Part shown: piece by piece, positions 1 through 64,000 of the stretch | How positions within the stretch are numbered: position 1 is the stretch's first letter | How the letters are laid out: each line of letters begins with the position of its first letter | Position numbers and translations under genes: made by a program | The notes under the pieces: model-generated | Databases searched by the model: none | What the model saw: only the letters and a program-made list of their open reading frames with translations | What the model was told of the DNA's origin: nothing | Assembly (NCBI RefSeq): GCF_041245805.1 | Contig: NZ_CP162490.1 | Coordinates: forward strand, 347,336 to 411,335 | DNA: 64,000 bases | DNA from: Xanthomonas tesorieronis | Lineage (GTDB): Bacteria; Pseudomonadota; Gammaproteobacteria; Xanthomonadales; Xanthomonadaceae | Direction: 5' to 3'

Positions 1-1547
1 CGCTGGCCACCCAGTTCCACACCAAGCTGGTCGCGGCCACCGCCGCCGGTGCGGTGGTGGTGGACGACAAGGCCAAGCTCGACGGCCTGTCCGAGGGTGA
101 CATCGCCTCGGCCGCGCAGGACGCCGCGGCGCGCAAGCTCGACGGCAAGTACCTGCTCGCGTTGCAGAACACCACCCAGCAGCCGGTGCTGGCCTCGCTG
201 AAGGACCGCGAGCTGCGTACCCAGGTGATGGCCGCCTCGCAGTCGCGCGCCGAGAAGGGCGACGCCAACGACACCCGCCAGACCATCCAGCGCCTGGCCC
301 AGCTGCGCGCGCAGAAGGCCAAGCTGCTCGGCTTCGACAGCTACGCCGCCTACAGCCTGGGCGACCAGATGGCCAAGACCTCGGCTGCGGCGCTGAAGCT
401 GCTCACCGATACCGTGCCGGCCGCCACCGCCAAGGCGCGCAGCGAGGTGGCCGAGATGCAGAAGGTGATCGACGCACAGAAGGGCGGCTTCAAGCTCGCC
501 GCGTCGGATTGGGACTTCTACGCCGAGCAGGTGCGCAAGGCCAAGTACGACCTGGACGAGTCGCAGATCAAGCCGTACTTCGAGCTGGACAACGTGCTCA
601 AGAACGGCGTGTTCTACGCCGCCACCGAGCTGTACGGCATCACCTTCAAGGAACGCACCGACATTCCGACCTACAACCCGGACATGAAGGTGTACGAAGT
701 GTTCGACCAGGACGGCACCTCGATGGCGCTGTTCTACACCGACTACTACAAGCGCGACAGCAAGTCCGGCGGCGCGTGGATGGACGTGTTCGTCGAGCAG
801 GACGGCCTCACCGGCGCCAAGCCGGTGGTGTACAACGTCTGCAACTTCACCAAGCCCGCACCCGGCCAGCCGGCGCTGCTCAGCTTCGACGACGTTACCA
901 CCATGTTCCACGAGTTCGGCCACGCGCTGCACGGCATGTTCTCCAAGGTGAAGTACCCGTCGATCGCCGGCACCGCCACCTCGCGCGACTTCGTCGAGTT
1001 CCCGTCGCAGTTCAACGAGCACTGGGCCTCGGATCCGAAGGTGTTCGCGCACTACGCCAAGCACTACCAGACCGGCGCGGCGATGCCGGCCGAACTGGTG
1101 GAGAAGATCAAGAAGGCGCGCACCTTCAACCAGGGCTACGCGACCACCGAATACCTGTCGGCGGCGCTGCTCGACCTGGCCTGGCACACCCAGCCGGCCG
1201 ACGCCCCGCTGCAGGACGTGGACAAGTTCGAAGCCGACGCGCTGAAGAAGTTCAAGGTGGACGTGGCCGAAGTGCCGCCGCGCTACCGCACCACCTATTT
1301 CGACCACATCTGGGGCGGCGGCTATTCGGCCGGCTACTACGCCTACTTCTGGTCGGAAGTGCTCGACGACGACGCGTTCGAATGGTTCAAGGAGAACGGC
1401 GGTCTGTCGCGCAAGAACGGCGACATCTTCCGCGCCAAGATCCTCTCGCGCGGCAACACCGTCGACCTGGCCACCCTGTACCGCGATTTCCGCGGCAAGG
1501 ATCCCAGCGTCGAACCGCTGCTGGAGAACCGCGGCCTGAAGGACTGA
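1..1547 (+). CDS. dcp: Peptidyl-dipeptidase Dcp (M3 family zinc metallopeptidase). The 5' end is truncated by the window edge; the frame is open from position 3.
   Basis: HEFGHALH zinc-binding motif. The C-terminal region is typical of the M3A oligopeptidase A/Dcp family. Confidence 0.85.
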   Translation, partial: LATQFHTKLVAATAAGAVVVDDKAKLDGLSEGDIASAAQDAAARKLDGKYLLALQNTTQQPVLASLKDRELRTQVMAASQSRAEKGDANDTRQTIQRLAQLRAQKAKLLGFDSYAAYSLGDQMAKTSAAALKLLTDTVPAATAKARSEVAEMQKVIDAQKGGFKLAASDWDFYAEQVRKAKYDLDESQIKPYFELDNVLKNGVFYAATELYGITFKERTDIPTYNPDMKVYEVFDQDGTSMALFYTDYYKRDSKSGGAWMDVFVEQDGLTGAKPVVYNVCNFTKPAPGQPALLSFDDVTTMFHEFGHALHGMFSKVKYPSIAGTATSRDFVEFPSQFNEHWASDPKVFAHYAKHYQTGAAMPAELVEKIKKARTFNQGYATTEYLSAALLDLAWHTQPADAPLQDVDKFEADALKKFKVDVAEVPPRYRTTYFDHIWGGGYSAGYYAYFWSEVLDDDAFEWFKENGGLSRKNGDIFRAKILSRGNTVDLATLYRDFRGKDPSVEPLLENRGLKD

Positions 1548-1579
1548 GCCGCGCGTCGCCGCCAGCGGTGATCGAGAAC

Positions 1580-1608
1580 GGGATGGCCCAACGGCCATCC
1601 CGTTTTTC
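1580..1608 (+). terminator. Rho-independent terminator downstream of dcp
   Basis: Hairpin GGGATGGCC-CAAC-GGCCATCCC followed by GTTTTT. Confidence 0.5.
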
Positions 1609-1609
1609 G

Positions 1610-2720
1610 TTGCGGCAACCACGGAACGCCGCGGCGCCTTTTGTAGATACCGTCTTCCGGCCTAACAGGCAATGGCCTTTTGAGGGTCGAAGGGCGTGCG
1701 CGATTTGAGCACGCCGTAGGCGATGTGCAGCAGCTTGCGCATGGCGGCGCAGATGATCTGCTTGTTGGCCTTGCCGCGTTGTCGCATGCGCTGCTTTAGC
1801 GCACGGACGACCGGATTGTGGGTCATGGCGACCAAGGCCGGCAGGAACAGGCCAGCACGCAGGCGCGAGGAGCCAGTGCGGGAGATGCAGACCTGCCCCT
1901 GGCGCTTGCCGGACTCTTGCAGGCGTGGGTTGAGCCCGGCAAAGGCGGTCACCGCCGAAGCGCGGGCGAAGCGGTCCACGTTGCCAAGTTCGGCCAGCAT
2001 CAAGGCCGCGCTGGTGTCGGCGATTCCGTCGATGCTCACCAGCAACTCGCGCTGCCCGCGCAAGGTGGGATCCTGGTCGATATGATCGTCGATGGCCCGT
2101 TCGATCTGCGCGATGCGCGCCTGCAACTGGCCGATGTTCTCCAGGATCGAGTCGCGCACCACCAGTGTAGCCACGTCCAGGCGGTTGCGCTCCATCTGCA
2201 GCATCTGCAGCAGGTCGTCCCGACGCCGCACCAGCGCCTTGAGCTGCTTGAGCGCCGGCGGATCGGGCTGCCAGCGCCGCAGCGACTCCCGGTGACGCAG
2301 GCCATAGCTGGCGATCAGCTTGGCATCGCTGCGGTCGGTCTTGACCCGGGTCAGCTGGCTGCGTGCATACAGCGCCATCTGCGCCGGGTTGAGCACGCAC
2401 ACGCGATAGCCCTCCCCATGGACAAACTCGGCCAGCGCCTCGTGATAGGTGCCGGTGGCTTCCATGACGATCCAGCTGTCCGGCTGCGCATGGGTCCGCA
2501 ACCACGCATGCAGGGCGTGGAAGCCCTTCGGATCGTTGGGTAGCTTGGCCTTGGTGCGGTACTTGCCGTTGGCCAGGTCGATGGCCAGGTCGAAACTGCG
2601 TTTGGCGACGTCGATGCCGACGACTGGGGACATGAGAATTCCTCCGTCGGATGGGGATCACGATCATCGCTGCGCCCGGTCCTGCCTTGTGGATGCGAGT
2701 TCACGCCGAGGGCGGACTCT
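1610..2720 (-). mobile_element. IS110-family insertion sequence; the boundaries are approximate.
   Basis: A single transposase ORF lies between the dcp terminator and the lepB-like gene. IS110 elements lack obvious terminal inverted repeats, so the ends cannot be fixed by eye. Confidence 0.6.
1662..2633 (-). CDS. IS110 family transposase
   Basis: N-terminal MSPVVGIDVAKRSFDLAI motif (DEDD-type transposase N-domain) and C-terminal IS116/IS110/IS902-type domain; 323 aa. Confidence 0.9.
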   Translation of the reverse strand: MSPVVGIDVAKRSFDLAIDLANGKYRTKAKLPNDPKGFHALHAWLRTHAQPDSWIVMEATGTYHEALAEFVHGEGYRVCVLNPAQMALYARSQLTRVKTDRSDAKLIASYGLRHRESLRRWQPDPPALKQLKALVRRRDDLLQMLQMERNRLDVATLVVRDSILENIGQLQARIAQIERAIDDHIDQDPTLRGQRELLVSIDGIADTSAALMLAELGNVDRFARASAVTAFAGLNPRLQESGKRQGQVCISRTGSSRLRAGLFLPALVAMTHNPVVRALKQRMRQRGKANKQIICAAMRKLLHIAYGVLKSRTPFDPQKAIAC

Positions 2721-3045
2721 GGATACCGTTCGGACACCGTGGGCCAGCATGTGGAGGGCGGGAGCCGATCTACAGCACAAGCTCGAAGCTTCAGGAGCGA
2801 CTGGACTTCCAGCACCTCCTCCGATGATCAGTCGGAAGACATAACGTCCTAACGGCGTCATGTCCAGATACAAGGAGCGGCTTCAGCCGCGACCGCCTCC
2901 CAGACGGAGGACGTATCCGCGCCTACCTTGCAACGGCGCAAGCGCGCCCCTCCATGCCTTCCGTCACTGGTCCCCGTACCGCGACGCGCGCACTGTCGCA
3001 ATCGCAGTGCCGCGCTGTGCTCCTTCCCAATCCCACAGGTGCCTC

Positions 3046-3675
3046 ATGACGTCGACCAACCCGCAAGACTCCCGCCTGCACCGCGCCGCGCGCTGGACGC
3101 GCAAGGAACTGCTGCCGATCGCGGTCATGCTGCTGTTGCTGACCGCCGCGCGCTCCTCGTTCGCCAATCACTACGTGGTCCCGAGCGGCTCGATGCAGCC
3201 GACCCTGCAACCCGGCGACCGCGTCGCCGTCGATATGAGCGCCTACGGCCTGCGCGTGCCGTTCACCGACTGGCGCGTGCTCGAGCGCGGCCATCCGCAG
3301 CGCGGCGACGTGGCGGTGTTCGATTCGCCGCGCGACGGCACCCGCCTGATCAAGCGCGTGGTGGCGGTGGCCGGCGATCGCGTGGACATGCGCGACGGCC
3401 ACCTGTCGATCAACGGCCAGCCGCTGCAGATCGGTGGCGACGGCGACAAGGAACGGTTCGGTGGGCGCGTCGCGCAGCTGGACCTGGACGCCGGCGGCGG
3501 CCCGGACCTGTACGACGTGCGCGTGCCGCCCGGCAAGCTGCTGGCGGTCGGCGACCATCGCGGCGACAGCCTGGATGGCCGCTACTTCGGTTTCGTCGAT
3601 GCCGACAGCGTCTACGGCAAGGCGCTGGCGGTGTACTACCGCCGCGGCGAAGGCCTGGAGTGGTTGCGCCTGTAG
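3046..3675 (+). CDS. Signal peptidase I (S26 family, short form)
   Basis: SGSMQPTL catalytic Ser box, the GDHRGDSLDGRYFG box, and an N-terminal TM anchor. The ATG at 3046 was chosen over the longer ORF that begins at 2860. Confidence 0.75.
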   Translation: MTSTNPQDSRLHRAARWTRKELLPIAVMLLLLTAARSSFANHYVVPSGSMQPTLQPGDRVAVDMSAYGLRVPFTDWRVLERGHPQRGDVAVFDSPRDGTRLIKRVVAVAGDRVDMRDGHLSINGQPLQIGGDGDKERFGGRVAQLDLDAGGGPDLYDVRVPPGKLLAVGDHRGDSLDGRYFGFVDADSVYGKALAVYYRRGEGLEWLRL

Positions 3676-3721
3676 ACAGCCAGCGCTCGCGGCGGCAGGC
3701 GGCGTCGTCGCCGCGTCGCGT

Positions 3722-4650
3722 TCAGAACGCGACGTCGGCGAGCGTACAGGCCACGTCCCACAGTCGCGCGGCCACCTGCGGATCGCGCGCCTGCCGGCCG
3801 ATCCTGGCCGGTGCCGGCGCGCCTTTCAGTTCGAACGCGCCATCCGGGCCGTAGTACCCGCCGCCCGGTGCCTGCGGCGAGGTGGCGGCGTAGAGCGTGG
3901 GCAGGGCCCCGGCGGCGGCGGAATGGCTGATCCATGGGGCCAGCCACTTGGTGGCCGCGCCGATCGCGGTGCGGCGCCCGTCTACAGCCGGGCCATTGGC
4001 AACCAGCGCGGTCTGGGCGATGCCGGGATGCGCGGCGAGCGCGCGCAGGCCCCAACCCTGCGCGTCGCTGCGCCGCTGCAGTTCCAGCGAAAACATCAGC
4101 ATCGCCAGCTTGGACTGCCCATAGGCCTTCCACGGCCGATAGGGACGTTCGGTCTGCAGATCGTCGAAATCGATGCGGCCTTGACGATGCGCCAGGCTAG
4201 ACAGGTTCACCACGCGTGCTTCCGGCGCGGCGCGCAGCAGCGGCAACACCCGCGCGGTCAGCGCGAAATGGCCGAGGTAGTTGCTGCCGAACTGCAGTTC
4301 CAGGCCGTCGGCGGTGGTCTGCCGCTGCGGCGGCGCCATCACTCCGGCGTTGTTGATCAGCAGATCCAGCCGCGGATAGCGCGCCGCGATGCGCTGCGCG
4401 AAGGCGGCCACCGAGGCCAGCTGCGCCAGGTCCAAAGTCTCCACGTGGACATCGGCCGCCGGATGCACGGCCAGGATGGCCTGCCGCGCGGTCTCGCCCT
4501 TGCCGGGGTTGCGCGCGGCCAGCACCACGCCGGCGCCCGCGCCGGCCAGCGCCAGCGCGGTCTCGTAGCCCAGTCCGCCGGGGCTGGCGCCGGTGACGAT
4601 GGCGATCTTGCCGCGCTGCGACGGCAGGTCGGCCAGGGTCCAGCGGCTCA
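3722..4650 (-). CDS. Short-chain dehydrogenase/reductase (SDR, retinol-dehydrogenase-like)
   Basis: TGASPGGLG cofactor motif, NNAG, and YGQSK active site. The GTG start overlaps the upstream stop (GTGA). The 613-aa ORF in the track is an over-extension. Confidence 0.8.
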
Positions 4651-5682
4651 CGGCGCCACCTCCTGCGCCAGCGCGCGCCACCAGCGCTCGCCGTTCGCCG
4701 GCTGCGCCATGTCCACCCGCTCGCCCATGCGCGGCGTCGCCAGTGGCACGCCCGCCGCCGCGGCCAACGCGACGATGCGCTCGAACGGTTCGTGCCAGGC
4801 ATGCAGGGCCAGGTCGAAGGTGCCGTTGTGGATCGGCAGCAGCGTGCGTCCGCCCACGTCCAGGTGCGCCTGCAGGCTCTGCTCCGGCTGCATGTGCACG
4901 TGCGGCCATTGCGCGTCGTAGGCGCCGGTTTCCATCAGGGTCAGGTCGAACGGGCCCAGCCGCTGGCCGATCGCCTTGAAGCCGTCGAAGTAACCGCTGT
5001 CGCCGCTGAAGAAGATCTTCAGCGCGTGGTCCTGGATCGCCCACGAGCACCACAGCGAGCGGCCGCTGTCGAACAGTCCGCGGCCGGAGAAATGCTGCGA
5101 CGGCGTCGCGGTCAGCGTCACCCCGTCCACCGTGGTCGATTGCCACCAGTCCAGCTGCCGCACCTTGGCCGGATCCACGCCCCAGCGCAGCAGCGTGTCG
5201 CCCACGCCCAGCGGCGTCACGAACACGCCGACGCGGTCGGCCAGGCGGCGAATGGTGGCGCGGTCCAGGTGGTCGTAGTGGTTGTGCGACAGGATCACCC
5301 CGGCGATCGGCGGCAGCGCGTCCAAGGCGATCGGCGGCGCATGGAAGCGCTTGGGGCCGGCGAACGCGAACGGCGAGGCGCGCTCGGAGAACACCGGGTC
5401 GGTCAGCCAGAAGCCGCTGCGCAGCTTCATCAGCACCGTGGAGTGGCCGAGCCGGAACAGGCTGTGCTCCGGCGCGGCCAGCAGCTGCGCGCGGGTCAGC
5501 GGCAGCACCGGCAACGGCAGCGACGGCACCGTGTGCGCCGGCTTGTTGAACAGGAAGTCCCACATCAGGCGCAGGGTCGGGATAACGCCCAGCGTGCTGG
5601 TCGCGGTGGGCACCGCATTGCGGAAGCGTCCGTTGCGGAACTGCGGCGAGGCCGAGTGCGGGGACGACGAACAGCGGGGCAT
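4648..5682 (-). CDS. MBL-fold metallo-hydrolase
   Basis: HNHYDHLD metal-binding motif. Translationally coupled to the downstream SDR. The start was chosen at MPRCSS and is uncertain; alternatives are 5562 or 5796. Confidence 0.65.
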   Translation of the reverse strand: MPRCSSSPHSASPQFRNGRFRNAVPTATSTLGVIPTLRLMWDFLFNKPAHTVPSLPLPVLPLTRAQLLAAPEHSLFRLGHSTVLMKLRSGFWLTDPVFSERASPFAFAGPKRFHAPPIALDALPPIAGVILSHNHYDHLDRATIRRLADRVGVFVTPLGVGDTLLRWGVDPAKVRQLDWWQSTTVDGVTLTATPSQHFSGRGLFDSGRSLWCSWAIQDHALKIFFSGDSGYFDGFKAIGQRLGPFDLTLMETGAYDAQWPHVHMQPEQSLQAHLDVGGRTLLPIHNGTFDLALHAWHEPFERIVALAAAAGVPLATPRMGERVDMAQPANGERWWRALAQEVAP

Positions 5683-5739
5683 CGGGCGGGCGGAAGCGAG
5701 CACGGCGTTGTTCCGGAAGAGGGAGGGGATCGTAGTTAC

Positions 5740-5754
5740 ACTACACAGTGTAGT
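5740..5754. promoter_or_regulatory. Candidate TetR operator: the 15-bp perfect palindrome ACTACACAGTGTAGT
   Basis: Lies in the divergent intergenic region between the MBL/SDR operon and the TetR gene. Confidence 0.4.
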
Positions 5755-5796
5755 TTCCTTTGAGGAAAAGTAAACCGCTCGGTGTAAAATGTCCAC

Positions 5797-6429
5797 ATGT
5801 CCAGTTCATCCCAGCCCGCGCCGGCCCCGATGCGCCTGACCCAGCGCAAGCGCCAGGCCATCCTGGAGGCGGCGATCGCCGAGTTCCGCAGTCAGGGCTT
5901 CGACGCCACCAGCATGGACCGGGTGGCCGCCAGCGCCGGCGTGTCCAAGCGCACCGTCTACAACCACTTCCCGAGCAAGGACGCCTTGTTCGCCGAAATC
6001 CTGCGCGGGCTATGGCAGCGCAGCGTGGACACGCTCGATGTGCCGTACCGCGCCGACCGGCCGTTGCGCGAGCAACTGCTGCAACTGCTGCAGCAGAAGC
6101 TGCGGCTGCTCGACGACCCGGCCTTCATCGACCTGTCGCGCGTGGGCATCGCCCAGGGCGTGCACTCGCCCGAGCGCGCCCGCGAACTGATCGCGCAACT
6201 GGGCAGCAAGGAAGAGGGCACCACGGTCTGGATCCGCGCGGCCCTGGCCGACGGCCGCCTGCAGCCGCTGGATCCGGAGTTCGCCTCGCAGCAGCTGCAA
6301 GGCCTGGTCAAGGGCTTCGCGTTCTGGCCGCAGATCGCCATGGGCCAGCCCGCGTTGAACGCCGCGCAGCAGGCGCAGGTGGCGGAGTCGGCGGCGGATA
6401 TGTTCCTGCGGCACTACGCGCGCGAATGA
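5797..6429 (+). CDS. TetR/AcrR family transcriptional regulator
   Basis: N-terminal HTH (SMDRVAASAGVSKRTVYNHFPSKDALF); 210 aa; divergent from the MBL/SDR operon. Confidence 0.85.
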   Translation: MSSSSQPAPAPMRLTQRKRQAILEAAIAEFRSQGFDATSMDRVAASAGVSKRTVYNHFPSKDALFAEILRGLWQRSVDTLDVPYRADRPLREQLLQLLQQKLRLLDDPAFIDLSRVGIAQGVHSPERARELIAQLGSKEEGTTVWIRAALADGRLQPLDPEFASQQLQGLVKGFAFWPQIAMGQPALNAAQQAQVAESAADMFLRHYARE

Positions 6430-6532
6430 CTGCCGCGCGCGGGCGGCGCGCCCACGCGCCAGTGCGCATTCGCCCATCGGCGGCAATGCCGCAAGCGCGC
6501 AGCGGCCTATGCGACGCTGTCGTAGTCGACCC

Positions 6533-6898
6533 TCAGCCCTCCGACCACACCGCCACCTCGTAACCGTCTTGATCGGCGAAATGGAAGCGGCGGCCCCCGG
6601 GAAATGCGAACACCGGGCGCACGATGCGGCCGCCGGCGGCTTCGATGCGCGCCTGGGTGTCGGCCAGGTCGTTGGAGTACAGCACCACCAGCGCGCCGCC
6701 AGGTTGCGCGGTGCCGTGGAAGAAGCCGCCGCTGAGGCGGCCGTCCCGGAATTCGCAGTAGTCCGGGCCGTAGTCCTGGAAGCTCCAGTCGAAGGCCTGG
6801 CCGTAGAACGCCTTGGCCGCGGCGATCGAGGCGACGGCGAATTCCAGGTAGTCGATGCGGTGGTGCTGGTCGGCGCGGCTCATGGCGGGCTCCGTCAA
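6533..6898 (-). CDS. VOC family protein (glyoxalase/bleomycin-resistance fold)
   Basis: 121 aa with composition and motifs typical of small VOC proteins. Cleanly bounded. Confidence 0.7.
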   Translation of the reverse strand: MTEPAMSRADQHHRIDYLEFAVASIAAAKAFYGQAFDWSFQDYGPDYCEFRDGRLSGGFFHGTAQPGGALVVLYSNDLADTQARIEAAGGRIVRPVFAFPGGRRFHFADQDGYEVAVWSEG

Positions 6899-6953
6899 AA
6901 GGGCCGCCAGTATCCATCGCCGCGCCGCTGCCGGCTTGGCGAAAACGGCCAGC

Positions 6954-7688
6954 TCAGCGTGCGTGCCGCTGCACCAGCTCGCGCGGGCTGAGGCCGGTCA
7001 GCTGGCGGCTGTCGCGCACCAGGTGCGGCGCGTCGCCGTAACCGGCTTGCAGGGCGGCCGCGGTCAGCGTGGCGTGGCCGGAGGCGATGCGCAGGAAGCG
7101 CTGCAGGCGCAGGATGCGCTCCAGGGTCTTGGCGCCGTAACCGAACGCGTCCTGGCAGCGGCGCCGTAGCGAGCGTTCGCTGATGCCCAGGCTACGCGTG
7201 AGCTCGGCCATGCGCGGCGCATCGTCGCCGGCCAGTTGCGCGAACACCCAGGCCATCGGCTGGTCCGCCACGAGTGGCCGGCTGGCGCATAGCGCATGCA
7301 GCACCGCCAGCGGTTCGCTGCCCTCTTCGAGCCGTGCCTGCCAGTCGCGGCCACGGCCGTTCCACAAGGCGTCCAGCGCGATGCGTTGGTCGGCGATGGC
7401 GTGCAGCGGGACGCCGAGCAGGCTTGCGCCCGCGCCGGCAGCCAGGCGCACCCCGCTCAGCACGCTGCCCGGCGCCAGGGTCGCGACGCTGGCGCCGCGG
7501 TCCGGCCCGGCCACGAACAGCACGCGTCCGTCCCAGATCAGGTCCACGCAACCATCCGGCAGCACTTGCGTCGGCAGCGGATCGGCAGCGCCCTGGCGAA
7601 AGCGCCAGCTGCAGCGCAGGCGATCGCGCAACGCCGGCGGCGCGTCGATTTCGGCGTAGCGGGAAGACGCGGGCAAGGCGCTGGTCAT
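6954..7688 (-). CDS. AraC family transcriptional regulator
   Basis: C-terminal AraC HTH (LTRSLGISERSLRRRCQDAFGYGAKTLERILRLQRF). The start was chosen at the internal Met. Confidence 0.7.
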   Translation of the reverse strand: MTSALPASSRYAEIDAPPALRDRLRCSWRFRQGAADPLPTQVLPDGCVDLIWDGRVLFVAGPDRGASVATLAPGSVLSGVRLAAGAGASLLGVPLHAIADQRIALDALWNGRGRDWQARLEEGSEPLAVLHALCASRPLVADQPMAWVFAQLAGDDAPRMAELTRSLGISERSLRRRCQDAFGYGAKTLERILRLQRFLRIASGHATLTAAALQAGYGDAPHLVRDSRQLTGLSPRELVQRHAR

Positions 7689-7820
7689 CGGCGGCTGGGC
7701 GATGCATTGCAGATTACGCCATGCACCGCTGCCCGATGGCGTTGCGCCTGCTTCGCGCATGCCGCGCAGCGCTCGCGCTGCACGCGCAACGCTGGCGGCT
7801 CGCTCGACATCGCGCGGCGC

Positions 7821-9083
7821 TCAGCGATGGGCGCGGCCCGGGTCCAGCGCGTCGGCGCCGGGCGCCTGCCGCTGCCGGTGGAACCACGCCACCATCGGCG
7901 AGGCCATCAGCGTGGTGACCAGGGTCATTCCGAATAGCAGGGTGAACAGGTCCGGGCCGATCACGCCGCTGTCCAGGCCGATCTTGATCACCACCAGTTC
8001 CATCAGTCCGCGCGCGTTCATCAGCGAGCCCACGGTCAGGCTGTCGCGCCAGTCGTGGCCGCTCAGGCGCGCGCCCAGCGTGCAGCCGACCAGCTTGCCG
8101 AGCACCGCCACGCCGACCACCAGCACGAAGCCGGCGATGCCGGCACCCGCGAACGCGCTGGGGCTGGTGGCCTGGCCGGCGACCGCGAACAGCACCGGCA
8201 TCAGCAAGGTGATCGCCAGCGGTTCGATGCGCCCCGCCAGGTGTTCCAGCAGGCGGTCCTCGCGCGGCAGGCAGATGCCGAACAGGAATGCGCCGAAGAT
8301 GGCATGCAGGCCGATCCACTCGGCCGCGGCAGCGCAGGCCAGCAGGCCGATCAGCACCCAGACCAGGGCGGTCGGCGCATAGCGGCCATCGTGCGCGCGG
8401 GGCTGCAGCAAGCGCGCGAACGCGGGGCGCAGCACGCCGAACACCACTGCGATCAAAACCAGTGCGCCGAGCGCGGTGAAGCCGACGCCGCCGTGCGCAT
8501 TGCCGCCGGTCAGGGTCAGCACCACGGCCAGGAAGATCCACACGGTGGCGTCGTCGATCACCGCCGCGCCCAGCGCCAGGCGGCCGGCCGGCGTGCGGGT
8601 CATGTTGCGGTCCTTGAGGATGCGCGCCAGCACCGGGAACGCGGTGACCGACATCGCCGCGGCGATGAACAGCGCGAACGGCCAGAAGCCGATGCCGTGC
8701 GGCGCGAAGCGCGGGTACAGCCATGGCGCCGCGGCCAGGCCGAGCAGCAACGGCAGCGCGATCCCGGACAGGCCGACCGCCACCGACGAGCGCACCTGCG
8801 CCCTGGTGCCTTCCGGCGCGCGCAGCTCCACGCCGACAATGAACATGAACAGCACGACGCCGAGGTTGGCCAGCCCGGACAGCGGCGGCAGGCTGACAGG
8901 TGCGAACAACGCGCCGTGCAGGTCCGGCAGCCATGCGCCGAACACGATCGGCCCCAGCAGCAAGCCGGCGGCCATCTCGCCGATCACCGGCGGCTGCCCG
9001 ATGCGCTGCAGCAGCACGCCGCACAGGCGCGCCGCGCCCAGGATCACCGCCAACTGCACCAGCAACAGCGTGGTTGGATTCAT
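7821..9083 (-). CDS. Cation:proton antiporter (CPA2/Kef-type Na+/H+ exchanger family)
   Basis: About 12 predicted TM segments. The N-terminus (LLLVQLAVILGAARLCGVLLQRIGQPPVIGEMAAGLLLGP) is typical of CPA2. Confidence 0.85.
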   Translation of the reverse strand: MNPTTLLLVQLAVILGAARLCGVLLQRIGQPPVIGEMAAGLLLGPIVFGAWLPDLHGALFAPVSLPPLSGLANLGVVLFMFIVGVELRAPEGTRAQVRSSVAVGLSGIALPLLLGLAAAPWLYPRFAPHGIGFWPFALFIAAAMSVTAFPVLARILKDRNMTRTPAGRLALGAAVIDDATVWIFLAVVLTLTGGNAHGGVGFTALGALVLIAVVFGVLRPAFARLLQPRAHDGRYAPTALVWVLIGLLACAAAAEWIGLHAIFGAFLFGICLPREDRLLEHLAGRIEPLAITLLMPVLFAVAGQATSPSAFAGAGIAGFVLVVGVAVLGKLVGCTLGARLSGHDWRDSLTVGSLMNARGLMELVVIKIGLDSGVIGPDLFTLLFGMTLVTTLMASPMVAWFHRQRQAPGADALDPGRAHR

Positions 9084-9334
9084 CGCCTCAGCCCTTCCCC
9101 TGGATCGAATCGGCGTGCACGTCAGGACGCGCGCGGTGTGCGCGTTCGTCGCCCCCTCCCCCTGCTGCGCCGGTCGAGCGGACCGAGAGGCGCAGCGTGC
9201 GATCAGTCTATGCCGATCGCCGCGCGCGAGTCAGCCGCTGCGGCGGACCGGGAACCCTGTCTCGGCTTCACGTGGATGCGGGCTGCCTCTGCCGGCCGAA
9301 ACACTGCGCTGCCGATACGCGCCGTAGGCACGGA

Positions 9335-10303
9335 TCAGCGCTCCGACGGCCCGCTCTCGTCGTAGCCGCGCGGGGTGAACAGGTCCGGCTGGATCAGTTC
9401 GATGAAGGCGCGCGCCTGCGGCGACAGGAACTTGCCTTTGCGCACCACCACGCCATAGCTGCGCGTGGGGAAATAGTCGCCGAGCGAGCGCGTGGCCAGC
9501 TTGCCGCGGTCGGCCTCGGTGACGCAGATCGAACTGACGATGGAGATGCCCATGCCCATCGCCACGTATTGCTTGATCACCTCCCAGCCGCCCACTTCCA
9601 GCGCCACGGTGTAAGGCACCCGCGCCTGCTGGAACACCAGGTCGACCAGGCGGTAGGTCACCTGGCGCTTGGGCGGCAGGATCAGCGGATACGGCGACAG
9701 GTCGTGCAGGCTGAGCTTGGGCGTGTTCGCCAGCGGGTGGTCGCGCGGGGCGATCAGTAATTGCTCGAAGCGGTACACCGGCGCATAGCTGAGGTCGGCC
9801 GGCACGTCGAGCATCGAGCCGACCGCCAGGTCCACCGCGTCCTCGCGCAGCAGCTCGGTGCCGTCGGCGCTGATCGCGTTGTGCAGGGTCAGGCGCACGT
9901 CCGGGTGGCGCGCGCGGAAGTTCTCCACGATCTTCGGCAGCAGGTACAGGATGGTGGAACTGTTGGCGGCGATGTTGAGTTCGCCGGCATCCAGCCCGCG
10001 CGCCTTCTCGCGGAAATCGGCCTCCAGCCGGTCCAGGCTTTCCACCAGCGGCTGTGCCATTTCGTACAGCAGTTGGCCCTCGCGGCTGGGGATCAGGCGC
10101 CGCCCGCTGCGCTCCAGCAGGACCACGCCCAGCTCGCGCTCCAGCGCCTGCAGTTGCAGGGTCACCGCCGGCTGGCTGACGAACAGCGCCTCCGCCGCCC
10201 GTGAGACCGAGCCCAGGCGTACGGTCTGGCAGAACGCGCGCAGCGGCTTCAGCCGGTCGGATTTGTAAGGAAAACGCGGAGTTGCGGTGCCGCGCGTGGC
10301 CAT
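9335..10303 (-). CDS. LysR family transcriptional regulator (divergent from aceBA)
   Basis: N-terminal LysR HTH (LRAFCQTVRLGSVSRAAEALFVSQPAVTLQLQALE) and a substrate-binding domain. Confidence 0.85.
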   Translation of the reverse strand: MATRGTATPRFPYKSDRLKPLRAFCQTVRLGSVSRAAEALFVSQPAVTLQLQALERELGVVLLERSGRRLIPSREGQLLYEMAQPLVESLDRLEADFREKARGLDAGELNIAANSSTILYLLPKIVENFRARHPDVRLTLHNAISADGTELLREDAVDLAVGSMLDVPADLSYAPVYRFEQLLIAPRDHPLANTPKLSLHDLSPYPLILPPKRQVTYRLVDLVFQQARVPYTVALEVGGWEVIKQYVAMGMGISIVSSICVTEADRGKLATRSLGDYFPTRSYGVVVRKGKFLSPQARAFIELIQPDLFTPRGYDESGPSER

Positions 10304-10411
10304 GGCGTGACAAATATAAGGTGGACTTATTTAATGCATTGATAAAACTGTATTGTCAAATACATGCCGCGGAAGCACGGTGAGGGCCCGGAAACACCGA
10401 GGAACCCCACC
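10304..10411. promoter_or_regulatory. Divergent lysR/aceB promoter region with a candidate LysR box
   Basis: An AT-rich patch in otherwise GC-rich DNA. TTTAATGCATTGATAAA contains the palindrome AATGCATT in a T-N11-A-like arrangement. Confidence 0.35.
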
Positions 10412-12055
10412 ATGTCCGCCGCCGCCTTCGCCGCTTCATCCCCGTCCGCCGACCGCTCCACCCCCGGCATCACCCTGACCGCCGCCCTGGCCGGCCAGGA
10501 CGCGCTCCTGCCGCCGGCGGCGCTGGCCTTGCTGGTGTCGCTGCACCGGGCGATCGAACCCGAGCGACAGGCGCGGCTGGCAGCACGCCGCGAACGCCAG
10601 GCCTATTTCGATGGCGGCGGCCTGCCCGACTTCCGCGCCGACACCCAGGCGATCCGCGACGGCGACTGGCGTGTGGCGCCGCTGCCGGCCGCGCTGCAGG
10701 ACCGCCGCGTCGAGATCACCGGCCCGACCGATCCGAAGATGGTCATCAACGCGCTGAACTCCGGCGCCAAGGTGTACATGGCCGATTTCGAGGACTCGAC
10801 CGCGCCGACCTGGCGCAACCTGGTCGCCGGGCAGCGCGCGCTGGCCGAGGCGGTGGCTGGCACGCTGACCTTCAGCGCGCCGCCGGCGCGCGACGGCAGC
10901 CCGGGCAAGCGCTACGCGCTCAAGCCCTACGACGAACAGGCGGTGCTGATCGTGCGCCCGCGCGGTTGGCATCTGGACGAGAAGCACGTGCTGGTCGACG
11001 GCCAGCCGCTGGCCGGCGGCCTGTTCGACGCGGCGCTGTTCGCCTTCCACAACGGCCGCGCGCTGCAGGCCAAGGACCGCGGCCCGTACCTGTACCTGCC
11101 CAAGCTGCAATCGATGGAAGAGGCCGCGCTGTGGGAGGCCGCGCTGTCGCACATCGAGGCGATGCTGGGCCTGCCGCAGGGTCAGATCAAGGTCACCGTG
11201 CTGATCGAGACGCTGCCGGCGGTGTTCGAGATGGACGAAATCCTGCATGCGCTGCGCGAGCGCATCGTCGGCCTGAACTGCGGCCGCTGGGACTACATCT
11301 TTTCCTATCTGAAGACCTTCCGCCGCCACCCCGACCGGGTGCTGCCCGAGCGCGGCCAGGTGACCATGACCCAGCCGTTCCTGAAGGCGTATTCGGAACT
11401 GCTGATCCGCACCTGCCACCGCCGCGGCGCGCATGCGATGGGCGGCATGGCCGCGCAGATCCCGATCGGCCACGACGAGGCGGCCAACGAACAGGCGATG
11501 GCGCGGGTGCGCGCGGACAAGCTGCGCGAAGTCACCGCCGGTCACGACGGCACCTGGGTCGCGCATCCGGCGCTGATCCCGATCGCCCGCGCCATCTTCG
11601 ACGAACACATGCGCGCGCCGAATCAGCACGACGTGCGCCGCGAAGACGTGCAGGCCGATCGCGACACGCTGATCGCGCCGTCCGCCGGCACCATTACCCG
11701 CGCCGGCTTCGAGGGCAACATCGAAGTGTGCGTGCGCTACCTGGCGGCGTGGCTGGACGGCAACGGCTGCGTGCCGATCCACCACCTGATGGAAGACGCG
11801 GCCACTGCCGAGATCAGCCGCAGCCAGCTATGGCAGTGGTTGCACGTGGGCGGCCTGCACCTGGACGACGGCACCGCGATCGACTTCGCACTGTTCGACG
11901 CCTGCATGCGCCAGCTGCCGGCGCGCCTGGGCGAACGCGCGCTGCTGCCCGGCGGCACGCGCCTGGACGACGCCATCGCGCTGCTGGACACGCTGACCCG
12001 CAGCGACGAGCTGGCCGAATTCCTGACCTTGCCGGCTTACCAGATGATCGATTGA
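10412..12055 (+). CDS. aceB: Malate synthase A
   Basis: NCGRWDYIFS signature and the overall malate synthase A fold. The start was chosen at MSAAAF. Confidence 0.9.
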   Translation: MSAAAFAASSPSADRSTPGITLTAALAGQDALLPPAALALLVSLHRAIEPERQARLAARRERQAYFDGGGLPDFRADTQAIRDGDWRVAPLPAALQDRRVEITGPTDPKMVINALNSGAKVYMADFEDSTAPTWRNLVAGQRALAEAVAGTLTFSAPPARDGSPGKRYALKPYDEQAVLIVRPRGWHLDEKHVLVDGQPLAGGLFDAALFAFHNGRALQAKDRGPYLYLPKLQSMEEAALWEAALSHIEAMLGLPQGQIKVTVLIETLPAVFEMDEILHALRERIVGLNCGRWDYIFSYLKTFRRHPDRVLPERGQVTMTQPFLKAYSELLIRTCHRRGAHAMGGMAAQIPIGHDEAANEQAMARVRADKLREVTAGHDGTWVAHPALIPIARAIFDEHMRAPNQHDVRREDVQADRDTLIAPSAGTITRAGFEGNIEVCVRYLAAWLDGNGCVPIHHLMEDAATAEISRSQLWQWLHVGGLHLDDGTAIDFALFDACMRQLPARLGERALLPGGTRLDDAIALLDTLTRSDELAEFLTLPAYQMID

Positions 12056-12175
12056 ACGTCGGGATTGGGGAGTCGGGATTGGGGATTCGCAAGAGCGGAT
12101 TTCCATCCTTCCCCCGAGTCGACCGCAACACCTCCACCGTTTCATCGCCGTATCCATTTCCGAGGAGAACGCAAG

Positions 12176-13471
12176 ATGAGCACCACGTTGCAGACCGCCG
12201 AACAGATCCAGCACGCCTGGGATACCGATCCGCGCTGGGCGGGGATCACCCGCAACTACACCGCCGCCGACGTGGTGCGCCTGCGCGGCACCGTGCACGT
12301 GGAGCATTCGCTGGCCCGGCTCGGTGCCGAGAAGCTGTGGAAATACCTGCACGAAAAGGACTTCGTCAACGCGCTGGGCGCGCTGACCGGCAACCAGGCG
12401 ATGCAGCAGGTCAAGGCCGGACTCAATGCGATCTACCTGTCCGGCTGGCAGGTCGCCGCCGATGCCAACCTGGCCGGGCAGATGTATCCGGACCAGTCGC
12501 TGTACCCGGCCGACTCGGTGCCGGCGGTGGTCAAGCGCATCAACAACACGCTGCTGCGCGCCGACCAGCTGCACCACGCCGAAGGCAAGGACGAGATCGA
12601 CTTCCTGCAGCCGATCGTGGCCGATGCCGAGGCCGGTTTCGGCGGCGTGCTCAACGCCTTCGAACTGATGAAGGCGATGATCGAGGCCGGCGCCGCCGGC
12701 GTGCATTTCGAAGACCAGCTGGCCTCGGTGAAGAAGTGCGGGCACATGGGCGGCAAGGTGCTGGTGCCGACCCGCGAGGCGATCGAGAAGCTCAACGCCG
12801 CGCGCCTGGCCGCCGACGTGCTGGGCGTGCCGACCCTGCTGGTCGCGCGCACCGACGCCGAGGCCGCCGATCTGGTGACCAGCGACATCGACGCCAACGA
12901 CCGCCCGTTCACCACCGGCGAGCGCACCGTCGAAGGCTTCTTCAAGACCCGCAAGGGCCTGGACCAGGCGATCAGCCGCGGCCTGGCCTACGCGCCCTAT
13001 GCCGATCTGATCTGGTGCGAGACCGGCAAGCCGGACCTGGAATTCGCGCGCAAGTTCGCCGAGGCGATCCACGCCAAGTTCCCGGGCAAACTGCTGGCCT
13101 ACAACTGCTCGCCGAGCTTCAACTGGAAGAAGAACCTGGACGACGCGACCATCGCCACGTTCCAGAAGGAAATCGCGCGTTACGGCTACAAGTTCCAGTT
13201 CATCACCCTGGCCGGCTTCCACGCGCTGAACTACTCGATGTTCAATCTGGCGCACGGCTATGCGCGCCGGCAGATGAGCGCCTTCGTCGAGTTGCAGGAA
13301 GCCGAGTTCGCCGCCGCCGACCGCGGCTTCACCGCGGTCAAGCACCAGCGCGAGGTCGGCACCGGCTACTTCGACGCGGTGACCCAGGCGATCCAGCAGG
13401 GCCAGTCCTCCACCACCGCACTGAAGGGCTCGACGGAAGAAGAGCAGTTCCACGGCGAAAAGGCCGCCTGA
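12176..13471 (+). CDS. aceA: Isocitrate lyase
   Basis: KKCGHMGGK catalytic motif; 431 aa; start ATG at 12176. Confidence 0.9.
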
Positions 13472-13517
13472 CCTGCAGCCAGGCGTCCATTGCTTGCCGA
13501 TCCCCATGGGAGGGGAG

Positions 13518-13543
13518 AGCCCGGGTTCGCCCGGGCTTTTTTT
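13518..13543 (+). terminator. Rho-independent terminator after aceA
   Basis: GC hairpin AGCCCGGGTTCGCCCGGGCT followed by T7. Confidence 0.7.
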
Positions 13544-13760
13544 GCATGCGCGGTGGCGCGCGTGTCGGCGGCGGTCCTGTGTCTACCAGGTGCGACAGGA
13601 CAGGTGCGGCGTCGCCGTACCGTTCGGCGCCATGCCGATTTCAGGTCCTTTTGCCGTCTCCGCCCGAGCGAGATTGGCTGTGATCCCATCGGCGGCGATG
13701 CGCTCAGATGCTATGCTTTGCGCAAGATGGCGGGCGACGCCAGGAGCAGTAGGGGGCTGG

Positions 13761-14807
13761 ATGAGCTGCGACAGCGCCGCGTCCAATGCACGCGAGACAA
13801 TTCCGACGGTTGCTGTGGTTGCCCCCAAGCCCAATGAGCTGACGGTGCTGACCGCGGCGGAGTTGCGTCTGTTTTCCGAGTTCGGCCGCGCGCGCAGCGT
13901 GCGCGCCGGCGACGTGCTGTTCCGGCGCGGCGACGGCGGCAGCGCCATGTTCGTGATCAGCAGCGGCGTGATCGATCTGGATTTCGGTGAGGACCTGGTC
14001 GTCAAACATCTCGGACACGGCGAATTCTTCGGCGAACTCGGCCTGCTGATCGGCAACCACATGCGCAGCGCCGACGCCATCGCCGCCAGCGACGGAGTGC
14101 TGGTGGAACTGGACCACGACGATTTCCAGCGCCTGGTGGAGCGCGATCCGGGGCTGGTCGCCTACTTCCTGCGCCGTACCATCATGCGCGTGGTGATGAA
14201 CGAACAGACCCTGATCCGCCAGTTGCGCCGCCGCAACCACGACCTGGAAGCGGCGCTGGACAATCTGTACGCCACCACCCACCAGCTCACCCAGACCGAA
14301 GAGCTGGTGCGCACCGACGAGCTGACCGGCCTGCACAACCGCCGCGGGCTGATCCTACGGCTGCAGGAATGCCGCCGCGACGGCCGTTCGCCGGGTCCGG
14401 GCCTGCTGCTGATCGACTGCGACCGCTTCAAGCGCATCAACGACGAGCACGGCCATCTGGTCGGCGACCGCGTGCTGCAGAACGTCGCCAACATCCTGCG
14501 CTCCGTCGCCGGCCAGGACGACATCGCCTGCCGCCTCGGCGGCGACGAATTCTGCCTGCTGGTGTCCACCGGCAACGCCGACGATCTGCGCCGCATCGGC
14601 GAGTTCGTGATCGCCACGGTGCAGAACCTGCTCGGCGTGCCGCACCCGTTGCCGCACATCTGCCCGGTCAGCATCGGCATCAGCCGGGTCGATCCGCAAT
14701 CGGACTGGAACGACTGGTACGCCAATGCCGATGCCGCGCTGTACGAGGCCAAACGTCTCGGTGGCAACCGCTTGTATTGGCACGACCTCGCCTCCGGCTC
14801 GCACTGA
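13761..14807 (+). CDS. cNMP-binding domain plus GGDEF diguanylate cyclase (XC_0249-like)
   Basis: CAP-family cNMP-binding motifs (FGELGLL, RSA) are followed by GGDEF (GLHNRRG, GGDEF). The start at 13761 lies after the aceA terminator; 13698 is an alternative. Confidence 0.8.
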   Translation: MSCDSAASNARETIPTVAVVAPKPNELTVLTAAELRLFSEFGRARSVRAGDVLFRRGDGGSAMFVISSGVIDLDFGEDLVVKHLGHGEFFGELGLLIGNHMRSADAIAASDGVLVELDHDDFQRLVERDPGLVAYFLRRTIMRVVMNEQTLIRQLRRRNHDLEAALDNLYATTHQLTQTEELVRTDELTGLHNRRGLILRLQECRRDGRSPGPGLLLIDCDRFKRINDEHGHLVGDRVLQNVANILRSVAGQDDIACRLGGDEFCLLVSTGNADDLRRIGEFVIATVQNLLGVPHPLPHICPVSIGISRVDPQSDWNDWYANADAALYEAKRLGGNRLYWHDLASGSH

Positions 14808-14833
14808 GCCCACCAAGAACCCTCGAGCTGCCC

Positions 14834-17431
14834 ATGAACGACGTCCACCAGCCGCAGCCCGACGCCCCGCAACTGCGGACGCTGCTGCTGACCGACCTGT
14901 GCGATTCGATGGCGCTGGTGGAACGGCTGGGCGACACCAACGCCGCCGAGCTGTTCAAGCTGCACGACTCGCTGGTGTTGGAACTGCAACAGCGCTGGCG
15001 TGGGCGCCTGATCGACCGTTCCGACGGCCTGCTGTTGCTGTTCGAGCGGCCGATCGACGGCCTCGGTTTCGCCCTGGACTACAGCCGCGGCCTGCGCGAG
15101 TTGGGCGCGCAGCGCAACCTGGAACTGAAAGTGCGCGCCGGCCTGCACGTGGGCGAGGTGCTGACCTGGCGCAACAGCGATGCCGCGGTGCAGGTCGGCG
15201 CCAAGCCGCTGGAAGTGGAGGGCCTAGCCAAGCCGACCGCGGCGCGGCTGATGACCCTGGCCCGGCCCGGGCAGATCCTGCTGTCGGCGGTGGCCGAATC
15301 GCTGACCCACCGCGCCGCGCGCGAACTGGGCGAGCGCGGCGAGCGCCTGCTGTGGAAGTCGCACGGCCGCTGGCGCTTCAAGGGCGTGCCGACGGCGCAG
15401 GAGATCTACGAAGTCGGCGAGATCGGCAACACCCCGTTGCGCGCGCCGAAACCGACGCCGAAGGCATGGCGGGACATCCCGCTGTGGCGGCGTCCGGCGG
15501 CGCTGCTGGCCGAGGCCGGCCTGATCGCCGCGGTCGCGGTCGGCGTCTGGTTCGCCACCCGTCCGCAGCCGGCCATCGCCTTCGCCGAGCGCGACTGGGT
15601 GGTGGTGGGGGATCTGCGCAATCTGACCGGCGACACGCTCTACGACGATACGATCGAGACCGGGCTGCGCATCAGCCTGGAACAGTCGCGCTACGTCAAT
15701 GTGCTGGCCGATGCGCGCGTGCGCGAGGCGCTGAAGATGATGCAGCGCGACCCCGGCGTTGCCGTGGATCGCAAGCTCGGTGCGGAAATCGCCCAGCGCA
15801 CCGGCGCGCGCGCCTTGTTGCTGCCCACCGTTTCCGACGCGGACGGAAAGGTGCGGATCAGCATCGAAGTGGTCGATCCGGCCACGGAAGCCACGGTCGT
15901 CACCGAGTCCGCGACGGCGCGCGGCCCGGGATCGGCGGTGGCGGCGTTGGGCGAGGCCGGCGACTCGTTGCGCAAGGCGTTCGGCGAGAGCGTGGCGTCC
16001 ATCAAGAAGAGTTCGGCTCCGCTGGAGCGGGTAACCACCGACAAGCTCGATGCGCTGCGTGCGTTCTCGCTGGGCCAGAAATCATTTGCGGAGCAGAATC
16101 TGCCAGCGGCGGAAATGCAGTTCAGGCAGGCGCTGAACCTCGACCCGAACTTCGCCATGGCCAAGATCGGCCTGGCGCGCGTGGCCTACAACAAGACCGA
16201 CGTGTTCAGCGCGCAGCAGCAAATGGCCATGGCGATCGGGGATACGGGCAGGCTGACCGACCGCGAACGGCTCTATGCGATGGCGCAGATGGCGCTGTTC
16301 CGATGGGAAAAGGATTATCCCGGCAAGTGGGTCGCCCTGTCGTCCCTGTATCCGGATTATCACGTGGCCGCCTTCAATGTGGCGTCCAGCATGCGCGACG
16401 GTGCACGCTTCAAGGAGATGTTCGAATACAGCGACCGCGCTTCGGCAACGCAGGCCGTTACCCGTCCGGTCGCACTGACTTTCAGGGCGATCGCACGCTC
16501 GGCCTTGGGCAACGTGGCCGAGGCCGAACGCGACTATCTCCAGGCCGAAGCCTTGGGTTACCGCAAGAATTCCGTCGAGTTTTCGCTGATCAAGGCCGCC
16601 GAATCGAAGTTCAAGGAAGCCGACGCGATGTTGCGTCCGGTTCCCGGAGAGCCGCCATTCGCGAAGAACGAGCGCGCCGCCGCGAACCTCAACGTGATGG
16701 CCGATCAAGGCGAGTGGGACAAGGCCGCGCAGCAGGCCGACGCGCTCAGGGCTGCGGTTGCCGATCCGCATACGCCGTTCGAATGGGGCGCGCGGACCTC
16801 CGCGCTGGCGATCATGCGCCATACCTCCGACAGAAAGGCGGTTGTGCGGGAAGCGCAGACGCTGGTGACGCTGGCGGACAACGGCCTGCACAACAGCGCG
16901 GGCCGGGCGCAGGAAGCGGTGGCGAACGCGGCGCTCTATGCGGGCTATGTCGCGGCGTGCGAAGGCGATATCGCCACCGCCCAGCGTGCCTTGAAAGTGG
17001 CCAAGCCGATCGCCGACATCGCCCCCTATCCTCTGCTGAAGAATTCTTCGGCCATCGTCGAGGCCCGGATCGCGATGCGGTCGGGAAAGCCCGACGCAGC
17101 GCTGGAAATCCTGAAACCCTTCGATCAGCCCTGGGCGCTGACCTTGACCAAGGTCGAGCGGCTATCCGCCGAGGCGGCGCTGGGTCGGGATGTGGGCGAG
17201 CAACTCGCCGCCATGAAAACGGTGGCCTGGCGCGGTCGCGTCTATGCCGAATGGGCGGCCGAACGGCCGCCCGTGATCGAATCGCTGTCGTCGCTGCAGC
17301 AACTCAGCGACAAAAAACCACCCAGCCAAGGCTCGCTTCGAACTGCTTCGCCAGAAGGTCCAGATTCGCTTCGATCTCTTCCTTGCTCGGGAGATTCACG
17401 CTCTCGGGCAAAATGCTCGGATCGAGGTTGA
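14834..17431 (+). CDS. Class III nucleotide (adenylate/guanylate) cyclase domain protein with a TM segment and C-terminal TPR-like repeats (XC_0250-like)
   Basis: N-terminal CHD motif LLLTDLCDSMALVERLGD matches the FTDIVGFT box of class III cyclases, followed by a TM helix and TPR-like helical repeats. The frame stays open to 17431 and overlaps the convergent small ORF. Confidence 0.75.
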   Translation: MNDVHQPQPDAPQLRTLLLTDLCDSMALVERLGDTNAAELFKLHDSLVLELQQRWRGRLIDRSDGLLLLFERPIDGLGFALDYSRGLRELGAQRNLELKVRAGLHVGEVLTWRNSDAAVQVGAKPLEVEGLAKPTAARLMTLARPGQILLSAVAESLTHRAARELGERGERLLWKSHGRWRFKGVPTAQEIYEVGEIGNTPLRAPKPTPKAWRDIPLWRRPAALLAEAGLIAAVAVGVWFATRPQPAIAFAERDWVVVGDLRNLTGDTLYDDTIETGLRISLEQSRYVNVLADARVREALKMMQRDPGVAVDRKLGAEIAQRTGARALLLPTVSDADGKVRISIEVVDPATEATVVTESATARGPGSAVAALGEAGDSLRKAFGESVASIKKSSAPLERVTTDKLDALRAFSLGQKSFAEQNLPAAEMQFRQALNLDPNFAMAKIGLARVAYNKTDVFSAQQQMAMAIGDTGRLTDRERLYAMAQMALFRWEKDYPGKWVALSSLYPDYHVAAFNVASSMRDGARFKEMFEYSDRASATQAVTRPVALTFRAIARSALGNVAEAERDYLQAEALGYRKNSVEFSLIKAAESKFKEADAMLRPVPGEPPFAKNERAAANLNVMADQGEWDKAAQQADALRAAVADPHTPFEWGARTSALAIMRHTSDRKAVVREAQTLVTLADNGLHNSAGRAQEAVANAALYAGYVAACEGDIATAQRALKVAKPIADIAPYPLLKNSSAIVEARIAMRSGKPDAALEILKPFDQPWALTLTKVERLSAEAALGRDVGEQLAAMKTVAWRGRVYAEWAAERPPVIESLSSLQQLSDKKPPSQGSLRTASPEGPDSLRSLPCSGDSRSRAKCSDRG

Positions 17432-17540
17432 ATCCATATTCGGCGAACGCCGCGGCAGGATTCTGTTCCATGGCAGCGCGGAAGGCATCGTCGCTGGCGA
17501 GGCGTTGCAGCAGGGACCGTGCATTATCTAGTGTGGTCAT
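17304..17540 (-). CDS. Candidate RiPP precursor peptide (78 aa) with a Nif11/NHLP-like helical leader and a short hydrophobic C-terminus ending GWVVFCR
   Basis: Lies 24 nt downstream of the SagB-type dehydrogenase on the same strand. Its composition is typical of a RiPP leader (LLQRLASDDAFRAAMEQNPAAAFAEYG). Local GC is lower than the flanks. Confidence 0.55.
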   Translation of the reverse strand: MTTLDNARSLLQRLASDDAFRAAMEQNPAAAFAEYGFNLDPSILPESVNLPSKEEIEANLDLLAKQFEASLGWVVFCR

Positions 17541-17564
17541 TTAGTTTGCGCTCGTGGATGGTTT

Positions 17565-18779
17565 TTATTGCCCAAGTGATTGATGCGTCGCGATCAACGG
17601 CTTGGGATTCAAGTGTAGCGTGTTTTTCGTGGCATCAATGTTGCCGACGCCGTTGGCGCCGATCACCATCGTCGTGAGCGGGTCCAGCGACAGCAGCCGG
17701 CCTGCATCGATATCGTTGATGGCGGCCGTATAGAAGGCGCCGAGATCGCGTTCCGTCGCCAGCAGGTAGAACGTCTGGCTCAGGTGGCCGGAGTCCAGCA
17801 GCACCGCCTTGTAGGCCTTGGGGTGACGGCGGTATTTCCAATGGTGCCGATCCAGCCGCGCGACATGGAAGACGAGCGCGCTGGAGTCGGCGAAGTAGGT
17901 TTGTCCGATGGTCAGGTCGGCGGCCAGCGTTCTGGCTTCGGCCTCGGTCAGGTCGATTATCTTGACGAGCCTGTGGGCATCGGATTCGTAGTGATAGAAC
18001 CCCGGCGCCAATCCTTCCACATCGATTATCAAGGGGTATGCCTCGATCGGGTGCAACGACCCGCCGGAAGGGCTGGTGCGGCGTACGGCGACATGACCGG
18101 GTGCGATTTCCTCGGCCCCGATCGCGCCGAACGTACCGAACAGCATGCGCGACAATTCGGTCAGGGCGAGTGGGCGCGTCCGATCGAAATGCCGGGTGGT
18201 GCGCCTGGCAAGCAGGACATCGGCAACGTCGCCTTGCAGCGTTTCGGTGGGAAGCGGGACCGCACCGATCCCGTCCTCGCGCTTCGGGAAATGCGGGGGA
18301 AGCGGGCCATACGTGGCAATGTGCTTGTCCAGCCGCGCGCGCTCGGCCGCATTCCCGTGCTCGCGGCTGCCTTCGTCGCCGACCACGCCCGACCACGCGC
18401 TCATGCGGTGATAGACGCTGGCCAGCGGATGCCACCCCACGGTTTCGAGCGTCGCCTGGCCGGCCAGGATGGCGGCGCTTGTGCTGTCCGGAACGTCGCA
18501 AAGCACGATTTCGTCCGCGATCATCCTGTCGATGAAGGCGGCATCGCAATTGTGCTTTTGCATGACCTCGCCAGCTTCGGTCCAGGAATTCCCCGGAAGC
18601 GAGGCGACGATGGCCAGCGCCTCGGGCGAAAGCGGAATGCGTTTGCCGCTGAGGGGGCACAGCAGGGCGGTGGCGATGCTGGTATCGAGGACGACCGAGC
18701 CGTTGAGCAGCGCGCTGATATTGGGGAAGAGCACATCCCCGATTTCGATGATGCAGTGAAGTCTTCGGCGTAATTTCAT
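17565..18779 (-). CDS. SagB-type (McbC-like, nitroreductase-fold) peptide-maturation dehydrogenase
   Basis: ARRTTRHF (the RxSxRxF box), SPSGGSLHPIEAYPL, and KAVLLDSGHLSQTFYLLATERDLGAF, with an N-terminal extension of about 170 aa. The start was chosen at MKLRRRL; the ORF is open to 18875. Confidence 0.8.
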   Translation of the reverse strand: MKLRRRLHCIIEIGDVLFPNISALLNGSVVLDTSIATALLCPLSGKRIPLSPEALAIVASLPGNSWTEAGEVMQKHNCDAAFIDRMIADEIVLCDVPDSTSAAILAGQATLETVGWHPLASVYHRMSAWSGVVGDEGSREHGNAAERARLDKHIATYGPLPPHFPKREDGIGAVPLPTETLQGDVADVLLARRTTRHFDRTRPLALTELSRMLFGTFGAIGAEEIAPGHVAVRRTSPSGGSLHPIEAYPLIIDVEGLAPGFYHYESDAHRLVKIIDLTEAEARTLAADLTIGQTYFADSSALVFHVARLDRHHWKYRRHPKAYKAVLLDSGHLSQTFYLLATERDLGAFYTAAINDIDAGRLLSLDPLTTMVIGANGVGNIDATKNTLHLNPKPLIATHQSLGQ

Positions 18780-19344
18780 CTGGATGGGTTTGATCGCTGA
18801 CGGTAATGCGGACGAAGTTGACAGACCTGGCGCTGTGTCGCGCGTAAGGGCGGACCGATGACGTATCGTTTCCACCGTTCAAGTCTTGTGCGCTGGCATG
18901 CGATCAGTATGCCGAAGGAAATGGCCGCGGCGTGGCCGTTGCGACAGTTGATCGGCATCCACCCTGGCTTGCCGCACGACCGGCCATCGGGTGCGGGGAC
19001 GAGTGCGCCGGTTTAGGTCCCGGATCGTGTCGCCATGCGGTATCGGAAGCGGGGTGCCCCGCACCGGCCGACGAAGTGGACAGCGCATGCAGCGGGCACG
19101 GATCCGTTGCGCCAAGAGCCGCTGGTGGTCTGCGGCTTCGGTTGGCCGGCGCCGGCGTTGACCACCACGGAGTTAGATCCGACCGATGCGGTGTGGCAGG
19201 CCAGCGACTCCCCATGCTCCGACAAGTACGCGTAGCAGTGGTAAGGCATCTCCCGTCAGCGTCAGCGCGGATGCCGCAGCACTGCGGCTGCGCCGCTGTA
19301 GTCGCGTTGCCGTCTGGCGCTAGTCGCTGCCGTGTTCAGCGGCC

Positions 19345-20151
19345 CTAGCGGTGCGCCGTTGCGGTTGCAGCCGCGGTCGCTTCGTCGGATGCCGCCGATT
19401 TGGCCGGCTTGTCGGTGTGTTCGAGCAGATCCAGGCGCTTGCCGCCCGGCAGCCGGTAGTCCAGTTGCTGCTCCAACGCATCGAGCTCTTTGACCTGCAC
19501 GCACAGCGCGTTGGCCCTGGCTTCCAGCACCTTGCCACGTGCCTCCATGCGCCGCTCCATGTCCTTCTCCATCGCGTCGGCACGTTTATCGATGTCGTCG
19601 GCGCGGCCGGTGAACACCGCGAACATCACCCCGCGGGTCAGCGCGCCGGCCATTTCCTCGGCGGCAGCGCTGACGTCGGCTTCGAACGCCTTGTCGAACG
19701 GTTCCTTCTGCCATTGGCCTTTGCCGAGCGTGCGATCGAGGTGGGCGAGGGCGTCGTCGCGGTGCCGCTCGATCTCGCGCGCCTTGCTGCGGCTGCCGGT
19801 GAGCGCTTCGACCACACCGCCCAAGGCGTCGAAGGTGATGCCGACCACTTCGCGGGCGATGCTTGCCACCTCGGGCATCAGTGTCTGGGCACCCTGTTCC
19901 ATCTGCCGCACGCGTTGGACGTCGGCACTGCTGAGCGGCTGCGCGACCCCGTCCACCTGCAGGCGTCCGTCGTGCAGGAACACGCTCTTCGGGGTGCCGG
20001 CGCTGCGGGTCAGGGCGACGCCGGTCCTGTCGACGATGACGTCGTAAGGCGTGGAGAAGCCGCATTGCTGCGAGGAGAACTGCGGGCCGGCGCTGGCGCT
20101 TGCGGCGGCGCCGAGCAGGGAGAGGGTGCAGACGGAAAGCAGCAGGCGCAT
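19345..20151 (-). CDS. Secreted hypothetical protein (DUF2884/YggN-like)
   Basis: N-terminal signal peptide with a charged, helical periplasmic body; 268 aa. Confidence 0.55.
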   Translation of the reverse strand: MRLLLSVCTLSLLGAAASASAGPQFSSQQCGFSTPYDVIVDRTGVALTRSAGTPKSVFLHDGRLQVDGVAQPLSSADVQRVRQMEQGAQTLMPEVASIAREVVGITFDALGGVVEALTGSRSKAREIERHRDDALAHLDRTLGKGQWQKEPFDKAFEADVSAAAEEMAGALTRGVMFAVFTGRADDIDKRADAMEKDMERRMEARGKVLEARANALCVQVKELDALEQQLDYRLPGGKRLDLLEHTDKPAKSAASDEATAAATATAHR

Positions 20152-20273
20152 GGCGGCGGTTCCTTCAACGATGGCAGCAGCATCGCGGCCCGGCCGTGCC
20201 CTGTCGTCTGCGGGAAGTCAGGGTGCGGGAAGTCATGCCCGCATCGCGGCGCGCCAGCGAGCCCACGCGGGGT

Positions 20274-20783
20274 CTAACCCGGCGGGCTCTCGGGCATTTT
20301 CCAATGCTGGAGCAGCGGGCCGTGCAGGCCGGCGACGGGGTCGCTGGACGGAAACGGCAGCTGGGCGATGCGCTGGATCGCCTCGGCGCTGGGCGCCTGC
20401 CGGCAGACGTCCCAGGCCTGCCCGGCGGGATAGGCGCCGACCACCAGGAAGTCGCTGCTGGAGGCGATGCAGCGATGGCCGGTGCCGGCAGGCAGCAGCA
20501 AGGCGTCGCCGGCCGCCAGCGTGGTGTCGGGGCCGCCCGGGCCGCCGATGACCAGCCGCGCGCTGCCGCTGGCCACGCCAAGCACCTCGTGGGCCGTGGA
20601 GTGGTAGTGGTGGTAATCGTAGATGCCATCGCGCCATTGCGGCGGCCAGCCGTGGGCGGCGAAGCGGCGTTCGAAGCCGGCAGCATCGCTCTCGGCGTCG
20701 GCCTGGCGGTACAGCAGGACCGGCAGGAACGGATGATTGGGGACCCAGTCGTGCGGTGGCAGCAGCCAGTGTTCCAGTTGCAT
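20274..20783 (-). CDS. Cupin domain protein
   Basis: Cupin beta-barrel motifs (GDALLLPAGTGHRC). The upstream part of the longer ORF looks like a non-coding over-extension, and the start is approximate. Confidence 0.5.
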   Translation of the reverse strand: MQLEHWLLPPHDWVPNHPFLPVLLYRQADAESDAAGFERRFAAHGWPPQWRDGIYDYHHYHSTAHEVLGVASGSARLVIGGPGGPDTTLAAGDALLLPAGTGHRCIASSSDFLVVGAYPAGQAWDVCRQAPSAEAIQRIAQLPFPSSDPVAGLHGPLLQHWKMPESPPG

Positions 20784-21000
20784 CGGCGATTCCTCGAGGC
20801 ATGGCGTGGCGGGCGGCGAGTGGCCGCCGTCGCGGATCATGCTAGCCAGGCCGCGTCGCCGCGACGTCATGGCGCGATGCGGCGGCATCGCCACGCTGTA
20901 TTGCGCATGCATCGGCCGATACGGAAGTGCCGAAGCCATCCGCCGGCTTGCGCCACGACCGCGAGCGCTGTCGGGATCGCCCGCGCTGCCGCTATTCGCT

Positions 21001-22623
21001 TCAGTGCAGAGGGGCCGGCCCCGCGTCGACACGATGGTGCGTGCCCAGGTCCCCGACCATGGCGGCGCTGGCGGCGTTCAGTCCCGCCACCTGCACCTGC
21101 GCGCCATGGCGGCGGAACTTCAGCACCACCTTGTCCAGCGCGCCGATGGCGCTGATGTCCCACAGATGCGCCTGCGACAGATCGAGGGTGACCCGCGCTG
21201 GCGCGTGGGCGTAGTCGAACGCGGCGGCGAAGCTGCCGGCCGAGGCGAAGAACAGCTGGCCGCTGATGCGGTAGGTGTGGCCGCCATCGGCGTCCTCGGT
21301 CCTGGCGATATCCAGCATGCGCCCGACCTTGCGCGCGAAGAACAGCGCCGACAGCAGCACGCCGGTCAGCACGCCGCGCGCCAGGTCGTGGGTGGCCACG
21401 GTCACCACCACGGTGGCGAGCATCACCAGGCTGGAGCTCTTCGGATGCGTACGCAGCTGCGCCAGCGAGCGCCAGCTGAAGGTGCCGATCGAGACCATGA
21501 TCATCACCGCCACCAGCGCCGCCATCGGAATCTGTCGCACCCATGGGCCGGCGAACACCACCAGCATCAGCAGCACACTACCGGCGACCAGCGTCGACAG
21601 GCGGCCGCGGCCGCCGGATTTCACGTTGATCACCGACTGCCCGATCATCGCGCAGCCGGCCATGCCGCCGATCAACCCGCTGGCGATGTTGGCCGCGCCC
21701 TGGCCGATGCATTCGCGGTTCTTGCCGCTGGGGGTGTCGGTCATGTCGTCGACGATCTGCGCGGTCATCATCGATTCGAGCAGGCCGACGACCGCCATCG
21801 TCGCCGACACCGGGAACACGATCTTCAGCGTTTCCAGCGTCCGCGGCACGTCAGGCAGCAGGAACGTCGGCAGACTGTCGGGCAACTGGCCCTTGTCGCC
21901 GACGGTGGGCACGGCGATGCCGAAGTACAGCGCCATGCCGGTCAGCAGCACGATCGCCACCAGCGGCGACGGCAGCGCGAGCGTGCGCGTCCAACGATGG
22001 CCGAGCAGCAGGGCCGCGGCACCGACTGCCGCCACGGCATACAGCGCCCGCGTATCGAGGCTGCCGGCGGTCAGCGCGGCGCCGAGCAACAGCAGCCACA
22101 GGCCGAGTCCGGCAAAAGTGCGCTGCGACAGCCATGGCAGGCCGTAGATCACCAGCAGGCCCAGCGCCACCAGCGGGTAGACCGGTGCGGGCACGCCGAT
22201 CAGTTCCGGCAGCTGCGCCATGAAGATCAGGATCGCCAAGGCGTTGACGAAACCGGTGATCACCGAGCGCGACACGAAGCGCATCAGCGCGCCGAGCTTG
22301 AGCAGGCCGGCGCCGATCTGCAGCACACCGGTCAGCAACGTCGCCGCGAGCAGGTACTGCAGGCCGTGTTCCTTGACCAGGCCGACCATCAGCAGCGCCA
22401 TCGCGCCGGTGGCGGCGGAAATCATGCCTGGCCTGCCGCCGACGAAGGCGATCACCACGCAGATGCAGAACGAGGCGTAAAGCCCGACCTTGGGGTCGAC
22501 CCCGGCGATGATGGAGAAGGCGATGGCCTCGGGGATCAGCGCCAGCGCGACGACCAGGCCGGCGAGCACGTCGCCACGGAGGTTGCCGAGCCATTGCTGG
22601 CGCAGCGGGGGATAGAGATTCAC
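21001..22623 (-). CDS. SulP family inorganic anion transporter with a C-terminal STAS domain
   Basis: N-terminal [23 protein letters not shown] SulP signature and a C-terminal STAS domain; 540 aa. Confidence 0.85.
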
Positions 22624-23069
22624 GAGAAAACGCTCCTGGCGCCGCGCCCGTCGCGGGGCGGCGCTACACGAATGGAAAACCAGAACACACCGGGCGTCCC
22701 GCCAGGGGACAGCGTGGAAAAGCGCGGCGCGGGTGTCAGGGTGGCGTCATGTCGTGGCGTGGGAAGCGGAAGCGGGCGGCGATGCGCTGCGTGCGGCGCA
22801 AAGTATAAAACAATCGTGCCGATGCCGGTCTGGCGCTGCTTCCCATTTGCGCGCGCTGCGATGGATGCAGCGCTGCATCTGCCGGCATGCGGCCATGCGG
22901 CGAGGAGCACGCTGCCTCCCGATGCGGCCGTGCATCGCCGAAGGCGTGCCTGCCGAGGTCTGGCCGCGGAACGCGCCGTCCCATCGCCGGAGGGGAAGTG
23001 GCTCACAATCTCCTCACTATTTGCGCGCAAAATGCACGGATCGGAGTGCGCGACGTGGAGCGCCAGCGA

Positions 23070-23489
23070 ATGAACGACTTACGCATCGACCATATCGACG
23101 CTGCCTTGTCCGCACTGGACCAGATCGACCCGCAACGCAAGGCGGCGTTATGGCAGTGGGCGTATCTGGAGATGCTGCACGAAACCCTGAGCGCGATGCA
23201 TCAGTTGTCGCACCGGGTCGGCGTGGCCGAGCTGGTCGCCGATGCCTGGCTGGCGCCAGTGGACGTGATCGCACTGGACCAGACGTTCCTGGACCGTGCC
23301 ACGCTGGCCGATCCGCGCGTGCAGGCCTTCGCGTTGGTGTTGGCCGACGCATCCTCGCGCCAGTCGCGCGCAGAGCTGTGGCGCAGCGGCTACGCCAGCG
23401 CTGTGCAGGCCACGCTGCAGGGTATGCAGGCGCTCGCCGGCAAGCACCGGATCGATGCGCAGGTCGCTGCGCCGTTGTCGTCCGCCTGA
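23070..23489 (+). CDS. Hypothetical protein
   Basis: 139 aa from the ATG at 23070 and protein-like in composition. No family was recognised. Confidence 0.4.
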   Translation: MNDLRIDHIDAALSALDQIDPQRKAALWQWAYLEMLHETLSAMHQLSHRVGVAELVADAWLAPVDVIALDQTFLDRATLADPRVQAFALVLADASSRQSRAELWRSGYASAVQATLQGMQALAGKHRIDAQVAAPLSSA

Positions 23490-23628
23490 GCGCTGCCTCG
23501 AACGGTAATGCGGCGCGGAGAACGTTGCTGGTGACGTGCGCGTAGCGTGCGCGCCCGCTGCAGGCAAAACTGTTGGTTGCATTTCGTCACCAGATGCCAG
23601 CTAACGCGCTCGGCACGCAGCGTTCACC

Positions 23629-23868
23629 TTGGTGCAACGCCGTTGCCGACAGTCTTGGACCATGGTCGACCCCCACCGCCAGTCCCCAACGCAGGCGACG
23701 GCCAGGCATCAGGCGCCGCCTGCGAACGACATTCCCGACAACGCTCCAGGCGTTTCGGAAGCGGGTGCCTGGTGGCGGCAATTGTTCGCCGCAGTGCCGC
23801 GCTGGCTGCTCATAACGGTCGCGCTGTTCGCGCTGGGCCTGCTGCTGTTCTGGTACGCCCGTGCTTGA
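23629..23868 (+). CDS. Small hypothetical membrane protein
   Basis: C-terminal TM segment (WLLITVALFALGLLLFWY). Overlaps the downstream gene start. Low confidence. Confidence 0.3.
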   Translation: MVQRRCRQSWTMVDPHRQSPTQATARHQAPPANDIPDNAPGVSEAGAWWRQLFAAVPRWLLITVALFALGLLLFWYARA

Positions 23869-24991
23869 CCTCCTGTCCCCCTCGCGTGGAGAGCCGTGTA
23901 TGGCGCCATCTGCCGCACACGACCATGTCCGCCGCTGCAGCGTTCGCCTGCATCCGCCCGGTGGGCACGAGGTCGCCACGCACGCCTGGATCGCCGCCGA
24001 AGTCGCGCGGCTGATGCGTCTGCCGTTGCGGGAGGCTGACCCGGCACAGAGCGGTTTCTACGTGCCCGACGACACCCTGACCGCAGCGCAGGCGCAGCAG
24101 CTGGGCATACGCGCGGCGGCCGACCTGCTTGGTGGCGTGGTCCCGCATGCGTTCGTCGCCACCAAGGCGATTAGCCATCCGCTGGTCGATCCCGACGCGG
24201 CCGCGCCGCAAGGCTGGAACCCTGCGCTAGGCAGCGCATTGGCCGAAGCAACGGTACCCGGCTACACCGCATTCGCGGCGGACGATGCGCGCGCGGCGTA
24301 TGCACGCCTGTGCGGCGGCGGACAGGTGCGCTTGAAGTTGCCGCATGGCATCGCCGGACGCGGCCAGCTGTTGCTGCACGACCCGCAGGCATTGGATACC
24401 GCACTGGACGCATTGGCGGCGGCGGATCTGGCGCAGCAGGGCGTGGTGCTGGAGCGGCAACTGGACCGCTCCACGACCTTCAGTGTCGGCGAAGTGGACT
24501 GCGCCGGCATGACCATCGCCTATTACGGCACGCAATCGGTCACCGGCGACGCTGCCGGCCACGAAACCTACGGCGGCTCGCAACTGTTCGTGATCCGCGG
24601 CACCCTGGACGCGCTGCTCGAACGCACGCTGCCGGCGCCGCAGCGCGCAGCGGTGCTGAAGGCGCGCCATTACGATCGTTGCATCGCCCACGCCTATCCC
24701 GGCTTCTACGCGTCGCGCCGCAATTACGACGTGATCGACGGCATCGCCCAGGACGGGACGCGCATGAGCGGAGTGCTGGAGCAATCCTGGCGCGTCGGCG
24801 GCGCCACGCCGGCAGAACTGGCCGCGGTCGATGCCTTCCAGCGCGATCCGGCGTTGCACGCGGTGGTTGCGGCGACGGTCGAGCGCTACGGCGTGCCGGC
24901 GTTGCCCGCGGACGCCGAGGTCTATTACATGGGCGAGGATCCGCGCGCGGGCCGCCTGACCAAATACCGCTACGTGAGCGCTGCGGACTGA
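23861..24991 (+). CDS. Hypothetical protein (possibly DUF3182-like)
   Basis: 376-aa ORF with clean codon-position bias. The start may be the internal Met at about 23900. Coupled to the downstream hydrolase, which starts 2 nt after its stop. Confidence 0.55.
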
Positions 24992-24993
24992 CG

Positions 24994-25881
24994 ATGGAAA
25001 CCAAGCTCTCCAGCATCGATATCGCGGTGGACGGCGATGCCTTGAGCGGCACCTTGCTGACCCCGACCAACGGCATGCCCGGCGTGCTGTTCGTGCATGG
25101 CTGGGGCGGCAACCAGCATCACAACCTGGTGCGCGCGCGCGAAGCGGTCGGTCTGGGCTGCGTGTGTCTGACCTTCGACCTGCGCGGCCACGAAGGCATG
25201 GCGTCGATGCGCGAAACGGTGACGCGCGCGCAGAATCTGGACGACATCAGGGCGGCGTACGATCGGCTGGTGGATTCGCCGCAGGTGGATCCGGAGTCGA
25301 TCGCGGTGGTGGGCCTGAGCTACGGCGGCTACCTCGCCTCGCTGCTGACCCTGGAACGGCCGGTGGAGTGGCTGGCGTTGCGTTCGCCGGCGCTGTACAA
25401 GGACGCGCAGTGGGATGACCCGAAGGTGGCGTTGAACCGCGATCCGGACTTGATGCCGTATCGGCACCGCGCCATCGCGCCGGAGGACAACATCGCGCTG
25501 GCGGCATGCCAGCGCTTTCGTGGCGACGTCTTGCTGGTCGAAGCCGAGCAGGACGTGATCGTGCCGGGGCAGGTGCTGAAGAATTACGCCGCCGCGTTCT
25601 CCAATGCGCGTTCGCTGACCTCGCGGGTGATCAAGGGCGCCGACCACGCGCTGACCCGCAAGGAGCATCAACTCGAGTACACCCGCTATCTGGTCGACTG
25701 GCTCACCGAGATGGTGGTCGGGCGCCGCGTGGCGCTGGCCAAGAACGTGGTCGAACGGCGCAAGCAGCAACTCAAGAGCACCCAGGGCGATGCCGCGACA
25801 TCGCCCGGCCAGGGGTCGAAGGAATTCCAGGGCCGCATCGAGGCCAAGGAACGCACCTCCGACGCCACGCCGTCGCGGTGA
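24994..25881 (+). CDS. Alpha/beta hydrolase (dienelactone-hydrolase-like)
   Basis: GLSYGG nucleophile elbow and the overall alpha/beta-hydrolase fold. The start METKLSS lies immediately after the upstream stop. Confidence 0.8.
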
Positions 25882-25962
25882 AGCGGCGCCGCGACGACGC
25901 GACAATTCGGTCGCGCTGCGGCTTGCAGCGCGACCCCGAACGCATTGCGCTCGCGGATGCCG

Positions 25963-26280
25963 TCAGTGGCTGCGCCCGGATTGCTCCAGATGGTGCCAGG
26001 CGTGGCGGACCAGCCAGCGCGCCTCATCCCACGGCACCGACAGCGACGGCGCCAGATGGTGATAGGACTCCTGCAGCACGCGGTACAGCTGCGCTTCGCT
26101 GGCGCGCGGATAGGCCAGATAGACGTCGTAGCCCATCTTCAGCAGCGAGGCATAGTCAGCGAAGCCATGGCGGCCGAGCTGGCCATTGGCATGCGCATGT
26201 CGCCAGTAGGCCATTTCGGCCTCCAGATCGACGGCGCGACGAGCGTGGGCAGGACGAGCGAGAGCGGGAGCGGTCTGCAT
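25963..26280 (-). CDS. Hypothetical small protein (105 aa, rich in His, Trp and Tyr)
   Basis: Aromatic-rich, non-repetitive composition unlike the GC-frame artefacts. No family was recognised. Confidence 0.35.
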   Translation of the reverse strand: MQTAPALARPAHARRAVDLEAEMAYWRHAHANGQLGRHGFADYASLLKMGYDVYLAYPRASEAQLYRVLQESYHHLAPSLSVPWDEARWLVRHAWHHLEQSGRSH

Positions 26281-26561
26281 GGGTAGGACTCCTCTCGAAG
26301 CTACCCCCCTGTCGCTCCGATCCTAGCGGATAGTTGCCGCGATTTGCGCCTACAGCGCGATATCGTGCGCGAATTGCTGAACCGATAAGCGAGGTGAGCG
26401 TACAAACGCCCTGAGGCGTCTGCAGCGCTTGGAGAGGGCGTACCGCTCGAGGCCGCATGCCGCATGCCGCGTGCCCGGCGGCGATACGTGATGCGACGGG
26501 GCACCAGGCCCGCGTCGCATATCTTGCCCCGCGTCACATGCCGAACATGCAGGCCGCAGCT

Positions 26562-27365
26562 TCAGTCCCAATCCGGGGCGATACCGGCCGGGTTCGCCAG
26601 TCGCTCGCCGCGGTCCAGCGTGGCGATCTGCGCCATGTCCGCTTCCTCCAGGCGCAGCGATTGCGCGAGCAGATTGCTGGCCAGGTTTTCGCGTTTGGTC
26701 GAGGACGGAATCACCGCATACCCTTGCTGCAGCGCCCAGGCCAACGCCACCTGCGCCGGCGTGGCGGCATGGCGCTTGGCGATGGCGACGATCAGCGGGT
26801 CCTGCAGCACCTTGCCGTACGCCAGGGTCATGTAGGAGGTGACGTGGATGCCCTGTTGCTGCAGATAGCCGATCAGCGTGCGGTTCTGCAGGTAGGGATG
26901 CACTTCGATCTGCTGGGTGGCGATCGCCTCGGCACCGAGGATCGCGATCGCCTGCTCGGTCAAGGCGATGGTGAAGTTGGACAGGCCGATCTGCCGGGTG
27001 AGGCCTTGCCGCTGCGCATCGGCGAGCGCATGCAGATACTCGGTCATCGGCACCGCATCGCGCGGCGAGGGCCAATGCACCAGGGTCAGGTCCACGTAGT
27101 CGCTGCGCAGCTTGTCCAGGCTCTGGCGCAGGCTCGGCAGCAGCTTGTCGGGGGCCAGGTTGTCGGTCCACACCTTGGTGGTGACGAACAGCTCCGCGCG
27201 CGGCACGCCGGAGGCGGCGATGGCCTCGCCGACCTCGGCCTCGTTGCCGTAGATCTGCGCGGTATCGATGGCGCGGTAGCCGAGTTCGAGCGCGTTGCGG
27301 ACCGAGTCGACGACGACCTGGTCCTTGAGCCGGAACGTGCCCAGGCCGAAAGCGGGAATGCTCAT
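26562..27365 (-). CDS. Aldo/keto reductase (2,5-diketo-D-gluconate reductase-like)
   Basis: N-terminus GLGTFRLKD…[11 protein letters not shown] is typical of the AKR family; 267 aa. Confidence 0.85.
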
Positions 27366-27650
27366 GCGGTGACTCCTTGCGTGGAAAAGGGGAGAGCGTT
27401 GGATTTCAGTATGCGAGCGGCGCGGTCACGCCGGCGTCGCCGCGGCGCGCATCGCACCGGGTTTGCCGACCGGGAGTGCGCTGAGGAAGGCGCTCACCCG
27501 CAGGCGGAGCAAAAGCAGAAGCGCGAACACGACCGAAGAAAACAGGGATGCAGTCTGGACCCGTCCCCGGCGCCGAAAAACCCATCGCCAGACCAATCAC
27601 CTTTGCGTTCTGGTCAATAATCGAGGCCCGATTCCGCCATCCGCCTTGCC

Positions 27651-28553
27651 ATGAAGACGACACTGGACGAACTGCAGGCCTTCATCGCCGTGGTCGACAC
27701 GCATTCGATCACCGCGGCCGCCGACGCATTGGGGCAGACCGCTTCCGGGGTCAGCCGCGCGCTGGCGCGGCTGGAAGAGAAGCTGCAGACCACGCTGTTG
27801 CGGCGGACCACCCGGCGCCTGGCGCTGACCGAGGAAGGCCAGGTCTTCCTGCAGCGCGCCCGCGAGATCGTGGCCGCGGTCGAGCAGGCCGAAGAGCAGA
27901 TGGTCGCGCGCCGCCAACGCCCGGCCGGGCGCCTGCGCGTGGATGCGGCCACGCCGTTCATGCTGCATGCGATCGTGCCGCACGTGGCCGGCTACCGTGC
28001 ACGCTATCCGGACGTGGAGCTGGAGCTGACCAGCAACGACGGCATCATCGACCTGCTCGAACGCCGCACCGACCTGGCGATCCGCATCGGTACGCTGCGC
28101 GATTCCAGCCTGCATGCGCGCGCACTGGGCAGCAGCCGCGTGCGCGTGCTGGCCAGTCCAGACTATCTGGCCCGGCGCGGCGTGCCGCGCCGCGTGGACG
28201 CGCTGGCCGGGCACGACCTGCTCGGGTTCACGCAGCCCGAGTCGCTCAACGAATGGCCGCTGCGCCGCAGCGATGGCACTGCGCTGCACATCCGCCCGAC
28301 GCTCGCCTGTTCCAGCGGCGAAACCCTGCGCCAGCTGGCGCTGGCCGGCGAGGGCATCGTCTGCCTGTCCGATTTCATGACCACGGCCGATCGCCGCGAC
28401 GGCCGCCTGGTGCAGCTGTTGCCCAAGCAGACGCTGGACGTGCGCCAGCCGATCCACGGCGTCTACTACCGCAACACCGCGGTGTCGGTGCGCATCGCCT
28501 CGTTTCTGGACTACCTGGCCAACGCGCTGGGGCCGACGCCCTTTACGGCCTAG
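27651..28553 (+). CDS. LysR family transcriptional regulator
   Basis: LysR HTH (LQAFIAVVDTHSITAAADALGQTASGVSRALARLE); 300 aa. Confidence 0.85.
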   Translation: MKTTLDELQAFIAVVDTHSITAAADALGQTASGVSRALARLEEKLQTTLLRRTTRRLALTEEGQVFLQRAREIVAAVEQAEEQMVARRQRPAGRLRVDAATPFMLHAIVPHVAGYRARYPDVELELTSNDGIIDLLERRTDLAIRIGTLRDSSLHARALGSSRVRVLASPDYLARRGVPRRVDALAGHDLLGFTQPESLNEWPLRRSDGTALHIRPTLACSSGETLRQLALAGEGIVCLSDFMTTADRRDGRLVQLLPKQTLDVRQPIHGVYYRNTAVSVRIASFLDYLANALGPTPFTA

Positions 28554-28727
28554 TGCCGCCGCGCGCCATGCACGCGACGCGGGCGGCGGCGCGGACGGCG
28601 GCGCCGAGACCTGGCATGCGGTGCACACGGCACTGCGCGCAGCATTCGCGCGTGCCGGCGAGCAGGCCCGGCACTGGCGTGGCATCGCCACTGGACGCGC
28701 CTTCGGATATGTAACTATGATGGTTAC

Positions 28728-29171
28728 ATGAAGCGAAACACGCAACTCTCCGACGTCCTGCATTTGCTGGTCCATATGGCGCAGCACGGCGAACCGATGA
28801 CTTCCGAGCAGATGGCGGCCTGCCTGCAGAGCCACGCGGTGGTGGTGCGGCGGTTGCTGGCGCGACTGCGCGAAGCGCAACTGGTCGATTCCAGCCGCGG
28901 CCATGGCGGCGGCTGGCAGTTGGCGCGTGCGCCGGAGGCGATCAGCCTGTACGAGGTCTATGTCGCCCTGGGCGAACCGCTGCTGCTCGGCCATGGCGTG
29001 CGCGGCCCGCATCCGGGCTGCGCGATCGAGCGCGCGGTCAACGATGCGCTCGACGACGGCTATCGGCAGGCGCAGGCCGCCTTGGCCGCCCAGTTGCAGG
29101 CATTGACGCTGCGCAAGCTGGTCCAGCGCGTACAACGCAAGCACAAGCAGGAGAAGACTCATGCAGCATGA
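28728..29171 (+). CDS. Rrf2 family transcriptional regulator
   Basis: N-terminal Rrf2 HTH (LSDVLHLLVHMAQHGEPMTSEQMAACL); 147 aa. Confidence 0.8.
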   Translation: MKRNTQLSDVLHLLVHMAQHGEPMTSEQMAACLQSHAVVVRRLLARLREAQLVDSSRGHGGGWQLARAPEAISLYEVYVALGEPLLLGHGVRGPHPGCAIERAVNDALDDGYRQAQAALAAQLQALTLRKLVQRVQRKHKQEKTHAA

Positions 29172-30093
29172 CGCAATCGTCATCGGCGGCAGTTTTGCCG
29201 GCCTCTCGGCGGCCCTGATGCTGGCGCGCGGGCACCGCAAGGTGCTGGTGGTCGACGCCGGCCTGCCGCGCAACCGCTACGCCACGCATTCGCATGGCTT
29301 GCTGGCGCTGGACGGCCTGCCGGGCAGCGCAGTGCTGGCCCAGGCCAGGACGCAGTTGCTGGCCTATCCCACCGTCGAATGGTGGGACGGACAGGTCGAG
29401 GATGCCACGGCCTTGCCCGGCGGCTGGGAGGTGGCGCTGGCCGATGGCCGGCGGGCAAGCACGCGCGGCATGGTGCTGGCGACCGGCGTCGCCGACCAGT
29501 TGCCGGACCTGCCGGGCGTGGCCGAGCGCTGGGGGCGCACGGTCATGCACTGCCCCTACTGCCATGGCTACGAACTGGGCCGGCAGGCGCGCATCGGCGT
29601 GCTCGGCAACGGTACCCACATGTCGGCGGAACAGGCGCTGATGCTGGCCGACTGGGGCCGGGTGACATTGTTCGCGCAAGGCATGCCGCTGGACGACGCC
29701 GAACTGATGGCCAAGCTGGCCAGACGTGGCGTGCAGCTGGAAACGCGGCGTGCGGTTGCGCTGGAAGGCGAGGGCACCGCCATCGACGCCATGCGCGTGG
29801 ACGACGGCGCTCGGGTGGAGATCCAGGCGCTGTTCCTGTCCGCGCCGACACGCATGGCCAGCCCGCTCGCCGAGCGCCTGGGCTGCCGCTTCGACGAAGG
29901 CCCGCTCAGCCCTTATCTGAGCGTGGACGAGAAGAAGCTGACCAGCCTGCCGCGGGTCTACGCGGCAGGCGACGCGGCGCGCATGCACGGCAACGCGACG
30001 CTGGCCTCGGCCGACGGCATGCTGGCCGGCATCGGTCTGCACCATGCATTGATTGCCGAAGACAGCGGGCAGGACACGGTCGCCGCGGCATAA
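29161..30093 (+). CDS. NAD(P)/FAD-dependent oxidoreductase (thioredoxin-reductase-like)
   Basis: GGSFAG dinucleotide-binding motif and a CxxC-like (CPYCHG) segment. Overlaps the Rrf2 stop. Confidence 0.8.
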   Translation: MQHDAIVIGGSFAGLSAALMLARGHRKVLVVDAGLPRNRYATHSHGLLALDGLPGSAVLAQARTQLLAYPTVEWWDGQVEDATALPGGWEVALADGRRASTRGMVLATGVADQLPDLPGVAERWGRTVMHCPYCHGYELGRQARIGVLGNGTHMSAEQALMLADWGRVTLFAQGMPLDDAELMAKLARRGVQLETRRAVALEGEGTAIDAMRVDDGARVEIQALFLSAPTRMASPLAERLGCRFDEGPLSPYLSVDEKKLTSLPRVYAAGDAARMHGNATLASADGMLAGIGLHHALIAEDSGQDTVAAA

Positions 30094-30120
30094 AAAAAGG
30101 CCGTCCGCGAACGGACGGCC
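30093..30120 (-). terminator. Rho-independent terminator after rtcB (minus strand)
   Basis: GGCCGTCCGCGAACGGACGGCC hairpin with a flanking A7 on the plus strand, which is a T-tract on the minus strand. Confidence 0.6.
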
Positions 30121-30162
30121 TGCCATTGGCGCATGCGCCGCCGCACATGCGGGTATGCGGCC

Positions 30163-31382
<1,220 letters not shown>

Positions 31383-31439
31383 TGTCTTTCATTCCTTCGA
31401 GGCCACGCGCGGCGCTTCCTTGCGCCGCGCATGGCGGTC

Positions 31440-32561
31440 CTACTTCATCGTCACCAACTGCTTCAGCACGCCATCCAGGCCGCCGAACACGGTGAGCTTG
31501 TCGATCTTCTCGGTGACCTTCTCCAGCGCCTCCAGCTCCTTCAGCCGCATCAGCACCGGGTTGTCCTCGATCAGCTTGGCGGTGTTGAGCAGCGAGCGCG
31601 TGGCGTTGGCCTCCTCGCGCCGGCGGATCACGTTGGCCTGCGCCGACTTCTCCGCCTGCACCACCGCGTTGAGGATGTCCTTCATCTCGCCGGGCAGGAT
31701 CACGTCCTTGACCCCGACGCCCAGCACCTCGATGCCGAAGCCGGCGACCTGCTCGCGCACGTAGCCGAAGATGTCCGCATCCAGCGACGCCTTGTCGCCC
31801 AGCAGTTCGTCCAGCGTCTTCGCCGACACCGCACGGCGCAAGCCGTACTGCAGCTCGCGATACAACTGGTCGCCGTACTTGGCCACCCGCGTCCGCGCGG
31901 CGACCGGGTCGGCCACGCGCATGCTTGCGGCCAGGTTGACGCGCAGGCTGACCTTGTCGCGGGTCAACAGCTCCTGCCCGGACACCTCCACCGACTGGAT
32001 GCGCAGCTCGATCACCTCGGCGACGATGTTCTTGCGGAAGTTCCAGAACGCATAGTGCCCAGGCGCCAGGGTCTGCTGCAGGCGCCCGTCGACGAACACC
32101 AGTCCCGCCGACTCGGCCGGAACATCCAGCGCCACCGCGAAACGCGACAGCAGACCGAGCTGACGCAGCCGCTGGGCGACATCCGCCGGCACCGCCAGGC
32201 TCTCGCCCAGCGGCAGGCGCATCACCTCCACCGCGATCAGCCCGCGCCAGTACAACCGGCGCGTGCCGGGCGCCAGCACGTCTTCGAGCTTGCCCTGCTT
32301 GAACACCAGGCCGACCTCGTCGCTGCCCAGGTCGGCCAGCACGAAGACCTCGTGCAGCTGTGGGTCCAGGCGTGCGATCAATGCATCGACATCGGTGTCG
32401 GCGTATTCCGGCATGGCGATATTGCAGGTCTTCACTTCGATCCGCTGCGACGGGTCGAACAGACGGTAGACGCCGGGCGCGAGCACGCGCTCGAAACGCC
32501 GGTTGCGATACATCAGGCCGCGCTCGCTGTCGCCGATCACGATCCGCTTGGTCCAGAACAT
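31440..32561 (-). CDS. SPFH/band-7 domain protein (slipin-like)
   Basis: SPFH domain with a coiled-coil C-terminus. Strong AAGGAG RBS before the ATG at 32561. Sits upstream of rtcB in the same operon. Confidence 0.85.
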   Translation of the reverse strand: MFWTKRIVIGDSERGLMYRNRRFERVLAPGVYRLFDPSQRIEVKTCNIAMPEYADTDVDALIARLDPQLHEVFVLADLGSDEVGLVFKQGKLEDVLAPGTRRLYWRGLIAVEVMRLPLGESLAVPADVAQRLRQLGLLSRFAVALDVPAESAGLVFVDGRLQQTLAPGHYAFWNFRKNIVAEVIELRIQSVEVSGQELLTRDKVSLRVNLAASMRVADPVAARTRVAKYGDQLYRELQYGLRRAVSAKTLDELLGDKASLDADIFGYVREQVAGFGIEVLGVGVKDVILPGEMKDILNAVVQAEKSAQANVIRRREEANATRSLLNTAKLIEDNPVLMRLKELEALEKVTEKIDKLTVFGGLDGVLKQLVTMK

Positions 32562-32932
32562 GGCACGTTCTCCTTGTGGCTCTGGTGGTCCGGTCCGGTG
32601 GATGAAGTCGCCGCGCCGGACCGACGAGCGCGAGGACGCCGCGTTGCCAGCGCCATGGGCGCGGCAACGCGGCAGGAGAAGTGCAAGTGCGCGCACGACG
32701 TCGTCACGGCGGCCAGCGGGCGCTGTCGGTGCGGAGGCCTGCGCGTGTGGTCGGCATCGCGTTGCACTGCGATACGCCCGTCGGCGCAGGCGCGCACGTC
32801 CAAGGCGGCGCGGCGGCGGCAGCGACGCTGCGGCGCATGCCGCACGCAACGCCGGTGGCGATGCGTGCGGCGTGTCCGCGCGGCGCGACTTGCTGGGCTT
32901 GCGCCCGGTATTGCACATGACGTGAAAGGTCA

Positions 32933-33009
32933 TGGTTCTCGGAGCGGGAATCGAACCCGCAACCCTCGGATTAAGTTTCCGATGCTCTAACCAATTGAGC
33001 TATCCAAAA
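32933..33009 (-). tRNA. tRNA-like gene, best read as tRNA-Lys(CUU), with non-canonical features
   Basis: Manual cloverleaf fold: D arm GCTC-AATTGGTTA-GAGC; anticodon arm TCGGA-AACTTAA-TCCGA; T arm GCGGG-TTCGATT-CCCGC; encoded CCA. U1-A72, two G-U pairs in the acceptor stem, and A instead of U at position 33. Confidence 0.5.
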
Positions 33010-33010
33010 G

Positions 33011-33076
33011 CGACGTGCCGGAGTCGAACCGGCGACCAGTGGACAAGCCACCGCTCTACCTCTGAGCTAACGTCTG
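33011..33076 (-). tRNA. Degenerate tRNA-like sequence (probable pseudo-tRNA)
   Basis: Good D arm (GCTC-AGAGGTA-GAGC) and T arm (GCCGG-TTCGACT-CCGGC). The anticodon region is 3-4 nt too short to fold, and acceptor pairing is imperfect. Confidence 0.3.
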
Positions 33077-33921
33077 GTGGAACTGCGCGTCCCGGCCGCA
33101 GGCATACGCGACGGCAGCGCCGTGCGCACCGGACGGGATGGCATCCCGTACCGCTAGCGGCCATTAAGTGCAGTTTCCCATTGCCGTCTCCTTCGAAACG
33201 GCAAATTCTGCGTCGATTCCATTCCCGCCGCCCGCGTCCGGCACCTGGACGCAGCGCTTGTGCGCCTCACGAGCGAAACTTCCCTGTTTCCGGGCATTCC
33301 ATGCCCGGGTGCCTTGGGATTTTGAATCGACAAAACAAAAAAACATACGAACGCGCAAAGCAAAACGCCCCCGGCATGGTGTCCGAGGGCGTTCGCGTTC
33401 CTCGGAGATCGATGCAACCGATCTCCGCAACGGGCGATCAGTCGATCAGGTGGTGGGATCCAGCCGCAGCGCGGTATCGCACAGCGCACGCAGTGCCGCT
33501 GCGCGCGTTTCGCGCTGCAGGCTGGGCAGATGTGCGTTGAAGGGTCGGAAGTTCATGGTCGTCTGATTCGTCGCTGCCGAACGTGTCGGCTGATGGGCGC
33601 GCACATTACCCGTGTTGTTTTCATTGCGCAAGAGGTTTGTCGAATTATTTTTATCGCGTCGATGTCGATCGCGCGCCTTCCTCGGCCGAAAGATTCGCAG
33701 TGGCCGGGAAGGCATTTCCAATTCTGGTGTTTTGGTTACTGTGGGCGGCTGCTCAGAGCGGGAAGATTTATCGATGCATCGTCGAATTTTCTCTGGCGAT
33801 CGCCGCTCTGGCGCAATGCGCGCTGATAGGCTCGCGCTGCGTCTTCCGTCAGCCAGACACTTACTTTCCGGTTGCTGGATGGCGCCTGCGATCAAGTCAC
33901 TTCCCCGACGGAGTCATCGAA

Positions 33922-34410
33922 ATGAAAATTCGCCTGCATGCCTCTCTGCTCGCATTGCTGCTCGTGCTTCCCGTTGCTTCGGCATTCGCGCAAACCGCGG
34001 TCACCGCCAATCCCAACCACCAGCAGCTGCTGCAGGGATCGGATTGGCGTACCGAGGCGAACAAGCGCCTGGTCTACGACTTCTGGCGCATCGTGTTCGA
34101 AGCCGGGCACACCGAGTACGCGCCGATGTACATGGCCAAGGACTACATCCAGCACAATCCGACCGTGGCCAACGGCCGCGATGCGTTCCTGCAGTTTCTG
34201 ACCGCCTTCGTCAAACCGCAGCCGATCAAGCCGCGGGTGCAGCTGCCGCTGGTGGCGATCCTCGCCGAGGGCGATTACGTGACCCTGGTATCGGTGCGCA
34301 CGCTGCCCGACCCCAAGGACGCGACCAAGACCTATACGACCACCTGGTTCGACATGTTCCGCATCCACAACGGCAAGATCCAGGAGCATTGGGACCCGGC
34401 GACCAAGTGA
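33922..34410 (+). CDS. Secreted NTF2-like/SnoaL-like family protein
   Basis: Signal peptide MKIRLHASLLALLLVLPVASAFA followed by an NTF2-like fold of about 140 aa. The upstream 340 bp of the ORF is non-coding. Confidence 0.6.
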   Translation: MKIRLHASLLALLLVLPVASAFAQTAVTANPNHQQLLQGSDWRTEANKRLVYDFWRIVFEAGHTEYAPMYMAKDYIQHNPTVANGRDAFLQFLTAFVKPQPIKPRVQLPLVAILAEGDYVTLVSVRTLPDPKDATKTYTTTWFDMFRIHNGKIQEHWDPATK

Positions 34411-34664
34411 CCTCGGCCGCGACGTAGGCCGCCGCGGTGCCGTCGTCGCTGCAGCGGTGCCGCGGCGATGGCGCGGCGCGGCCTGCGCGCAATCGGCCGT
34501 CGCGTTGGTGCGTTGGTCCGGCCGGATGCCCTGTGTCCGGGCATGCGCCGCGCAGCAGTGTTCCGCTGCGCGCCGGCCTGGTGTGCCGACGGGGCACGAG
34601 GAGGCTAGACTCCAAGGGCGGCCGACGGTCGCGCGCGCCTCCTTCACCAGCCGACATCGCCGCC

Positions 34665-35444
34665 ATGCCCTTCCTCGAACTTCCGACGCATCGCCTGCAT
34701 TACCGCATCGACGGCAGCGAAGGCCGTCCGTGGCTGACCTTCTGCAATTCGCTCGGCACCGACCTGCACATGTGGGACGCGCAGATCGATGCGCTGGCGC
34801 CGTACTACCGGGTGCTGCGCTACGACCGCCGCGGCCACGGCGCCTCCAGCGCCGCGTCTGGCCCGTATCGGATCGAGGCGCTGGCCGGCGATGTGCTGGC
34901 GCTGCTCGATGCGCTGTCGGTGGAGCGCACCCATTTCTGCGGCCTGTCGATCGGCGGCCTGACCGGGCAATGGCTGGGCCTCCACGCCGGCACGCGCCTG
35001 CATACGCTCACCGTGTGTGCGACGGCGGCCAAGATCGGCAACGAGGACAGCTGGCAGGCACGCATCGCCCAGGTGCAGGCCGATGGGTTGGCGCCGCTGC
35101 TGGCCGGCACCCGCGAGCGCTGGTTCACTCCGGCCTTCGCCGAGATGCAGCCGGCAACGGTCGAGGCGATCCTCGCGACCTTCCTGGGCACCGATGCGCA
35201 GGCCTATGCGGCCTGCTGCGCCGCAGTGGCCAGTGCCGACTTCCGTGGCGCGCTGGGCGAGATCGACACGCCGCTGCTGGCGCTGGCCGGGCATGACGAT
35301 CCGGTCTGCCCGCCGGCCGATCTGCAGGCGATCGCCGCGCAGGTGGCGCGCGGCAGCTTCGCCGAGGTGCATGGTCGGCATCTGTGCAATGTGGAATCGC
35401 CGCACGCCTTCAACGACGCGCTGCTGCGCTTCCTGTTGCAGTAG
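34665..35444 (+). CDS. Alpha/beta hydrolase (3-oxoadipate enol-lactonase-like)
   Basis: GLSIGG nucleophile elbow and the HGRHLCNVESP His region; 259 aa from the ATG at 34665. Confidence 0.8.
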   Translation: MPFLELPTHRLHYRIDGSEGRPWLTFCNSLGTDLHMWDAQIDALAPYYRVLRYDRRGHGASSAASGPYRIEALAGDVLALLDALSVERTHFCGLSIGGLTGQWLGLHAGTRLHTLTVCATAAKIGNEDSWQARIAQVQADGLAPLLAGTRERWFTPAFAEMQPATVEAILATFLGTDAQAYAACCAAVASADFRGALGEIDTPLLALAGHDDPVCPPADLQAIAAQVARGSFAEVHGRHLCNVESPHAFNDALLRFLLQ

Positions 35445-35511
35445 CCACGCTCAGGGCGGCGGCACCGGTCGCCGCGCGATCCGCGCGGCCCAGGCTGCTT
35501 AACCGCCAATC

Positions 35512-36558
35512 CTAATCCCGGCTCTCGTCCAGCTGCACGACCAGCTTGCCGAAATTGCCGCCGCCGAGCATGTCGATGAAGGCCTGTGGCGCGTTCTCCA
35601 AGCCGCGCACGACATGCTCGCGATAACGCACGCGGCCGTCGGCCAGCCACGCGCCCATCTCGCGCAGGAACTCGGGATAGAGCTTGATGAAGTCGCCGAC
35701 GATGAAGCCGCGCAGGGTCAGCCGCTGGCGCAATACCTGGCCCATCAGCGCCGCCAGGCGGTCCGGCCCCGGCGGCAGCTCGCCCTTGTTGTTGTAGGTG
35801 GCGATGGTGCCGCACACCGGCACGCGTGCGAAATCGTTGAGCAGCGGCAGCACCGCGTCGAACACGTGGCCGCCGACGTTCTCGAAGTAGACGTCGATGC
35901 CGTCCTTCGCCGCGGCACGCAGTTGCTCGGCGAAATCCGCGGCGCGATGGTCCAGCGCCACGTCCACGCCCAGTTCCTCGCGCAGGTAGCGGCATTTCTC
36001 GGCGCCACCGGCGATGGCGATCACCTTGGCGCCGCGGAGCCGGGCGATCTGCGCCACGCTGGCGCCGACCGGGCCGGTGGCCGCGGCGACTGCCACGGTT
36101 TCGCCGCTCTGCGGCTTGCCGATCTCATGCAGGCCTGCATAGGCGGTGAAACCGGGCATGCCGTAGACACCGAGTGCGGTGCTGGGCGGCAGCGGCGATT
36201 GCGGGTCGAGCTTGCGCCGCAGGCTGGCGCCGTCGGCGAGCAGATGCGTCTGCCAACCGCCGTTCTGCACCAGCACCAGATCGCCTGGCTTGACGTCGGG
36301 GTGATGGGAGTCCAGCACCTCGGCGACGGTGCTGCCGACCATCACCTCGTCCAGTTGCACCGGTGGCGCGTACGAGGGCGCATCGCTCATGCGCCCACGC
36401 ATGTACGGATCCAGCGACAGCCAGCGGTTGCGCAGCAGCACCTGGCCGGGACCGGGCGCGGCCAGCGGCGCCTGTTCGATTCGGAAATTCTGCGCGGTCG
36501 GCGCGCCCTGCGGGCGCGAGGCCAGGACCACGCGGGTGGTATGGGACGCGGTGCTCAT
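35512..36558 (-). CDS. NADP-dependent oxidoreductase (MDR superfamily, YncB/CurA-like)
   Basis: AAATGPVGASVAQIARLRGAKVIAIAGG Rossmann motif; 348 aa. ATGA overlap with the upstream AKR. Confidence 0.85.
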   Translation of the reverse strand: MSTASHTTRVVLASRPQGAPTAQNFRIEQAPLAAPGPGQVLLRNRWLSLDPYMRGRMSDAPSYAPPVQLDEVMVGSTVAEVLDSHHPDVKPGDLVLVQNGGWQTHLLADGASLRRKLDPQSPLPPSTALGVYGMPGFTAYAGLHEIGKPQSGETVAVAAATGPVGASVAQIARLRGAKVIAIAGGAEKCRYLREELGVDVALDHRAADFAEQLRAAAKDGIDVYFENVGGHVFDAVLPLLNDFARVPVCGTIATYNNKGELPPGPDRLAALMGQVLRQRLTLRGFIVGDFIKLYPEFLREMGAWLADGRVRYREHVVRGLENAPQAFIDMLGGGNFGKLVVQLDESRD

Positions 36559-37514
36559 ACGGTTTCCTTGCTGGCGGTATCCAGTTGCGCGATATCGTCG
36601 GTCGACAGCGCCAGGCGCGCGGCGGCCAACAATTGCTGCAACTGCTCGATGCTGGTGGCGCTGGCGATCGGCGCGGCGATGCCGGGACGCGCGATCAGCC
36701 ACGCCAGGGCGACCTGGGTCGGCGTGGCCGCATGCTTGCCGGCGATGTCGTCGAGCGCGGCGAGGATGCGCAGGCCGCGCGCGTTGAGATAGCGCGCGAT
36801 CACGCTGTCGCCGCGCGCCTGGCTCTTCGCCGCATCGGCCGGACTGCGGTACTTGCCGCTGAGGAAACCGCGGGCCAGCGCGTAGTAGCAGATCGTGCCC
36901 AGGCCCTGCTCGCGCACCAGCGGTTCCAGGCCGGCTTCGTAACCGGCGCGATCGTACAGGTTGTATTCGGGCTGCAACGTCTCGTAGCGCGGCAAGCCGT
37001 ACTGCGCCGACACCTTCAGCGCTTCGGCCAGGCGTTCGGCGCTGTAGTTGGAGGCGCCGATCGCGCGCACCTTGCCTTGCTCGATCAAGCGTCCGAAGGC
37101 GGCCAGCGAGGCTTCCAGCGGCACCGACTCGTCGTCCTCGTGGGCCTGGTACAGATCGATTACGTCGGTCTGCAGGCGCTGCAGCGACTCGTCCACCGCC
37201 GCGGCGATATTGTCGGCCGCAAGGCCAGGGCGTTCGGCCCATTTGCCGACCTTGGTCGCGATCAACACCTTGTCGCGCTTGCCGCTGCGTTTGAGCCACT
37301 GGCCGATGATGGTTTCCGACTCGCCGCCGCGGTTGCCGGGTACCCAGGCCGCATACGCATCGGCGGTGTCGATCAGGTTGAAGCCTGCTTCGACGAAGGC
37401 GTCGAGCAAGGCGAAAGAGGTCTTGGCGTCGGCACTCCAGCCGAACACATTGCCGCCGAAGGCGAGCGGCGCCGCGTGCAGGCCGGAACGGCCGAGTTCG
37501 CGCGTGTGCAGCAT
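36555..37514 (-). CDS. Aldo/keto reductase
   Basis: AKR family (LIDTADAY, and IGASNYS); 319 aa. Confidence 0.85.
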   Translation of the reverse strand: MLHTRELGRSGLHAAPLAFGGNVFGWSADAKTSFALLDAFVEAGFNLIDTADAYAAWVPGNRGGESETIIGQWLKRSGKRDKVLIATKVGKWAERPGLAADNIAAAVDESLQRLQTDVIDLYQAHEDDESVPLEASLAAFGRLIEQGKVRAIGASNYSAERLAEALKVSAQYGLPRYETLQPEYNLYDRAGYEAGLEPLVREQGLGTICYYALARGFLSGKYRSPADAAKSQARGDSVIARYLNARGLRILAALDDIAGKHAATPTQVALAWLIARPGIAAPIASATSIEQLQQLLAAARLALSTDDIAQLDTASKETV

Positions 37515-37688
37515 GGGAGCGCTCCGCTGTGGGGAAGGGCGACAGGATAGTCGCCGCAGGTTTCGGTATCGCGGCGATGGTCGCGAAAACAGCGTTCCGT
37601 TTGCGTGATTCGCGCTAACGCGAAGACAACATTCGGCTGTGCGCGTATGCGTGCTAGGCTCGCGTCACACCGACAACGGACGTACGCC

Positions 37689-38546
37689 ATGCGCCTTTGC
37701 ACCACGCTTGCCTGCGCTTGTACCCTTGCCATCGCCGCGACGCTGGCGATCCCCGCCGCACAGGCGATCAAGCCTGCCGACAGCGCCAGCCTGCCCGCGC
37801 CCGATGCGGCCTTGCAGAAGGCCATCGACGGCAGCTGGCGCGACCGCGTCTACGTCGAGCGCGATGCCTATCGCCACCCGGGGCAGACCCTGGCGTTCTT
37901 CGGCATCACGCCGACCCAGACGGTGATCGAGATCACCCCCGGCGGCGGCTGGTATTCGGAAATCCTGGCGCCGTACCTGCGCGAGCGTGGTCAGTACATC
38001 GCCGCGGTGGTCGATCCGGCGGCGGTGCCCGAAGGGCGCACCCGCGAGTACCAGCAGAAGGCGCGCGCGACGCTGGAGCAGAAGTTCGCCGCCGCGCCGG
38101 CGCAGTACGACCACGCCAAGCTGGTGGCGTATTCGCCGACTGCGCCGGTGTTTGGTCCGGCAGGTTCGGCCGATCTGGTGCTGACCTTCCGCAACGTGCA
38201 CAACTGGCGCATGTCCGGCCAGGCCGAGGGCATGTTCAAGGGCTTCTATGAGGTGCTCAAGCCCGGCGGCGTGCTCGGCGTGGTCGAACACCGCGCCAAG
38301 GCCGATGTGCCGGCCGACGACAAGAGCGGTTACGTCGGGCAGGCGCAGGTGATCGCGATGGCCGAGGCCGCCGGCTTCAAGCTGGCCGGCAAGAGCGAGG
38401 TCAACGCCAACCCGCGCGACACCAAGGATTATCCCGGCGGCGTGTGGACGCTGCCGCCGAGCAACAGCCACGATGCCGCCGACGACGCCAAGTACAAGGC
38501 GATCGGCGAGAGCGATCGGATGACGCTGAAGTTCGTCAAGCGCTGA
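37689..38546 (+). CDS. Class I SAM-dependent methyltransferase with an N-terminal signal peptide
   Basis: Signal peptide MRLCTTLACACTLAIAATLAIPAAQA followed by an MTase fold (VIEITPGGGWYSEIL, and VLKPGGVLGVVEH). Confidence 0.7.
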   Translation: MRLCTTLACACTLAIAATLAIPAAQAIKPADSASLPAPDAALQKAIDGSWRDRVYVERDAYRHPGQTLAFFGITPTQTVIEITPGGGWYSEILAPYLRERGQYIAAVVDPAAVPEGRTREYQQKARATLEQKFAAAPAQYDHAKLVAYSPTAPVFGPAGSADLVLTFRNVHNWRMSGQAEGMFKGFYEVLKPGGVLGVVEHRAKADVPADDKSGYVGQAQVIAMAEAAGFKLAGKSEVNANPRDTKDYPGGVWTLPPSNSHDAADDAKYKAIGESDRMTLKFVKR

Positions 38547-38658
38547 GAGCGGCCGGCGCGGGGGCGGGAAAAGGAATCCGGCGTGGGAGAATTGCCCGCG
38601 TCGCGCGCGGCGCCGAGGCTCGCCAATCCCGAATCCCCACGCTCCCTTCCCCGCTTCC

Positions 38659-39195
38659 ATGCTGATCGCGTTCAACAAGCCGTTCAATGTGCTGTGCCAG
38701 TTCACCGATCACAGCGAACCGCCGCGGCGCACGCTGGCCGAGTTCGGCTTGCCCGCCGACGTGTACGCGGCGGGGCGACTGGACTACGACAGCGAAGGCC
38801 TGCTGCTGCTCACCGACGACGGGGCGCTGGCGCATCGCTACACCGACCCGCGGCACAAGCAGCCGAAGACGTATTGGGTGCAGGTGGAAGGCGTGCCGCA
38901 GCCGGAACAGCTGCAGCGCCTGCGCGATGGCGTGGTATTGAACGACGGCCCCACCGCGCCGGCGCAGGCCAGCGTGCTGGAGACGGCGCCGGACCTGTGG
39001 CCGCGCGACCCGCCGGTGCGCTTCCGCAAGACGGTCGCCGATGCGTGGCTGCAGATCGTGCTGCGCGAAGGGCGCAACCGCCAGGTGCGGCGCATGACGG
39101 CCGCAGTCGGCTTGCCGACCCTGCGCCTGGTCCGCGTGGCGATCGGCACGCACCGGCTGGACGGGTTGGCGCCGGGCGCGTGGCGGGCGCTGTAA
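38659..39195 (+). CDS. rluE: 23S rRNA pseudouridine synthase RluE-like (RsuA family)
   Basis: GRLDYDSEGLLLLTDDG catalytic Asp motif; 178 aa. Confidence 0.85.
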   Translation: MLIAFNKPFNVLCQFTDHSEPPRRTLAEFGLPADVYAAGRLDYDSEGLLLLTDDGALAHRYTDPRHKQPKTYWVQVEGVPQPEQLQRLRDGVVLNDGPTAPAQASVLETAPDLWPRDPPVRFRKTVADAWLQIVLREGRNRQVRRMTAAVGLPTLRLVRVAIGTHRLDGLAPGAWRAL

Positions 39196-39215
39196 GCCTT
39201 CCGGCAACGCCCCCT

Positions 39216-39300
39216 TGTAGGAGCGGCTTCAGCCGCGACATGGTCTTGCCGAAGACACGGTCTCGCCGGAGTGCCTGTCGCGGCTGAAGCCGCTCCTACA
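39216..39300. repeat. REP-like palindromic element pair (inverted copies of TGTAGGAGCGGCTTCAGCCGCGACA)
   Basis: Two inverted 25-bp copies separated by about 35 bp. The same unit recurs at 43944-44009. Confidence 0.65.
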
Positions 39301-39526
39301 GAACGGAGCAGGCTGATCACCAATCCCGGATCGAGAAGCGCGTACCGCGTTGCGTATCCGCAGGCGTTGGACGATCGCTGTCGCAGCGGCTTCGTGGCCC
39401 CGCTGAAAATCGCCGGGACATCGCGTCCTCCGAAGCCCTTAAACGAAAACAGCGGCCGGATACGATCCGACCGCTGTTTTCGAAAGCGCTGCTGTCGTCG
39501 CTGTCGCGGCGACACTACGGCAATGC

Positions 39527-39928
39527 TTATTCTTCGGTGGCGTCCTGCGCGGCCGCGGCACGGCGCGAGCTGCGTGCTGCCGAACGACGGGCGCCGGCGT
39601 TGCCGCGCTTGCTGGCGGCGATGCGCTGCGAGTCGCCTTCGATCGGTGCGGTGTTGTCGCGCTGGCGCTTGCGGTAGATCGCGTAACCGAGCAGGCCCAC
39701 GCCCACCGCCGCGGCGGCGATCGCGATGACCGGATTGCGGCGCACCGCCGTCCGCGCGACCTTGGTGCCGGTCTTCACCGCACCCAGCGCCGCGCCGGTC
39801 TTCAGCGCACCCATGGCGGCGCCGGACTGCAACCACTTGTTGGCCTGCGGCCCGATGTGACGGAGGCTGTCGCCGGCATGGCTGGCGAGATCCAGCGCGC
39901 GATCGGTGATGATGGTCAGCTTGCTCAT
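39527..39928 (-). CDS. DUF883 family (ElaB/YqjD-like) membrane-anchored protein
   Basis: Helical N-terminal region and a C-terminal TM anchor (IAIAAAAVGVGLLGYAIY); 133 aa. Confidence 0.7.
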   Translation of the reverse strand: MSKLTIITDRALDLASHAGDSLRHIGPQANKWLQSGAAMGALKTGAALGAVKTGTKVARTAVRRNPVIAIAAAAVGVGLLGYAIYRKRQRDNTAPIEGDSQRIAASKRGNAGARRSAARSSRRAAAAQDATEE

Positions 39929-40322
39929 GGGCGTCCCTACTGGCAGGAATAAGGGCTGCAGTGTCCCTCGGGTTCCGTATAGACCGTGTTAGCGCGGCGG
40001 CGTGGAGTCGTCTGCCGGCTGAATGCGCGGGCGGTTCGGATGCGGCGTGTGCTGCGATTGCCGCAGTGGGGGTCTCTGGAGGGACGGCGTGCCGGTGCTG
40101 GCCGCTTTGCCGCACGCGACGCTGGCCGGTCATCGGTCGCGCCGAGCCCGTCGGCCTTCGCCATCCATGGCCAGCCGCGGGTAACGCGGCGCTCGCCGGG
40201 ATCCGTGCCGGGCGCGCTCGCAGGATCCGGGCAGAAGCGCGGCATGAGGCGGCACGTCCTGCTCGCCGCTGTCGCGCGGCTCCAATGGCTGCGACCCCGC
40301 GGCACGGCGGGCAATGCACCGC

Positions 40323-42904
40323 TCAGGTGCCGCGTGGCTTGGCGCGATGGCTGGCGGTGGCGGTCCACGGATCGTCCGGCCACGGGTGGCGGGGATAGCG
40401 GCCCTTCATTTCCTTCTTCACTTCCGGATAGGTGCTGGACCAGAAGTTGCGCAGGTCCTGGGTCACCTGCAGCGGGCGCCCGCCCGGCGAGAGCAGGTGC
40501 AGCAGCAGCGGCACGCGGCCGTCGGCGACGCGCGGGGTGTCGGCCAGGCCGAACAGTTCCTGCAGCTTCACCGCCAGCACCGGCGGTTGCGCCTGGCCGG
40601 CGTGGTCGAGCGCGTAGTCGATGCGCCGCTCCATGCCCGAGGGCACGCTGATCCGCGTCGGCGCATGCCGATCGACGGCCTGCCGCTGGTCCCATGGCAG
40701 CAGCGACTTCAGCGCCTCGCCCAGCTCGTCTTCGCCCAGCGCGTCGAGCCGGGTCTTGCCGGCAAAGGCCGGTCGCAGCCAGCCGTCCAGGGTTTCCAGC
40801 AACGCCGCGTCGCCGAGATCGGGCAATCCCAGCTCCGGCATCCATGTGCGCAGTGCGACCACGCGCGCGCGCCACTGGGTCAGCGGCTCGCTCCACGGCA
40901 GCGCCTGCAGGCCGAGTTCGCGCACCGCCTCGGTCAGCGCCGCTGCCGCATGCGCCGGATCGACGCGGCCGGCGGGGCGGCTGTCGAGCACGATGCGGTC
41001 GAAGCGGGTTTCGCGCAGCGCGCTCAGCGCGCGCCGTTCGGCGTCCCAGCGCACCACGTCCTGCTGCACGAAGCGCTGCGGGAAATCCGCGCGCAGCCGC
41101 GCCTCGTCCACCGGCGCGGCGCGCAGCAGCAGCGCGTCCTTGGCTTCGTAGCGCAGTTCGGTGGCGACCAGCCACGGCTCGCCGCGCAGGTCGCTGTGCT
41201 CGAACAGGCGTGCGCTGCGGCCGTTGGCCAGCAGATAGCGCAACGGATCGGCCGGATGCCGGGTGGCGATGCGGTCGGGGAAGGCATGGGCGAGCAGGTC
41301 GCCCAGTTCGTGCGCTTCCACGCTGTCCGGCGCGGCGGCGTCGCTGCGCAGGCGCCGCCGCCACTGCTTGGCCGCCGCGTCGATCGCGGCCAGGCCGCCG
41401 CGGTTGGCGTCGTGCGGGGCGCGGCCGCGGCGGAACCCGGCCAGTGCGCGCCAGCGCGCCGCCAGCGCGTCGCCGCCCTGACGCAACGGGTCGCGCGCCT
41501 CGACCAGCGCGGCCAGGTCGCAGGCCAGCGCCTGCGCCCGTGGGTCCGGCGCAGCCAGCAACATCGCCGCCAGTCGCGGGTGGGTGCCCAGCGCGAGCAT
41601 GCGCCGCCCGTTCGCGGTGATCGCATGGTTCTCGCTCAAGGCGCCCAGCCGCTGCAGCAGTTCGCGCGCGGCGGCCAGCGCGCCGGGCGGCGGCGGATCG
41701 ACGAAGCGCAGCGTGTCGCTGCCCCAGGCCGCCAGTTCCAGCGCCAGCCCGGCCAGTTCCACCTGCAGCATTTCCGCGCGTCGCTGCGCCTCCAGGCGCT
41801 GCGACTGCGGCCACAGCCGGTAGGCCCAGCCGGAGGCGACACGGCCGGCGCGGCCGGCGCGCTGGTCGGCCGAGGCCTGGGCGATGGCGGTGACGTCCAG
41901 CCGCGAGAAGCCGCTGTTGGGGTCGTAGTGCGGCTCGCGCGCCAGGCCGGCGTCGATCACCACGCGCACGCCGGGCAGCGTCACCGACGATTCGGCCACG
42001 TTGGTCGCCAGCACCACGCGGCGGCGGCCGTGCGGATCGGGCTGCAACACCTTGCTCTGCTGCTCGACCGGCAACTCGCCATGCAACGGCAACACGTCGA
42101 CACCGTTCCCTTCTCCCCCCGGGAGAAGGTTGCGCGCAGCGCCGGATGAGGGTACGGCAGAAGCGGTGCCTGACGGCGCACCCGACCCCACCCCGGCCGC
42201 CTCCAACGCCGCCTGCACCCGCGCGATCTCGCGCTGTCCGGGCAGGAACACCAGCACGTCGCCGGGATGCTGTTGCAGCGCGTGCTCGACCGCGCGGCGG
42301 GTCTGCGCTTCCAGCGCCTCGTCGCGCCGCGCCGGGAAATGCGCGATCTCCACCGGATAGCTGCGGCCGGCACTGGACAGGCGCGGCGCGTCCAGGAACT
42401 GCGCCAGGCGTTCGCCGTCCAGCGTCGCCGACATCACCACGATGCGCAGGTCCTCGCGCACCTGCGCCTGCACGTCCAGCGCCAGCGCCAGGCCCAGGTC
42501 GGCGGCCAGATGGCGTTCGTGGAATTCGTCGAACAGCAGCGCACCGACGCCGTCGAGCATCGGATCGTCCTGGATCATCCGGGTCAGGATGCCCTCGGTG
42601 ACCACTTCGATGCGGGTGCGCGCGGAGACCTTGTTCTCGAAGCGGATGCGGTAGCCCACGGTCTCGCCCGGCGCTTCGCCGCGCTGCCTGGCCATGAACG
42701 TGGCGGCGCTGCGCGCGGCGACCCGGCGCGGCTCCAGCATCACGATGCGGCGGCCCTGCAGCCAAGGCGCCTCCAGCAACGCCGGCGGCACCTGGGTGGT
42801 CTTGCCGGCGCCGGGCGGGGCTTCCAGCACCAGCCGCGGATGCGCGGCGAGGCTGTCGCGGATCTGCGGCAGCAGCGGATCGATCGGAAAAGCGGGAGAG
42901 GCCA
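40323..42904 (-). CDS. hrpB: ATP-dependent RNA helicase HrpB
   Basis: DEAH-box helicase motifs (APPGAGKTTQ, DEFHER, SATLD) and the HrpB C-terminal domain; 860 aa. Confidence 0.9.
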
Positions 42905-43015
42905 TCGGCCAAGGATACGGATCGGCTGCGCCGCTGTAGAGCGCAGCCCGCTCGCCGGCAGCGCCGGCCCCGTACAATCTCCGGCTTTGCTGCCCGGCTT
43001 TCTCGGCATTTCCGC

Positions 43016-43813
43016 ATGACTCTGATCGATATCGGCGCCAACCTCACCCACGATTCCTTCGATCGCGACCGCGACGCGGTGCTGCAGCGCGCCCGCGATG
43101 CAGGCGTCGCGCAGTTGGTGGTCACCGGCGCCAGCCGCGAGCATTCGCCGCTGGCGTTGCAGCTGGCGCAGCAGCATCCCGGCTTCCTCTACGCCACGGC
43201 GGGCGTGCATCCGCATCACGCCGTCGAATACACCGCCGAGTGCGACGCGGAACTGCGCGCGCTGCATGCGCATGCCGAGGTGGTGGCGGTGGGCGAGTGC
43301 GGGCTCGACTATTTCCGCGACCTCGCGCCGCGCCCGGCGCAGCACCGCGCCTTCGAGCGCCAACTGCAGTTGGCCGCCGACACCGGCAAGCCGCTGTTCC
43401 TGCACCAGCGCGACGCGCATGCGGATTTCCTGGCGCTGATGCGCCAGTTCGACGGCAAGCTCGGCCCGGCGGTGGTGCATTGCTTCACCGGCACCCGCGA
43501 GGAGCTGTTCGACTACCTGGACCGCGACTGGCATATCGGCATCACCGGTTGGCTGTGCGACGAGCGCCGCGGCGCGCACCTGCGCGAGCTGGTCAAGAAC
43601 ATCCCGGCATCGCGGCTGATGATCGAGACCGACGCGCCGTACCTGCTGCCGCGCACGCTCAAGCCGCTGCCCAAGGACCGGCGCAACGAGCCGGCGTTCC
43701 TGGCGCACATCGTCGAGGAACTGGCGCGCGACCGCGGCGAGGACGTGGCGGCGACCGCGGCGGCGACCACCGCCACCGCACGCGGGTTCTTCCACCTGCC
43801 CGACGCCGGGTGA
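43016..43813 (+). CDS. TatD family hydrolase
   Basis: N-terminus DIGANLTH…VHPHHA…ECGLDY…ETDAPYLLP is typical of TatD. Confidence 0.85.
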   Translation: MTLIDIGANLTHDSFDRDRDAVLQRARDAGVAQLVVTGASREHSPLALQLAQQHPGFLYATAGVHPHHAVEYTAECDAELRALHAHAEVVAVGECGLDYFRDLAPRPAQHRAFERQLQLAADTGKPLFLHQRDAHADFLALMRQFDGKLGPAVVHCFTGTREELFDYLDRDWHIGITGWLCDERRGAHLRELVKNIPASRLMIETDAPYLLPRTLKPLPKDRRNEPAFLAHIVEELARDRGEDVAATAAATTATARGFFHLPDAG

Positions 43814-43943
43814 GCGGCGTCCGTCGCTGGCTGCGGCTATCGCCGGCGGGCGTGGCGATGCGCCTTTGTCTTGCACGGATCGAATTGCCGGTGGCAGGCG
43901 CGCTGCCGCAGGGTTCGAACGCGTCCTTGCGCCAGCCATGCCC

Positions 43944-44009
43944 TGTAGGAGCGGCTTCAGCCGCGACAGGTATTTTCGGTAGAGCGTTGCGGCTGAAGCC
44001 GCTCCTACA
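43944..44009. repeat. REP-like palindromic element pair (the same family as 39216-39300)
   Basis: TGTAGGAGCGGCTTCAGCCGCGACA with an inverted near-identical copy. Confidence 0.65.
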
Positions 44010-44055
44010 GGGGCGTTCACTGCGTAGCGCCGGTTTTTCGTGGCGCGGAGCGGCG

Positions 44056-44559
44056 CTATTCGATCTGCGCGTCCTCGCGCTTGGCTTCGGCCATCGCTTC
44101 CGGCTCCAGCTCCTCGGCGCTGCGGTTGAGCTTGACGAACACGCCCCAGGCGACCAGCAACAGCGCCGCGCACAGGCCGACCGCGGTGGCGTAGGGCAGC
44201 TTGGCCGGGTCGTCGTGCATCAGCTCGAAGATCGACACCAGCGTTTCGATCGCCAGGGCGATGACGATGACCACGAAGAACCGCGACAGGTAGCGGCGCA
44301 CCCGCGTCGGGCCACTGACCTTGACGTCGCGCTGCACTTCTTCCTCGAAGATGGTCTGGCCCAGCTCCAGGGTCACCAGCGCCACGGTGAGCAGGCCGAT
44401 CGCCTCCAGCACCACGTTGAAGCGGTCGCGGATCACCAGGTCGCCGCCGGGGGTGAGGCCGTGCCACAGCTCCAGCACCGCCATCGCCACCAGGCCGGCG
44501 GCGCACAGCAGGAACAGCAGGATGATCAGAAAATGGCCGCCGCGGAATAGTTTTTCCAT
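44056..44559 (-). CDS. psiE: Phosphate-starvation-inducible protein PsiE
   Basis: Four-TM PsiE family; 167 aa. Confidence 0.75.
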   Translation of the reverse strand: MEKLFRGGHFLIILLFLLCAAGLVAMAVLELWHGLTPGGDLVIRDRFNVVLEAIGLLTVALVTLELGQTIFEEEVQRDVKVSGPTRVRRYLSRFFVVIVIALAIETLVSIFELMHDDPAKLPYATAVGLCAALLLVAWGVFVKLNRSAEELEPEAMAEAKREDAQIE

Positions 44560-45027
44560 GAACTTCGTCGCCGCTTGCCGGGATCAGGTCGGCGAGCATA
44601 GGCGCGGCGGGCGTCAGCGGCGCGCGAAGAGGCGAGATGGACGAGGGGGCCGGGCCGCAAGCGAGAAGTGGCTGGCACGCAATGCGGTCCGCGGGACCCC
44701 CAGGGAAGCTGGCGTCCGGCGGTGTTGCACTGCTCGGTCGGGTTGGTCAGGGACTGCAGGCGGGACGCTGACCTGGCCGGTCGCTGGTCGCTGGTCAAGA
44801 TTGAAACCACTACTCGCCGGGCAACGGATGGCCGGCCGAGTGCACTGTGGGAGGGACTTCAGTCCCGACGCCTGTCCACTGCAGCCGACCCAGCCCTGCT
44901 GGTTGCGGTCTGCCAGCTCGCACAAAACGAATGGCGGGCATGGCGATGTGCCGGAAAAACCTGCGGGGGCCTGAGCCTCCCGCTGCCACTTTCGCGACTG
45001 CCAGGGTGTGGCCCCGCCGCCCCGCTT

Positions 45028-45972
45028 TCAGCCCTGCGCCAACCCGGCCTGGTAGGCCTGCAGATGGCAATAAGCGGCCATCAGCCATGGCGCGGTATGG
45101 CCGGCAGCGCGGGCGCGCGCCAGCATGTCGCCGACGATGTGCTGCGCTTCCACCTGCTGCCCGGCTTCCAGGTCGCGCAGCATCGACGCCTTCATCGGCG
45201 AGCCGGGCTGGGTCAGCAACTGCAGCGCGTTGGCCTGCGCCGCTTCCGGCACCGGCTCGCCCGCGGCGGCGGCGACCGCCGTGCATTCGGCATACAGTCC
45301 GCGCAGCAGCGCCACGCCGTCGTCGCTGGCGACGATGCGGCCGGTCGGCGCGCGCATCAGGCAGGTGGCCGCGGCCAGCGCGGTCAGGAAGGTGTACTTG
45401 ATCCACTGTTCCTGTGCGATCCGCGGCGTGGCCAGGTGATCGATGCCGGCCTGCGCGCAGGCGGCGGCCAGCTCGCGCACGCGCGCGCTGTCGGCGCCGC
45501 GCCCGTCGCGCTCGCCGAAGGTCAGCGAGGCCGGCTTGGCCAGGTGCTGGATGCTGCCGTCCGCGTCCAGCGTGGCGCTGATGAAGCACAGGCCGCCGAG
45601 AACGCGTTCGGCCCCGAAGCGGGTGTCCAGCAGCGGATAGTGGCGCAGGCCGTTGAGGATCGGCAGCAACGCGGTGTCGCGGCTCATCGCCGGCGCCAGC
45701 GCGTCCAGCGCGCTGTCCAGGTCGTAGGCCTTGCAGCTGAGGATCGCCAGGTCGAACGGCTGCGCCGCGGCGGTGGCCGGCAACGTATCGGCGGTCAGCG
45801 CGGCCACCGCGATGTCGGCGTCGCCGCGCGGGCTGCGGATGCGCAAGCCGTCGTGCTGCAGGCGCGCGGCCCGCGCCGGACGGACCAGGAAGGTGACGTC
45901 GGCGCCGGCCTGGGCCAGACGTCCGCCGAAGTAGCCGCCGGTCGCGCCGGCGCCGAGGATCAGGATGCGCAT
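45028..45972 (-). CDS. panE: 2-dehydropantoate 2-reductase (ketopantoate reductase)
   Basis: N-terminus ILILGAGATGGYFGGRLAQAG Rossmann fold plus the ApbA C-terminal domain; 314 aa. Confidence 0.8.
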   Translation of the reverse strand: MRILILGAGATGGYFGGRLAQAGADVTFLVRPARAARLQHDGLRIRSPRGDADIAVAALTADTLPATAAAQPFDLAILSCKAYDLDSALDALAPAMSRDTALLPILNGLRHYPLLDTRFGAERVLGGLCFISATLDADGSIQHLAKPASLTFGERDGRGADSARVRELAAACAQAGIDHLATPRIAQEQWIKYTFLTALAAATCLMRAPTGRIVASDDGVALLRGLYAECTAVAAAAGEPVPEAAQANALQLLTQPGSPMKASMLRDLEAGQQVEAQHIVGDMLARARAAGHTAPWLMAAYCHLQAYQAGLAQG

Positions 45973-46059
45973 GCGCCGATGGTAGCAGCGGCGCCGGCCG
46001 GCTTCAGCGTGGCGTGCCGCGTGCTTCCGGTGTGCGCAAGCCGTCCGGCGCCGCGAAGC

Positions 46060-47088
46060 CTAGCGCTTGACCAGCTCGACCCTGCGGTTTTGCGCCTTGC
46101 CCGCTTCGTTCGCATTGTCGGCTACCGGATCGGCGTCGCCAAACCCGGCAGAAGACAATCTGGAGGCATCGATGCCCTGGGCTGTAATGGCAGCGGCGAC
46201 GGCCTTGGCGCGGCCTTCCGACAGCGTCTTGTTGTGCGCCGGGTCGCCGGTGTTGTCGGTGTAGCCGTTCACGGCCAACTTCAGCGACGCATCCTGCCTG
46301 AGCAACTGCACGACCTGCTCGATCTGCGGCTGCGAGTCCGGCAGGATGTCGGTCTTGTCGGTGGCGAAGTTGACGTGCAATGCCACCTTGCCGGTCTTGT
46401 CGATCTGCGCCTTCAGTTCGCTGGCCGGCAGCACGCTGGCGGTGATTTCCAGCGGCTTGGTTTCGGCGATCAGCAGTCCGCCGCCGAACTGGTAGCTGCA
46501 CAGGTGGATCCAGATGTCGCGATCGGCGCGATGCACGACGAATACCTGCGTGGGATTGTTCCAGACATCGCCCAGGCCGCTGTTGTACTTGACCGCGAAG
46601 TCGCGCGGCCATTCCTTGATTTTCTGCCCGGCCTGCTCGGGAATCTTGCCGTCGAAGATCTTCTTGCCGCCCAGCGAAGCGACCACCGCTTCGATGTTGC
46701 GTTCCAATTCCACGTCCGAGAAGGTCTTGCCTTGCGCGGCATCGATGTGCGCCGACCAGACCTTGCCTTCCACCGTTTCCAGGCGATCGCCTGTCCAGAA
46801 CGGCACCTGGTCGAAATCGGCGAGATCCGGCGTGCTTCCGGTGACGTAGCCGTTGGGAAGGGCGATATACGGGAACGCGCCCAGCGGTACGCTCGACACC
46901 GGCAGGCTGGACGCATCGAAGCCCTTGGCGGCTGCCTCCTGCTGAGGTTGCGACGCCGGCGGACTGCTGGCCGCAGCCGCGGACGCGGCGGCATGCCCGT
47001 CGTTTTGCGCCGGTTGCTGCTGCTTCTTGCAGGCACCAAGACCCAGGGTGATCGCTACAACCAACGTCGCCGCTACTGCCTTTTTCAC
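46060..47088 (-). CDS. OmpA-family lipoprotein
   Basis: Lipobox LGAC after the GTG start (AGGAG 7 nt upstream) and a C-terminal OmpA domain (NGYTDNTGDP…NRRVEL). Confidence 0.8.
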   Translation of the reverse strand: MKKAVAATLVVAITLGLGACKKQQQPAQNDGHAAASAAAASSPPASQPQQEAAAKGFDASSLPVSSVPLGAFPYIALPNGYVTGSTPDLADFDQVPFWTGDRLETVEGKVWSAHIDAAQGKTFSDVELERNIEAVVASLGGKKIFDGKIPEQAGQKIKEWPRDFAVKYNSGLGDVWNNPTQVFVVHRADRDIWIHLCSYQFGGGLLIAETKPLEITASVLPASELKAQIDKTGKVALHVNFATDKTDILPDSQPQIEQVVQLLRQDASLKLAVNGYTDNTGDPAHNKTLSEGRAKAVAAAITAQGIDASRLSSAGFGDADPVADNANEAGKAQNRRVELVKR

Positions 47089-47218
47089 AGAGGTACTCCT
47101 TGCCGGGGGACGAAAAAACAGTGTAGCCGCGAACCCGGCCGATCTTCCTGCGCCACGATGAACACCGATCGATCGACGACGCGAAATGGCACGCGGCGCA
47201 AGCCGCCGGCGCGCGCGA

Positions 47219-47827
47219 CTAGCGGGTCGGCTCGGGCGGCTGGAACAGCGCATCGGGTTGCGGGCGGTATTCCACGCGCTGGATGTCCCACTGCTGCTGT
47301 TGTTGCAGGCCGGTCTTGCCGCGATATGCGAGCACCAGGCCGGTGTCGCGATCCAGCCACATCGTGCCCTGCCGGGTCATGCCGGGGCCGCCCGCATTGG
47401 AAAGCCGGTATCGCCACTGCACCGCGGGCCGGCCGGCATGGACGCCGATATCGGCACGTTGGCAGTCGGCGAACATGCCCAGGCCGGCGCACGGCTGTTC
47501 CGGGTCGAAGCGCAGCGGCCAGCGCATGCCGGGCACCGGCATGCCGTCGCCCTGCTGTCCCACGATCCAGCCAACGGGTGCGTCCTTGGTCAGGATCAAC
47601 GCGTACGGCGTACCGCTGGCGTCCTTGAACTGCACGCGCAGCGCATCGTCGCGGAAATACAGGGTCACCGGCTGCGGCGCGTCCTTGGGGCGGATCCGGC
47701 TCAATCCGCTCAGCTGGTTGGTCGTCACCTCGGCCACGCCGGAGAACGGAAACTCCTCGGCGCGCGTGCTTTGCGCAAGCGCAGGGGAGATCGCGAGCGC
47801 ACATGCCAGCACCGAACGCCAAAGCAT
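47219..47827 (-). CDS. Secreted hypothetical protein (last gene of the Tad-like operon)
   Basis: Signal peptide MLWRSVLACALAISPALA. The start overlaps the upstream stop (TGATG). Confidence 0.5.
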   Translation of the reverse strand: MLWRSVLACALAISPALAQSTRAEEFPFSGVAEVTTNQLSGLSRIRPKDAPQPVTLYFRDDALRVQFKDASGTPYALILTKDAPVGWIVGQQGDGMPVPGMRWPLRFDPEQPCAGLGMFADCQRADIGVHAGRPAVQWRYRLSNAGGPGMTRQGTMWLDRDTGLVLAYRGKTGLQQQQQWDIQRVEYRPQPDALFQPPEPTR

Positions 47828-48501
47828 CACTTGTCCAGATTGCCCTGTTTGTAGATCGGCGATTGCATGCGCACGATCGCATAGCTTTCGATCGGCAAGC
47901 GATTGGTCAGCGGTTGCAGCGTCGAGGATTCGAAGGTGCCTGGCTTGAGGTACTGGGACTTCCCCCCCAGTACCCAGCCAACGAACGGCACTACCAGCGG
48001 CGCGTCGTAGACGACTTTGACTTTCAGGATGTTGGCGTCCTGGACATTGACGCCGCTGCTGCCGACCGCGGTGCTGCGATAGGCGAGCGTATCGTTGGGC
48101 AGGGCGTACTGGCCGTTGTACTGCCGCTCCTTGAAGTTGCCCCATGCCGCGCGCGTCGGGTTGATCACGGTGATGTGCCCGCGCCTGAGCACGTTCAAGT
48201 CCGCATACGCCTTGCCATACGCGACTTCCAATGCGACCTGCCCGGTCTCATTGGAGTAGAGCGGCATCATGCCCTTGGCGAAGCTCCTCTGCATTTCGCC
48301 GCGGTCCACGCCGGTTACCGCGCCTGTGCGCGCGACCATCAGCGCGGCGTAATCGAGCGTCGTCTTCATTCGGTACAACAGCACCGCCTGGATGACCGCC
48401 AGCAGCAGGAACAGCAGGACCGGGGTGATGATCACCAGTTCCACCATGGATTGGCCGCGCATCGAGCGCCGGCTGCGCAATTCCCGCATACGTGTTTTCA
48501 T
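47827..48501 (-). CDS. TadE/TadG-like pilus assembly protein (pseudopilin)
   Basis: N-terminus RGQSMVELVIITPVLLFLLLAV is a TadE-like motif. ATGA overlap with the upstream DUF192 gene. Confidence 0.7.
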   Translation of the reverse strand: MKTRMRELRSRRSMRGQSMVELVIITPVLLFLLLAVIQAVLLYRMKTTLDYAALMVARTGAVTGVDRGEMQRSFAKGMMPLYSNETGQVALEVAYGKAYADLNVLRRGHITVINPTRAAWGNFKERQYNGQYALPNDTLAYRSTAVGSSGVNVQDANILKVKVVYDAPLVVPFVGWVLGGKSQYLKPGTFESSTLQPLTNRLPIESYAIVRMQSPIYKQGNLDK

Positions 48502-48887
48502 GACCATGCTCCGGTGTCGGGCGGCGGCGCGACCGTTGCGGTGCGCCAGCGCCACTGTTCGCCTTGCTGCGGCTGCAGCCGGTCCAGCGCGCCGCCATGG
48601 AATTCGACGGTGGCCACGGCGCGCCGGCAGGCCGCGGCGCGGTACGGCCTGACGTTCTCGCGCCATTCCAGCACGACGTCGTCGCGCGCGAGGAACACCA
48701 GGTCCAACGGGTAGGCCATGCCGATGGTGTGCACACTGGCGCAGGGCCGGATCAACAGGGCTTCCGATCCGTCCTCGGCCAGTGCCGGCCGGGCCAGCAA
48801 GCCGCGCATCCGCGACCACCAGGTGTCGGCGGACCACACGTGCGGGATGGGAGCGCCCCCGCTGCGCTCGATGTGCCCGTGCTTCAC
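48498..48887 (-). CDS. DUF192 domain protein
   Basis: SVHTIGMAYPLDLVFLARDDVV…ENVRPY…VEFHGG is typical of DUF192. The GTG start overlaps the tadC stop (GTGA). MRGLL is an alternative start. Confidence 0.55.
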   Translation of the reverse strand: MKHGHIERSGGAPIPHVWSADTWWSRMRGLLARPALAEDGSEALLIRPCASVHTIGMAYPLDLVFLARDDVVLEWRENVRPYRAAACRRAVATVEFHGGALDRLQPQQGEQWRWRTATVAPPPDTGAWS

Positions 48888-49774
48888 AGGATTCCCTCCT
48901 GCAACATCTTCAAGTAGATGAAGTAGCCCAGGAACAGGAAGATCAGCGGGAAGAAGAACATCACCAGCGGCAGCATCATCTTCACCGGCGCCTCCAGCGC
49001 CAGCTTCTCCGCGCGCAGGAAGCGCTCTTCGCGGCGCTGGTTGGCCTGCGCGCGCAGGGTGTCGCTCAAGTTGGCGCCGACCTTGTCTGCCTGAATCAGC
49101 GCGCTGGTGAAGCTGGTGATCTGGCCGATGTCCATGCGCTCGGCCATGCGCCGCAGCGCTTCGGCCCTGGGAAGTCCGGCACGCAGATCGCGGAGCATGC
49201 GCGAGAACTCCTGCGACAGCGCACCGGCCGGGCCCTTGGCCACGGCCTGCTCGATGCCGCCGGTCACATTCAAGCCGGCTTCCACCGACATGGTGATGAA
49301 ATCCAGGTAGACCGGCAGGTCGCGCACCACTGCCTTCTGCCGCGCCTTGCGGCGTTCGCCCAACCACAGCACGGGGTAGAGCCAACCCAGCACGCCCCCG
49401 AAGAACAGGCACATCAGCCCCGCGCCGACCGCGAGCTTGCCGAGCATCGCCGTGCACAGCAGGAACACCGCGGTCACCACGATCGCGCTGGCCATGCGCA
49501 GGCCGTAGAACTCTTCCGGGGTCAGGGTGAAGTCCTGTCCGGCCGCCTGCAGTTGGCGATGGGTCTGCTCGAGCTGGGTGACGCTGAGGTGCGGCGCGAT
49601 GCGGCGCGTCAGCACCGTCACCAGTGGCCACATCAACTGCATCAGGCGCGGCAGCGGGTCGTAGTAAGTACGGTCCTCCAGCTCGACTTCGCGGATCACC
49701 CCGCGCGTGCCGATGATCACCAGCGCGACGGCGCCGGCAGCCAGAAGAGCGACGAGGGCGAGCATCCAGGTCAT
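48884..49774 (-). CDS. tadC: Flp pilus assembly protein TadC (T2SS-F domain)
   Basis: Type II secretion F-domain membrane protein. ATGA overlap with tadB. Confidence 0.8.
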   Translation of the reverse strand: MTWMLALVALLAAGAVALVIIGTRGVIREVELEDRTYYDPLPRLMQLMWPLVTVLTRRIAPHLSVTQLEQTHRQLQAAGQDFTLTPEEFYGLRMASAIVVTAVFLLCTAMLGKLAVGAGLMCLFFGGVLGWLYPVLWLGERRKARQKAVVRDLPVYLDFITMSVEAGLNVTGGIEQAVAKGPAGALSQEFSRMLRDLRAGLPRAEALRRMAERMDIGQITSFTSALIQADKVGANLSDTLRAQANQRREERFLRAEKLALEAPVKMMLPLVMFFFPLIFLFLGYFIYLKMLQEGIL

Positions 49775-50619
49775 ACGTCGATCGTCATGATCTTCTTGCA
49801 GAGGCGATAGCCCAGATATTCCATGATCAGGCAGATGGTGATCACCACCCATCCGTGCCAGCTGTGGAACATGGGCTGCATGGTTTCGCTGTACATCAGG
49901 CTCAGATAGCCGATCAGGAAGACCGGCAGCATCGCCATGACGATGCCCTGCAACCGGCCTTGCGCGGTCAGCGACTTGACCTTCTTTTCCATGGTCAGGC
50001 GCCGGCGCAGCGTTTCGGCCAGCGTCGCCAGGGTTTCGGCCAGGTTGCCGCCGACCTCGCGCGAGATGTTCACCGCCGACACGAACAGCTCGGCGTCGGT
50101 GATCGGCACCCGCTTGCTGAAGTTTTCCATCGCCTCTTCGGCGCGGATGCCCATGTGCTGCTCACGCAGCACCAGCGCCAGTTCCTGCGCCAGCGGCGGC
50201 TGGCCGTCGTGCACCAGCACTTCCATCGCCGGCGCGAAGCCCACGCCGGCACGCAGGCTGCTGGACAGCATCTGCAACGCATCCGGGAGCTGCTCCTGGA
50301 TCCTCTCCAGCCGCCGCCGGCGCAGATACGCATAGATCTTGCGGGGCGCGAAGATCAGGAAGATGCCGATCAGCACCGCGATGACCAGGCTGCCGGTCAG
50401 CATCCAGATGAGCAGCGGGATGATCACCATCACCACGGCGCTGACCATGTAGACCTGCGCGGGGTCCATGAACAGGAACATGTCCGCCAGGTTCATGCGC
50501 GCCTGGTCCATGAAGCTCTCGCGGTAGCGCTTCATGAACCGCTCGCCGGAACGCGCAACCAGCAGAACGCCCATCAAGGCGCCGCCGAACACCAGCAAGG
50601 CGATCAACCACAGGGCCAT
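49771..50619 (-). CDS. tadB: Flp pilus assembly protein TadB (T2SS-F domain)
   Basis: T2SS-F-domain polytopic membrane protein; 282 aa. Confidence 0.8.
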   Translation of the reverse strand: MALWLIALLVFGGALMGVLLVARSGERFMKRYRESFMDQARMNLADMFLFMDPAQVYMVSAVVMVIIPLLIWMLTGSLVIAVLIGIFLIFAPRKIYAYLRRRRLERIQEQLPDALQMLSSSLRAGVGFAPAMEVLVHDGQPPLAQELALVLREQHMGIRAEEAMENFSKRVPITDAELFVSAVNISREVGGNLAETLATLAETLRRRLTMEKKVKSLTAQGRLQGIVMAMLPVFLIGYLSLMYSETMQPMFHSWHGWVVITICLIMEYLGYRLCKKIMTIDV

Positions 50620-52361
50620 CAGCGCGTACTTCCCTGGTTGCGGAAAATATCCAGATTCACCGGCACGCCGCGTTCGGCCAGCTCCTCGTAGAATTCGGGC
50701 ACCGCGCCGGTCGCCACGAAATTGCCGGCGACCTTGCCGTCCGGTCCGTGGTAGGTGGTCGGCTTGAACAGGAACAGGTCCTGCATCTGGATGGTGCCGC
50801 TTTCGATGCCGGTGATTTCGGTGATGTGGCTGACCTTGCGCGACCCGCAGGGATAGCGGCGCTGATGCACGATGAGGTTGACCGCCGAGGCGATCTGCTC
50901 GCGCACGACCGTCATCGGCAGCTCCATGCCGGCCATCATCACCATCACTTCCAGACGCGACAGCGTTTCGCGCGGATTGTTGGCGTGCGCCGTGGTCAAC
51001 GACCCTTCATGGCCGGTGTTCATGGCCTGCAGCATGTCCAGGCTCTCGCCTCCGCGACACTCGCCGACCACGATCCGGTCGGGGCGCATGCGCAACGCGT
51101 TCTTGACCAGGTCGCGGATGGTGATCTGGCCCTTGCCTTCCATGTTCGCGGGGCGGGCCTCCAATGCGACCAGGTTCGGCTGCACGAGCTTCAGTTCGGC
51201 CGCGTCCTCGATGGTGACGACGCGGTCGCCATCGGGAATGAAGTTCGACAGGATGTTCAACAGCGTGGTCTTGCCCGAGCCGGTACCGCCGGACACCACG
51301 ATGTTGCGGCGCTCGCGCACGGCCATGATCAGGAAGTCCAGCATCGGCTGGTTCAAGGAGCCGTATTTCAACAAGTCTTCGCCCATCAAGCGGCGCGTGG
51401 CGAATTTGCGGATGCTGATGCTCGGCCCGCGCAGGGCCACCGGCGGGATCACCGCGTTCACACGCGAGCCGTCCTTCAGGCGCGCATCGACGAGCGGCGA
51501 GCTTTCGTCGATGCGCCGGCCCAACGGGGTGACGATGCGTTCGATCGCCGCCAGGCAGGCGCGTTCGTTGGAGAACACCACCTCCGACTTCTGGATGCGC
51601 CCGGCCCGCTCGATGAAGATATCGTCGTGGGCATTGACCATGATTTCGGTGACGGTCGGATCCTCGATCAGATCTTCCAGCGGCCCCAGACCGATGGCTT
51701 CGTCCAGCACCTGTTTGGCCAGGCGGCGCGGATTGATGTCAGAGGGCAGGTCGGCGAACTCGCGCGCGAGGATGTCGTCGATCAGATTGATGGTGCTGTC
51801 GCGAAGCGCGCTGTCGTCCATGCTGCGCACGTCCATCCGGCGCAGGTCCATTTGCCGGACCAGCGCCATGTGCAGCTTGGTGCGCCAGGTGGCGATATCC
51901 GGCGGTGGCGGGCCGGCCAGCACCAAGTCGGTGGACGCCGGCGCGGCCGCCTGGGCTGCGGACGCCGCGTCGGCCGACGTCGTTGCAGGTTCGGCTACAC
52001 GCGCGGCGATGCCATCGTTGGCTGCCGGGGTGTGCTTGGCGATCCGCGCATCGTCGCCACTGACCTTGAGCACGTAGTGTCCGATGCGGATCTCGTCCTT
52101 GCCGTCGATCGGACCCTGCTTGGCCAGGACGACCTTGCCGTTGAGCGTGATCGGCTCGCGCCCGCCCAAGGGCAGGATGAAGACACCCTCGTCTTCGCGC
52201 AGCAGCGTGGCATGCTTGCCGGCGATATTCCAGCCCTGGAGCATTACCAGGTTCGCGTCGGCGCGCCCGATGCCGCACTCCCGATGCATGCATTTGACCT
52301 GGCGAGTATCGCGGCCCGGCGTATTGATCAGCACTGTGAACATGACGATGACCTTCCGCAC
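50619..52361 (-). CDS. CpaF/TadA-type pilus assembly ATPase with an N-terminal FHA domain
   Basis: FHA motifs (GIGRADANLV, KHATLL, NGKVV, GDEIRIG) occupy the first ~100 aa. These are followed by a CpaF ATPase (GGTGSGKTT Walker A, with Asp and His boxes); 580 aa. Confidence 0.85.
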   Translation of the reverse strand: MRKVIVMFTVLINTPGRDTRQVKCMHRECGIGRADANLVMLQGWNIAGKHATLLREDEGVFILPLGGREPITLNGKVVLAKQGPIDGKDEIRIGHYVLKVSGDDARIAKHTPAANDGIAARVAEPATTSADAASAAQAAAPASTDLVLAGPPPPDIATWRTKLHMALVRQMDLRRMDVRSMDDSALRDSTINLIDDILAREFADLPSDINPRRLAKQVLDEAIGLGPLEDLIEDPTVTEIMVNAHDDIFIERAGRIQKSEVVFSNERACLAAIERIVTPLGRRIDESSPLVDARLKDGSRVNAVIPPVALRGPSISIRKFATRRLMGEDLLKYGSLNQPMLDFLIMAVRERRNIVVSGGTGSGKTTLLNILSNFIPDGDRVVTIEDAAELKLVQPNLVALEARPANMEGKGQITIRDLVKNALRMRPDRIVVGECRGGESLDMLQAMNTGHEGSLTTAHANNPRETLSRLEVMVMMAGMELPMTVVREQIASAVNLIVHQRRYPCGSRKVSHITEITGIESGTIQMQDLFLFKPTTYHGPDGKVAGNFVATGAVPEFYEELAERGVPVNLDIFRNQGSTR

Positions 52362-52374
52362 TACGTGGGGTGGA

Positions 52375-53955
52375 TTACTTGATCAACTTTTCCTGCCTGG
52401 GGCTGATCTCGTCCTGCAGGCCCTTTTCCATCGCGTCGCCGCGCTGCAGGTCCTGCAGATTCTCCGGCGAGGTCGGACTGACGATGCGCGGGGTCACGAA
52501 GATCACCAGTTCGGTCTTGTTGCCGCGAAACCCGTCGGAGCGGAACAGCTTGCCCAGGATCGGGATGTCGCCGAGGATCGGCAGCTTGTCCACGGCTTTG
52601 GAGGCCTCGCGGTCGAGCAGGCCGGAGATGACGATGGTCTGGCCGGCGTTGACGTTGATTTCGGTCTCGGCACGCCGCGTCAGGAAGCCCGGCACGCCCT
52701 GCACCGACACCGAAGGATCGATCCTGCTGACCTCCGCCATGATCGAGGTGTTCACCTGATTGGAAGAGTTGACCGTCGGGTTGATGTTGAGGCGGATGCC
52801 GTATTCCTTGTATTCGATCTGGGTCTGCCCTAGCACCGACGGCACCACGATCGGCACTTCGCCGCCGACCAGGAACGAGGCGCTGCTGCCGCTCTTGGCG
52901 CTGAGTTTCGGCTGGGCCAGCACCCACGCCTTGCCACGGCTCATCAGCAGGTTGATCTGCGAGCCGATGGTGGTGGCGATGCCGAAGTAGCCCTGCGGTC
53001 CGGGCAGCTTGGTGGGCAATGTGTCCTTGACGTCCTGAAACGTCTGGTTGTTCTCGGGAAGCACGCGGAAGTAGCCGTTGCTGGTGACATCGCGGATCAA
53101 TCCGCCGATCGGACCGTCGATCGTGGTGTCCCAACGGATACCCAGGTCTTCCACCGCGTTCTTGTTGAACTCCATGATGGAAACGTCCATCTGGATCATC
53201 GGCCGCATGCCGACCGGATCGGCGCCGGCAAAGTTCAGGACCTGCGGATAGAGCTTCTGCAATGCCTGGATCTTTGCGGTGGTGGCCGCATCGATGTCGT
53301 TGCCCGAGATGACGACATTGGAGCCGATCGCCCGCACGGTGACCCCAGGCGTATTGCCCAGCAGCTCGCGCACGGTCTCGGCCACGCCTTCCGACTTGCC
53401 GCCCGTCACCGTCACGCTGACGTCGCGCTGGCTGCCGTCCGCCATCCACAGATGCACATTGGTGTCGCCGGGTTTGGTGCCGATCATGACCAGTTCGGAC
53501 TTGCCGACCGAGAACACGCTGAGCACTTCGCCATCGCCGACCGCGATGCGGCGCAGGGCGCCGTGCACGCGGCGAACCACGGCCTCGCCCGCATAGACGG
53601 TTTGGGCAGGCTGCAACGGCGGCGCCACGGACGGCTTCTTGTCGCCAGCCAGGGCGACGCCGCCCGAGGCTGTACCCGCTCCCAGTTCCTGGATCTGCGA
53701 TTCGGCCGCACGCTTGAGCTGGTCGACCTGGCGACCTTGCGCGATCAACCGCGCCTGTTCGGCCGCCGCCTCGTCCGACGGTGCGCCGGCGGCGGGTGCC
53801 GCTGCAGGATGCGCGGTCTTTGCCGTGGCTGGTGTGGCGGCCTGCTGGGCCGACGCATTGAGGCCTCCAATTCCCGCCAACAGGAGGCCGGCCAGCCACG
53901 CCGCCGATCTACCTGCCTTGTTTCCGCTACGTCCTGTTGCTTGCCTCATGCTCAA
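52375..53955 (-). CDS. cpaC: CpaC/RcpA-type secretin
   Basis: C-terminal secretin domain (LVGGEVPIVV…VNVNAGQTIVISGLL…TELVIFVTPRIV) and a signal peptide. Confidence 0.85.
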   Translation of the reverse strand: MSMRQATGRSGNKAGRSAAWLAGLLLAGIGGLNASAQQAATPATAKTAHPAAAPAAGAPSDEAAAEQARLIAQGRQVDQLKRAAESQIQELGAGTASGGVALAGDKKPSVAPPLQPAQTVYAGEAVVRRVHGALRRIAVGDGEVLSVFSVGKSELVMIGTKPGDTNVHLWMADGSQRDVSVTVTGGKSEGVAETVRELLGNTPGVTVRAIGSNVVISGNDIDAATTAKIQALQKLYPQVLNFAGADPVGMRPMIQMDVSIMEFNKNAVEDLGIRWDTTIDGPIGGLIRDVTSNGYFRVLPENNQTFQDVKDTLPTKLPGPQGYFGIATTIGSQINLLMSRGKAWVLAQPKLSAKSGSSASFLVGGEVPIVVPSVLGQTQIEYKEYGIRLNINPTVNSSNQVNTSIMAEVSRIDPSVSVQGVPGFLTRRAETEINVNAGQTIVISGLLDREASKAVDKLPILGDIPILGKLFRSDGFRGNKTELVIFVTPRIVSPTSPENLQDLQRGDAMEKGLQDEISPRQEKLIK

Positions 53956-54785
53956 CCCTTTCCGCCAATGATGAACTCAACGCGGCTGCTTCCGGTGCCG
54001 GTGCTTTCCGGATCGCCCGATCCCAGCGATCGCAGTAATTGACTCTCGCTCATGCCTGTCGCCGCGCCGGGCGAGGTGTCCTGAAGTTCGCGCAGCAGTA
54101 CACGCACTGCGCCCACCTTCGAGGCCATGGCCAACTGCTTGGCCTGGTACTGGTCCAGTTCCAGGGTGACGCTGGAGAATCCGGCCGATTCGTTCGACTC
54201 CTCTCCCTCCTTCGGCGTCGGCACATCGCCGATCCGGCTGCCGGCGGCCAGGACCTTGATCTTCTGCAGCAGCGGAAATACCTGGGCGCCGCTGCCCGAA
54301 CCGGGGGCGCCGCTGGTGGAGGCATCCTTCACGAAGAAGATGTCGATGAGGTCGCCCGGGGCGATCATGCCGGAGATCGAGTTGTTCTCGTCCACGCTCA
54401 TCGTGTAGGCGACCTTGCCCTTGGGAATCAGCCGGGAGAACTGTTCGTACAAGGGCACCAGCGCGCTGGCGCTCAGCGGTGCGCCGCCACGGGCCGGAGC
54501 GCGCAGCATGCGGCCTTCGTACTGGCCGTGGTTTTCCGGCGTGACCGCATCGGCAGGCGCGAATTCGGCAGGAATCGGCCGCGATGCCAGATCGCTGCCC
54601 TGCAGGATCGCGCCCTGCGGCAGGTCATTCACCGGCACGGCCACCTCGACCATGGGCCGCGTGTCCTGGGTGCGCTCGGCGACGGTGTTGCGGATGTAGC
54701 TCACTGCGATGAAGGCGGCGAAAGCCGCCATCACCACGGCGATCAGGATGAACAGGACGTTCTTGCTGAGTTTTGGTTTCTGCAT
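53952..54785 (-). CDS. cpaB: CpaB/RcpC Flp pilus assembly protein
   Basis: N-terminal TM anchor, then SAF/CpaB domains. ATGA overlap with cpaC. Confidence 0.8.
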   Translation of the reverse strand: MQKPKLSKNVLFILIAVVMAAFAAFIAVSYIRNTVAERTQDTRPMVEVAVPVNDLPQGAILQGSDLASRPIPAEFAPADAVTPENHGQYEGRMLRAPARGGAPLSASALVPLYEQFSRLIPKGKVAYTMSVDENNSISGMIAPGDLIDIFFVKDASTSGAPGSGSGAQVFPLLQKIKVLAAGSRIGDVPTPKEGEESNESAGFSSVTLELDQYQAKQLAMASKVGAVRVLLRELQDTSPGAATGMSESQLLRSLGSGDPESTGTGSSRVEFIIGGKG

Positions 54786-54827
54786 GAAGAGTTGCCGTCG
54801 AGGCAGGCCGTGGCGAGGGAATGGAGG

Positions 54828-55022
54828 TCAACCCACCAGGATGTCGGACGCCGAGATGGCGTAGACAAAGGCGGCATAGAGGTCTTTCAGGGCGGTGACC
54901 ACGTCGGTGATCACGTTCGGGTTGGCGATCAACACGATCACCAGCGCCATCACCACCACGGTGTATTCGATCGTGGATTGACCGCGTTGGGTGCGCTTGC
55001 GGGGCATGGCGGCGCGGATCAT
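54828..55022 (-). CDS. Small Flp-motif protein (64 aa, candidate minor pilin or pseudopilin)
   Basis: QRG/QSTIEYTVVVMALVIV matches the G-x4-EY Flp/TadE processing motif followed by a hydrophobic helix. ATGA overlap with the upstream gene. Confidence 0.5.
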   Translation of the reverse strand: MIRAAMPRKRTQRGQSTIEYTVVVMALVIVLIANPNVITDVVTALKDLYAAFVYAISASDILVG

Positions 55023-55711
55023 TCGACCACCGCCACGACCACGGTGCCGGTCTTGCCGCGGCTGGACGTCACCGTCACGCGGTCTTCCTGGCGGATGAAG
55101 CGGCCGACGCAATGCGGACTGGTCGCCGCGCAGGCCGACGAGGAGCCATCCCGCACGTAGCCTTGCGCTGCGAAGTAGCGGGTGTAGTACTGCTGATTCT
55201 GCAGCGGCGTATAGCGGTTGAGCATGCTCAAGGTCCTGACATGGCGCGGCGTGTCCATGTAGACGATGTCTTCGGCGACCTGCGTATCCGGCAGCCGTCC
55301 GAAGCCCTTGCCGACGCCGTCCGCCGGCAGGTCTTTCTTCGGCAGCTGCATGACGCCGATCTGGCCGCGCGTGCTGGTGGCGTCTCCGCTCAATTCGACA
55401 GTGACGTAATAGCCGCCTGCTTCCATGTGGCCGAGCACGGTCTTGTTGCCCATGGGAGTGGCCACGACCCCCTTGCCCCATTCCTGTCGATAGAACTGTT
55501 CCACCTGACGCGGCGGTGCGGCCACGGTGAAACGGCTGGCGCGCATCGAAACGCCGTTGTAGACCATGTGCTCGGACACGATCTCGCCGGAGGCCTGATC
55601 CGGCACAGGCACATCCGGCCAATCCGCAGCGCGTGCAGGGTGGGCGGCGAGCCCCAACAGGACCGGGCCCACCATCTGCGCGAGCAGGCGGCTGGAAGGT
55701 CGCCCGCTCAT
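55019..55711 (-). CDS. Secreted hypothetical protein (Tad locus)
   Basis: Signal peptide (LLAQMVGPVLLGLAAHPARAA). Coupled by ATGA overlaps on both sides. Confidence 0.5.
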   Translation of the reverse strand: MSGRPSSRLLAQMVGPVLLGLAAHPARAADWPDVPVPDQASGEIVSEHMVYNGVSMRASRFTVAAPPRQVEQFYRQEWGKGVVATPMGNKTVLGHMEAGGYYVTVELSGDATSTRGQIGVMQLPKKDLPADGVGKGFGRLPDTQVAEDIVYMDTPRHVRTLSMLNRYTPLQNQQYYTRYFAAQGYVRDGSSSACAATSPHCVGRFIRQEDRVTVTSSRGKTGTVVVAVVE

Positions 55712-56529
55712 TGCTTGACCGGGTAATTGGCCAGCTTGTCCGCGGGGACGACATCCGGCTCGATCGTGCCGATTTCCAGATCGCCGAGCGATCCCACCAT
55801 CGGCATGATCGGCTCCAGCACCTTCAGGGTGTCGAAGATGCCGTCCAGCCCTTCGAAATACGACAGCGGCGCCAACGGCTTCACGGTGCTGACCACGCTG
55901 CGCGGTCCGCTGCGTGGGCCGGACGCATTCCAGGCATCCGCCAGCAGGGTCTGGTGGCGTTTGTCGACCAGGTTGAGGCTGTCCAGCGGCTCCAGGAAAT
56001 GCGCCGGCCGGCCATCGGCGGTCTTCAGGTCGCGGTAGTTCAGCGATACTTCTGCGCTGACGTAGCCCTTCCGATTGGGCGGGAAGGCATTGTCGAAATA
56101 ATTTTTCGGCAACAGCGTCGCCGCTTCGTCGACGTAGCCGGGTGAATTGGCGTTGGCGGTCCGCGTGATCGACAGGTCGTTCTTTTCCAGCAACTTCCTG
56201 TTCGAAAACGTATTGAGCATCTGGTCGCCGAACGCACCGCTGCTGTTGCCGGAGGTGGCCGATTTGATCGGCGCATCGGCATCGGCGAAATTGCGGTCGA
56301 GCGCCTTGCTCTGCAATGCGCCCCGGCTGGGCGGCTGGTAGTTGTTGGCTACCGTGGCTTCCCAGGCGGCATTGCGCGCGGCCTGCATTGCCATCTGCTT
56401 GCCGTGCCCGAGCTTGGCCACGACCGGGATCAGCAGAAAGAGCGGGACCAGCACGGCGGCGCAAACGGCCAGTTCCACCATGCCTTGCCCGCGCATGCTG
56501 CGCGGCGACGCAACGGACATCGTTTTCAT
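55708..56529 (-). CDS. TadE/TadG-like pseudopilin
   Basis: MRGQGMVELAVCAAVLVPLFLLIPVV is a TadE-like N-terminus; 273 aa. Confidence 0.65.
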   Translation of the reverse strand: MKTMSVASPRSMRGQGMVELAVCAAVLVPLFLLIPVVAKLGHGKQMAMQAARNAAWEATVANNYQPPSRGALQSKALDRNFADADAPIKSATSGNSSGAFGDQMLNTFSNRKLLEKNDLSITRTANANSPGYVDEAATLLPKNYFDNAFPPNRKGYVSAEVSLNYRDLKTADGRPAHFLEPLDSLNLVDKRHQTLLADAWNASGPRSGPRSVVSTVKPLAPLSYFEGLDGIFDTLKVLEPIMPMVGSLGDLEIGTIEPDVVPADKLANYPVKQ

Positions 56530-57332
56530 CCTGCCTGCTCCTTGCCCGTCACCTCGCCGGCGGGGTCCTCGGGAAGCAGCCCCTTGCCGAGGCTGAACGA
56601 CTTGACCTGCAGCAGGCAGCCATTCCCGCCTTGCAGCGGCTTGGCTTCCAGCGGAATGGAATTCAGGTAGCTGCCCGCGCTGTCCACCGTGCAACCCGCC
56701 ACGTCGGCCGGCGCCTCGCCGAACCCCCACTTCATGCCGCCGGACCACATGCAGACCTCCTGCTGACCGTTTTGCCAGCGTGTGCACGGCTGGCCCTTGA
56801 TCTGGCCCTCGCCCATGAGCTTCCAGCCGGTGCCCTGTACGTCCTGGCGTTCCTGGGAACGTGCGCCGCTGTCGATCGCCTGGTACATGCCGGTCGCGTC
56901 TTCGATCGCGTCGTGGTCCTCGTGTTGCTCAAGCTTGGCGAGGCAGGCGCTTCGCCCGTCTTCGCCATCGGCGCCAAGCGTCCAGCTGACCTGATGCGCG
57001 AACTGGCGCCGCGCGTCGATCATGATCTCGACTTCGCCGGTCCCCAGCTTGGCTTCTTCCTGCGGCGATAGCGCGCGCATCGGCATGCCGGAGCCGCTGC
57101 AGGCGTCCATCTTGGCGTGATAGTTCTTGCGCTCCATGTTCTCGCCGCCCAGGCGCGATTCCCAGGCCAGAACGACATGCAGCGCGGGCAGTGACTTGGC
57201 GCCGTCGTCGGATGCCGAGGCGTCCGTCAGGCCGCCTTCGGCTGCATCGCGCGAATGGCAGCCGCCGGTGAAGGCAAGCAACGCAACGCAGCCTGCGGCC
57301 AGGACGCGGAATCTTTGTTCGAACAACATCAT
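56526..57332 (-). CDS. Hypothetical lipoprotein (Tad locus)
   Basis: Lipobox-like AFTGGC after the ATG at 57332. ATGA overlaps with neighbours on both sides. Confidence 0.5.
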   Translation of the reverse strand: MMLFEQRFRVLAAGCVALLAFTGGCHSRDAAEGGLTDASASDDGAKSLPALHVVLAWESRLGGENMERKNYHAKMDACSGSGMPMRALSPQEEAKLGTGEVEIMIDARRQFAHQVSWTLGADGEDGRSACLAKLEQHEDHDAIEDATGMYQAIDSGARSQERQDVQGTGWKLMGEGQIKGQPCTRWQNGQQEVCMWSGGMKWGFGEAPADVAGCTVDSAGSYLNSIPLEAKPLQGGNGCLLQVKSFSLGKGLLPEDPAGEVTGKEQAG

Positions 57333-58771
57333 GGAGCGGCCACCAAAAGAGTGCGATCCGCCACTGGCGTCTGCACCAGGCGGGCCTGCCAATACGGACT
57401 GAACAAACTGCCCTTTTCGAATTTCCCGTCGCCTTTGCCCCAGACCGAACGCCGGAAGGCGGCCAGTTCATAAGGGCGGTTGAAATAGACCTGCGCGCTG
57501 GCCATCGCGCGCAACTGGTTTCCGCGCGCCTCGTCCTTCAGTTCCATGCGGCCACGCCCGATCTTCAGCGTGGAACTGGTGCGCGCCTTTTCGATCTTGG
57601 TACCCACCTCGACCGTGTAGATCGGCCCGGCATTGGCGCCTTCGGGGGTCTGCGAATAGGTGCTCTTGACATCGTGATACTGCGGGCTGATGCCATAGCG
57701 GTAGCCGTTGAAGAAGGCCTTGTCGCGCTTGAAGTCCTCCCTGACGGCTGGATCGGCTTCGATGAACCGGCCGGCGATGTCGCTGCGCTTGGTGCCGTTG
57801 TAGGCCTTGTAGGTCCGGTTGTCGTACGGCGATTTCCATCCACGCCCGTTATTCATCCCGCCGAAGAAATTCGGCTTGCGGCCATCGACGGCCTGGGTGC
57901 CGCCCCAGCCGAGCGGAATCTTGACGTCGTCGAGCGGCCAGGGAAGCGGCAGCTTGAACTGAAATGCATCCACGGCCGACCAGCGATCGTATTCGACCAT
58001 GTCCGTGCCGCCGTTGTTGTTGAACACCCCGAAGGCCGTGCCGTCGCGGGCTCGCGTAAAGGTGTCGCGCGATGCCATGACCACGTTGCGGTAGCGCTCG
58101 CCGCCGGGATTGGTGCTGGTCAGGCCTTTACGCTGGCCGGGGCTGTAGCGTTCCAGCTGGTTGCCCGCCGAGACCACGTTCTTGGCCAGCACGCCCTTGC
58201 CGACCAGGGTCAGCTCCGCATCCGGTGCGTTGTCCTTGACCACCTTGTTGGCGAGGAGGAAGACGTTGGCTTCCGAAGCGAGCGTGCCGACCGCCGCGTC
58301 CGCCGCGAGCGCATACGGGTGATCCAGCACCTGGTCCAGTACGCGGATTTCGCCGTTCGCCACTTCCATGAAGCCTTGCCGGAAGACCTTCAGCGCCTTG
58401 TTGATCGCGGTCATGGCGCGGTCGAGTGCGATCAGCACCTCGCCCAGGCCGGGCACCCAGAACAACAAGGTTTCGGCGACCTTGGTGAATTCCCCGAAAT
58501 GCACGGAGGTGGAGTGCACCATGGTCAGCCACGAATTCAGACTGACCGTTTGCGCGATCGCCACTTCGTTGGCGACGCGTCCGCGGTTCAAGTAAGCGGC
58601 GAAGTTGCGCGCGCGTGCCTGCTCGACCGCAATGCTGTACGCAGCGGCATCGGCGGCATTGGTGATTTCCACCTTCTTGCCGACGACCTGTCCGGTGTTG
58701 AAGGTCACCAACAGGCCGACGCACAGCACCATCAAGAATGCCAGCACCATCGGCATCGACTGCCCCGACAT
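57329..58771 (-). CDS. TadG-like large pilus assembly protein or pseudopilin
   Basis: N-terminus SGQSMPMVLAFLMVLCVGLLV is a TadE/G-like motif; about 480 aa with a VWA-like body. Confidence 0.65.
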   Translation of the reverse strand: MSGQSMPMVLAFLMVLCVGLLVTFNTGQVVGKKVEITNAADAAAYSIAVEQARARNFAAYLNRGRVANEVAIAQTVSLNSWLTMVHSTSVHFGEFTKVAETLLFWVPGLGEVLIALDRAMTAINKALKVFRQGFMEVANGEIRVLDQVLDHPYALAADAAVGTLASEANVFLLANKVVKDNAPDAELTLVGKGVLAKNVVSAGNQLERYSPGQRKGLTSTNPGGERYRNVVMASRDTFTRARDGTAFGVFNNNGGTDMVEYDRWSAVDAFQFKLPLPWPLDDVKIPLGWGGTQAVDGRKPNFFGGMNNGRGWKSPYDNRTYKAYNGTKRSDIAGRFIEADPAVREDFKRDKAFFNGYRYGISPQYHDVKSTYSQTPEGANAGPIYTVEVGTKIEKARTSSTLKIGRGRMELKDEARGNQLRAMASAQVYFNRPYELAAFRRSVWGKGDGKFEKGSLFSPYWQARLVQTPVADRTLLVAAP

Positions 58772-58963
58772 GTCGGAACGGACGCGTCCCAGCCGTGGCG
58801 TAACGCCCCTGGTAGACGGATCGGCGGCGGCGATGATCCCCATCTGGTGTCCTTCCGGAAAAACGCCGTGCGAAGAACGCCATGGATGCGTTCAGCTCGG
58901 CTGGGTCCATTTAGAGGTGTTTGAAAAAACGCCGAGGCGTGCCCACGGCGGTGACGACGACAG

Positions 58964-58995
58964 GCCACCATCTGCCCGGCCGGGCAGATGGTGGC
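58964..58995 (-). terminator. Perfect 16-bp stem hairpin immediately downstream of the flp pilin gene (candidate attenuator)
   Basis: GCCACCATCTGCCCGG paired with CCGGGCAGATGGTGGC, with no clear U-tract. Confidence 0.4.
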
Positions 58996-59002
58996 GAAGG
59001 CC

Positions 59003-59281
59003 TTACTTGTTGCCGTTGTACGCGGCCATGCCCTTGTCCTTGTCGGCCTGACTCTGCGCCTTGCCGGCGTTGGTACCGGCGCGGTTGATCATCTGGCTAG
59101 CGTCCTGCTTGCCAGACAGCTCCTGCGCCATGCCGGCGACCTGGCTGCGGACGGTGCCGCCGAAGAAGGTAAACACGCCGATGGCGGCGATCGCGATCAG
59201 GGCCACGATGATGATGTACTCGGTCATGCCCTGGCCGAGCTGCTTACGGCCGAAACGAATATGCCTGCGTTGGTTCTTCAT
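59003..59281 (-). CDS. flp: Flp-family type IVb pilin (92 aa, with a C-terminal extension)
   Basis: GQGMTEYIIIVALIAIAAIGVF matches the G-x4-EY Flp motif. AAGGAGAGG RBS. First gene of the locus. Confidence 0.75.
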   Translation of the reverse strand: MKNQRRHIRFGRKQLGQGMTEYIIIVALIAIAAIGVFTFFGGTVRSQVAGMAQELSGKQDASQMINRAGTNAGKAQSQADKDKGMAAYNGNK

Positions 59282-59770
59282 TGAATCCTCTCCTTGGCTC
59301 TGGCGCCCACTGGACCGGCAGCACACTTACGTCCGCGCGGCGCGTGTAGGCGTGTGGGTTGCATACGTGAAAAGTGCACAGATTATGAAACTGATCCTTG
59401 GCCCGCATTTGACATCGGCTGACAAATGTATCTCGGACGGCGCCACTTTAGCGTCAACAAATTGCCGGAACAAGAAAACTAGCGTTAATGTTTTGACACA
59501 TTGTGGAATGCATATCCCGGAACTGAGTCAAACTCTAGGCGCACCGTTCTATGAATTGATTCACTCTGTGCTGATTCCGGGATGCCGGGATGCAGAGTCG
59601 ATTTAAAAGCGCGTCGCGTTCGACGTCGCGAGTTCTTGACTAAACAAAACAGCCGGCCGGTTTTTATTTTTTATGAATAGGGAATCCAAGCCGGATTCAC
59701 CGAGATCGGCTGGATAAATCTTGCGTAATAATAGGGATAAATATCCCAAAATTTAGCGGTCTGCCAAAAG
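59282..59770 (-). promoter_or_regulatory. AT-rich promoter/leader region of the flp-tad operon
   Basis: About 490 bp of non-coding DNA with much lower GC than the flanks and several TTGACA-like hexamers. Confidence 0.3.
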
Positions 59771-60127
59771 GGCGATTGCCATGTGCATCACCGCTCGCCG
59801 CCGCCTGCGACGCGGCGGGCCTAAATGCCAACGTCGTATCGGCCAGCGAGCATAGGGCCGCCGCTAGCGCGGCATTGGCGCTAAGGAAATGGAGCGTTGT
59901 CGGACGCACGCTACGGCCGCCACGAGGTCGCTACGAGGGAGCGTGGGCATTGCAACTGCGCCTCCGGCACCAGCGGATGTTTTGCCGACGCCGGCGATGC
60001 CTTGCGCCGAGCGCGTTCAAGCGGCTCCCGCCGCCAGCCGTCTCGCTGCTTGCGAGGCAGGACTTGTCTTGGATCTTGATGTGCAGCCCGCTGCATGCGG
60101 GCTGCACACGTCAGAGCAGCGCTCCGA

Positions 60128-60943
60128 TCAGCTGCGCAACCCCACCCCACGCCGCAGCAACCACAGCGCCAGCGCGCTGAGCACCGCGACGAAACCCAGC
60201 ATCAGCGCGTAGGCCACCCAGACCGGGACGTCGCTGCTGCCGAGCAGGCCGTAGCGGAAGGCGTTGACCATGTAGAAGATCGGGTTGGCGTGGGTCGCGG
60301 CCTCGGCCCAGCCGGGCAGCAGCTTCACCGAATAGAACACGCCGCCCAGGTAGGTCAGCGGGGTCAGGATGAAGGTCGGCACGATCGCCACGTCGTCGAA
60401 CTTCTTCGCGTACACGGCGTTGATGAAACCGGCCAGCGAGAAGATCGTCGCGCCCAGCAGCACCGTGGTCAGCGTCACCAGCGGGTGCGGGATGCGTACC
60501 GGGGTGAAGAACATGGCGATGATCAGCACCAGCACGCCGACCATCAGGCCGCGCAGCACCGCGCCAGCCACGTAACCCCACAGGATCACCCAGTTCGGCA
60601 TCGGGCTGACCAGCAGTTCCTCGACGTGGCGCCCGAACTTGGCGCCGAAGAAGCTGGAGCTGATGTTGCCGTAGCTGTTCTGGATCACGCTCATCATCAC
60701 CAGCCCGGGGACGATGAACTGCATGTAGCTGTAGCCGCCCATGTCGCCAACGCGCGAGCCGATCAGCCCGCCGAAGATCAGGAAATACAGGGTCATGGTG
60801 ATCGCCGGCGGCACCAGGGTCTGGCCCCAGATGCGCAGGATGCGCTTGACCTCGCGGCGCACCACGGTGCCCAGCGCGACCCAGTTGCGCTGGGCCGGCG
60901 TGGTCTCGGGAAGAACGGATTGCGGTTTGGTGGTGGTGTTCAT
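60128..60943 (-). CDS. ABC-2 family transporter permease (NodJ-like)
   Basis: Six TM segments and an ABC-2 signature; 271 aa. Confidence 0.85.
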   Translation of the reverse strand: MNTTTKPQSVLPETTPAQRNWVALGTVVRREVKRILRIWGQTLVPPAITMTLYFLIFGGLIGSRVGDMGGYSYMQFIVPGLVMMSVIQNSYGNISSSFFGAKFGRHVEELLVSPMPNWVILWGYVAGAVLRGLMVGVLVLIIAMFFTPVRIPHPLVTLTTVLLGATIFSLAGFINAVYAKKFDDVAIVPTFILTPLTYLGGVFYSVKLLPGWAEAATHANPIFYMVNAFRYGLLGSSDVPVWVAYALMLGFVAVLSALALWLLRRGVGLRS

Positions 60944-60963
60944 TGGTGTCCAGCGAATAGGGG

Positions 60964-61971
60964 TCAGGCGGCGGCGGGCGGCTGCTTCGGCGAGCCCGGG
61001 GCCGAGGCCGGGCCGCTTGCGCCGTCCCGGTTGTCTCCGGTGAGGCGCACGAACAGCTCTTCCAGGCGGTTGCTCTTGGTGCGCATCGAGCGCACGCGGA
61101 TGCCGGCGGCGCCGAGCGCGGCGAACACGCGGTTGAGGTCCATCGCCCGCGGCATGTCCAGGTCCAGGGTGTGCGCGTCCTGCGCGAGCAGGGTGGTGCC
61201 CTCGATCGCCGGCAGCTGCGGCGGCAACTCGCCGTCGATGTCGAGCAGGAAGCCTTCCACGTCGAGCTTGGCCAGCAGTTCGCGCATCGGGCCCTGTTCG
61301 ACGATGCGGCCGCGGTCGATGATCGCCAGGTTGCGGCACAGGCTCTCCGCTTCCTCCAGGTAGTGCGTGGTCAGGATGATGGTGGTGCCGGCGGCGTTGA
61401 TCTCGCGCAGCACGCGCCACATGTCGCGGCGGATCTCGATGTCCACGCCGGCGGTGGGTTCGTCCAGGATCAGCAGGCGCGGCTGGGTCATCATCGCGCG
61501 GGCGATCATCAGCCGCCGCTTCATGCCGCCGGACAGGGTGCGGCTCATCACCTGCGCCTTCTCCCACAGGTGCGCGCGCTTGAGTTCCACTTCGGCCTGG
61601 CGCTCGGCCTCCGCGCGCGGCACGCCGTAGAAGCCGGCGTAGTTGACCAGGATGTCGAAAGGCTTCTCGAACAGGTTGAAGTTGATCTCCTGCGGCACCA
61701 GGCCGAGCAGGCGCATCGCCGCGCTGCGCTGGGCGGTCAGGTCGGTGCCGAACACCTCGACCTGGCCGGCGCTGAGGTTGACCAGCGAGCTGATGATGCC
61801 GATCAAGGTGGACTTGCCGGCGCCGTTGGGGCCGAGCAGGGCGAAGAAATCGCCGGGCAGCACGTCCAGCGACACGCCATGCAGCGCCTGCACGCCGTTG
61901 TCGTAGGTCTTGCGCAGCTCGCGCACGCGCAGCGCGGGCACCGGGGAGGAGAGCGGGGAGGCGATATTCAA
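60964..61971 (-). CDS. ABC transporter ATP-binding protein (NodI-like, ABC-2 type)
   Basis: Walker A GPNGAGKST, LSGGMKRR signature, and Walker B LLILDEPT. The start (a candidate TTG at 61971 with AAGGG upstream) is uncertain. Confidence 0.8.
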   Translation of the reverse strand: MNIASPLSSPVPALRVRELRKTYDNGVQALHGVSLDVLPGDFFALLGPNGAGKSTLIGIISSLVNLSAGQVEVFGTDLTAQRSAAMRLLGLVPQEINFNLFEKPFDILVNYAGFYGVPRAEAERQAEVELKRAHLWEKAQVMSRTLSGGMKRRLMIARAMMTQPRLLILDEPTAGVDIEIRRDMWRVLREINAAGTTIILTTHYLEEAESLCRNLAIIDRGRIVEQGPMRELLAKLDVEGFLLDIDGELPPQLPAIEGTTLLAQDAHTLDLDMPRAMDLNRVFAALGAAGIRVRSMRTKSNRLEELFVRLTGDNRDGASGPASAPGSPKQPPAAA

Positions 61972-62035
61972 GGCGGACCCTTTCGCGCCCTGTTGACGGC
62001 GCAGGAGAAATGCAGCCGCTATTATAGAAGACCTC

Positions 62036-62821
62036 GTGGGCTCGGCCCCGGCCATAGACTGTTGCATCCGCGTGCCTGCCCAATTCCCGTTGAAACTGGT
62101 CGACCGCCACATGCTGGCCCCGGCCGTCGGCCACTACCGCTTCGTCCGCGACGACGGCCAACCGCTGCCGTTCGTACCCGGCCAGTTCGTGCAGGTGCAC
62201 TTCCACTACGCCGATGGCATGGCGACCAAGCGCAGCTATTCGCTGGCCACCCGCCACGATCCGGCGCAGCCGGCCGATGCGACGGTCGAGATCGCGGTCA
62301 GCTTCGTCGCCGGCGGCGCGGCCACGGCGCTGTTCGAAGGCCTGGAGATCGGCGGCCAGGTCTGCGCCAGCGGTCCGTACGGCCGCTTCTGCCTGAACCA
62401 GGGCGACAGCAACCGCCGCTACCTGCTGATCGCCACCGGCACCGGCGTCACCCCGTACCGTTCGATGTTGCCGCTGCTGGAAGCGGCGATGGCCGAGCGC
62501 GGCGTGGAAGTGGTGTTGCTGCTCGGCGCGCGCACGCCGGCCGAGCTGCTGTACGGCGACGAGTTCCGCGCCTTCGCCGACGCGCATCCGGGGTTCCGCT
62601 TCGTCCCGTGTTTCTCGCGCGAACTGCCGGAGGCGCCGCATGCCGACGTGCGTCACGGCTACGTGCAGCAGTTCCTGGGCGAGTTCGCGCCGCAGGCCGA
62701 TGGCGATATCGCCTACCTGTGCGGCAATCCGAACATGGTCGATGCCTGCTTCGAGGCGCTGAAAGAGGCGGGTCTGCCGGTGCCGCACATCCGCCGCGAG
62801 AAGTACGTCAGCAGCAAGTAG
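62036..62821 (+). CDS. fpr: Ferredoxin--NADP(+) reductase (Fpr-like)
   Basis: RSYSLA FAD-binding motif and GTGVTP NAD(P)-binding motif. The C-terminus is typical of Fpr. Confidence 0.75.
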   Translation: MGSAPAIDCCIRVPAQFPLKLVDRHMLAPAVGHYRFVRDDGQPLPFVPGQFVQVHFHYADGMATKRSYSLATRHDPAQPADATVEIAVSFVAGGAATALFEGLEIGGQVCASGPYGRFCLNQGDSNRRYLLIATGTGVTPYRSMLPLLEAAMAERGVEVVLLLGARTPAELLYGDEFRAFADAHPGFRFVPCFSRELPEAPHADVRHGYVQQFLGEFAPQADGDIAYLCGNPNMVDACFEALKEAGLPVPHIRREKYVSSK

Positions 62822-62845
62822 CGATCGCCGTCGGCGCCGGTCTCG

Positions 62846-62990
62846 TCGGAGCGGCTTCAGCCACGATCGCCTCGCGGGAAGTTCCTGTCGAAGGTGCGTC
62901 GCGGGCGAAGCCGCGTGCTCTCGAAGCGGCGAGTGCGCTTCGCGCCCTTACCCTCACCCCAACCCCTCTCCCGGTGGGAGAGGGGCTAGC
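62846..62990. repeat. Degenerate REP-like or palindromic intergenic repeats
   Basis: GGAGCGGCTTCAGCC fragment plus a hairpin CCCCTCTCCCGGTGGGAGAGGGG. Confidence 0.3.
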
Positions 62991-63157
62991 CGCGTCGGTT
63001 TGTCGATGTTTTGGACTCGTCTGTAAAGGACGCTTGACAGGCGTTCCCGCGACGCGCATTCTCCTGTCAAGCGTGCTTGACAGGGGAAAAGTCAGCACGA
63101 CATGGGGCGCAGCGGAACGGGCGCCGGATCGGGTGGGACTGACATTGGGGGCATGGG

Positions 63158-63736
63158 ATGGTCAACTGCAGGCGCAACGCGATCGCAGTGCTGTGCGTGA
63201 GTCTGGCGCTGCTTGCGGCGGCGGCCTCGCTGCCGTTCGGCCGCAGCGACTATCTGCGTGGACTGTGCATGGGCGTCGGTATCGCCGGCCTGTTCATGGC
63301 GCTGCTGCTGTGGTGGTCGCGGGGCAGTTTGCGCGACAGCGCGCCGCGGGCGCTGGCGCGACGCTACTACCGCGAGTTCCTGCCGCCGATGGGCGCCTAC
63401 GTGGTCGTGATGCTGTTCTGGAGGCGCCTACTCGACGATGTCGACGCGCTGTGGCTGCGGACGTTGGTCGCACTGCTGCCGGCCGTACTGCTGGCGCTGG
63501 TGATCCGGGCGGTGGCGCGCTTCGTGCGCGACTCCGACGAACTGCAGCGGCGCATCGAGCTGGAGTCCATCGCCATCGCCGCCGGGCTGACCTGCGGCGT
63601 CTACATGGCCGCCGGGTTCCTGCAGGCGGCGCAGGTCATCGCGCTGTCGGCCTCGAGCGCGATGCTGTGGGTGTTTCCCGCGCTGTGCATGACCTATGGG
63701 GTGGTCAAGGTCGCGAACGCGCGCCGCTACCTATGA
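63158..63736 (+). CDS. Hypothetical membrane protein (DUF2975-like) paired with an XRE regulator
   Basis: Four or five TM segments. ATGA overlap with the downstream HTH gene. Confidence 0.55.
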   Translation: MVNCRRNAIAVLCVSLALLAAAASLPFGRSDYLRGLCMGVGIAGLFMALLLWWSRGSLRDSAPRALARRYYREFLPPMGAYVVVMLFWRRLLDDVDALWLRTLVALLPAVLLALVIRAVARFVRDSDELQRRIELESIAIAAGLTCGVYMAAGFLQAAQVIALSASSAMLWVFPALCMTYGVVKVANARRYL

Positions 63737-63933
63737 ACAGCCGCATCCGCGAACTGCGCGAGGCCCGCGGCTGGTCGCAGGGCGAGCTGGGCGAGCGGCT
63801 GGGCGTGTCGCGGCAGACCATCAATGCGCTGGAAACCGGCAAGTACGATCCGAGCCTGCCGCTGGCGTTCCGTATTGCGCGGCTGTTCGCGCACAGCATC
63901 GAGCAGGTGTTCCTGTTCGACGATTCAGAGTAG
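63733..63933 (+). CDS. XRE family HTH transcriptional regulator (66 aa)
   Basis: IRELREARGWSQGELGERLGVSRQTINALETGK is an HTH_3 motif. Confidence 0.8.
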   Translation: MNSRIRELREARGWSQGELGERLGVSRQTINALETGKYDPSLPLAFRIARLFAHSIEQVFLFDDSE

Positions 63934-64000
63934 TCCTTCCGACCTGCCATCGGTCACCTACGACGCCATGCTCCGGCATGGCATCCTGCAAGCCATGAAC

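Follow-up and report, generated by a model that had tools for sequence, protein, structure and literature searches.

We identify in the chromosome of Xanthomonas tesorieronis an intact Tad/Flp (type IVc) pilus operon, which runs on the minus strand from 59281 to 47219 of the 64-kb stretch of DNA analysed here (the window) and has an OmpA-family gene associated with it (Table 1). Judging from its sequence, the operon very probably builds a pilus of the lineage whose motor has the FHA-linker-CpaF architecture, known as "class III CpaF".

The GC3 frame plot and the mapping of starts and stops reveal 15 minus-strand genes in an uninterrupted run from 59281 to 46060. None of the 15 ORFs is truncated; their sizes are like those of their orthologues and their GC3 signal for coding is strong, and the public gene calls on the same DNA (L082) match ours. 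Pfam annotation supports the Tad-type assignment made in an earlier note on this DNA, with matches to Tad/TadG (PF13400), TadE (twice), RcpC/CpaB, Secretin with T2SS-T3SS_pil_N, FHA with T2SSE, T2SSF (twice), DUF192 and OmpA. The order is flp, tadG, lipoprotein, tadE1, sec1, flp2, cpaB, cpaC, FHA-cpaF, tadB, tadC, DUF192, tadE2, sec2 and OmpA-family lipoprotein, as that note had read it; however, its count of 16 genes is one too many and its span to 59770 too long, as 59282-59770 is devoid of coding signal beyond flp. An ORF at 59697-59909 is not Flp-like. A survey of all frames from 46.0 to 60.2 kb for polytopic membrane ORFs gave just TadB, TadC and an ABC-2 permease that flanks the locus.

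Table 1 Features of the tad locus, in window coordinates and in order of transcription.
Feature	Position	Strand	Properties
5' region of flp	59282..59450	-	conserved; likely promoter and leader
flp, predicted major Flp pilin, 92 aa	59003..59281	-	leader MKNQRRHIRFGRKQLG, then mature N-terminus QGMTEYIIIV
flp-tadG spacer	58844..59002	-	three GC-rich hairpins, two followed by U-tracts
tadG-like large minor pilin, 504 aa	57329..58843	-	leader; G27|Q28 cleavage site; no Glu5
lipoprotein, 268 aa	56526..57332	-	lipobox LAFTGG|C; ATGA overlap at both ends
tadE1, TadE-like minor pilin, 273 aa	55708..56529	-	cleavage site G|QGMVEL
sec1, periplasmic protein, 230 aa	55019..55711	-	signal peptide; lineage marker
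flp2, Flp-like minor pilin, 64 aa	54828..55022	-	cleavage site G|QSTIEY
cpaB/rcpC, putative periplasmic alignment-ring protein, 277 aa	53952..54785	-	PF16976 RcpC 2.2e-23, plus SAF
cpaC/rcpA, putative outer-membrane secretin, 524 aa	52375..53949	-	PF00263 3.1e-43; PF13629 2.6e-12
FHA-linker-CpaF motor ATPase, 574 aa	50619..52343	-	PF00498 FHA; PF16697 (YscD-like); PF00437
tadB, putative inner-membrane platform protein, 282 aa	49771..50619	-	PF00482 3.3e-17; TGATG overlap with cpaF
tadC, putative inner-membrane platform protein, 296 aa	48884..49774	-	PF00482 3.2e-18; ATGA overlap
DUF192 protein, 129 aa	48498..48887	-	PF02643 3.6e-12; no signal peptide
tadE2, TadE-like minor pilin, 224 aa	47827..48501	-	cleavage site G|QSMVEL; alternative start 48507
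sec2, secreted protein, 202 aa	47219..47827	-	signal peptide; TGATG overlap; only in Xanthomonadaceae
OmpA-family lipoprotein, 342 aa	46060..47088	-	PF00691 1.3e-19

With the starts of tadG and tadE2 taken as in L082, the latter giving an ATGA overlap with the DUF192 gene, start and stop codons overlap at nine of the 14 junctions (seven ATGA/GTGA, two TGATG), while the other five are gaps of 159, 42, 2, 31 and 130 bp. The overlap claimed for nearly every junction is therefore confined to these nine, and the single operon that had been proposed holds from 59281 to 47219 and excludes the OmpA-family gene. The 130-bp gap between sec2 and this gene contains a terminator-like hairpin, so that the gene is tied to the locus by synteny and not by translational coupling. 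Its orthologue (46-53% identity) always adjoins the locus, on a side which varies by genus: upstream of flp in Stenotrophomonas, downstream of sec2 here.

Two non-coding elements accompany flp. The ~170 bp on its 5' side align nearly base-for-base with X. translucens (L009) and show no coding signal at 59282..59450, and they likely contain the promoter and leader of flp; in the remainder of the 846-bp spacer which leads to the ABC-2 permease gene, no alignment with X. translucens is found. The RNA of the flp-tadG spacer is predicted to fold at -70.5 kcal/mol (z = -4.0), a stability reached by none of 200 shuffles. This spacer is probably a partial terminator or an mRNA stabiliser, which would provide a high pilin-to-machinery ratio.

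The fusion of FHA and CpaF in the motor, also proposed in the earlier note, is confirmed by the presence of both Pfam domains in one protein. The FHA domain covers residues ~1-95 (window 52059-52343) and is followed by an Ala/Pro-rich, non-conserved linker (residues ~95-150) and by the CpaF core, in which residues 152-556 match structures of Caulobacter CpaF (1.8e-104) and none of the catalytic motifs (Walker A GGTGSGKT, IVVGE, TGHEG) is disrupted. In the FHA domain, Ala41 stands in place of Ser and Leu67 in place of Thr. The same holds across the lineage, where the Ser position is occupied by Ala/Gly in 65 of 73 sequences and by Ser in one, and the Thr position by Val/Leu/Ile in all 73; the Arg/Lys, His and Asn of the pocket are retained, and a conserved Trp is found in 66/73. 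Because the Ser and Thr which contact phosphothreonine are lost, the domain should serve as a phosphorylation-independent docking module. The region also matches Pfam Yop-YscD_cpl, and by analogy its docking may resemble that of the FHA-like domain of the type III secretion protein YscD.

A common cleavage motif, G|Q(G/S)(M/T)xE/M, is found in each of the five pilin-like proteins. In Flp (GC3 0.86), which carries a G/XXXXEY motif with predicted cleavage at G|QGMTEY, Pfam Flp_Fap is matched only weakly (E 0.0056, under the cut-off); among related loci the gene stands first in ~55, with 44-90% identity and at times in two or three tandem copies. In TadG, an N-terminal helix of ~100 residues is followed by a helical bundle and by a C-terminal head rich in beta structure, for which no known fold was matched. 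TadE2 matches PF07811 at 5e-10 and TadE1 falls slightly below the cut-off (22.3 versus 22.9 bits), the TadE1 and TadE2 families aligning at 93.6% probability across the N-terminal domain (hhalign). The 64-aa Flp2 is kept at the same position in most related loci and is a candidate adapter pilin linking filament and tip complex, by analogy with KilK/KilO; TadE/F/G tip complexes and small Flp adapters have precedent, also in S. maltophilia (PMC12075869). The five proteins with class III signals equal the canonical set of flp-1, flp-2, tadE, tadF and tadG, so the surplus of pseudopilin-like genes noted earlier does not exist.

On the other hand, two absences reported in the earlier note are real. 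Re-annotation of the locus with Pfam returned neither a Peptidase_A24 nor a ParA/CbiA-type ATPase, i.e. neither a TadV/CpaA-type peptidase nor a TadZ/CpaE; across the whole window, no frame contains an A24 motif (G.GD.K) or a ParA-type Walker A, and 30 further window genes yielded neither protein by Pfam. Among related loci, the cpaC-cpaF gap measures <=109 bp in 67 of 70 and <=664 bp in the other three, which leaves no room for tadZ. No related tad cluster contains a ParA Walker A, the two weak pattern matches (L021, L034) lying outside the clusters. Likewise, none of the proteobacterial loci has a credible A24 motif: the few pattern matches fall within TadG, cpaC, sec1 or antisense ORFs, and the Myxococcales locus L068 is alone in having GWGDVKL in a short upstream ORF. 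The lack of an in-locus peptidase has precedent, as Bdellovibrio PilD processes Flp1 and tadV may be a "loner" in TFF models (PMC6668835). Elsewhere in the genome there may be a TadV dedicated to this system, a TadZ or a further, canonical tad locus, a second tad cluster being present in S. maltophilia strains.

The locus shares most of its parts with the canonical Tad systems of Aggregatibacter (flp-tad-rcp), Caulobacter (pilA-cpa) and Pseudomonas aeruginosa (flp-rcp-tad): a Flp with G/XXXXEY, a second small Flp, two TadE-like proteins and TadG, RcpC/CpaB, an RcpA/CpaC secretin of normal length with the N-terminal pilus domain, the CpaF/TadA core and split TadB/TadC. In contrast to these systems, TadZ/CpaE is missing between secretin and ATPase, no TadV/CpaA/FppA is encoded in the locus, no RcpB is recognised and the TPR pilotin TadD is missing in Xanthomonas. 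Deeper relatives do have a TPR lipoprotein, which is probably the TadD pilotin, but it is missing from the group of Xanthomonas, Stenotrophomonas and Pseudoxanthomonas. Further differences are the N-terminal FHA domain and linker of the ATPase, the extra fixed parts (DUF192, sec1 and the OmpA-family lipoprotein) and minor-pilin genes which flank the core on both sides.

The domain architecture of the motor is identical to that of class III CpaF (FHA-IDR-CpaF), exemplified by Achromobacter xylosoxidans E3HIW0 in a study which classifies the ATPase alone and places the class mostly in Betaproteobacteria (Nat Commun 2025, PMC12019362). Alcaligenaceae loci (L070, L071) share the cpaB-cpaC-FHAcpaF-tadB-tadC-DUF192 core. 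To this classification our analysis adds the absence of tadZ and tadV, DUF192, sec1, the degeneration of the phosphothreonine pocket and a broad occurrence among Gamma- and Deltaproteobacteria. An orthologous operon with the same gene list and order is SMD_0948-SMD_0960 of Stenotrophomonas maltophilia D457, which comparative genomics catalogued as an "alternative Flp/Tad pilus" of genogroup C without comment on the absent TadZ/TadV (PMC7283896). Its list reads DUF4412 protein, TadE/G, DUF192, TadC ... CpaB, Flp pilin and hypothetical protein, and ends with DUF4412 lipoprotein, TadE/G-like protein and pilus assembly protein. The S. maltophilia locus in our set (L013) shows full synteny and 73% CpaF identity.

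The accessory genes bear on whether the machine might secrete rather than display a pilus. Three signal-peptide proteins (sec1, sec2 and the lipoprotein) lie inside the operon, and Tad and type II secretion systems form one superfamily, so a short Flp pseudopilus could be imagined to push these or other substrates through the secretin in the manner of a T2SS. We consider this unlikely. Sec1 occurs lineage-wide at a fixed place between the minor-pilin genes, and its two Mog1/PsbP/DcrB-like alpha/beta domains, a scaffold-like fold similar to those of periplasmic proteins and lipoproteins such as DcrB and PA1624, make it likelier a structural part than cargo. Sec2 (no Pfam match) and the 268-aa lipoprotein (no match in Pfam or NCBIfam), whose D457 orthologues are both annotated DUF4412, are limited to one family, the Xanthomonadaceae; moreover, we know of no Tad system that secretes soluble cargo. 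The DUF192 gene lies directly 3' of tadC in 63 of 64 loci. Its product is presumably cytoplasmic, since it has no signal peptide, and the N-terminal hydrophobic segment is absent from all 14 orthologues inspected. A Firmicute tad operon with tadV as its first gene also contains DUF192, which is thus not specific to the lineage, although together with sec1 it appears to be a fixed accessory part of it.

The earlier note had likened the locus to the Kil apparatus of Myxococcus, a remodelled Tad machine directed against neighbouring bacteria by contact-dependent killing and not used for adhesion. The Kil system of M. xanthus is indeed Tad-derived and has small Flp adapters and a minor-pilin tip complex; its KilF too has an N-terminal FHA, and it runs on "a single ATPase", i.e. 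without TadZ (PMC8460266). Myxococcales ATPases (L068, L069) share 58% identity with the CpaF core, and the TadG head could in principle recognise cells. However, what the locus has in favour of such a link is the fusion of FHA with the ATPase and the lack of TadZ, and comparison shows that the other hallmarks of Kil are absent: several FHA proteins (no second one is found here), a short secretin without N domain (here 524 aa with this domain), the lack of TadG (present here), a peptidase of its own, KilA (not found here), and two separate clusters (here one). In the present locus the FHA domain is degenerate; Kil, by contrast, has the canonical FHA Ser, and the Myxococcales relative retains Ser and the STNGT motif. 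Kil tip genes are confined to Myxococcota; Kil is linked to predation, whereas the hosts of the present lineage (Stenotrophomonas, Pseudomonas, Acidithiobacillus, Comamonas and Desulfuromonas) are non-predators, and gene and domain calls give no toxin or immunity genes within or adjoining the locus. Such a killing function is thus very unlikely. Bdellovibrio bacteriovorus, whose Tad likewise has no dedicated TadV, differs in keeping a TadZ module, fused with the ATPase into a single TadZ-TadA protein, and in its dispersed loci, as opposed to one compact operon without TadZ module.

Conservation across orders speaks for a working pilus. The same gene order, flp-tadG-(x)-tadE1-sec1-flp2-cpaB-cpaC-FHAcpaF-tadB-tadC-DUF192-(TPR lipoprotein)-tadE2, recurs in ~60 loci of Xanthomonadaceae, Pseudomonas, Comamonas, Acidithiobacillus and Desulfuromonas, with CpaF identity from 93% (Xanthomonas) to ~50% (Desulfuromonas). 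Loci from several proteobacterial orders, at 45-93% identity, keep the same content without TadZ and TadV, a sign that purifying selection maintains a functional system. That the locus is a decaying remnant unable to build a pilus is highly improbable: three textbook components (TadZ, TadV, TadD) are absent, the locus is accessory in S. maltophilia, being confined to genogroup C, and its GC content is slightly under that of its flanks (0.65 versus 0.68-0.71), but full-length ORFs, tight start/stop overlaps, intact CpaF motifs and this cross-order conservation argue against decay. The orthologous loci of relatives are thus not canonical but share the architecture without tadZ and A24 peptidase, and because the order recurs in ~60 loci with no room for tadZ, the "stripped and remodelled" machine of the earlier note is better described as a conserved Tad lineage than as a one-off.

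Based on these findings, we propose how the pilus may work. CpaC would form the outer-membrane secretin, CpaB/RcpC the periplasmic alignment ring and TadB with TadC the inner-membrane platform, and the hexameric CpaF ATPase would power extension and probably retraction too. Hairpins 3' of flp would leave a surplus of transcript for Flp, the predicted major pilin; TadG (without Glu5), TadE1 and TadE2 would constitute a priming or tip complex, with Flp2 as adapter. Cleavage of the five pilin-like proteins would fall to an A24 peptidase whose gene lies outside the locus, most probably PilD/XpsO, the housekeeping enzyme that serves type IVa pili and type II secretion. TadZ is a recruiting hub, and correlation suggests that this role is most plausibly assumed by the N-terminal FHA domain. 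The OmpA-family lipoprotein probably anchors the machine to peptidoglycan.

The likely output would be an adhesive pilus, perhaps able to retract, with which the cell would colonise surfaces and plants and form biofilms. The gene content, therefore, points to an ordinary function in a variant lineage: a widespread branch of Tad systems whose motor has an extra docking domain and which does without two textbook helper genes.

Because the high GC content of the window fills mechanical ORF lists with shadow frames, we mapped the genes with a third-position GC frame plot combined with stop-to-stop ORFs and their start codons. The resulting map contains 15 minus-strand genes between 59281 and 46060 (see table), with domain assignments confirmed by Pfam and gene models equal to the public gene calls on the window DNA (L081 and L082). 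The locus is real and intact, and the earlier note, read from the sequence alone, was essentially right about it; its gene order and domain calls are correct. Its count of 16 genes has to be lowered to 15, and its flp gene, placed near 59.7 kb, to be moved: the 490 bp above the true flp are non-coding, with a GC3 of about 0.5, and neither the ORF at 59697-59909 nor the other small ORFs in 59.3-59.9 kb carry a coding signal or a Flp motif.

Genes of the Tad locus in window positions, with the class III signal cleavage sites of the pilin-like products (slash, cleaved bond)
Gene	Position	Strand	Cleavage site
flp	59003-59281	-	G/QGMTEY
tadG-like	57329-58843	-	G/QSMPMV
lipoprotein	56526-57332	-	
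tadE1	55708-56529	-	G/QGMVEL
sec1	55019-55711	-	
flp2 (64 aa)	54828-55022	-	G/QSTIEY
cpaB	53952-54785	-	
cpaC	52375-53949	-	
FHA-cpaF	50619-52343	-	
tadB	49771-50619	-	
tadC	48884-49774	-	
DUF192	48498-48887	-	
tadE2	47827-48501	-	G/QSMVEL
sec2	47219-47827	-	
OmpA-family lipoprotein	46060-47088	-	

Overlap of nearly every junction, as first described, holds for nine of the 14: ATGA/GTGA overlaps join tadG/lipoprotein, lipoprotein/tadE1, tadE1/sec1, sec1/flp2, tadB/tadC, tadC/DUF192 and DUF192/tadE2, and TGATG overlaps join cpaF/tadB and tadE2/sec2, the other junctions being gaps of 159, 42, 2, 31 and 130 bp. The OmpA-family gene, suspected to be part of the operon, stands behind the 130-bp spacer, which holds a terminator-like hairpin (its fold being no better than that of shuffled sequences, z = 0.09), and so belongs to the locus by synteny and not by translational coupling. 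The place of this gene varies across the lineage: it may follow sec2, as in the window, precede flp, separate flp from tadG, or follow tadE2 (L013 of S. maltophilia, 1744-2799; L038, 226-1485; L041, 2331-3185; L030, 14993-15901). It nevertheless always accompanies the locus, which speaks for a functional connection even though translational coupling is absent.

The 159-bp spacer between flp and tadG (58844-59002, minus strand) folds into three strong GC-rich hairpins, two of them with U-tracts (-70.5 kcal/mol, z = -4.0), and probably serves to attenuate or stabilise the transcript behind the major pilin gene. Hairpins in this place are the usual arrangement for making more pilin than machinery transcript, and those found here may likewise give pilin transcript in excess. 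The spacer upstream of flp (59282-60127, minus strand) is 846 bp long and fairly AT-rich, with a GC content of about 0.5, and its conservation with Xanthomonas translucens is confined to the 170 bp next to flp. Within this conserved part lie a direct repeat, TGTCA-N5-TGTCA, and an element TGTGC-N5-TCACG, which could be regulator sites. A single sigma-70-like site (59767-59740) is within shuffle expectation and lies outside the conserved 170 bp, and an Rfam scan of 45-61 kb returned only a chance IRES match.

The locus is flanked by housekeeping genes, upstream by an ABC-2 transporter pair and a ferredoxin reductase gene and downstream by panE, tatD and hrpB. Its GC content (0.61-0.65 across 46001-60000) is slightly lower than that of the flanking DNA (0.68-0.71); together with the restriction of the orthologous operon to one genogroup in S. 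maltophilia, this would fit an old accessory island, though the adjacency to panE is conserved in several genera. Elsewhere in the window, an IS110-family transposase gene (1662-2633, minus strand; DEDD_Tnp_IS110 and Transposase_20) lies between peptidase M3 and signal peptidase genes, and malate synthase and isocitrate lyase genes adjoin in a glyoxylate shunt (10364-13471, plus strand) with a divergent LysR regulator gene (9335-10303). An 876-aa ORF (14801-17431, plus strand) gave no Pfam match at 1e-5; it looks like an N-terminal nucleotidyl-cyclase-like domain followed by a membrane segment and a TPR-like C-terminus, and adjoins a cNMP-binding GGDEF diguanylate cyclase gene (13494-14807, plus strand). 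Cyclase or cNMP-binding genes also flank the related Tad loci L028 (15424-17523) and L085 (995-3091 and 19022-19951), which may reflect a cyclic-nucleotide regulatory link to Tad loci, or coincidence.

Homology shows that the locus encodes Flp and minor pilins together with a secretin, an alignment-ring protein, a platform split over two proteins and a CpaF motor whose catalytic motifs are intact. The secretin RcpA/CpaC and RcpC/CpaB are matched by PF00263, PF13629, PF16976 and SAF, and the platform domain PF00482 occurs once in each of the adjacent genes tadB and tadC. The motor is a CpaF/TadA-type secretion ATPase (PF00437, 9.8e-62; Caulobacter CpaF structures, 1.8e-104) in which the Walker A, Asp-box and His-box motifs are all found. 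Both Flp proteins have the G/XXXXEY motif followed by a hydrophobic helix (G/QGMTEYIIIVALIAIAAIG in flp, G/QSTIEYTVVV in flp2), the Flp_Fap match of flp (E 0.0056) being under the gathering score. The TadE/TadF/TadG minor pilins are represented by two PF07811 matches (5e-10, and 1.4e-4 just under the cut-off) and one PF13400 match, with a G/Q cleavage site in TadE1, TadE2 and TadG alike; G27 and Q28 of TadG are nearly invariant across 44 homologues. TadG is without Glu5, as are tip subunits such as GspK. Its predicted model (pLDDT 84.8) combines a helix some 100 residues long with a helical bundle and with a head rich in beta structure, for which no neighbour was found among solved structures; PDB sequence searches with TadG and sec1 gave no matches. 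The five class III signal proteins, which share the cleavage site, equal the canonical set flp-1, flp-2, tadE, tadF and tadG, and the proposed excess of pseudopilin-like genes is therefore not supported. The difference from the canonical set lies in the arrangement, with pilin genes on either side of the core.

We then turn to the two genes reported as missing. None of the 15 locus proteins matches a ParA/CbiA-type ATPase or Peptidase_A24, and neither TadZ nor an A24 peptidase is present in the Pfam annotation of 30 other window genes. A six-frame scan of the whole window found no ParA-type Walker A, and its sole G.GD.K string lies inside the TadG C-terminus. In a hydrophobicity scan, the only polytopic membrane ORFs in any frame of 46.0-60.2 kb are TadB, TadC and the ABC-2 permease, and the intergenic gaps, that between cpaC and cpaF being 31 bp, are too short for a hidden gene. 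These scans, together with six-frame motif scans of 80 related loci, revealed no hidden TadZ or TadV. The absence of TadZ/CpaE between secretin and ATPase, and of a dedicated TadV/CpaA peptidase, is thus confirmed for the locus and the 64-kb window.

To place the locus among its relatives, the FHA-CpaF protein was scanned against one genome per species, giving 80 loci onto which 16 window proteins were mapped by tblastn. The same order occurs in X. translucens (93% CpaF identity), Pseudoxanthomonas, Stenotrophomonas including S. maltophilia, Solilutibacter and Marilutibacter/Luteimonas and, at about 50% identity, in Pseudomonas, Rheinheimera, Arenicella, Allohahella, Comamonas, Xenophilus, Accumulibacter, Alcaligenaceae, Acidithiobacillus, Desulfuromonas and Desulfocapsa. 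It runs flp, tadG, a variable gene, tadE1, sec1, flp2, cpaB, cpaC, FHA-cpaF, tadB, tadC, DUF192, a TPR lipoprotein gene in some loci, and tadE2. In 67 of 70 related loci no more than 109 bp separate cpaC from cpaF (maximum 664 bp), which leaves no room for tadZ in this lineage of Tad loci with an FHA-linker-CpaF motor, DUF192 and sec1. No credible A24 or ParA motif was found by six-frame scan in any proteobacterial tad cluster of the 80 loci: two weak ParA-pattern matches (L021, L034) lie outside the tad clusters, a few A24-pattern matches fall within other genes, and GWGDVKL occurs only in the Myxococcales relative L068, in a 189-aa ORF adjoining its secretin. A sec1 profile search returned 817 representatives at 50% clustering. 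Two distant homologues were looked up and both lie in the same locus type, one on contigs of about 3 kb or less and the other (L085) on a long contig whose precomputed Pfam tags comprise Tad, RcpC, Secretin, FHA with T2SSE, T2SSF twice, DUF192, TPR and TadE, with no A24 or ParA tags. The locus is thus not "stripped and remodelled", nor an exception among canonical orthologues; the same order without tadZ and A24 peptidase is conserved in a widespread Tad lineage.

A decaying remnant is contradicted by the intact ORFs, the preserved start/stop coupling and the lineage-wide conservation.

The motor has the class III CpaF architecture, with PF00498 at residues 25-88, an Ala/Pro-rich linker (residues ~95-150) that is unconserved among orthologues, and the T2SSE domain from residue 218. 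In canonical FHA domains such as Rad53 FHA1, the Ser of the SxxH motif and the Thr before the conserved Asn contact phosphate. The window domain retains Arg27, His44 and Asn68 and has Ala41 and Leu67 at the Ser and Thr positions, so that it appears to lack the combination of Ser, Thr/Ser and Arg of canonical phosphothreonine-binding domains. An alignment of 73 lineage members that include the N-terminus shows the structural residues (Arg/Lys, His, Asn) retained. At the Ser position 65 members have Ala or Gly and one has Ser, at the Thr position all 73 have Val, Leu or Ile, and a Trp three residues N-terminal of the Ser position is conserved in 66. The region also matches the Pfam family for the FHA-like cytoplasmic domain of YscD, a type III secretion protein. 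As candidate partners we considered Ser/Thr kinases and phosphatases: none is present in the Pfam annotation of the 30 other window genes, and none among ten genes sampled round five related tad clusters, the sampled genes being unrelated ones (SDR, sugar transferase, lysozyme, cyclase, OmpA). Taken together, the YscD-like match, the loss of Ser and Thr and the lack of a linked kinase or phosphatase suggest that the FHA domain of the lineage may be a phosphorylation-independent docking module. The precomputed annotation of the CpaF protein (L081/L085) also cites PF27713 "UCP018868", newer than the Pfam library used.

Among the accessory genes, DUF192 directly follows tadC in 63 of 64 loci, and every orthologue inspected lacks a signal peptide, which points to a cytoplasmic protein in the lineage. 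A Firmicute tad operon with its own tadV also contains DUF192, which is therefore not lineage-specific; no functional study of DUF192 was found in the literature. The lipoprotein and sec2 occur in Xanthomonadaceae only. Paralogy among sec1, sec2 and the lipoprotein was considered, and BLASTP and hhalign revealed no relationship; Pfam DUF4412, named in the annotation of the S. maltophilia D457 operon, is undetected in the secreted proteins even at E = 5. Homologues of sec1 carry a faint precomputed match to PF27226 "AF_1845", again newer than the library used. Between DUF192 and tadE2, the Marilutibacter, Pseudomonas, Rheinheimera and Desulfuromonas loci and L085 encode a TadD-like TPR lipoprotein of about 150-190 aa, a candidate pilotin (L020-L024, L028, L030, L040, L049, L085). 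No such TadD-type gene is present at this position in the window; the DUF192 gene of Xanthomonas, Stenotrophomonas and Pseudoxanthomonas runs straight into tadE2 with an overlap (48498-48507 in the window), and the TPR gene has been lost in this group and kept in deeper branches and Marilutibacter.

The window locus is not a new kind of machine. Its motor class and a Stenotrophomonas orthologue are published, and both missing genes have precedents. CpaF orthologues fall into three architectures, of which class III (N-terminal FHA, disordered linker, core) is "mostly found in betaproteobacteria" (Yen et al. 2025, PMC12019362). The S. maltophilia D457 operon SMD_0948-0960, catalogued as a genogroup C-specific "alternative Flp/Tad pilus" (PMC7283896), matches the window gene list one for one, DUF192 included. 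Prepilin peptidases can be encoded apart and be common to several systems (PMC6668835); Bdellovibrio is without TadV, and PilD cleaves Flp1. Compared with the literature found, which holds no functional study of the lineage or of any Xanthomonas Tad pilus, what appears to be new at the lineage level is the systematic absence of tadZ and tadV, the degenerate FHA pocket, the fixed cytoplasmic DUF192 with a two-domain sec1, and the fact that Xanthomonas and its nearest relatives have lost the TPR pilotin.

A function like that of Kil, the Tad-derived contact-dependent killing apparatus of Myxococcus, had been proposed on the strength of the remodelling. Kil runs on a single ATPase, and its KilF has an N-terminal FHA domain (PMC8460266); the fusion of FHA to the ATPase and the missing TadZ are indeed matched by the window locus. 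However, most tests of Kil membership fail, since Kil has several FHA proteins, a short secretin without N domain, no TadG, the KilA peptidase and two clusters, whereas in the window locus there is only one FHA domain, the secretin is 524 aa long and carries PF13629, TadG is present, an A24 peptidase is absent and the genes form one operon. The Myxococcales relative L068 retains the FHA Ser and STNGT, and Kil-type FHA domains therefore differ here from those of the lineage. The lineage hosts are moreover non-predatory genera, which argues against contact-dependent prey killing. A role in secretion is a less likely alternative, with no specific support.

We favour an adhesive, possibly retractile, pilus as the output of the locus. 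A published model, which extends to S. maltophilia, places TadE, TadF and TadG in a tip complex and gives small Flp proteins the part of adapters (PMC12075869); here TadG, TadE1 and TadE2, with Flp2, would prime and cap the filament. For maturation the pilins would depend on an A24 peptidase from another locus, most probably PilD/XpsO, which serves type IVa pili and type II secretion in Xanthomonas species. The FHA domain, and not a TadZ hub, would bring the motor to the platform or hold it there, and the OmpA-family lipoprotein may anchor the complex to peptidoglycan. A bolder proposal, which we regard as tentative and rather unlikely, is a distinct, widespread Tad subtype in which phosphorylation-independent FHA docking, possibly with DUF192, replaces the TadZ hub and maturation is left wholly to the housekeeping PilD. 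If true, the lineage would be a natural TadZ-free system for studying the recruitment of Tad motors to the platform, and DUF192 would gain its first assigned role.

Tad pili serve adhesion, biofilm formation and host colonisation in many pathogens, and in current models TadZ starts assembly and every system has its own TadV peptidase. The lineage does without both and keeps the rest in plant-associated Xanthomonas, clinical Stenotrophomonas, Pseudomonas, Acidithiobacillus and sulfate and metal reducers. In their place, as far as the alignments indicate, stand always an FHA-fused motor with a seemingly disabled phosphothreonine pocket, a cytoplasmic DUF192 and a two-domain periplasmic sec1, which makes the lineage a practical test system for motor recruitment without TadZ and for the role of DUF192. 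In Xanthomonas, the locus is a candidate adhesion factor of the early-branching species group that includes X. translucens, X. sacchari and X. sontii.

What the first reader, a model, noticed from the sequence alone, without database searches (positions are those of the whole stretch)
50619..52361. Traffic ATPase with an N-terminal FHA domain (FHA-CpaF fusion)
CpaF/TadA ATPases normally begin with a short N-terminal region. Here the first ~100 aa form a clear forkhead-associated phosphothreonine-binding domain before the Walker A box. An FHA domain on the motor implies control of pilus assembly by Ser/Thr-kinase signalling or by docking to a phosphorylated partner. This may replace the missing TadZ/CpaE localisation factor.
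Basis: seen in the sequence. Interest (0 to 1): 0.55.

Follow-up and report, generated by a model that had tools for sequence, protein, structure and literature searches.

The report
Pilus motor ATPase with degenerate FHA domain
A Xanthomonas adhesion-pilus motor carries an extra N-terminal FHA docking domain; this architecture is already published, but this FHA lacks key phosphothreonine-binding residues and occurs only in pilus loci without the usual TadZ positioning protein.

Summary
The minus-strand gene 50619-52343 (the true start is ATG 52343, not GTG 52361) encodes a 574-aa CpaF/TadA ATPase. Residues 1-97 are an FHA domain (Pfam 27.2 bits against a cutoff of 20.7; the AF2 model matches only FHA structures). 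A roughly 50-aa disordered linker, a helical bundle and an intact ATPase core follow.

The architecture is not new. It is the published 'class III CpaF' (Nat Commun 2025), and Myxococcus KilF has it too. At least 115 of the 120 closest database relatives, all Lysobacteraceae-type, carry it.

Two refinements came out of this work.

- The FHA is degenerate. The Ser and Asn that hold phosphothreonine are never present in 118 relatives (A/G and A/E/S/T/V instead), an invariant LQGW loop replaces them, and beta/gamma-proteobacterial relatives often have Lys or Ser instead of the Arg. No kinase or phosphatase was found among about 50 scanned ORFs of the window.
- In 82 CpaF loci, 0 of 27 FHA-CpaF loci encode TadZ/CpaE, against about 51 of 55 others. 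Eight of those others fuse TadZ to the same N-terminus. The FHA clade is nearly monophyletic, so this reflects few independent events.

Best reading: a tethered, probably phospho-independent docking module in TadZ's place. This is inferred, not shown.

The parts
50619..52343 (-). FHA-CpaF/TadA motor ATPase, 574 aa (class III CpaF).
   Evidence: Pfam FHA plus T2SSE. RBS and ATG. 99% identical to a Xanthomonas translucens protein named CpaF.
52053..52343 (-). FHA-fold domain, residues 1-97. G26-R27 and H44 are kept. The canonical Ser is A41, and the canonical S-x-N is G61-R62-E63.
52230..52241 (-). Invariant LQGW motif (residues 35-38) in the loop that normally leads to the phosphothreonine-binding Ser.
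   Evidence: Q36, G37 and W38 are each present in 118 of 118 aligned relatives, and L35 is invariant in the 30-sequence alignment. The W is shared with beta- and gamma-proteobacterial FHA-CpaFs. AF2 confidence is below 50 for residues 30-39.
51903..52052 (-). Ala/Pro-rich disordered linker, residues 98-147, variable in length and sequence.
   Evidence: pLDDT 25-31 over most of it. This is the gappy, unconserved block of alignment A1.
51693..51902 (-). Helical region, residues about 148-217, corresponding to the three-helix bundle of CpaF.
   Evidence: Helices 150-164, 177-195 and 205-217. Domain scheme from PMC12019362.
50835..51692 (-). T2SSE ATPase core. Walker A is GGTGSGKTT (51264-51290), Asp box 51192-51218, Walker B 51051-51080, His box 50979-51017.
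   Evidence: Pfam T2SSE 209 bits. Motif positions. Motif residues are invariant in A1.
59003..59281 (-). Flp-type major pilin with a G|MTEY processing motif.
   Evidence: Translation. Weak Flp_Fap hit. tblastn from the L002 Flp gene.
57329..58843 (-). TadG-like pseudopilin. Homologues were found only in FHA-CpaF loci.
   Evidence: Pfam Tad. Distribution across loci.
56526..57332 (-). Lipoprotein of unknown function (lipobox FTGGC).
   Evidence: Translation. Homologous to the 287-aa gene of L002.
55708..56529 (-). TadE-like pseudopilin, about 271 aa.
   Evidence: Pfam TadE just below the cutoff (22.0 against 22.9 bits). tblastn.
55019..55693 (-). Conserved protein of unknown function, about 223 aa.
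   Evidence: tblastn from L002.
54828..55025 (-). Second small pilin-like gene with a G|QSTIEY motif.
   Evidence: Translation. tblastn.
53952..54785 (-). CpaB/RcpC.
   Evidence: Pfam RcpC plus SAF. TIGR03177 137.7 bits.
52375..53955 (-). CpaC/RcpA secretin.
   Evidence: Pfam Secretin plus T2SS-T3SS_pil_N.
49771..50619 (-). TadB platform protein. Its ATG overlaps the CpaF stop codon (TGATG).
   Evidence: Pfam T2SSF. Sequence.
48884..49774 (-). TadC platform protein.
   Evidence: Pfam T2SSF. tblastn start.
48498..48866 (-). DUF192-family gene.
   Evidence: tblastn from the L002 DUF192 gene. Pfam label of that gene.
47827..48486 (-). TadE pseudopilin.
   Evidence: Pfam TadE 40.3 bits. tblastn.
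47219..47797 (-). Conserved protein of unknown function, about 195 aa.
   Evidence: tblastn.
46060..47253 (-). OmpA-like peptidoglycan-binding protein linked to the locus, as in Stenotrophomonas and Lysobacter.
   Evidence: Pfam OmpA..

Best explanation
This is the single motor ATPase (TadA/CpaF) of a complete Tad-like (type IVc) Flp-pilus operon in a clade-I Xanthomonas. It belongs to the published 'class III' CpaF architecture: FHA, disordered linker, three-helix bundle, N-domain and ATPase domain.

Shown here:
- The ATPase motifs are intact.
- The FHA fold is real, translated and conserved.
- The operon and its orthologues in other genera lack TadZ/CpaE and a prepilin peptidase.
- The canonical phosphothreonine-gripping Ser and Asn are absent from the FHA. 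A family-specific invariant LQGW loop takes their place, together with a conserved basic residue at position 62.

Inferred:
- The FHA, tethered by its flexible linker, acts as a protein-protein docking module. It recruits, positions or gates the hexameric motor at the TadB/TadC platform or at a cellular landmark.
- It therefore occupies the functional slot that TadZ/CpaE fills in canonical Tad systems, whether TadZ is separate or fused to the same N-terminus.
- It most likely binds its partner without canonical phosphothreonine recognition, as the FHA-like domains of the T3SS proteins YscD/PscD do.
For: Identity and completeness
- Pfam and NCBIfam hits.
- Walker A, Asp, Walker B and His boxes are invariant.
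- The operon runs from Flp to TadE and has the same order in Stenotrophomonas and Lysobacter.

FHA fold
-.

Degenerate pocket
- The profile-to-EmbR alignment is ungapped and maps R312/S326/R327/S347/N348 to R27/A41/G42/R62/E63.
- Substitution of R312, S326 or N348 blocks PknH-dependent phosphorylation of EmbR (PMC8636726).
- Position 41 is A or G and position 63 is A/E/S/T/V in 118 of 118 relatives. R27, W38 and H44 are 118 of 118.
- More distant beta- and gamma-proteobacterial FHA-CpaFs keep the W and A/G/Q, and have Lys or Ser at the Arg position in 6 of 15 (fragments).
- Two of them no longer reach the Pfam FHA model (L005, L004).

No partner kinase
- No Pkinase or PP2C in the Pfam-scanned ORFs of the window or in a motif scan of all window, L001 and L002 ORFs.
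- No second FHA protein in any proteobacterial FHA-CpaF locus, unlike most Myxococcota, Lentisphaerae and delta-type loci in the sample.

TadZ slot
- 0 of 27 FHA-CpaF loci have a strong TadZ/CpaE hit. 45 of 55 others do, and about 51 of 55 do once Pfam-checked fusions and weaker adjacent ParA-like genes are counted (Fisher p about 1e-13).
- Eight relatives carry a ParA-like TadZ domain fused at the same N-terminal position.
- In Bdellovibrio TadZA, the fused TadZ region plus linker binds the polarity hub RomR (bioRxiv 10.64898/2026.07.08.737194).
Against: - No experiment on any class III FHA was found in the literature searched.
- R27 is invariant in the Lysobacteraceae-type relatives and R/K62 is nearly so. 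A non-canonical phosphate or acidic-peptide site therefore cannot be excluded.
- The FHA/TadZ exclusivity is phylogenetically almost a single event. The FHA clade is nearly monophyletic in the NJ tree, so the Fisher p overstates independence.
- Only 10 kb on each side of each locus was examined. TadZ or a kinase could be encoded elsewhere in the genome.
- The sample of loci was truncated and ranked by similarity to the query.
- Residue mapping rests on sequence alignment, not on a superposed structure.
Confidence: 0.5

Rival explanations
1. Canonical phospho-signalling reader. A Hanks-type Ser/Thr kinase encoded elsewhere phosphorylates a Tad component or the linker. The FHA binds that phosphothreonine and switches pilus assembly on, as Fha1/PpkA does for the Pseudomonas T6SS.
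For: - FHA fold with invariant G26-R27 and H44.
- A conserved basic residue at position 62 could help bind phosphate.
- The Myxococcota, Lentisphaerae and delta-type FHA-CpaFs mostly keep the canonical residues (fully in 6 of 12, Ser plus Asn in 7), and 8 of 12 sit near other FHA proteins. The ancestral function may therefore have been phospho-dependent.
- One related locus (L003) has a Pkinase plus cNMP-binding gene 6.5 kb upstream.
- Both papers that mention the fusion assume phosphothreonine binding or signalling.
Against: - Ser to A/G and Asn to A/E/S/T/V without exception in 118 relatives.
- The equivalent EmbR substitutions hinder phosphorylation by PknH.
- Arg is Lys or Ser in 6 of 15 beta- and gamma-proteobacterial members, and Lys in several related fragments.
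- No kinase or phosphatase in the window's scanned ORFs or in L001 and L002.
- No conserved Thr-containing motif is apparent in the variable linker.
Confidence: 0.2
2. Cis-acting regulator. The tethered FHA folds back on its own linker, three-helix bundle or ATPase ring. It would control hexamer assembly or the switch between extension and retraction, rather than recruit the motor to a partner.
For: - The FHA is joined by a flexible linker of about 50 aa.
- In Caulobacter, truncating the CpaF disordered region impairs both extension and retraction (section title in PMC12019362).
- OdhI and GarA, which appear among the structural matches, are known from the literature (my own knowledge) to self-bind their N-terminal tail.
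Against: - This does not by itself explain the loss of TadZ from the loci.
- The linker sequence is not conserved, so a specific cis ligand within it is unlikely.
- No direct test was possible with these tools.
Confidence: 0.2
3. Annotation artefact or vestige. Translation starts downstream, at M19 or after the linker, or the FHA is a decaying relic without function.
For: - Several public annotations start at M19, giving 555-557 aa.
- The Pfam score is modest at 27.2 bits.
Against: - The Shine-Dalgarno sequence is correctly spaced before ATG 52343.
- M1, F2, R14 and C18 are conserved, and strands 1-2 lie upstream of M19 with pLDDT above 80.
- The FHA region has a normal coding signature and third-position-biased divergence.
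- 24 invariant positions are maintained across genera.
Confidence: 0.03

Closest known systems
Class III CpaF (Nat Commun 2025, PMC12019362; exemplar Achromobacter xylosoxidans E3HIW0)
   Same: Same domain order: N-terminal FHA, disordered linker, three-helix bundle, N-domain and ATPase domain. Beta-proteobacterial members recovered here share the G[RK]..GW..[AG]..HA variant of the FHA.
   Different: The paper says class III is mostly beta-proteobacterial and describes the FHA as phosphothreonine-binding. It does not mention TadZ/CpaE. Here the protein is gamma-proteobacterial (Lysobacteraceae-wide), the pocket residues are degenerate, and the loci lack TadZ.
KilF, ATPase of the Myxococcus xanthus Kil (Tad-like) prey-killing system (eLife 2021, PMC8460266)
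   Same: A Tad-type ATPase fused to an N-terminal FHA. Myxococcota FHA-CpaFs fall in the same NJ clade as the window protein, and their loci also lack TadZ.
   Different: Myxococcota, Lentisphaerae and delta-type relatives mostly keep the canonical GR/SRxH/SxNGT residues, and most sit among further FHA proteins. Kil genes are split over two clusters, with a short secretin lacking N0 and no TadG. The window has one compact operon, a 526-aa secretin with an N-terminal pilus-formation domain, a TadG-like gene and no other FHA protein.
TadZA (TadZ-TadA fusion) of Bdellovibrio bacteriovorus (bioRxiv 10.64898/2026.07.08.737194)
   Same: An accessory module is fused by a flexible linker to the N-terminus of the Tad ATPase. 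There is no separate TadZ and no TadV in the tad loci. Comparable fusions lie next to the FHA clade in the tree.
   Different: The module there is a ParA/MinD-like TadZ domain that binds RomR. Here it is an FHA fold with an unknown partner.
Cytoplasmic FHA-like domains of the T3SS inner-ring proteins YscD/PscD (Pfam Yop-YscD_cpl)
   Same: FHA fold in a secretion or pilus machine. They appear among the structural matches (4a0e, 6uid, 4d9v), and the precomputed Pfam domains for most relatives include PF16697. From my own knowledge, they act without phosphothreonine recognition.
   Different: Those domains are part of a membrane ring protein, not an ATPase. For the window protein the PF16697 score is below the cutoff (23.6 against 33.2 bits).
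Canonical CpaF/TadA with a separate TadZ/CpaE (Caulobacter class II, Aggregatibacter class I)
   Same: Same ATPase core and the same platform, secretin and CpaB partners.
   Different: No FHA. A TadZ/CpaE gene lies immediately upstream in most FHA-less loci sampled.

Membership tests
CpaF/TadA secretion ATPase (Pfam T2SSE) | T2SSE domain above the Pfam gathering score | tested here: met
   209.2 bits against a cutoff of 24.9, residues 218-503.
CpaF/TadA secretion ATPase (Pfam T2SSE) | Walker A, Asp box, Walker B and His box intact | tested here: met
   GGTGSGKTT 352-360, VTIEDAAEL, DRIVVGECRG and TGHEGSLTTAHAN. All are conserved in 30 relatives.
CpaF/TadA secretion ATPase (Pfam T2SSE) | Encoded in an operon with Flp pilin, CpaB, CpaC secretin, TadB and TadC | tested here: met
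FHA domain (PF00498) | Profile match above the gathering score and an FHA beta-sandwich fold | tested here: met
   27.2 bits against 20.7. AF2 pLDDT 78.9. All 50 listed PDB structural matches are FHA or FHA-like domains.
FHA domain (PF00498), canonical phosphothreonine-binding subtype | Conserved Gly-Arg (EmbR R312) and His (EmbR H329) | tested here: met
   G26-R27 and H44 are invariant in the Lysobacteraceae-type relatives. Arg is Lys or Ser in some more distant relatives.
FHA domain (PF00498), canonical phosphothreonine-binding subtype | Ser of the SxxH motif (EmbR S326) that contacts the phosphate | tested here: not met
   A41 in the window. A (91) or G (27) in 118 relatives, never Ser.
FHA domain (PF00498), canonical phosphothreonine-binding subtype | S/T-x-Asn of the beta6-beta7 loop (EmbR S346-S347-N348) | tested here: not met
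   G61-R62-E63 in the window. Position 63 is A/E/S/T/V and never Asn in 118 relatives.
FHA domain (PF00498), canonical phosphothreonine-binding subtype | Actual binding of phosphothreonine peptides | not testable with these tools
   Needs ITC or a peptide array with the purified domain.
Class III CpaF (PMC12019362) | N-terminal FHA joined by a disordered region to the three-helix bundle, N-domain and ATPase domain | tested here: met
   FHA 1-97, low-confidence variable linker 98-147, helices 150-217, then T2SSE. Definition.
Kil-type Tad-like killing system (PMC8460266) | Several additional FHA-domain proteins in the clusters | tested here: not met
   An FHA HMM finds only the ATPase in the window and in every proteobacterial FHA-CpaF locus.
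Kil-type Tad-like killing system (PMC8460266) | Short secretin lacking the N0 domain, no TadG, genes split over two clusters | tested here: not met
   526-aa secretin with a T2SS-T3SS_pil_N domain, a TadG-like gene present, and a single operon. Criteria. N0 itself was not modelled.
Canonical TadZ-dependent Tad system | TadZ/CpaE (ParA/MinD-like) gene in the locus | tested here: not met
   No CbiA, AAA_31 or ParA hit in any window ORF scanned. The CpaE HMM finds nothing in the window, L001 or L002. The rest of the genome was not searchable.
Canonical TadZ-dependent Tad system | Dedicated prepilin peptidase TadV/CpaA in the locus | tested here: not met
   No peptidase A24 hit among the locus ORFs or in L001 and L002.

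The most novel reading that the evidence does not exclude
FHA-CpaF systems may form a deep, TadZ-independent lineage of Tad-like machines. In that lineage the FHA module took over TadZ's recruitment and positioning role. In the beta- and gamma-proteobacterial branch the FHA would have become a phospho-independent adaptor that binds its partner through the invariant LQGW loop. That would make it a previously undescribed FHA subtype and a new way of localising or licensing a type IV filament motor.
Probability: 0.3. Interest if true: 0.55.

Novelty: new member of a known kind. Interest (0 to 1): 0.35.

Why it matters
How Tad pili are positioned and switched on is understood mainly through TadZ/CpaE. 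A large, taxonomically broad group of Tad-like loci has no TadZ and carries an FHA on the motor instead. It includes the plant pathogens Xanthomonas translucens and X. sacchari and the opportunist Stenotrophomonas maltophilia.

If the FHA is the substitute hub, it gives a compact handle of about 100 aa (R27, W38) for dissecting motor recruitment. The data here also caution against reading every bacterial FHA as evidence of Ser/Thr-kinase control.

The fusion itself is already published and annotated. The value lies in the refinement, not in the discovery.

Tried and rejected
1. Profile search of the FHA domain against 1.84 billion representatives. Beyond N-terminal fragments of this family, the top hits were generic canonical FHA proteins, such as Myxococcota double-FHA/TPR proteins. 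Only one further FHA-ATPase (P0140) was identified among the 150 listed hits. It was not useful for tracing class III diversity.

2. Full-length AF2 with 30 close homologues gave mean pLDDT 49.5, so the ATPase part is unusable. Only the N-terminal domain was used, and it was re-predicted alone.

Taxonomic placement therefore rests on the source names.

4. Regex searches for Hanks kinases and PP2C in 82 loci found a kinase near only two FHA-CpaF genes (L003, L028) and no PP2C near any. Regex is insensitive, so this is weak negative evidence outside the Pfam-scanned window.

5. I considered that one of the unannotated locus ORFs could be a cryptic TadZ. They have no ParA-like signal. One has a lipobox and others have pilin-like leaders, so they are probably exported.

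6. Literature searches for TadZ or CpaE together with FHA, for forkhead-associated with TadA and Flp pilus, for Xanthomonas with Tad pilus or CpaF, and for Stenotrophomonas with Tad/Flp/CpaF found no functional study of a class III FHA.

7. I rejected the idea that the FHA/TadZ exclusivity is many independent events. The NJ tree shows about one or two origins.
Full report
**Observation**

The window is high-GC DNA (about 0.61-0.75 in 2-kb windows). The closest protein matches come from clade-I Xanthomonas: 99% to X. translucens, 98% to X. bonasiae and 93% to X. sacchari.

A minus-strand ORF spans 50619-52361. An ATG at 52343 is preceded by GGAAGG with an 8-nt spacer. Every full-length homologue begins MF at this position. 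In distant loci the reading frame opens only 1-5 codons upstream of the equivalent Met. The protein is therefore 574 aa.

Pfam finds FHA (PF00498) at residues 25-88 with 27.2 bits against a cutoff of 20.7. It finds T2SSE at residues 218-503 with 209 bits.

The FHA codons have the same GC1/GC2/GC3 pattern as the rest of the gene. Their divergence from orthologues is concentrated at third positions.

An AF2 model of residues 1-99 has pLDDT 78.9 and pTM 0.74, and is a beta sandwich. All 50 listed Foldseek matches in the PDB are FHA or FHA-like domains.

The full-length model is poor overall. It still shows residues 98-147 as disordered, followed by three helices at about residues 150-217. The ATPase motifs are intact.

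The only corrections concern the start codon and the fact that about 250 residues separate the FHA from Walker A.

**Genomic context**

All genes lie on the minus strand, in this order:
- Flp pilin with a G|MTEY motif
- TadG-like protein
- a lipoprotein
- a TadE-like protein
- a protein of unknown function
- a second small pilin
- CpaB
- CpaC secretin
- FHA-CpaF
- TadB, whose start overlaps the CpaF stop as TGATG
- TadC
- a DUF192 gene
- TadE
- a protein of unknown function
- an OmpA-like protein

This map rests. The same gene set, in the same order apart from the OmpA-like gene (which lies at the opposite end), occurs in Stenotrophomonas maltophilia (L001) and Lysobacter korlensis (L002).

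About 50 ORFs across the window were scanned against Pfam. None is a ParA/MinD-like TadZ/CpaE, a prepilin peptidase, a Hanks kinase or a PP2C phosphatase.

**What is already known**

The architecture is published. PMC12019362 (Nat Commun 2025) sorts CpaF orthologues into three classes. [quoted passage not shown]

PMC8460266 (eLife 2021) notes that Myxococcus KilF is 'fused to an N-terminal FHA domain'.

Of the 120 closest database proteins, at least 115 carry precomputed FHA or YscD-like domains together with T2SSE. They come from Xanthomonas, Thermomonas, Pseudoxanthomonas, Luteimonas, Lysobacter and Stenotrophomonas. Some are already named 'FHA domain-containing protein'.

Neither paper tests the FHA, and neither mentions TadZ/CpaE. 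Further literature searches found no functional study.

**The FHA pocket is degenerate**

A profile of the N-terminal domain aligns without gaps to solved FHA domains. In EmbR, substitution of R312, S326 or N348 prevents PknH-dependent phosphorylation. S326, R327 and S347 hold the phosphate (PMC8636726). The window residues map as follows:

| EmbR residue | Window residue |
|---|---|
| R312 | R27 |
| S326 | A41 |
| R327 | G42 |
| S347 | R62 |
| N348 | E63 |

In 118 aligned relatives the states are as follows:

| Position | Residues seen |
|---|---|
| 41 | A (91) or G (27), never Ser |
| 63 | A, E, S, T or V, never Asn |
| 27 (R), 38 (W), 44 (H) | invariant |
| 62 | R or K in 116 |

W38 belongs to an invariant LQGW motif in the loop that normally leads to the Ser. 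AF2 models this loop poorly even though it is invariant.

**Two kinds of FHA-CpaF**

I aligned 27 FHA-CpaFs from other phyla. They fall into two kinds.

- Beta- and gamma-proteobacterial members come from Acidithiobacillus, Granulosicoccus, Variovorax, Polaromonas, Hydrogenophaga, Alcaligenaceae and the Lysobacteraceae (L001, L002 and the window). They share G[RK]..[GS]W.[VI][AGQ]..HA, with Lys or Ser at the Arg position in 6 of 15. Two of them no longer reach the Pfam FHA model.
- Myxococcota, Lentisphaerae and delta-type members mostly keep the canonical GR, VSRxHA and SxNGT motifs. Six of the 12 keep all of them, and seven keep both the Ser and the Asn. Eight of the 12 have further FHA proteins in the locus. 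The proteobacterial loci have none.

A motif scan for Hanks kinases found one near only two FHA-CpaF genes, L003 and L028. The L003 hit was confirmed by Pfam as Pkinase plus cNMP-binding.

Kinase control is therefore not supported for this protein. A non-canonical phosphate or acidic-ligand site built from R27 and R/K62 cannot be excluded.

**FHA and TadZ are mutually exclusive in this sample**

I built a CpaE/TadZ HMM from ParA-like ORFs lying directly upstream of CpaF. Two seeds were checked by Pfam: L045 has Response_reg plus AAA_31/CbiA/ParA, and L077 has AAA_31/CbiA.

Results across the 82 loci:
- None of the 27 FHA-CpaF loci has a hit of 100 bits or more. Three have weak hits of 19-39 bits, two of them several kb from the ATPase gene.
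- 45 of the 55 FHA-less loci have a strong hit.
- Three more FHA-less loci are Pfam-confirmed N-terminal ParA-like fusions, and three have a weaker ParA-like gene directly upstream. That brings the total to about 51 of 55.
- Of the remaining four, two have truncated upstream sequence.

Fisher's exact test gives p of about 1e-13. This overstates the evidence, because an NJ tree of the ATPase core shows the FHA proteins as one nearly monophyletic clade, with L036 as an outlier. The pattern amounts to one or two evolutionary events.

Eight ATPases carry a TadZ-like domain fused at the same N-terminal position: L013, L015, L020, L030, L040, L051, L069 and L079. They branch next to the FHA clade in the tree.

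This fusion is known from Bdellovibrio as TadZA. There the TadZ region plus linker binds the polarity hub RomR. The tad loci also lack TadV, and PilD processed Flp when co-expressed in E. coli. That offers a plausible explanation for the missing peptidase here too.

**Mechanism**

Shown: this is an intact Tad motor ATPase carrying a conserved, translated, tethered FHA fold. The locus has no TadZ. The canonical phosphothreonine-binding residues are missing.

Inferred: the FHA plus linker is a docking or recruitment module occupying TadZ's slot, and it probably acts without phosphothreonine. My confidence in the whole statement is about 0.5. For the identity as class III CpaF alone it is above 0.95.

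Rivals:
- a canonical phospho-reader using a distant kinase (0.2)
- a cis-acting regulator of the ring (0.2)
- an annotation artefact or vestige (0.03)

**Novelty and score**

The finding as stated, an FHA-CpaF fusion, is a new member of a known and published class. The two refinements (degenerate pocket, FHA/TadZ exclusivity) were not found in the literature I could search. They are correlative. Interest is 0.35.

Noticed in passing
L013:4011-6173, L015:9245-11404, L020:9116-11272, L030:9182-11422, L040:9122-11434, L051:9218-11545, L069:4785-6998, L079:9128-11287: Eight CpaF relatives are single ORFs of 719-776 aa (stop-to-stop lengths) with an N-terminal ParA/CbiA-like (TadZ) domain fused to the ATPase (Pfam). 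They include Bdellovibrionales MAGs. This matches the 'TadZA' fusion recently described in Bdellovibrio, and they branch beside the FHA clade.
   Followed up: partly
window 46060-59281: The Tad-like operon has no prepilin peptidase (TadV/CpaA), and neither do its Stenotrophomonas and Lysobacter counterparts. Flp processing presumably relies on a peptidase encoded elsewhere, as reported for PilD in Bdellovibrio.
   Followed up: partly
window 54828-55025 and 59003-59281: There are two pilin-like genes with Flp-type leader and cleavage motifs: GQG|MTEY in the 92-aa Flp, and G|QSTIEY in a pilin of about 65 aa just upstream of cpaB.
   Followed up: partly
window 46000-60000: The Tad region has lower GC (0.605-0.654) than most of its flanks. 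The flank at 40-46 kb is 0.709-0.748 and the flank at 60-64 kb is 0.677. This may point to horizontal acquisition. X. sacchari entries also include a second protein only about 73% identical (P0078, P0079), which suggests two such loci in some strains.
   Followed up: no
window 52290-52343 (residues 1-18): Many public annotations of the orthologue start at M19 (555-557 aa). That removes the first two beta strands of the FHA. This is likely a systematic start-site mis-annotation.
   Followed up: yes
window 52230-52256 (residues 30-38): The most conserved loop of the FHA (ANLVxLQGW) is the only part of the domain that AF2 models with pLDDT below 50. This would be consistent with a loop that becomes ordered only when a partner binds.
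   Followed up: no
window 13494-17431: A cNMP-binding GGDEF protein (13494-14807) is followed on the same strand by a long ORF ending at 17431. The plausible N-terminus of that ORF (MNDVHQ...LLLTDLCDSMALVERLGD) looks like a class III nucleotide cyclase followed by TPR-like repeats. From memory, this resembles the Xanthomonas cGMP to c-di-GMP signalling pair. It was not scanned.
   Followed up: no
window 1662-2633: An IS110-family transposase (DEDD_Tnp_IS110 plus Transposase_20).
   Followed up: no
window 32933-33074: tRNA-Lys (CTT) lies at 32933-33009. Directly beside it at 33012-33074 is a second tRNA-like match (Rfam 39.9 bits) that ARAGORN does not call. It could be a degraded duplicate or an integration-site remnant. 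The adjacent Band_7 ORF as listed abuts the tRNA, so its real start is probably further downstream.
   Followed up: no
L003:2127-3467: Among the genome-contig loci, which returned no Lysobacteraceae, L003 is the one most similar to the window protein. It has a Pkinase plus cNMP-binding gene 6.5 kb upstream of its FHA-CpaF, although its FHA is also degenerate (GK, W, Gly at the Ser position). The contig is labelled Streptomycetaceae, which is probably a binning error.
   Followed up: partly
window 57329-58843: Homologues of the TadG-like protein were found only in FHA-CpaF loci: 14 of 27, against 0 of 55 FHA-less loci (phmmer, E below 1e-4). It is a second lineage marker for this Tad subtype.
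   Followed up: partly
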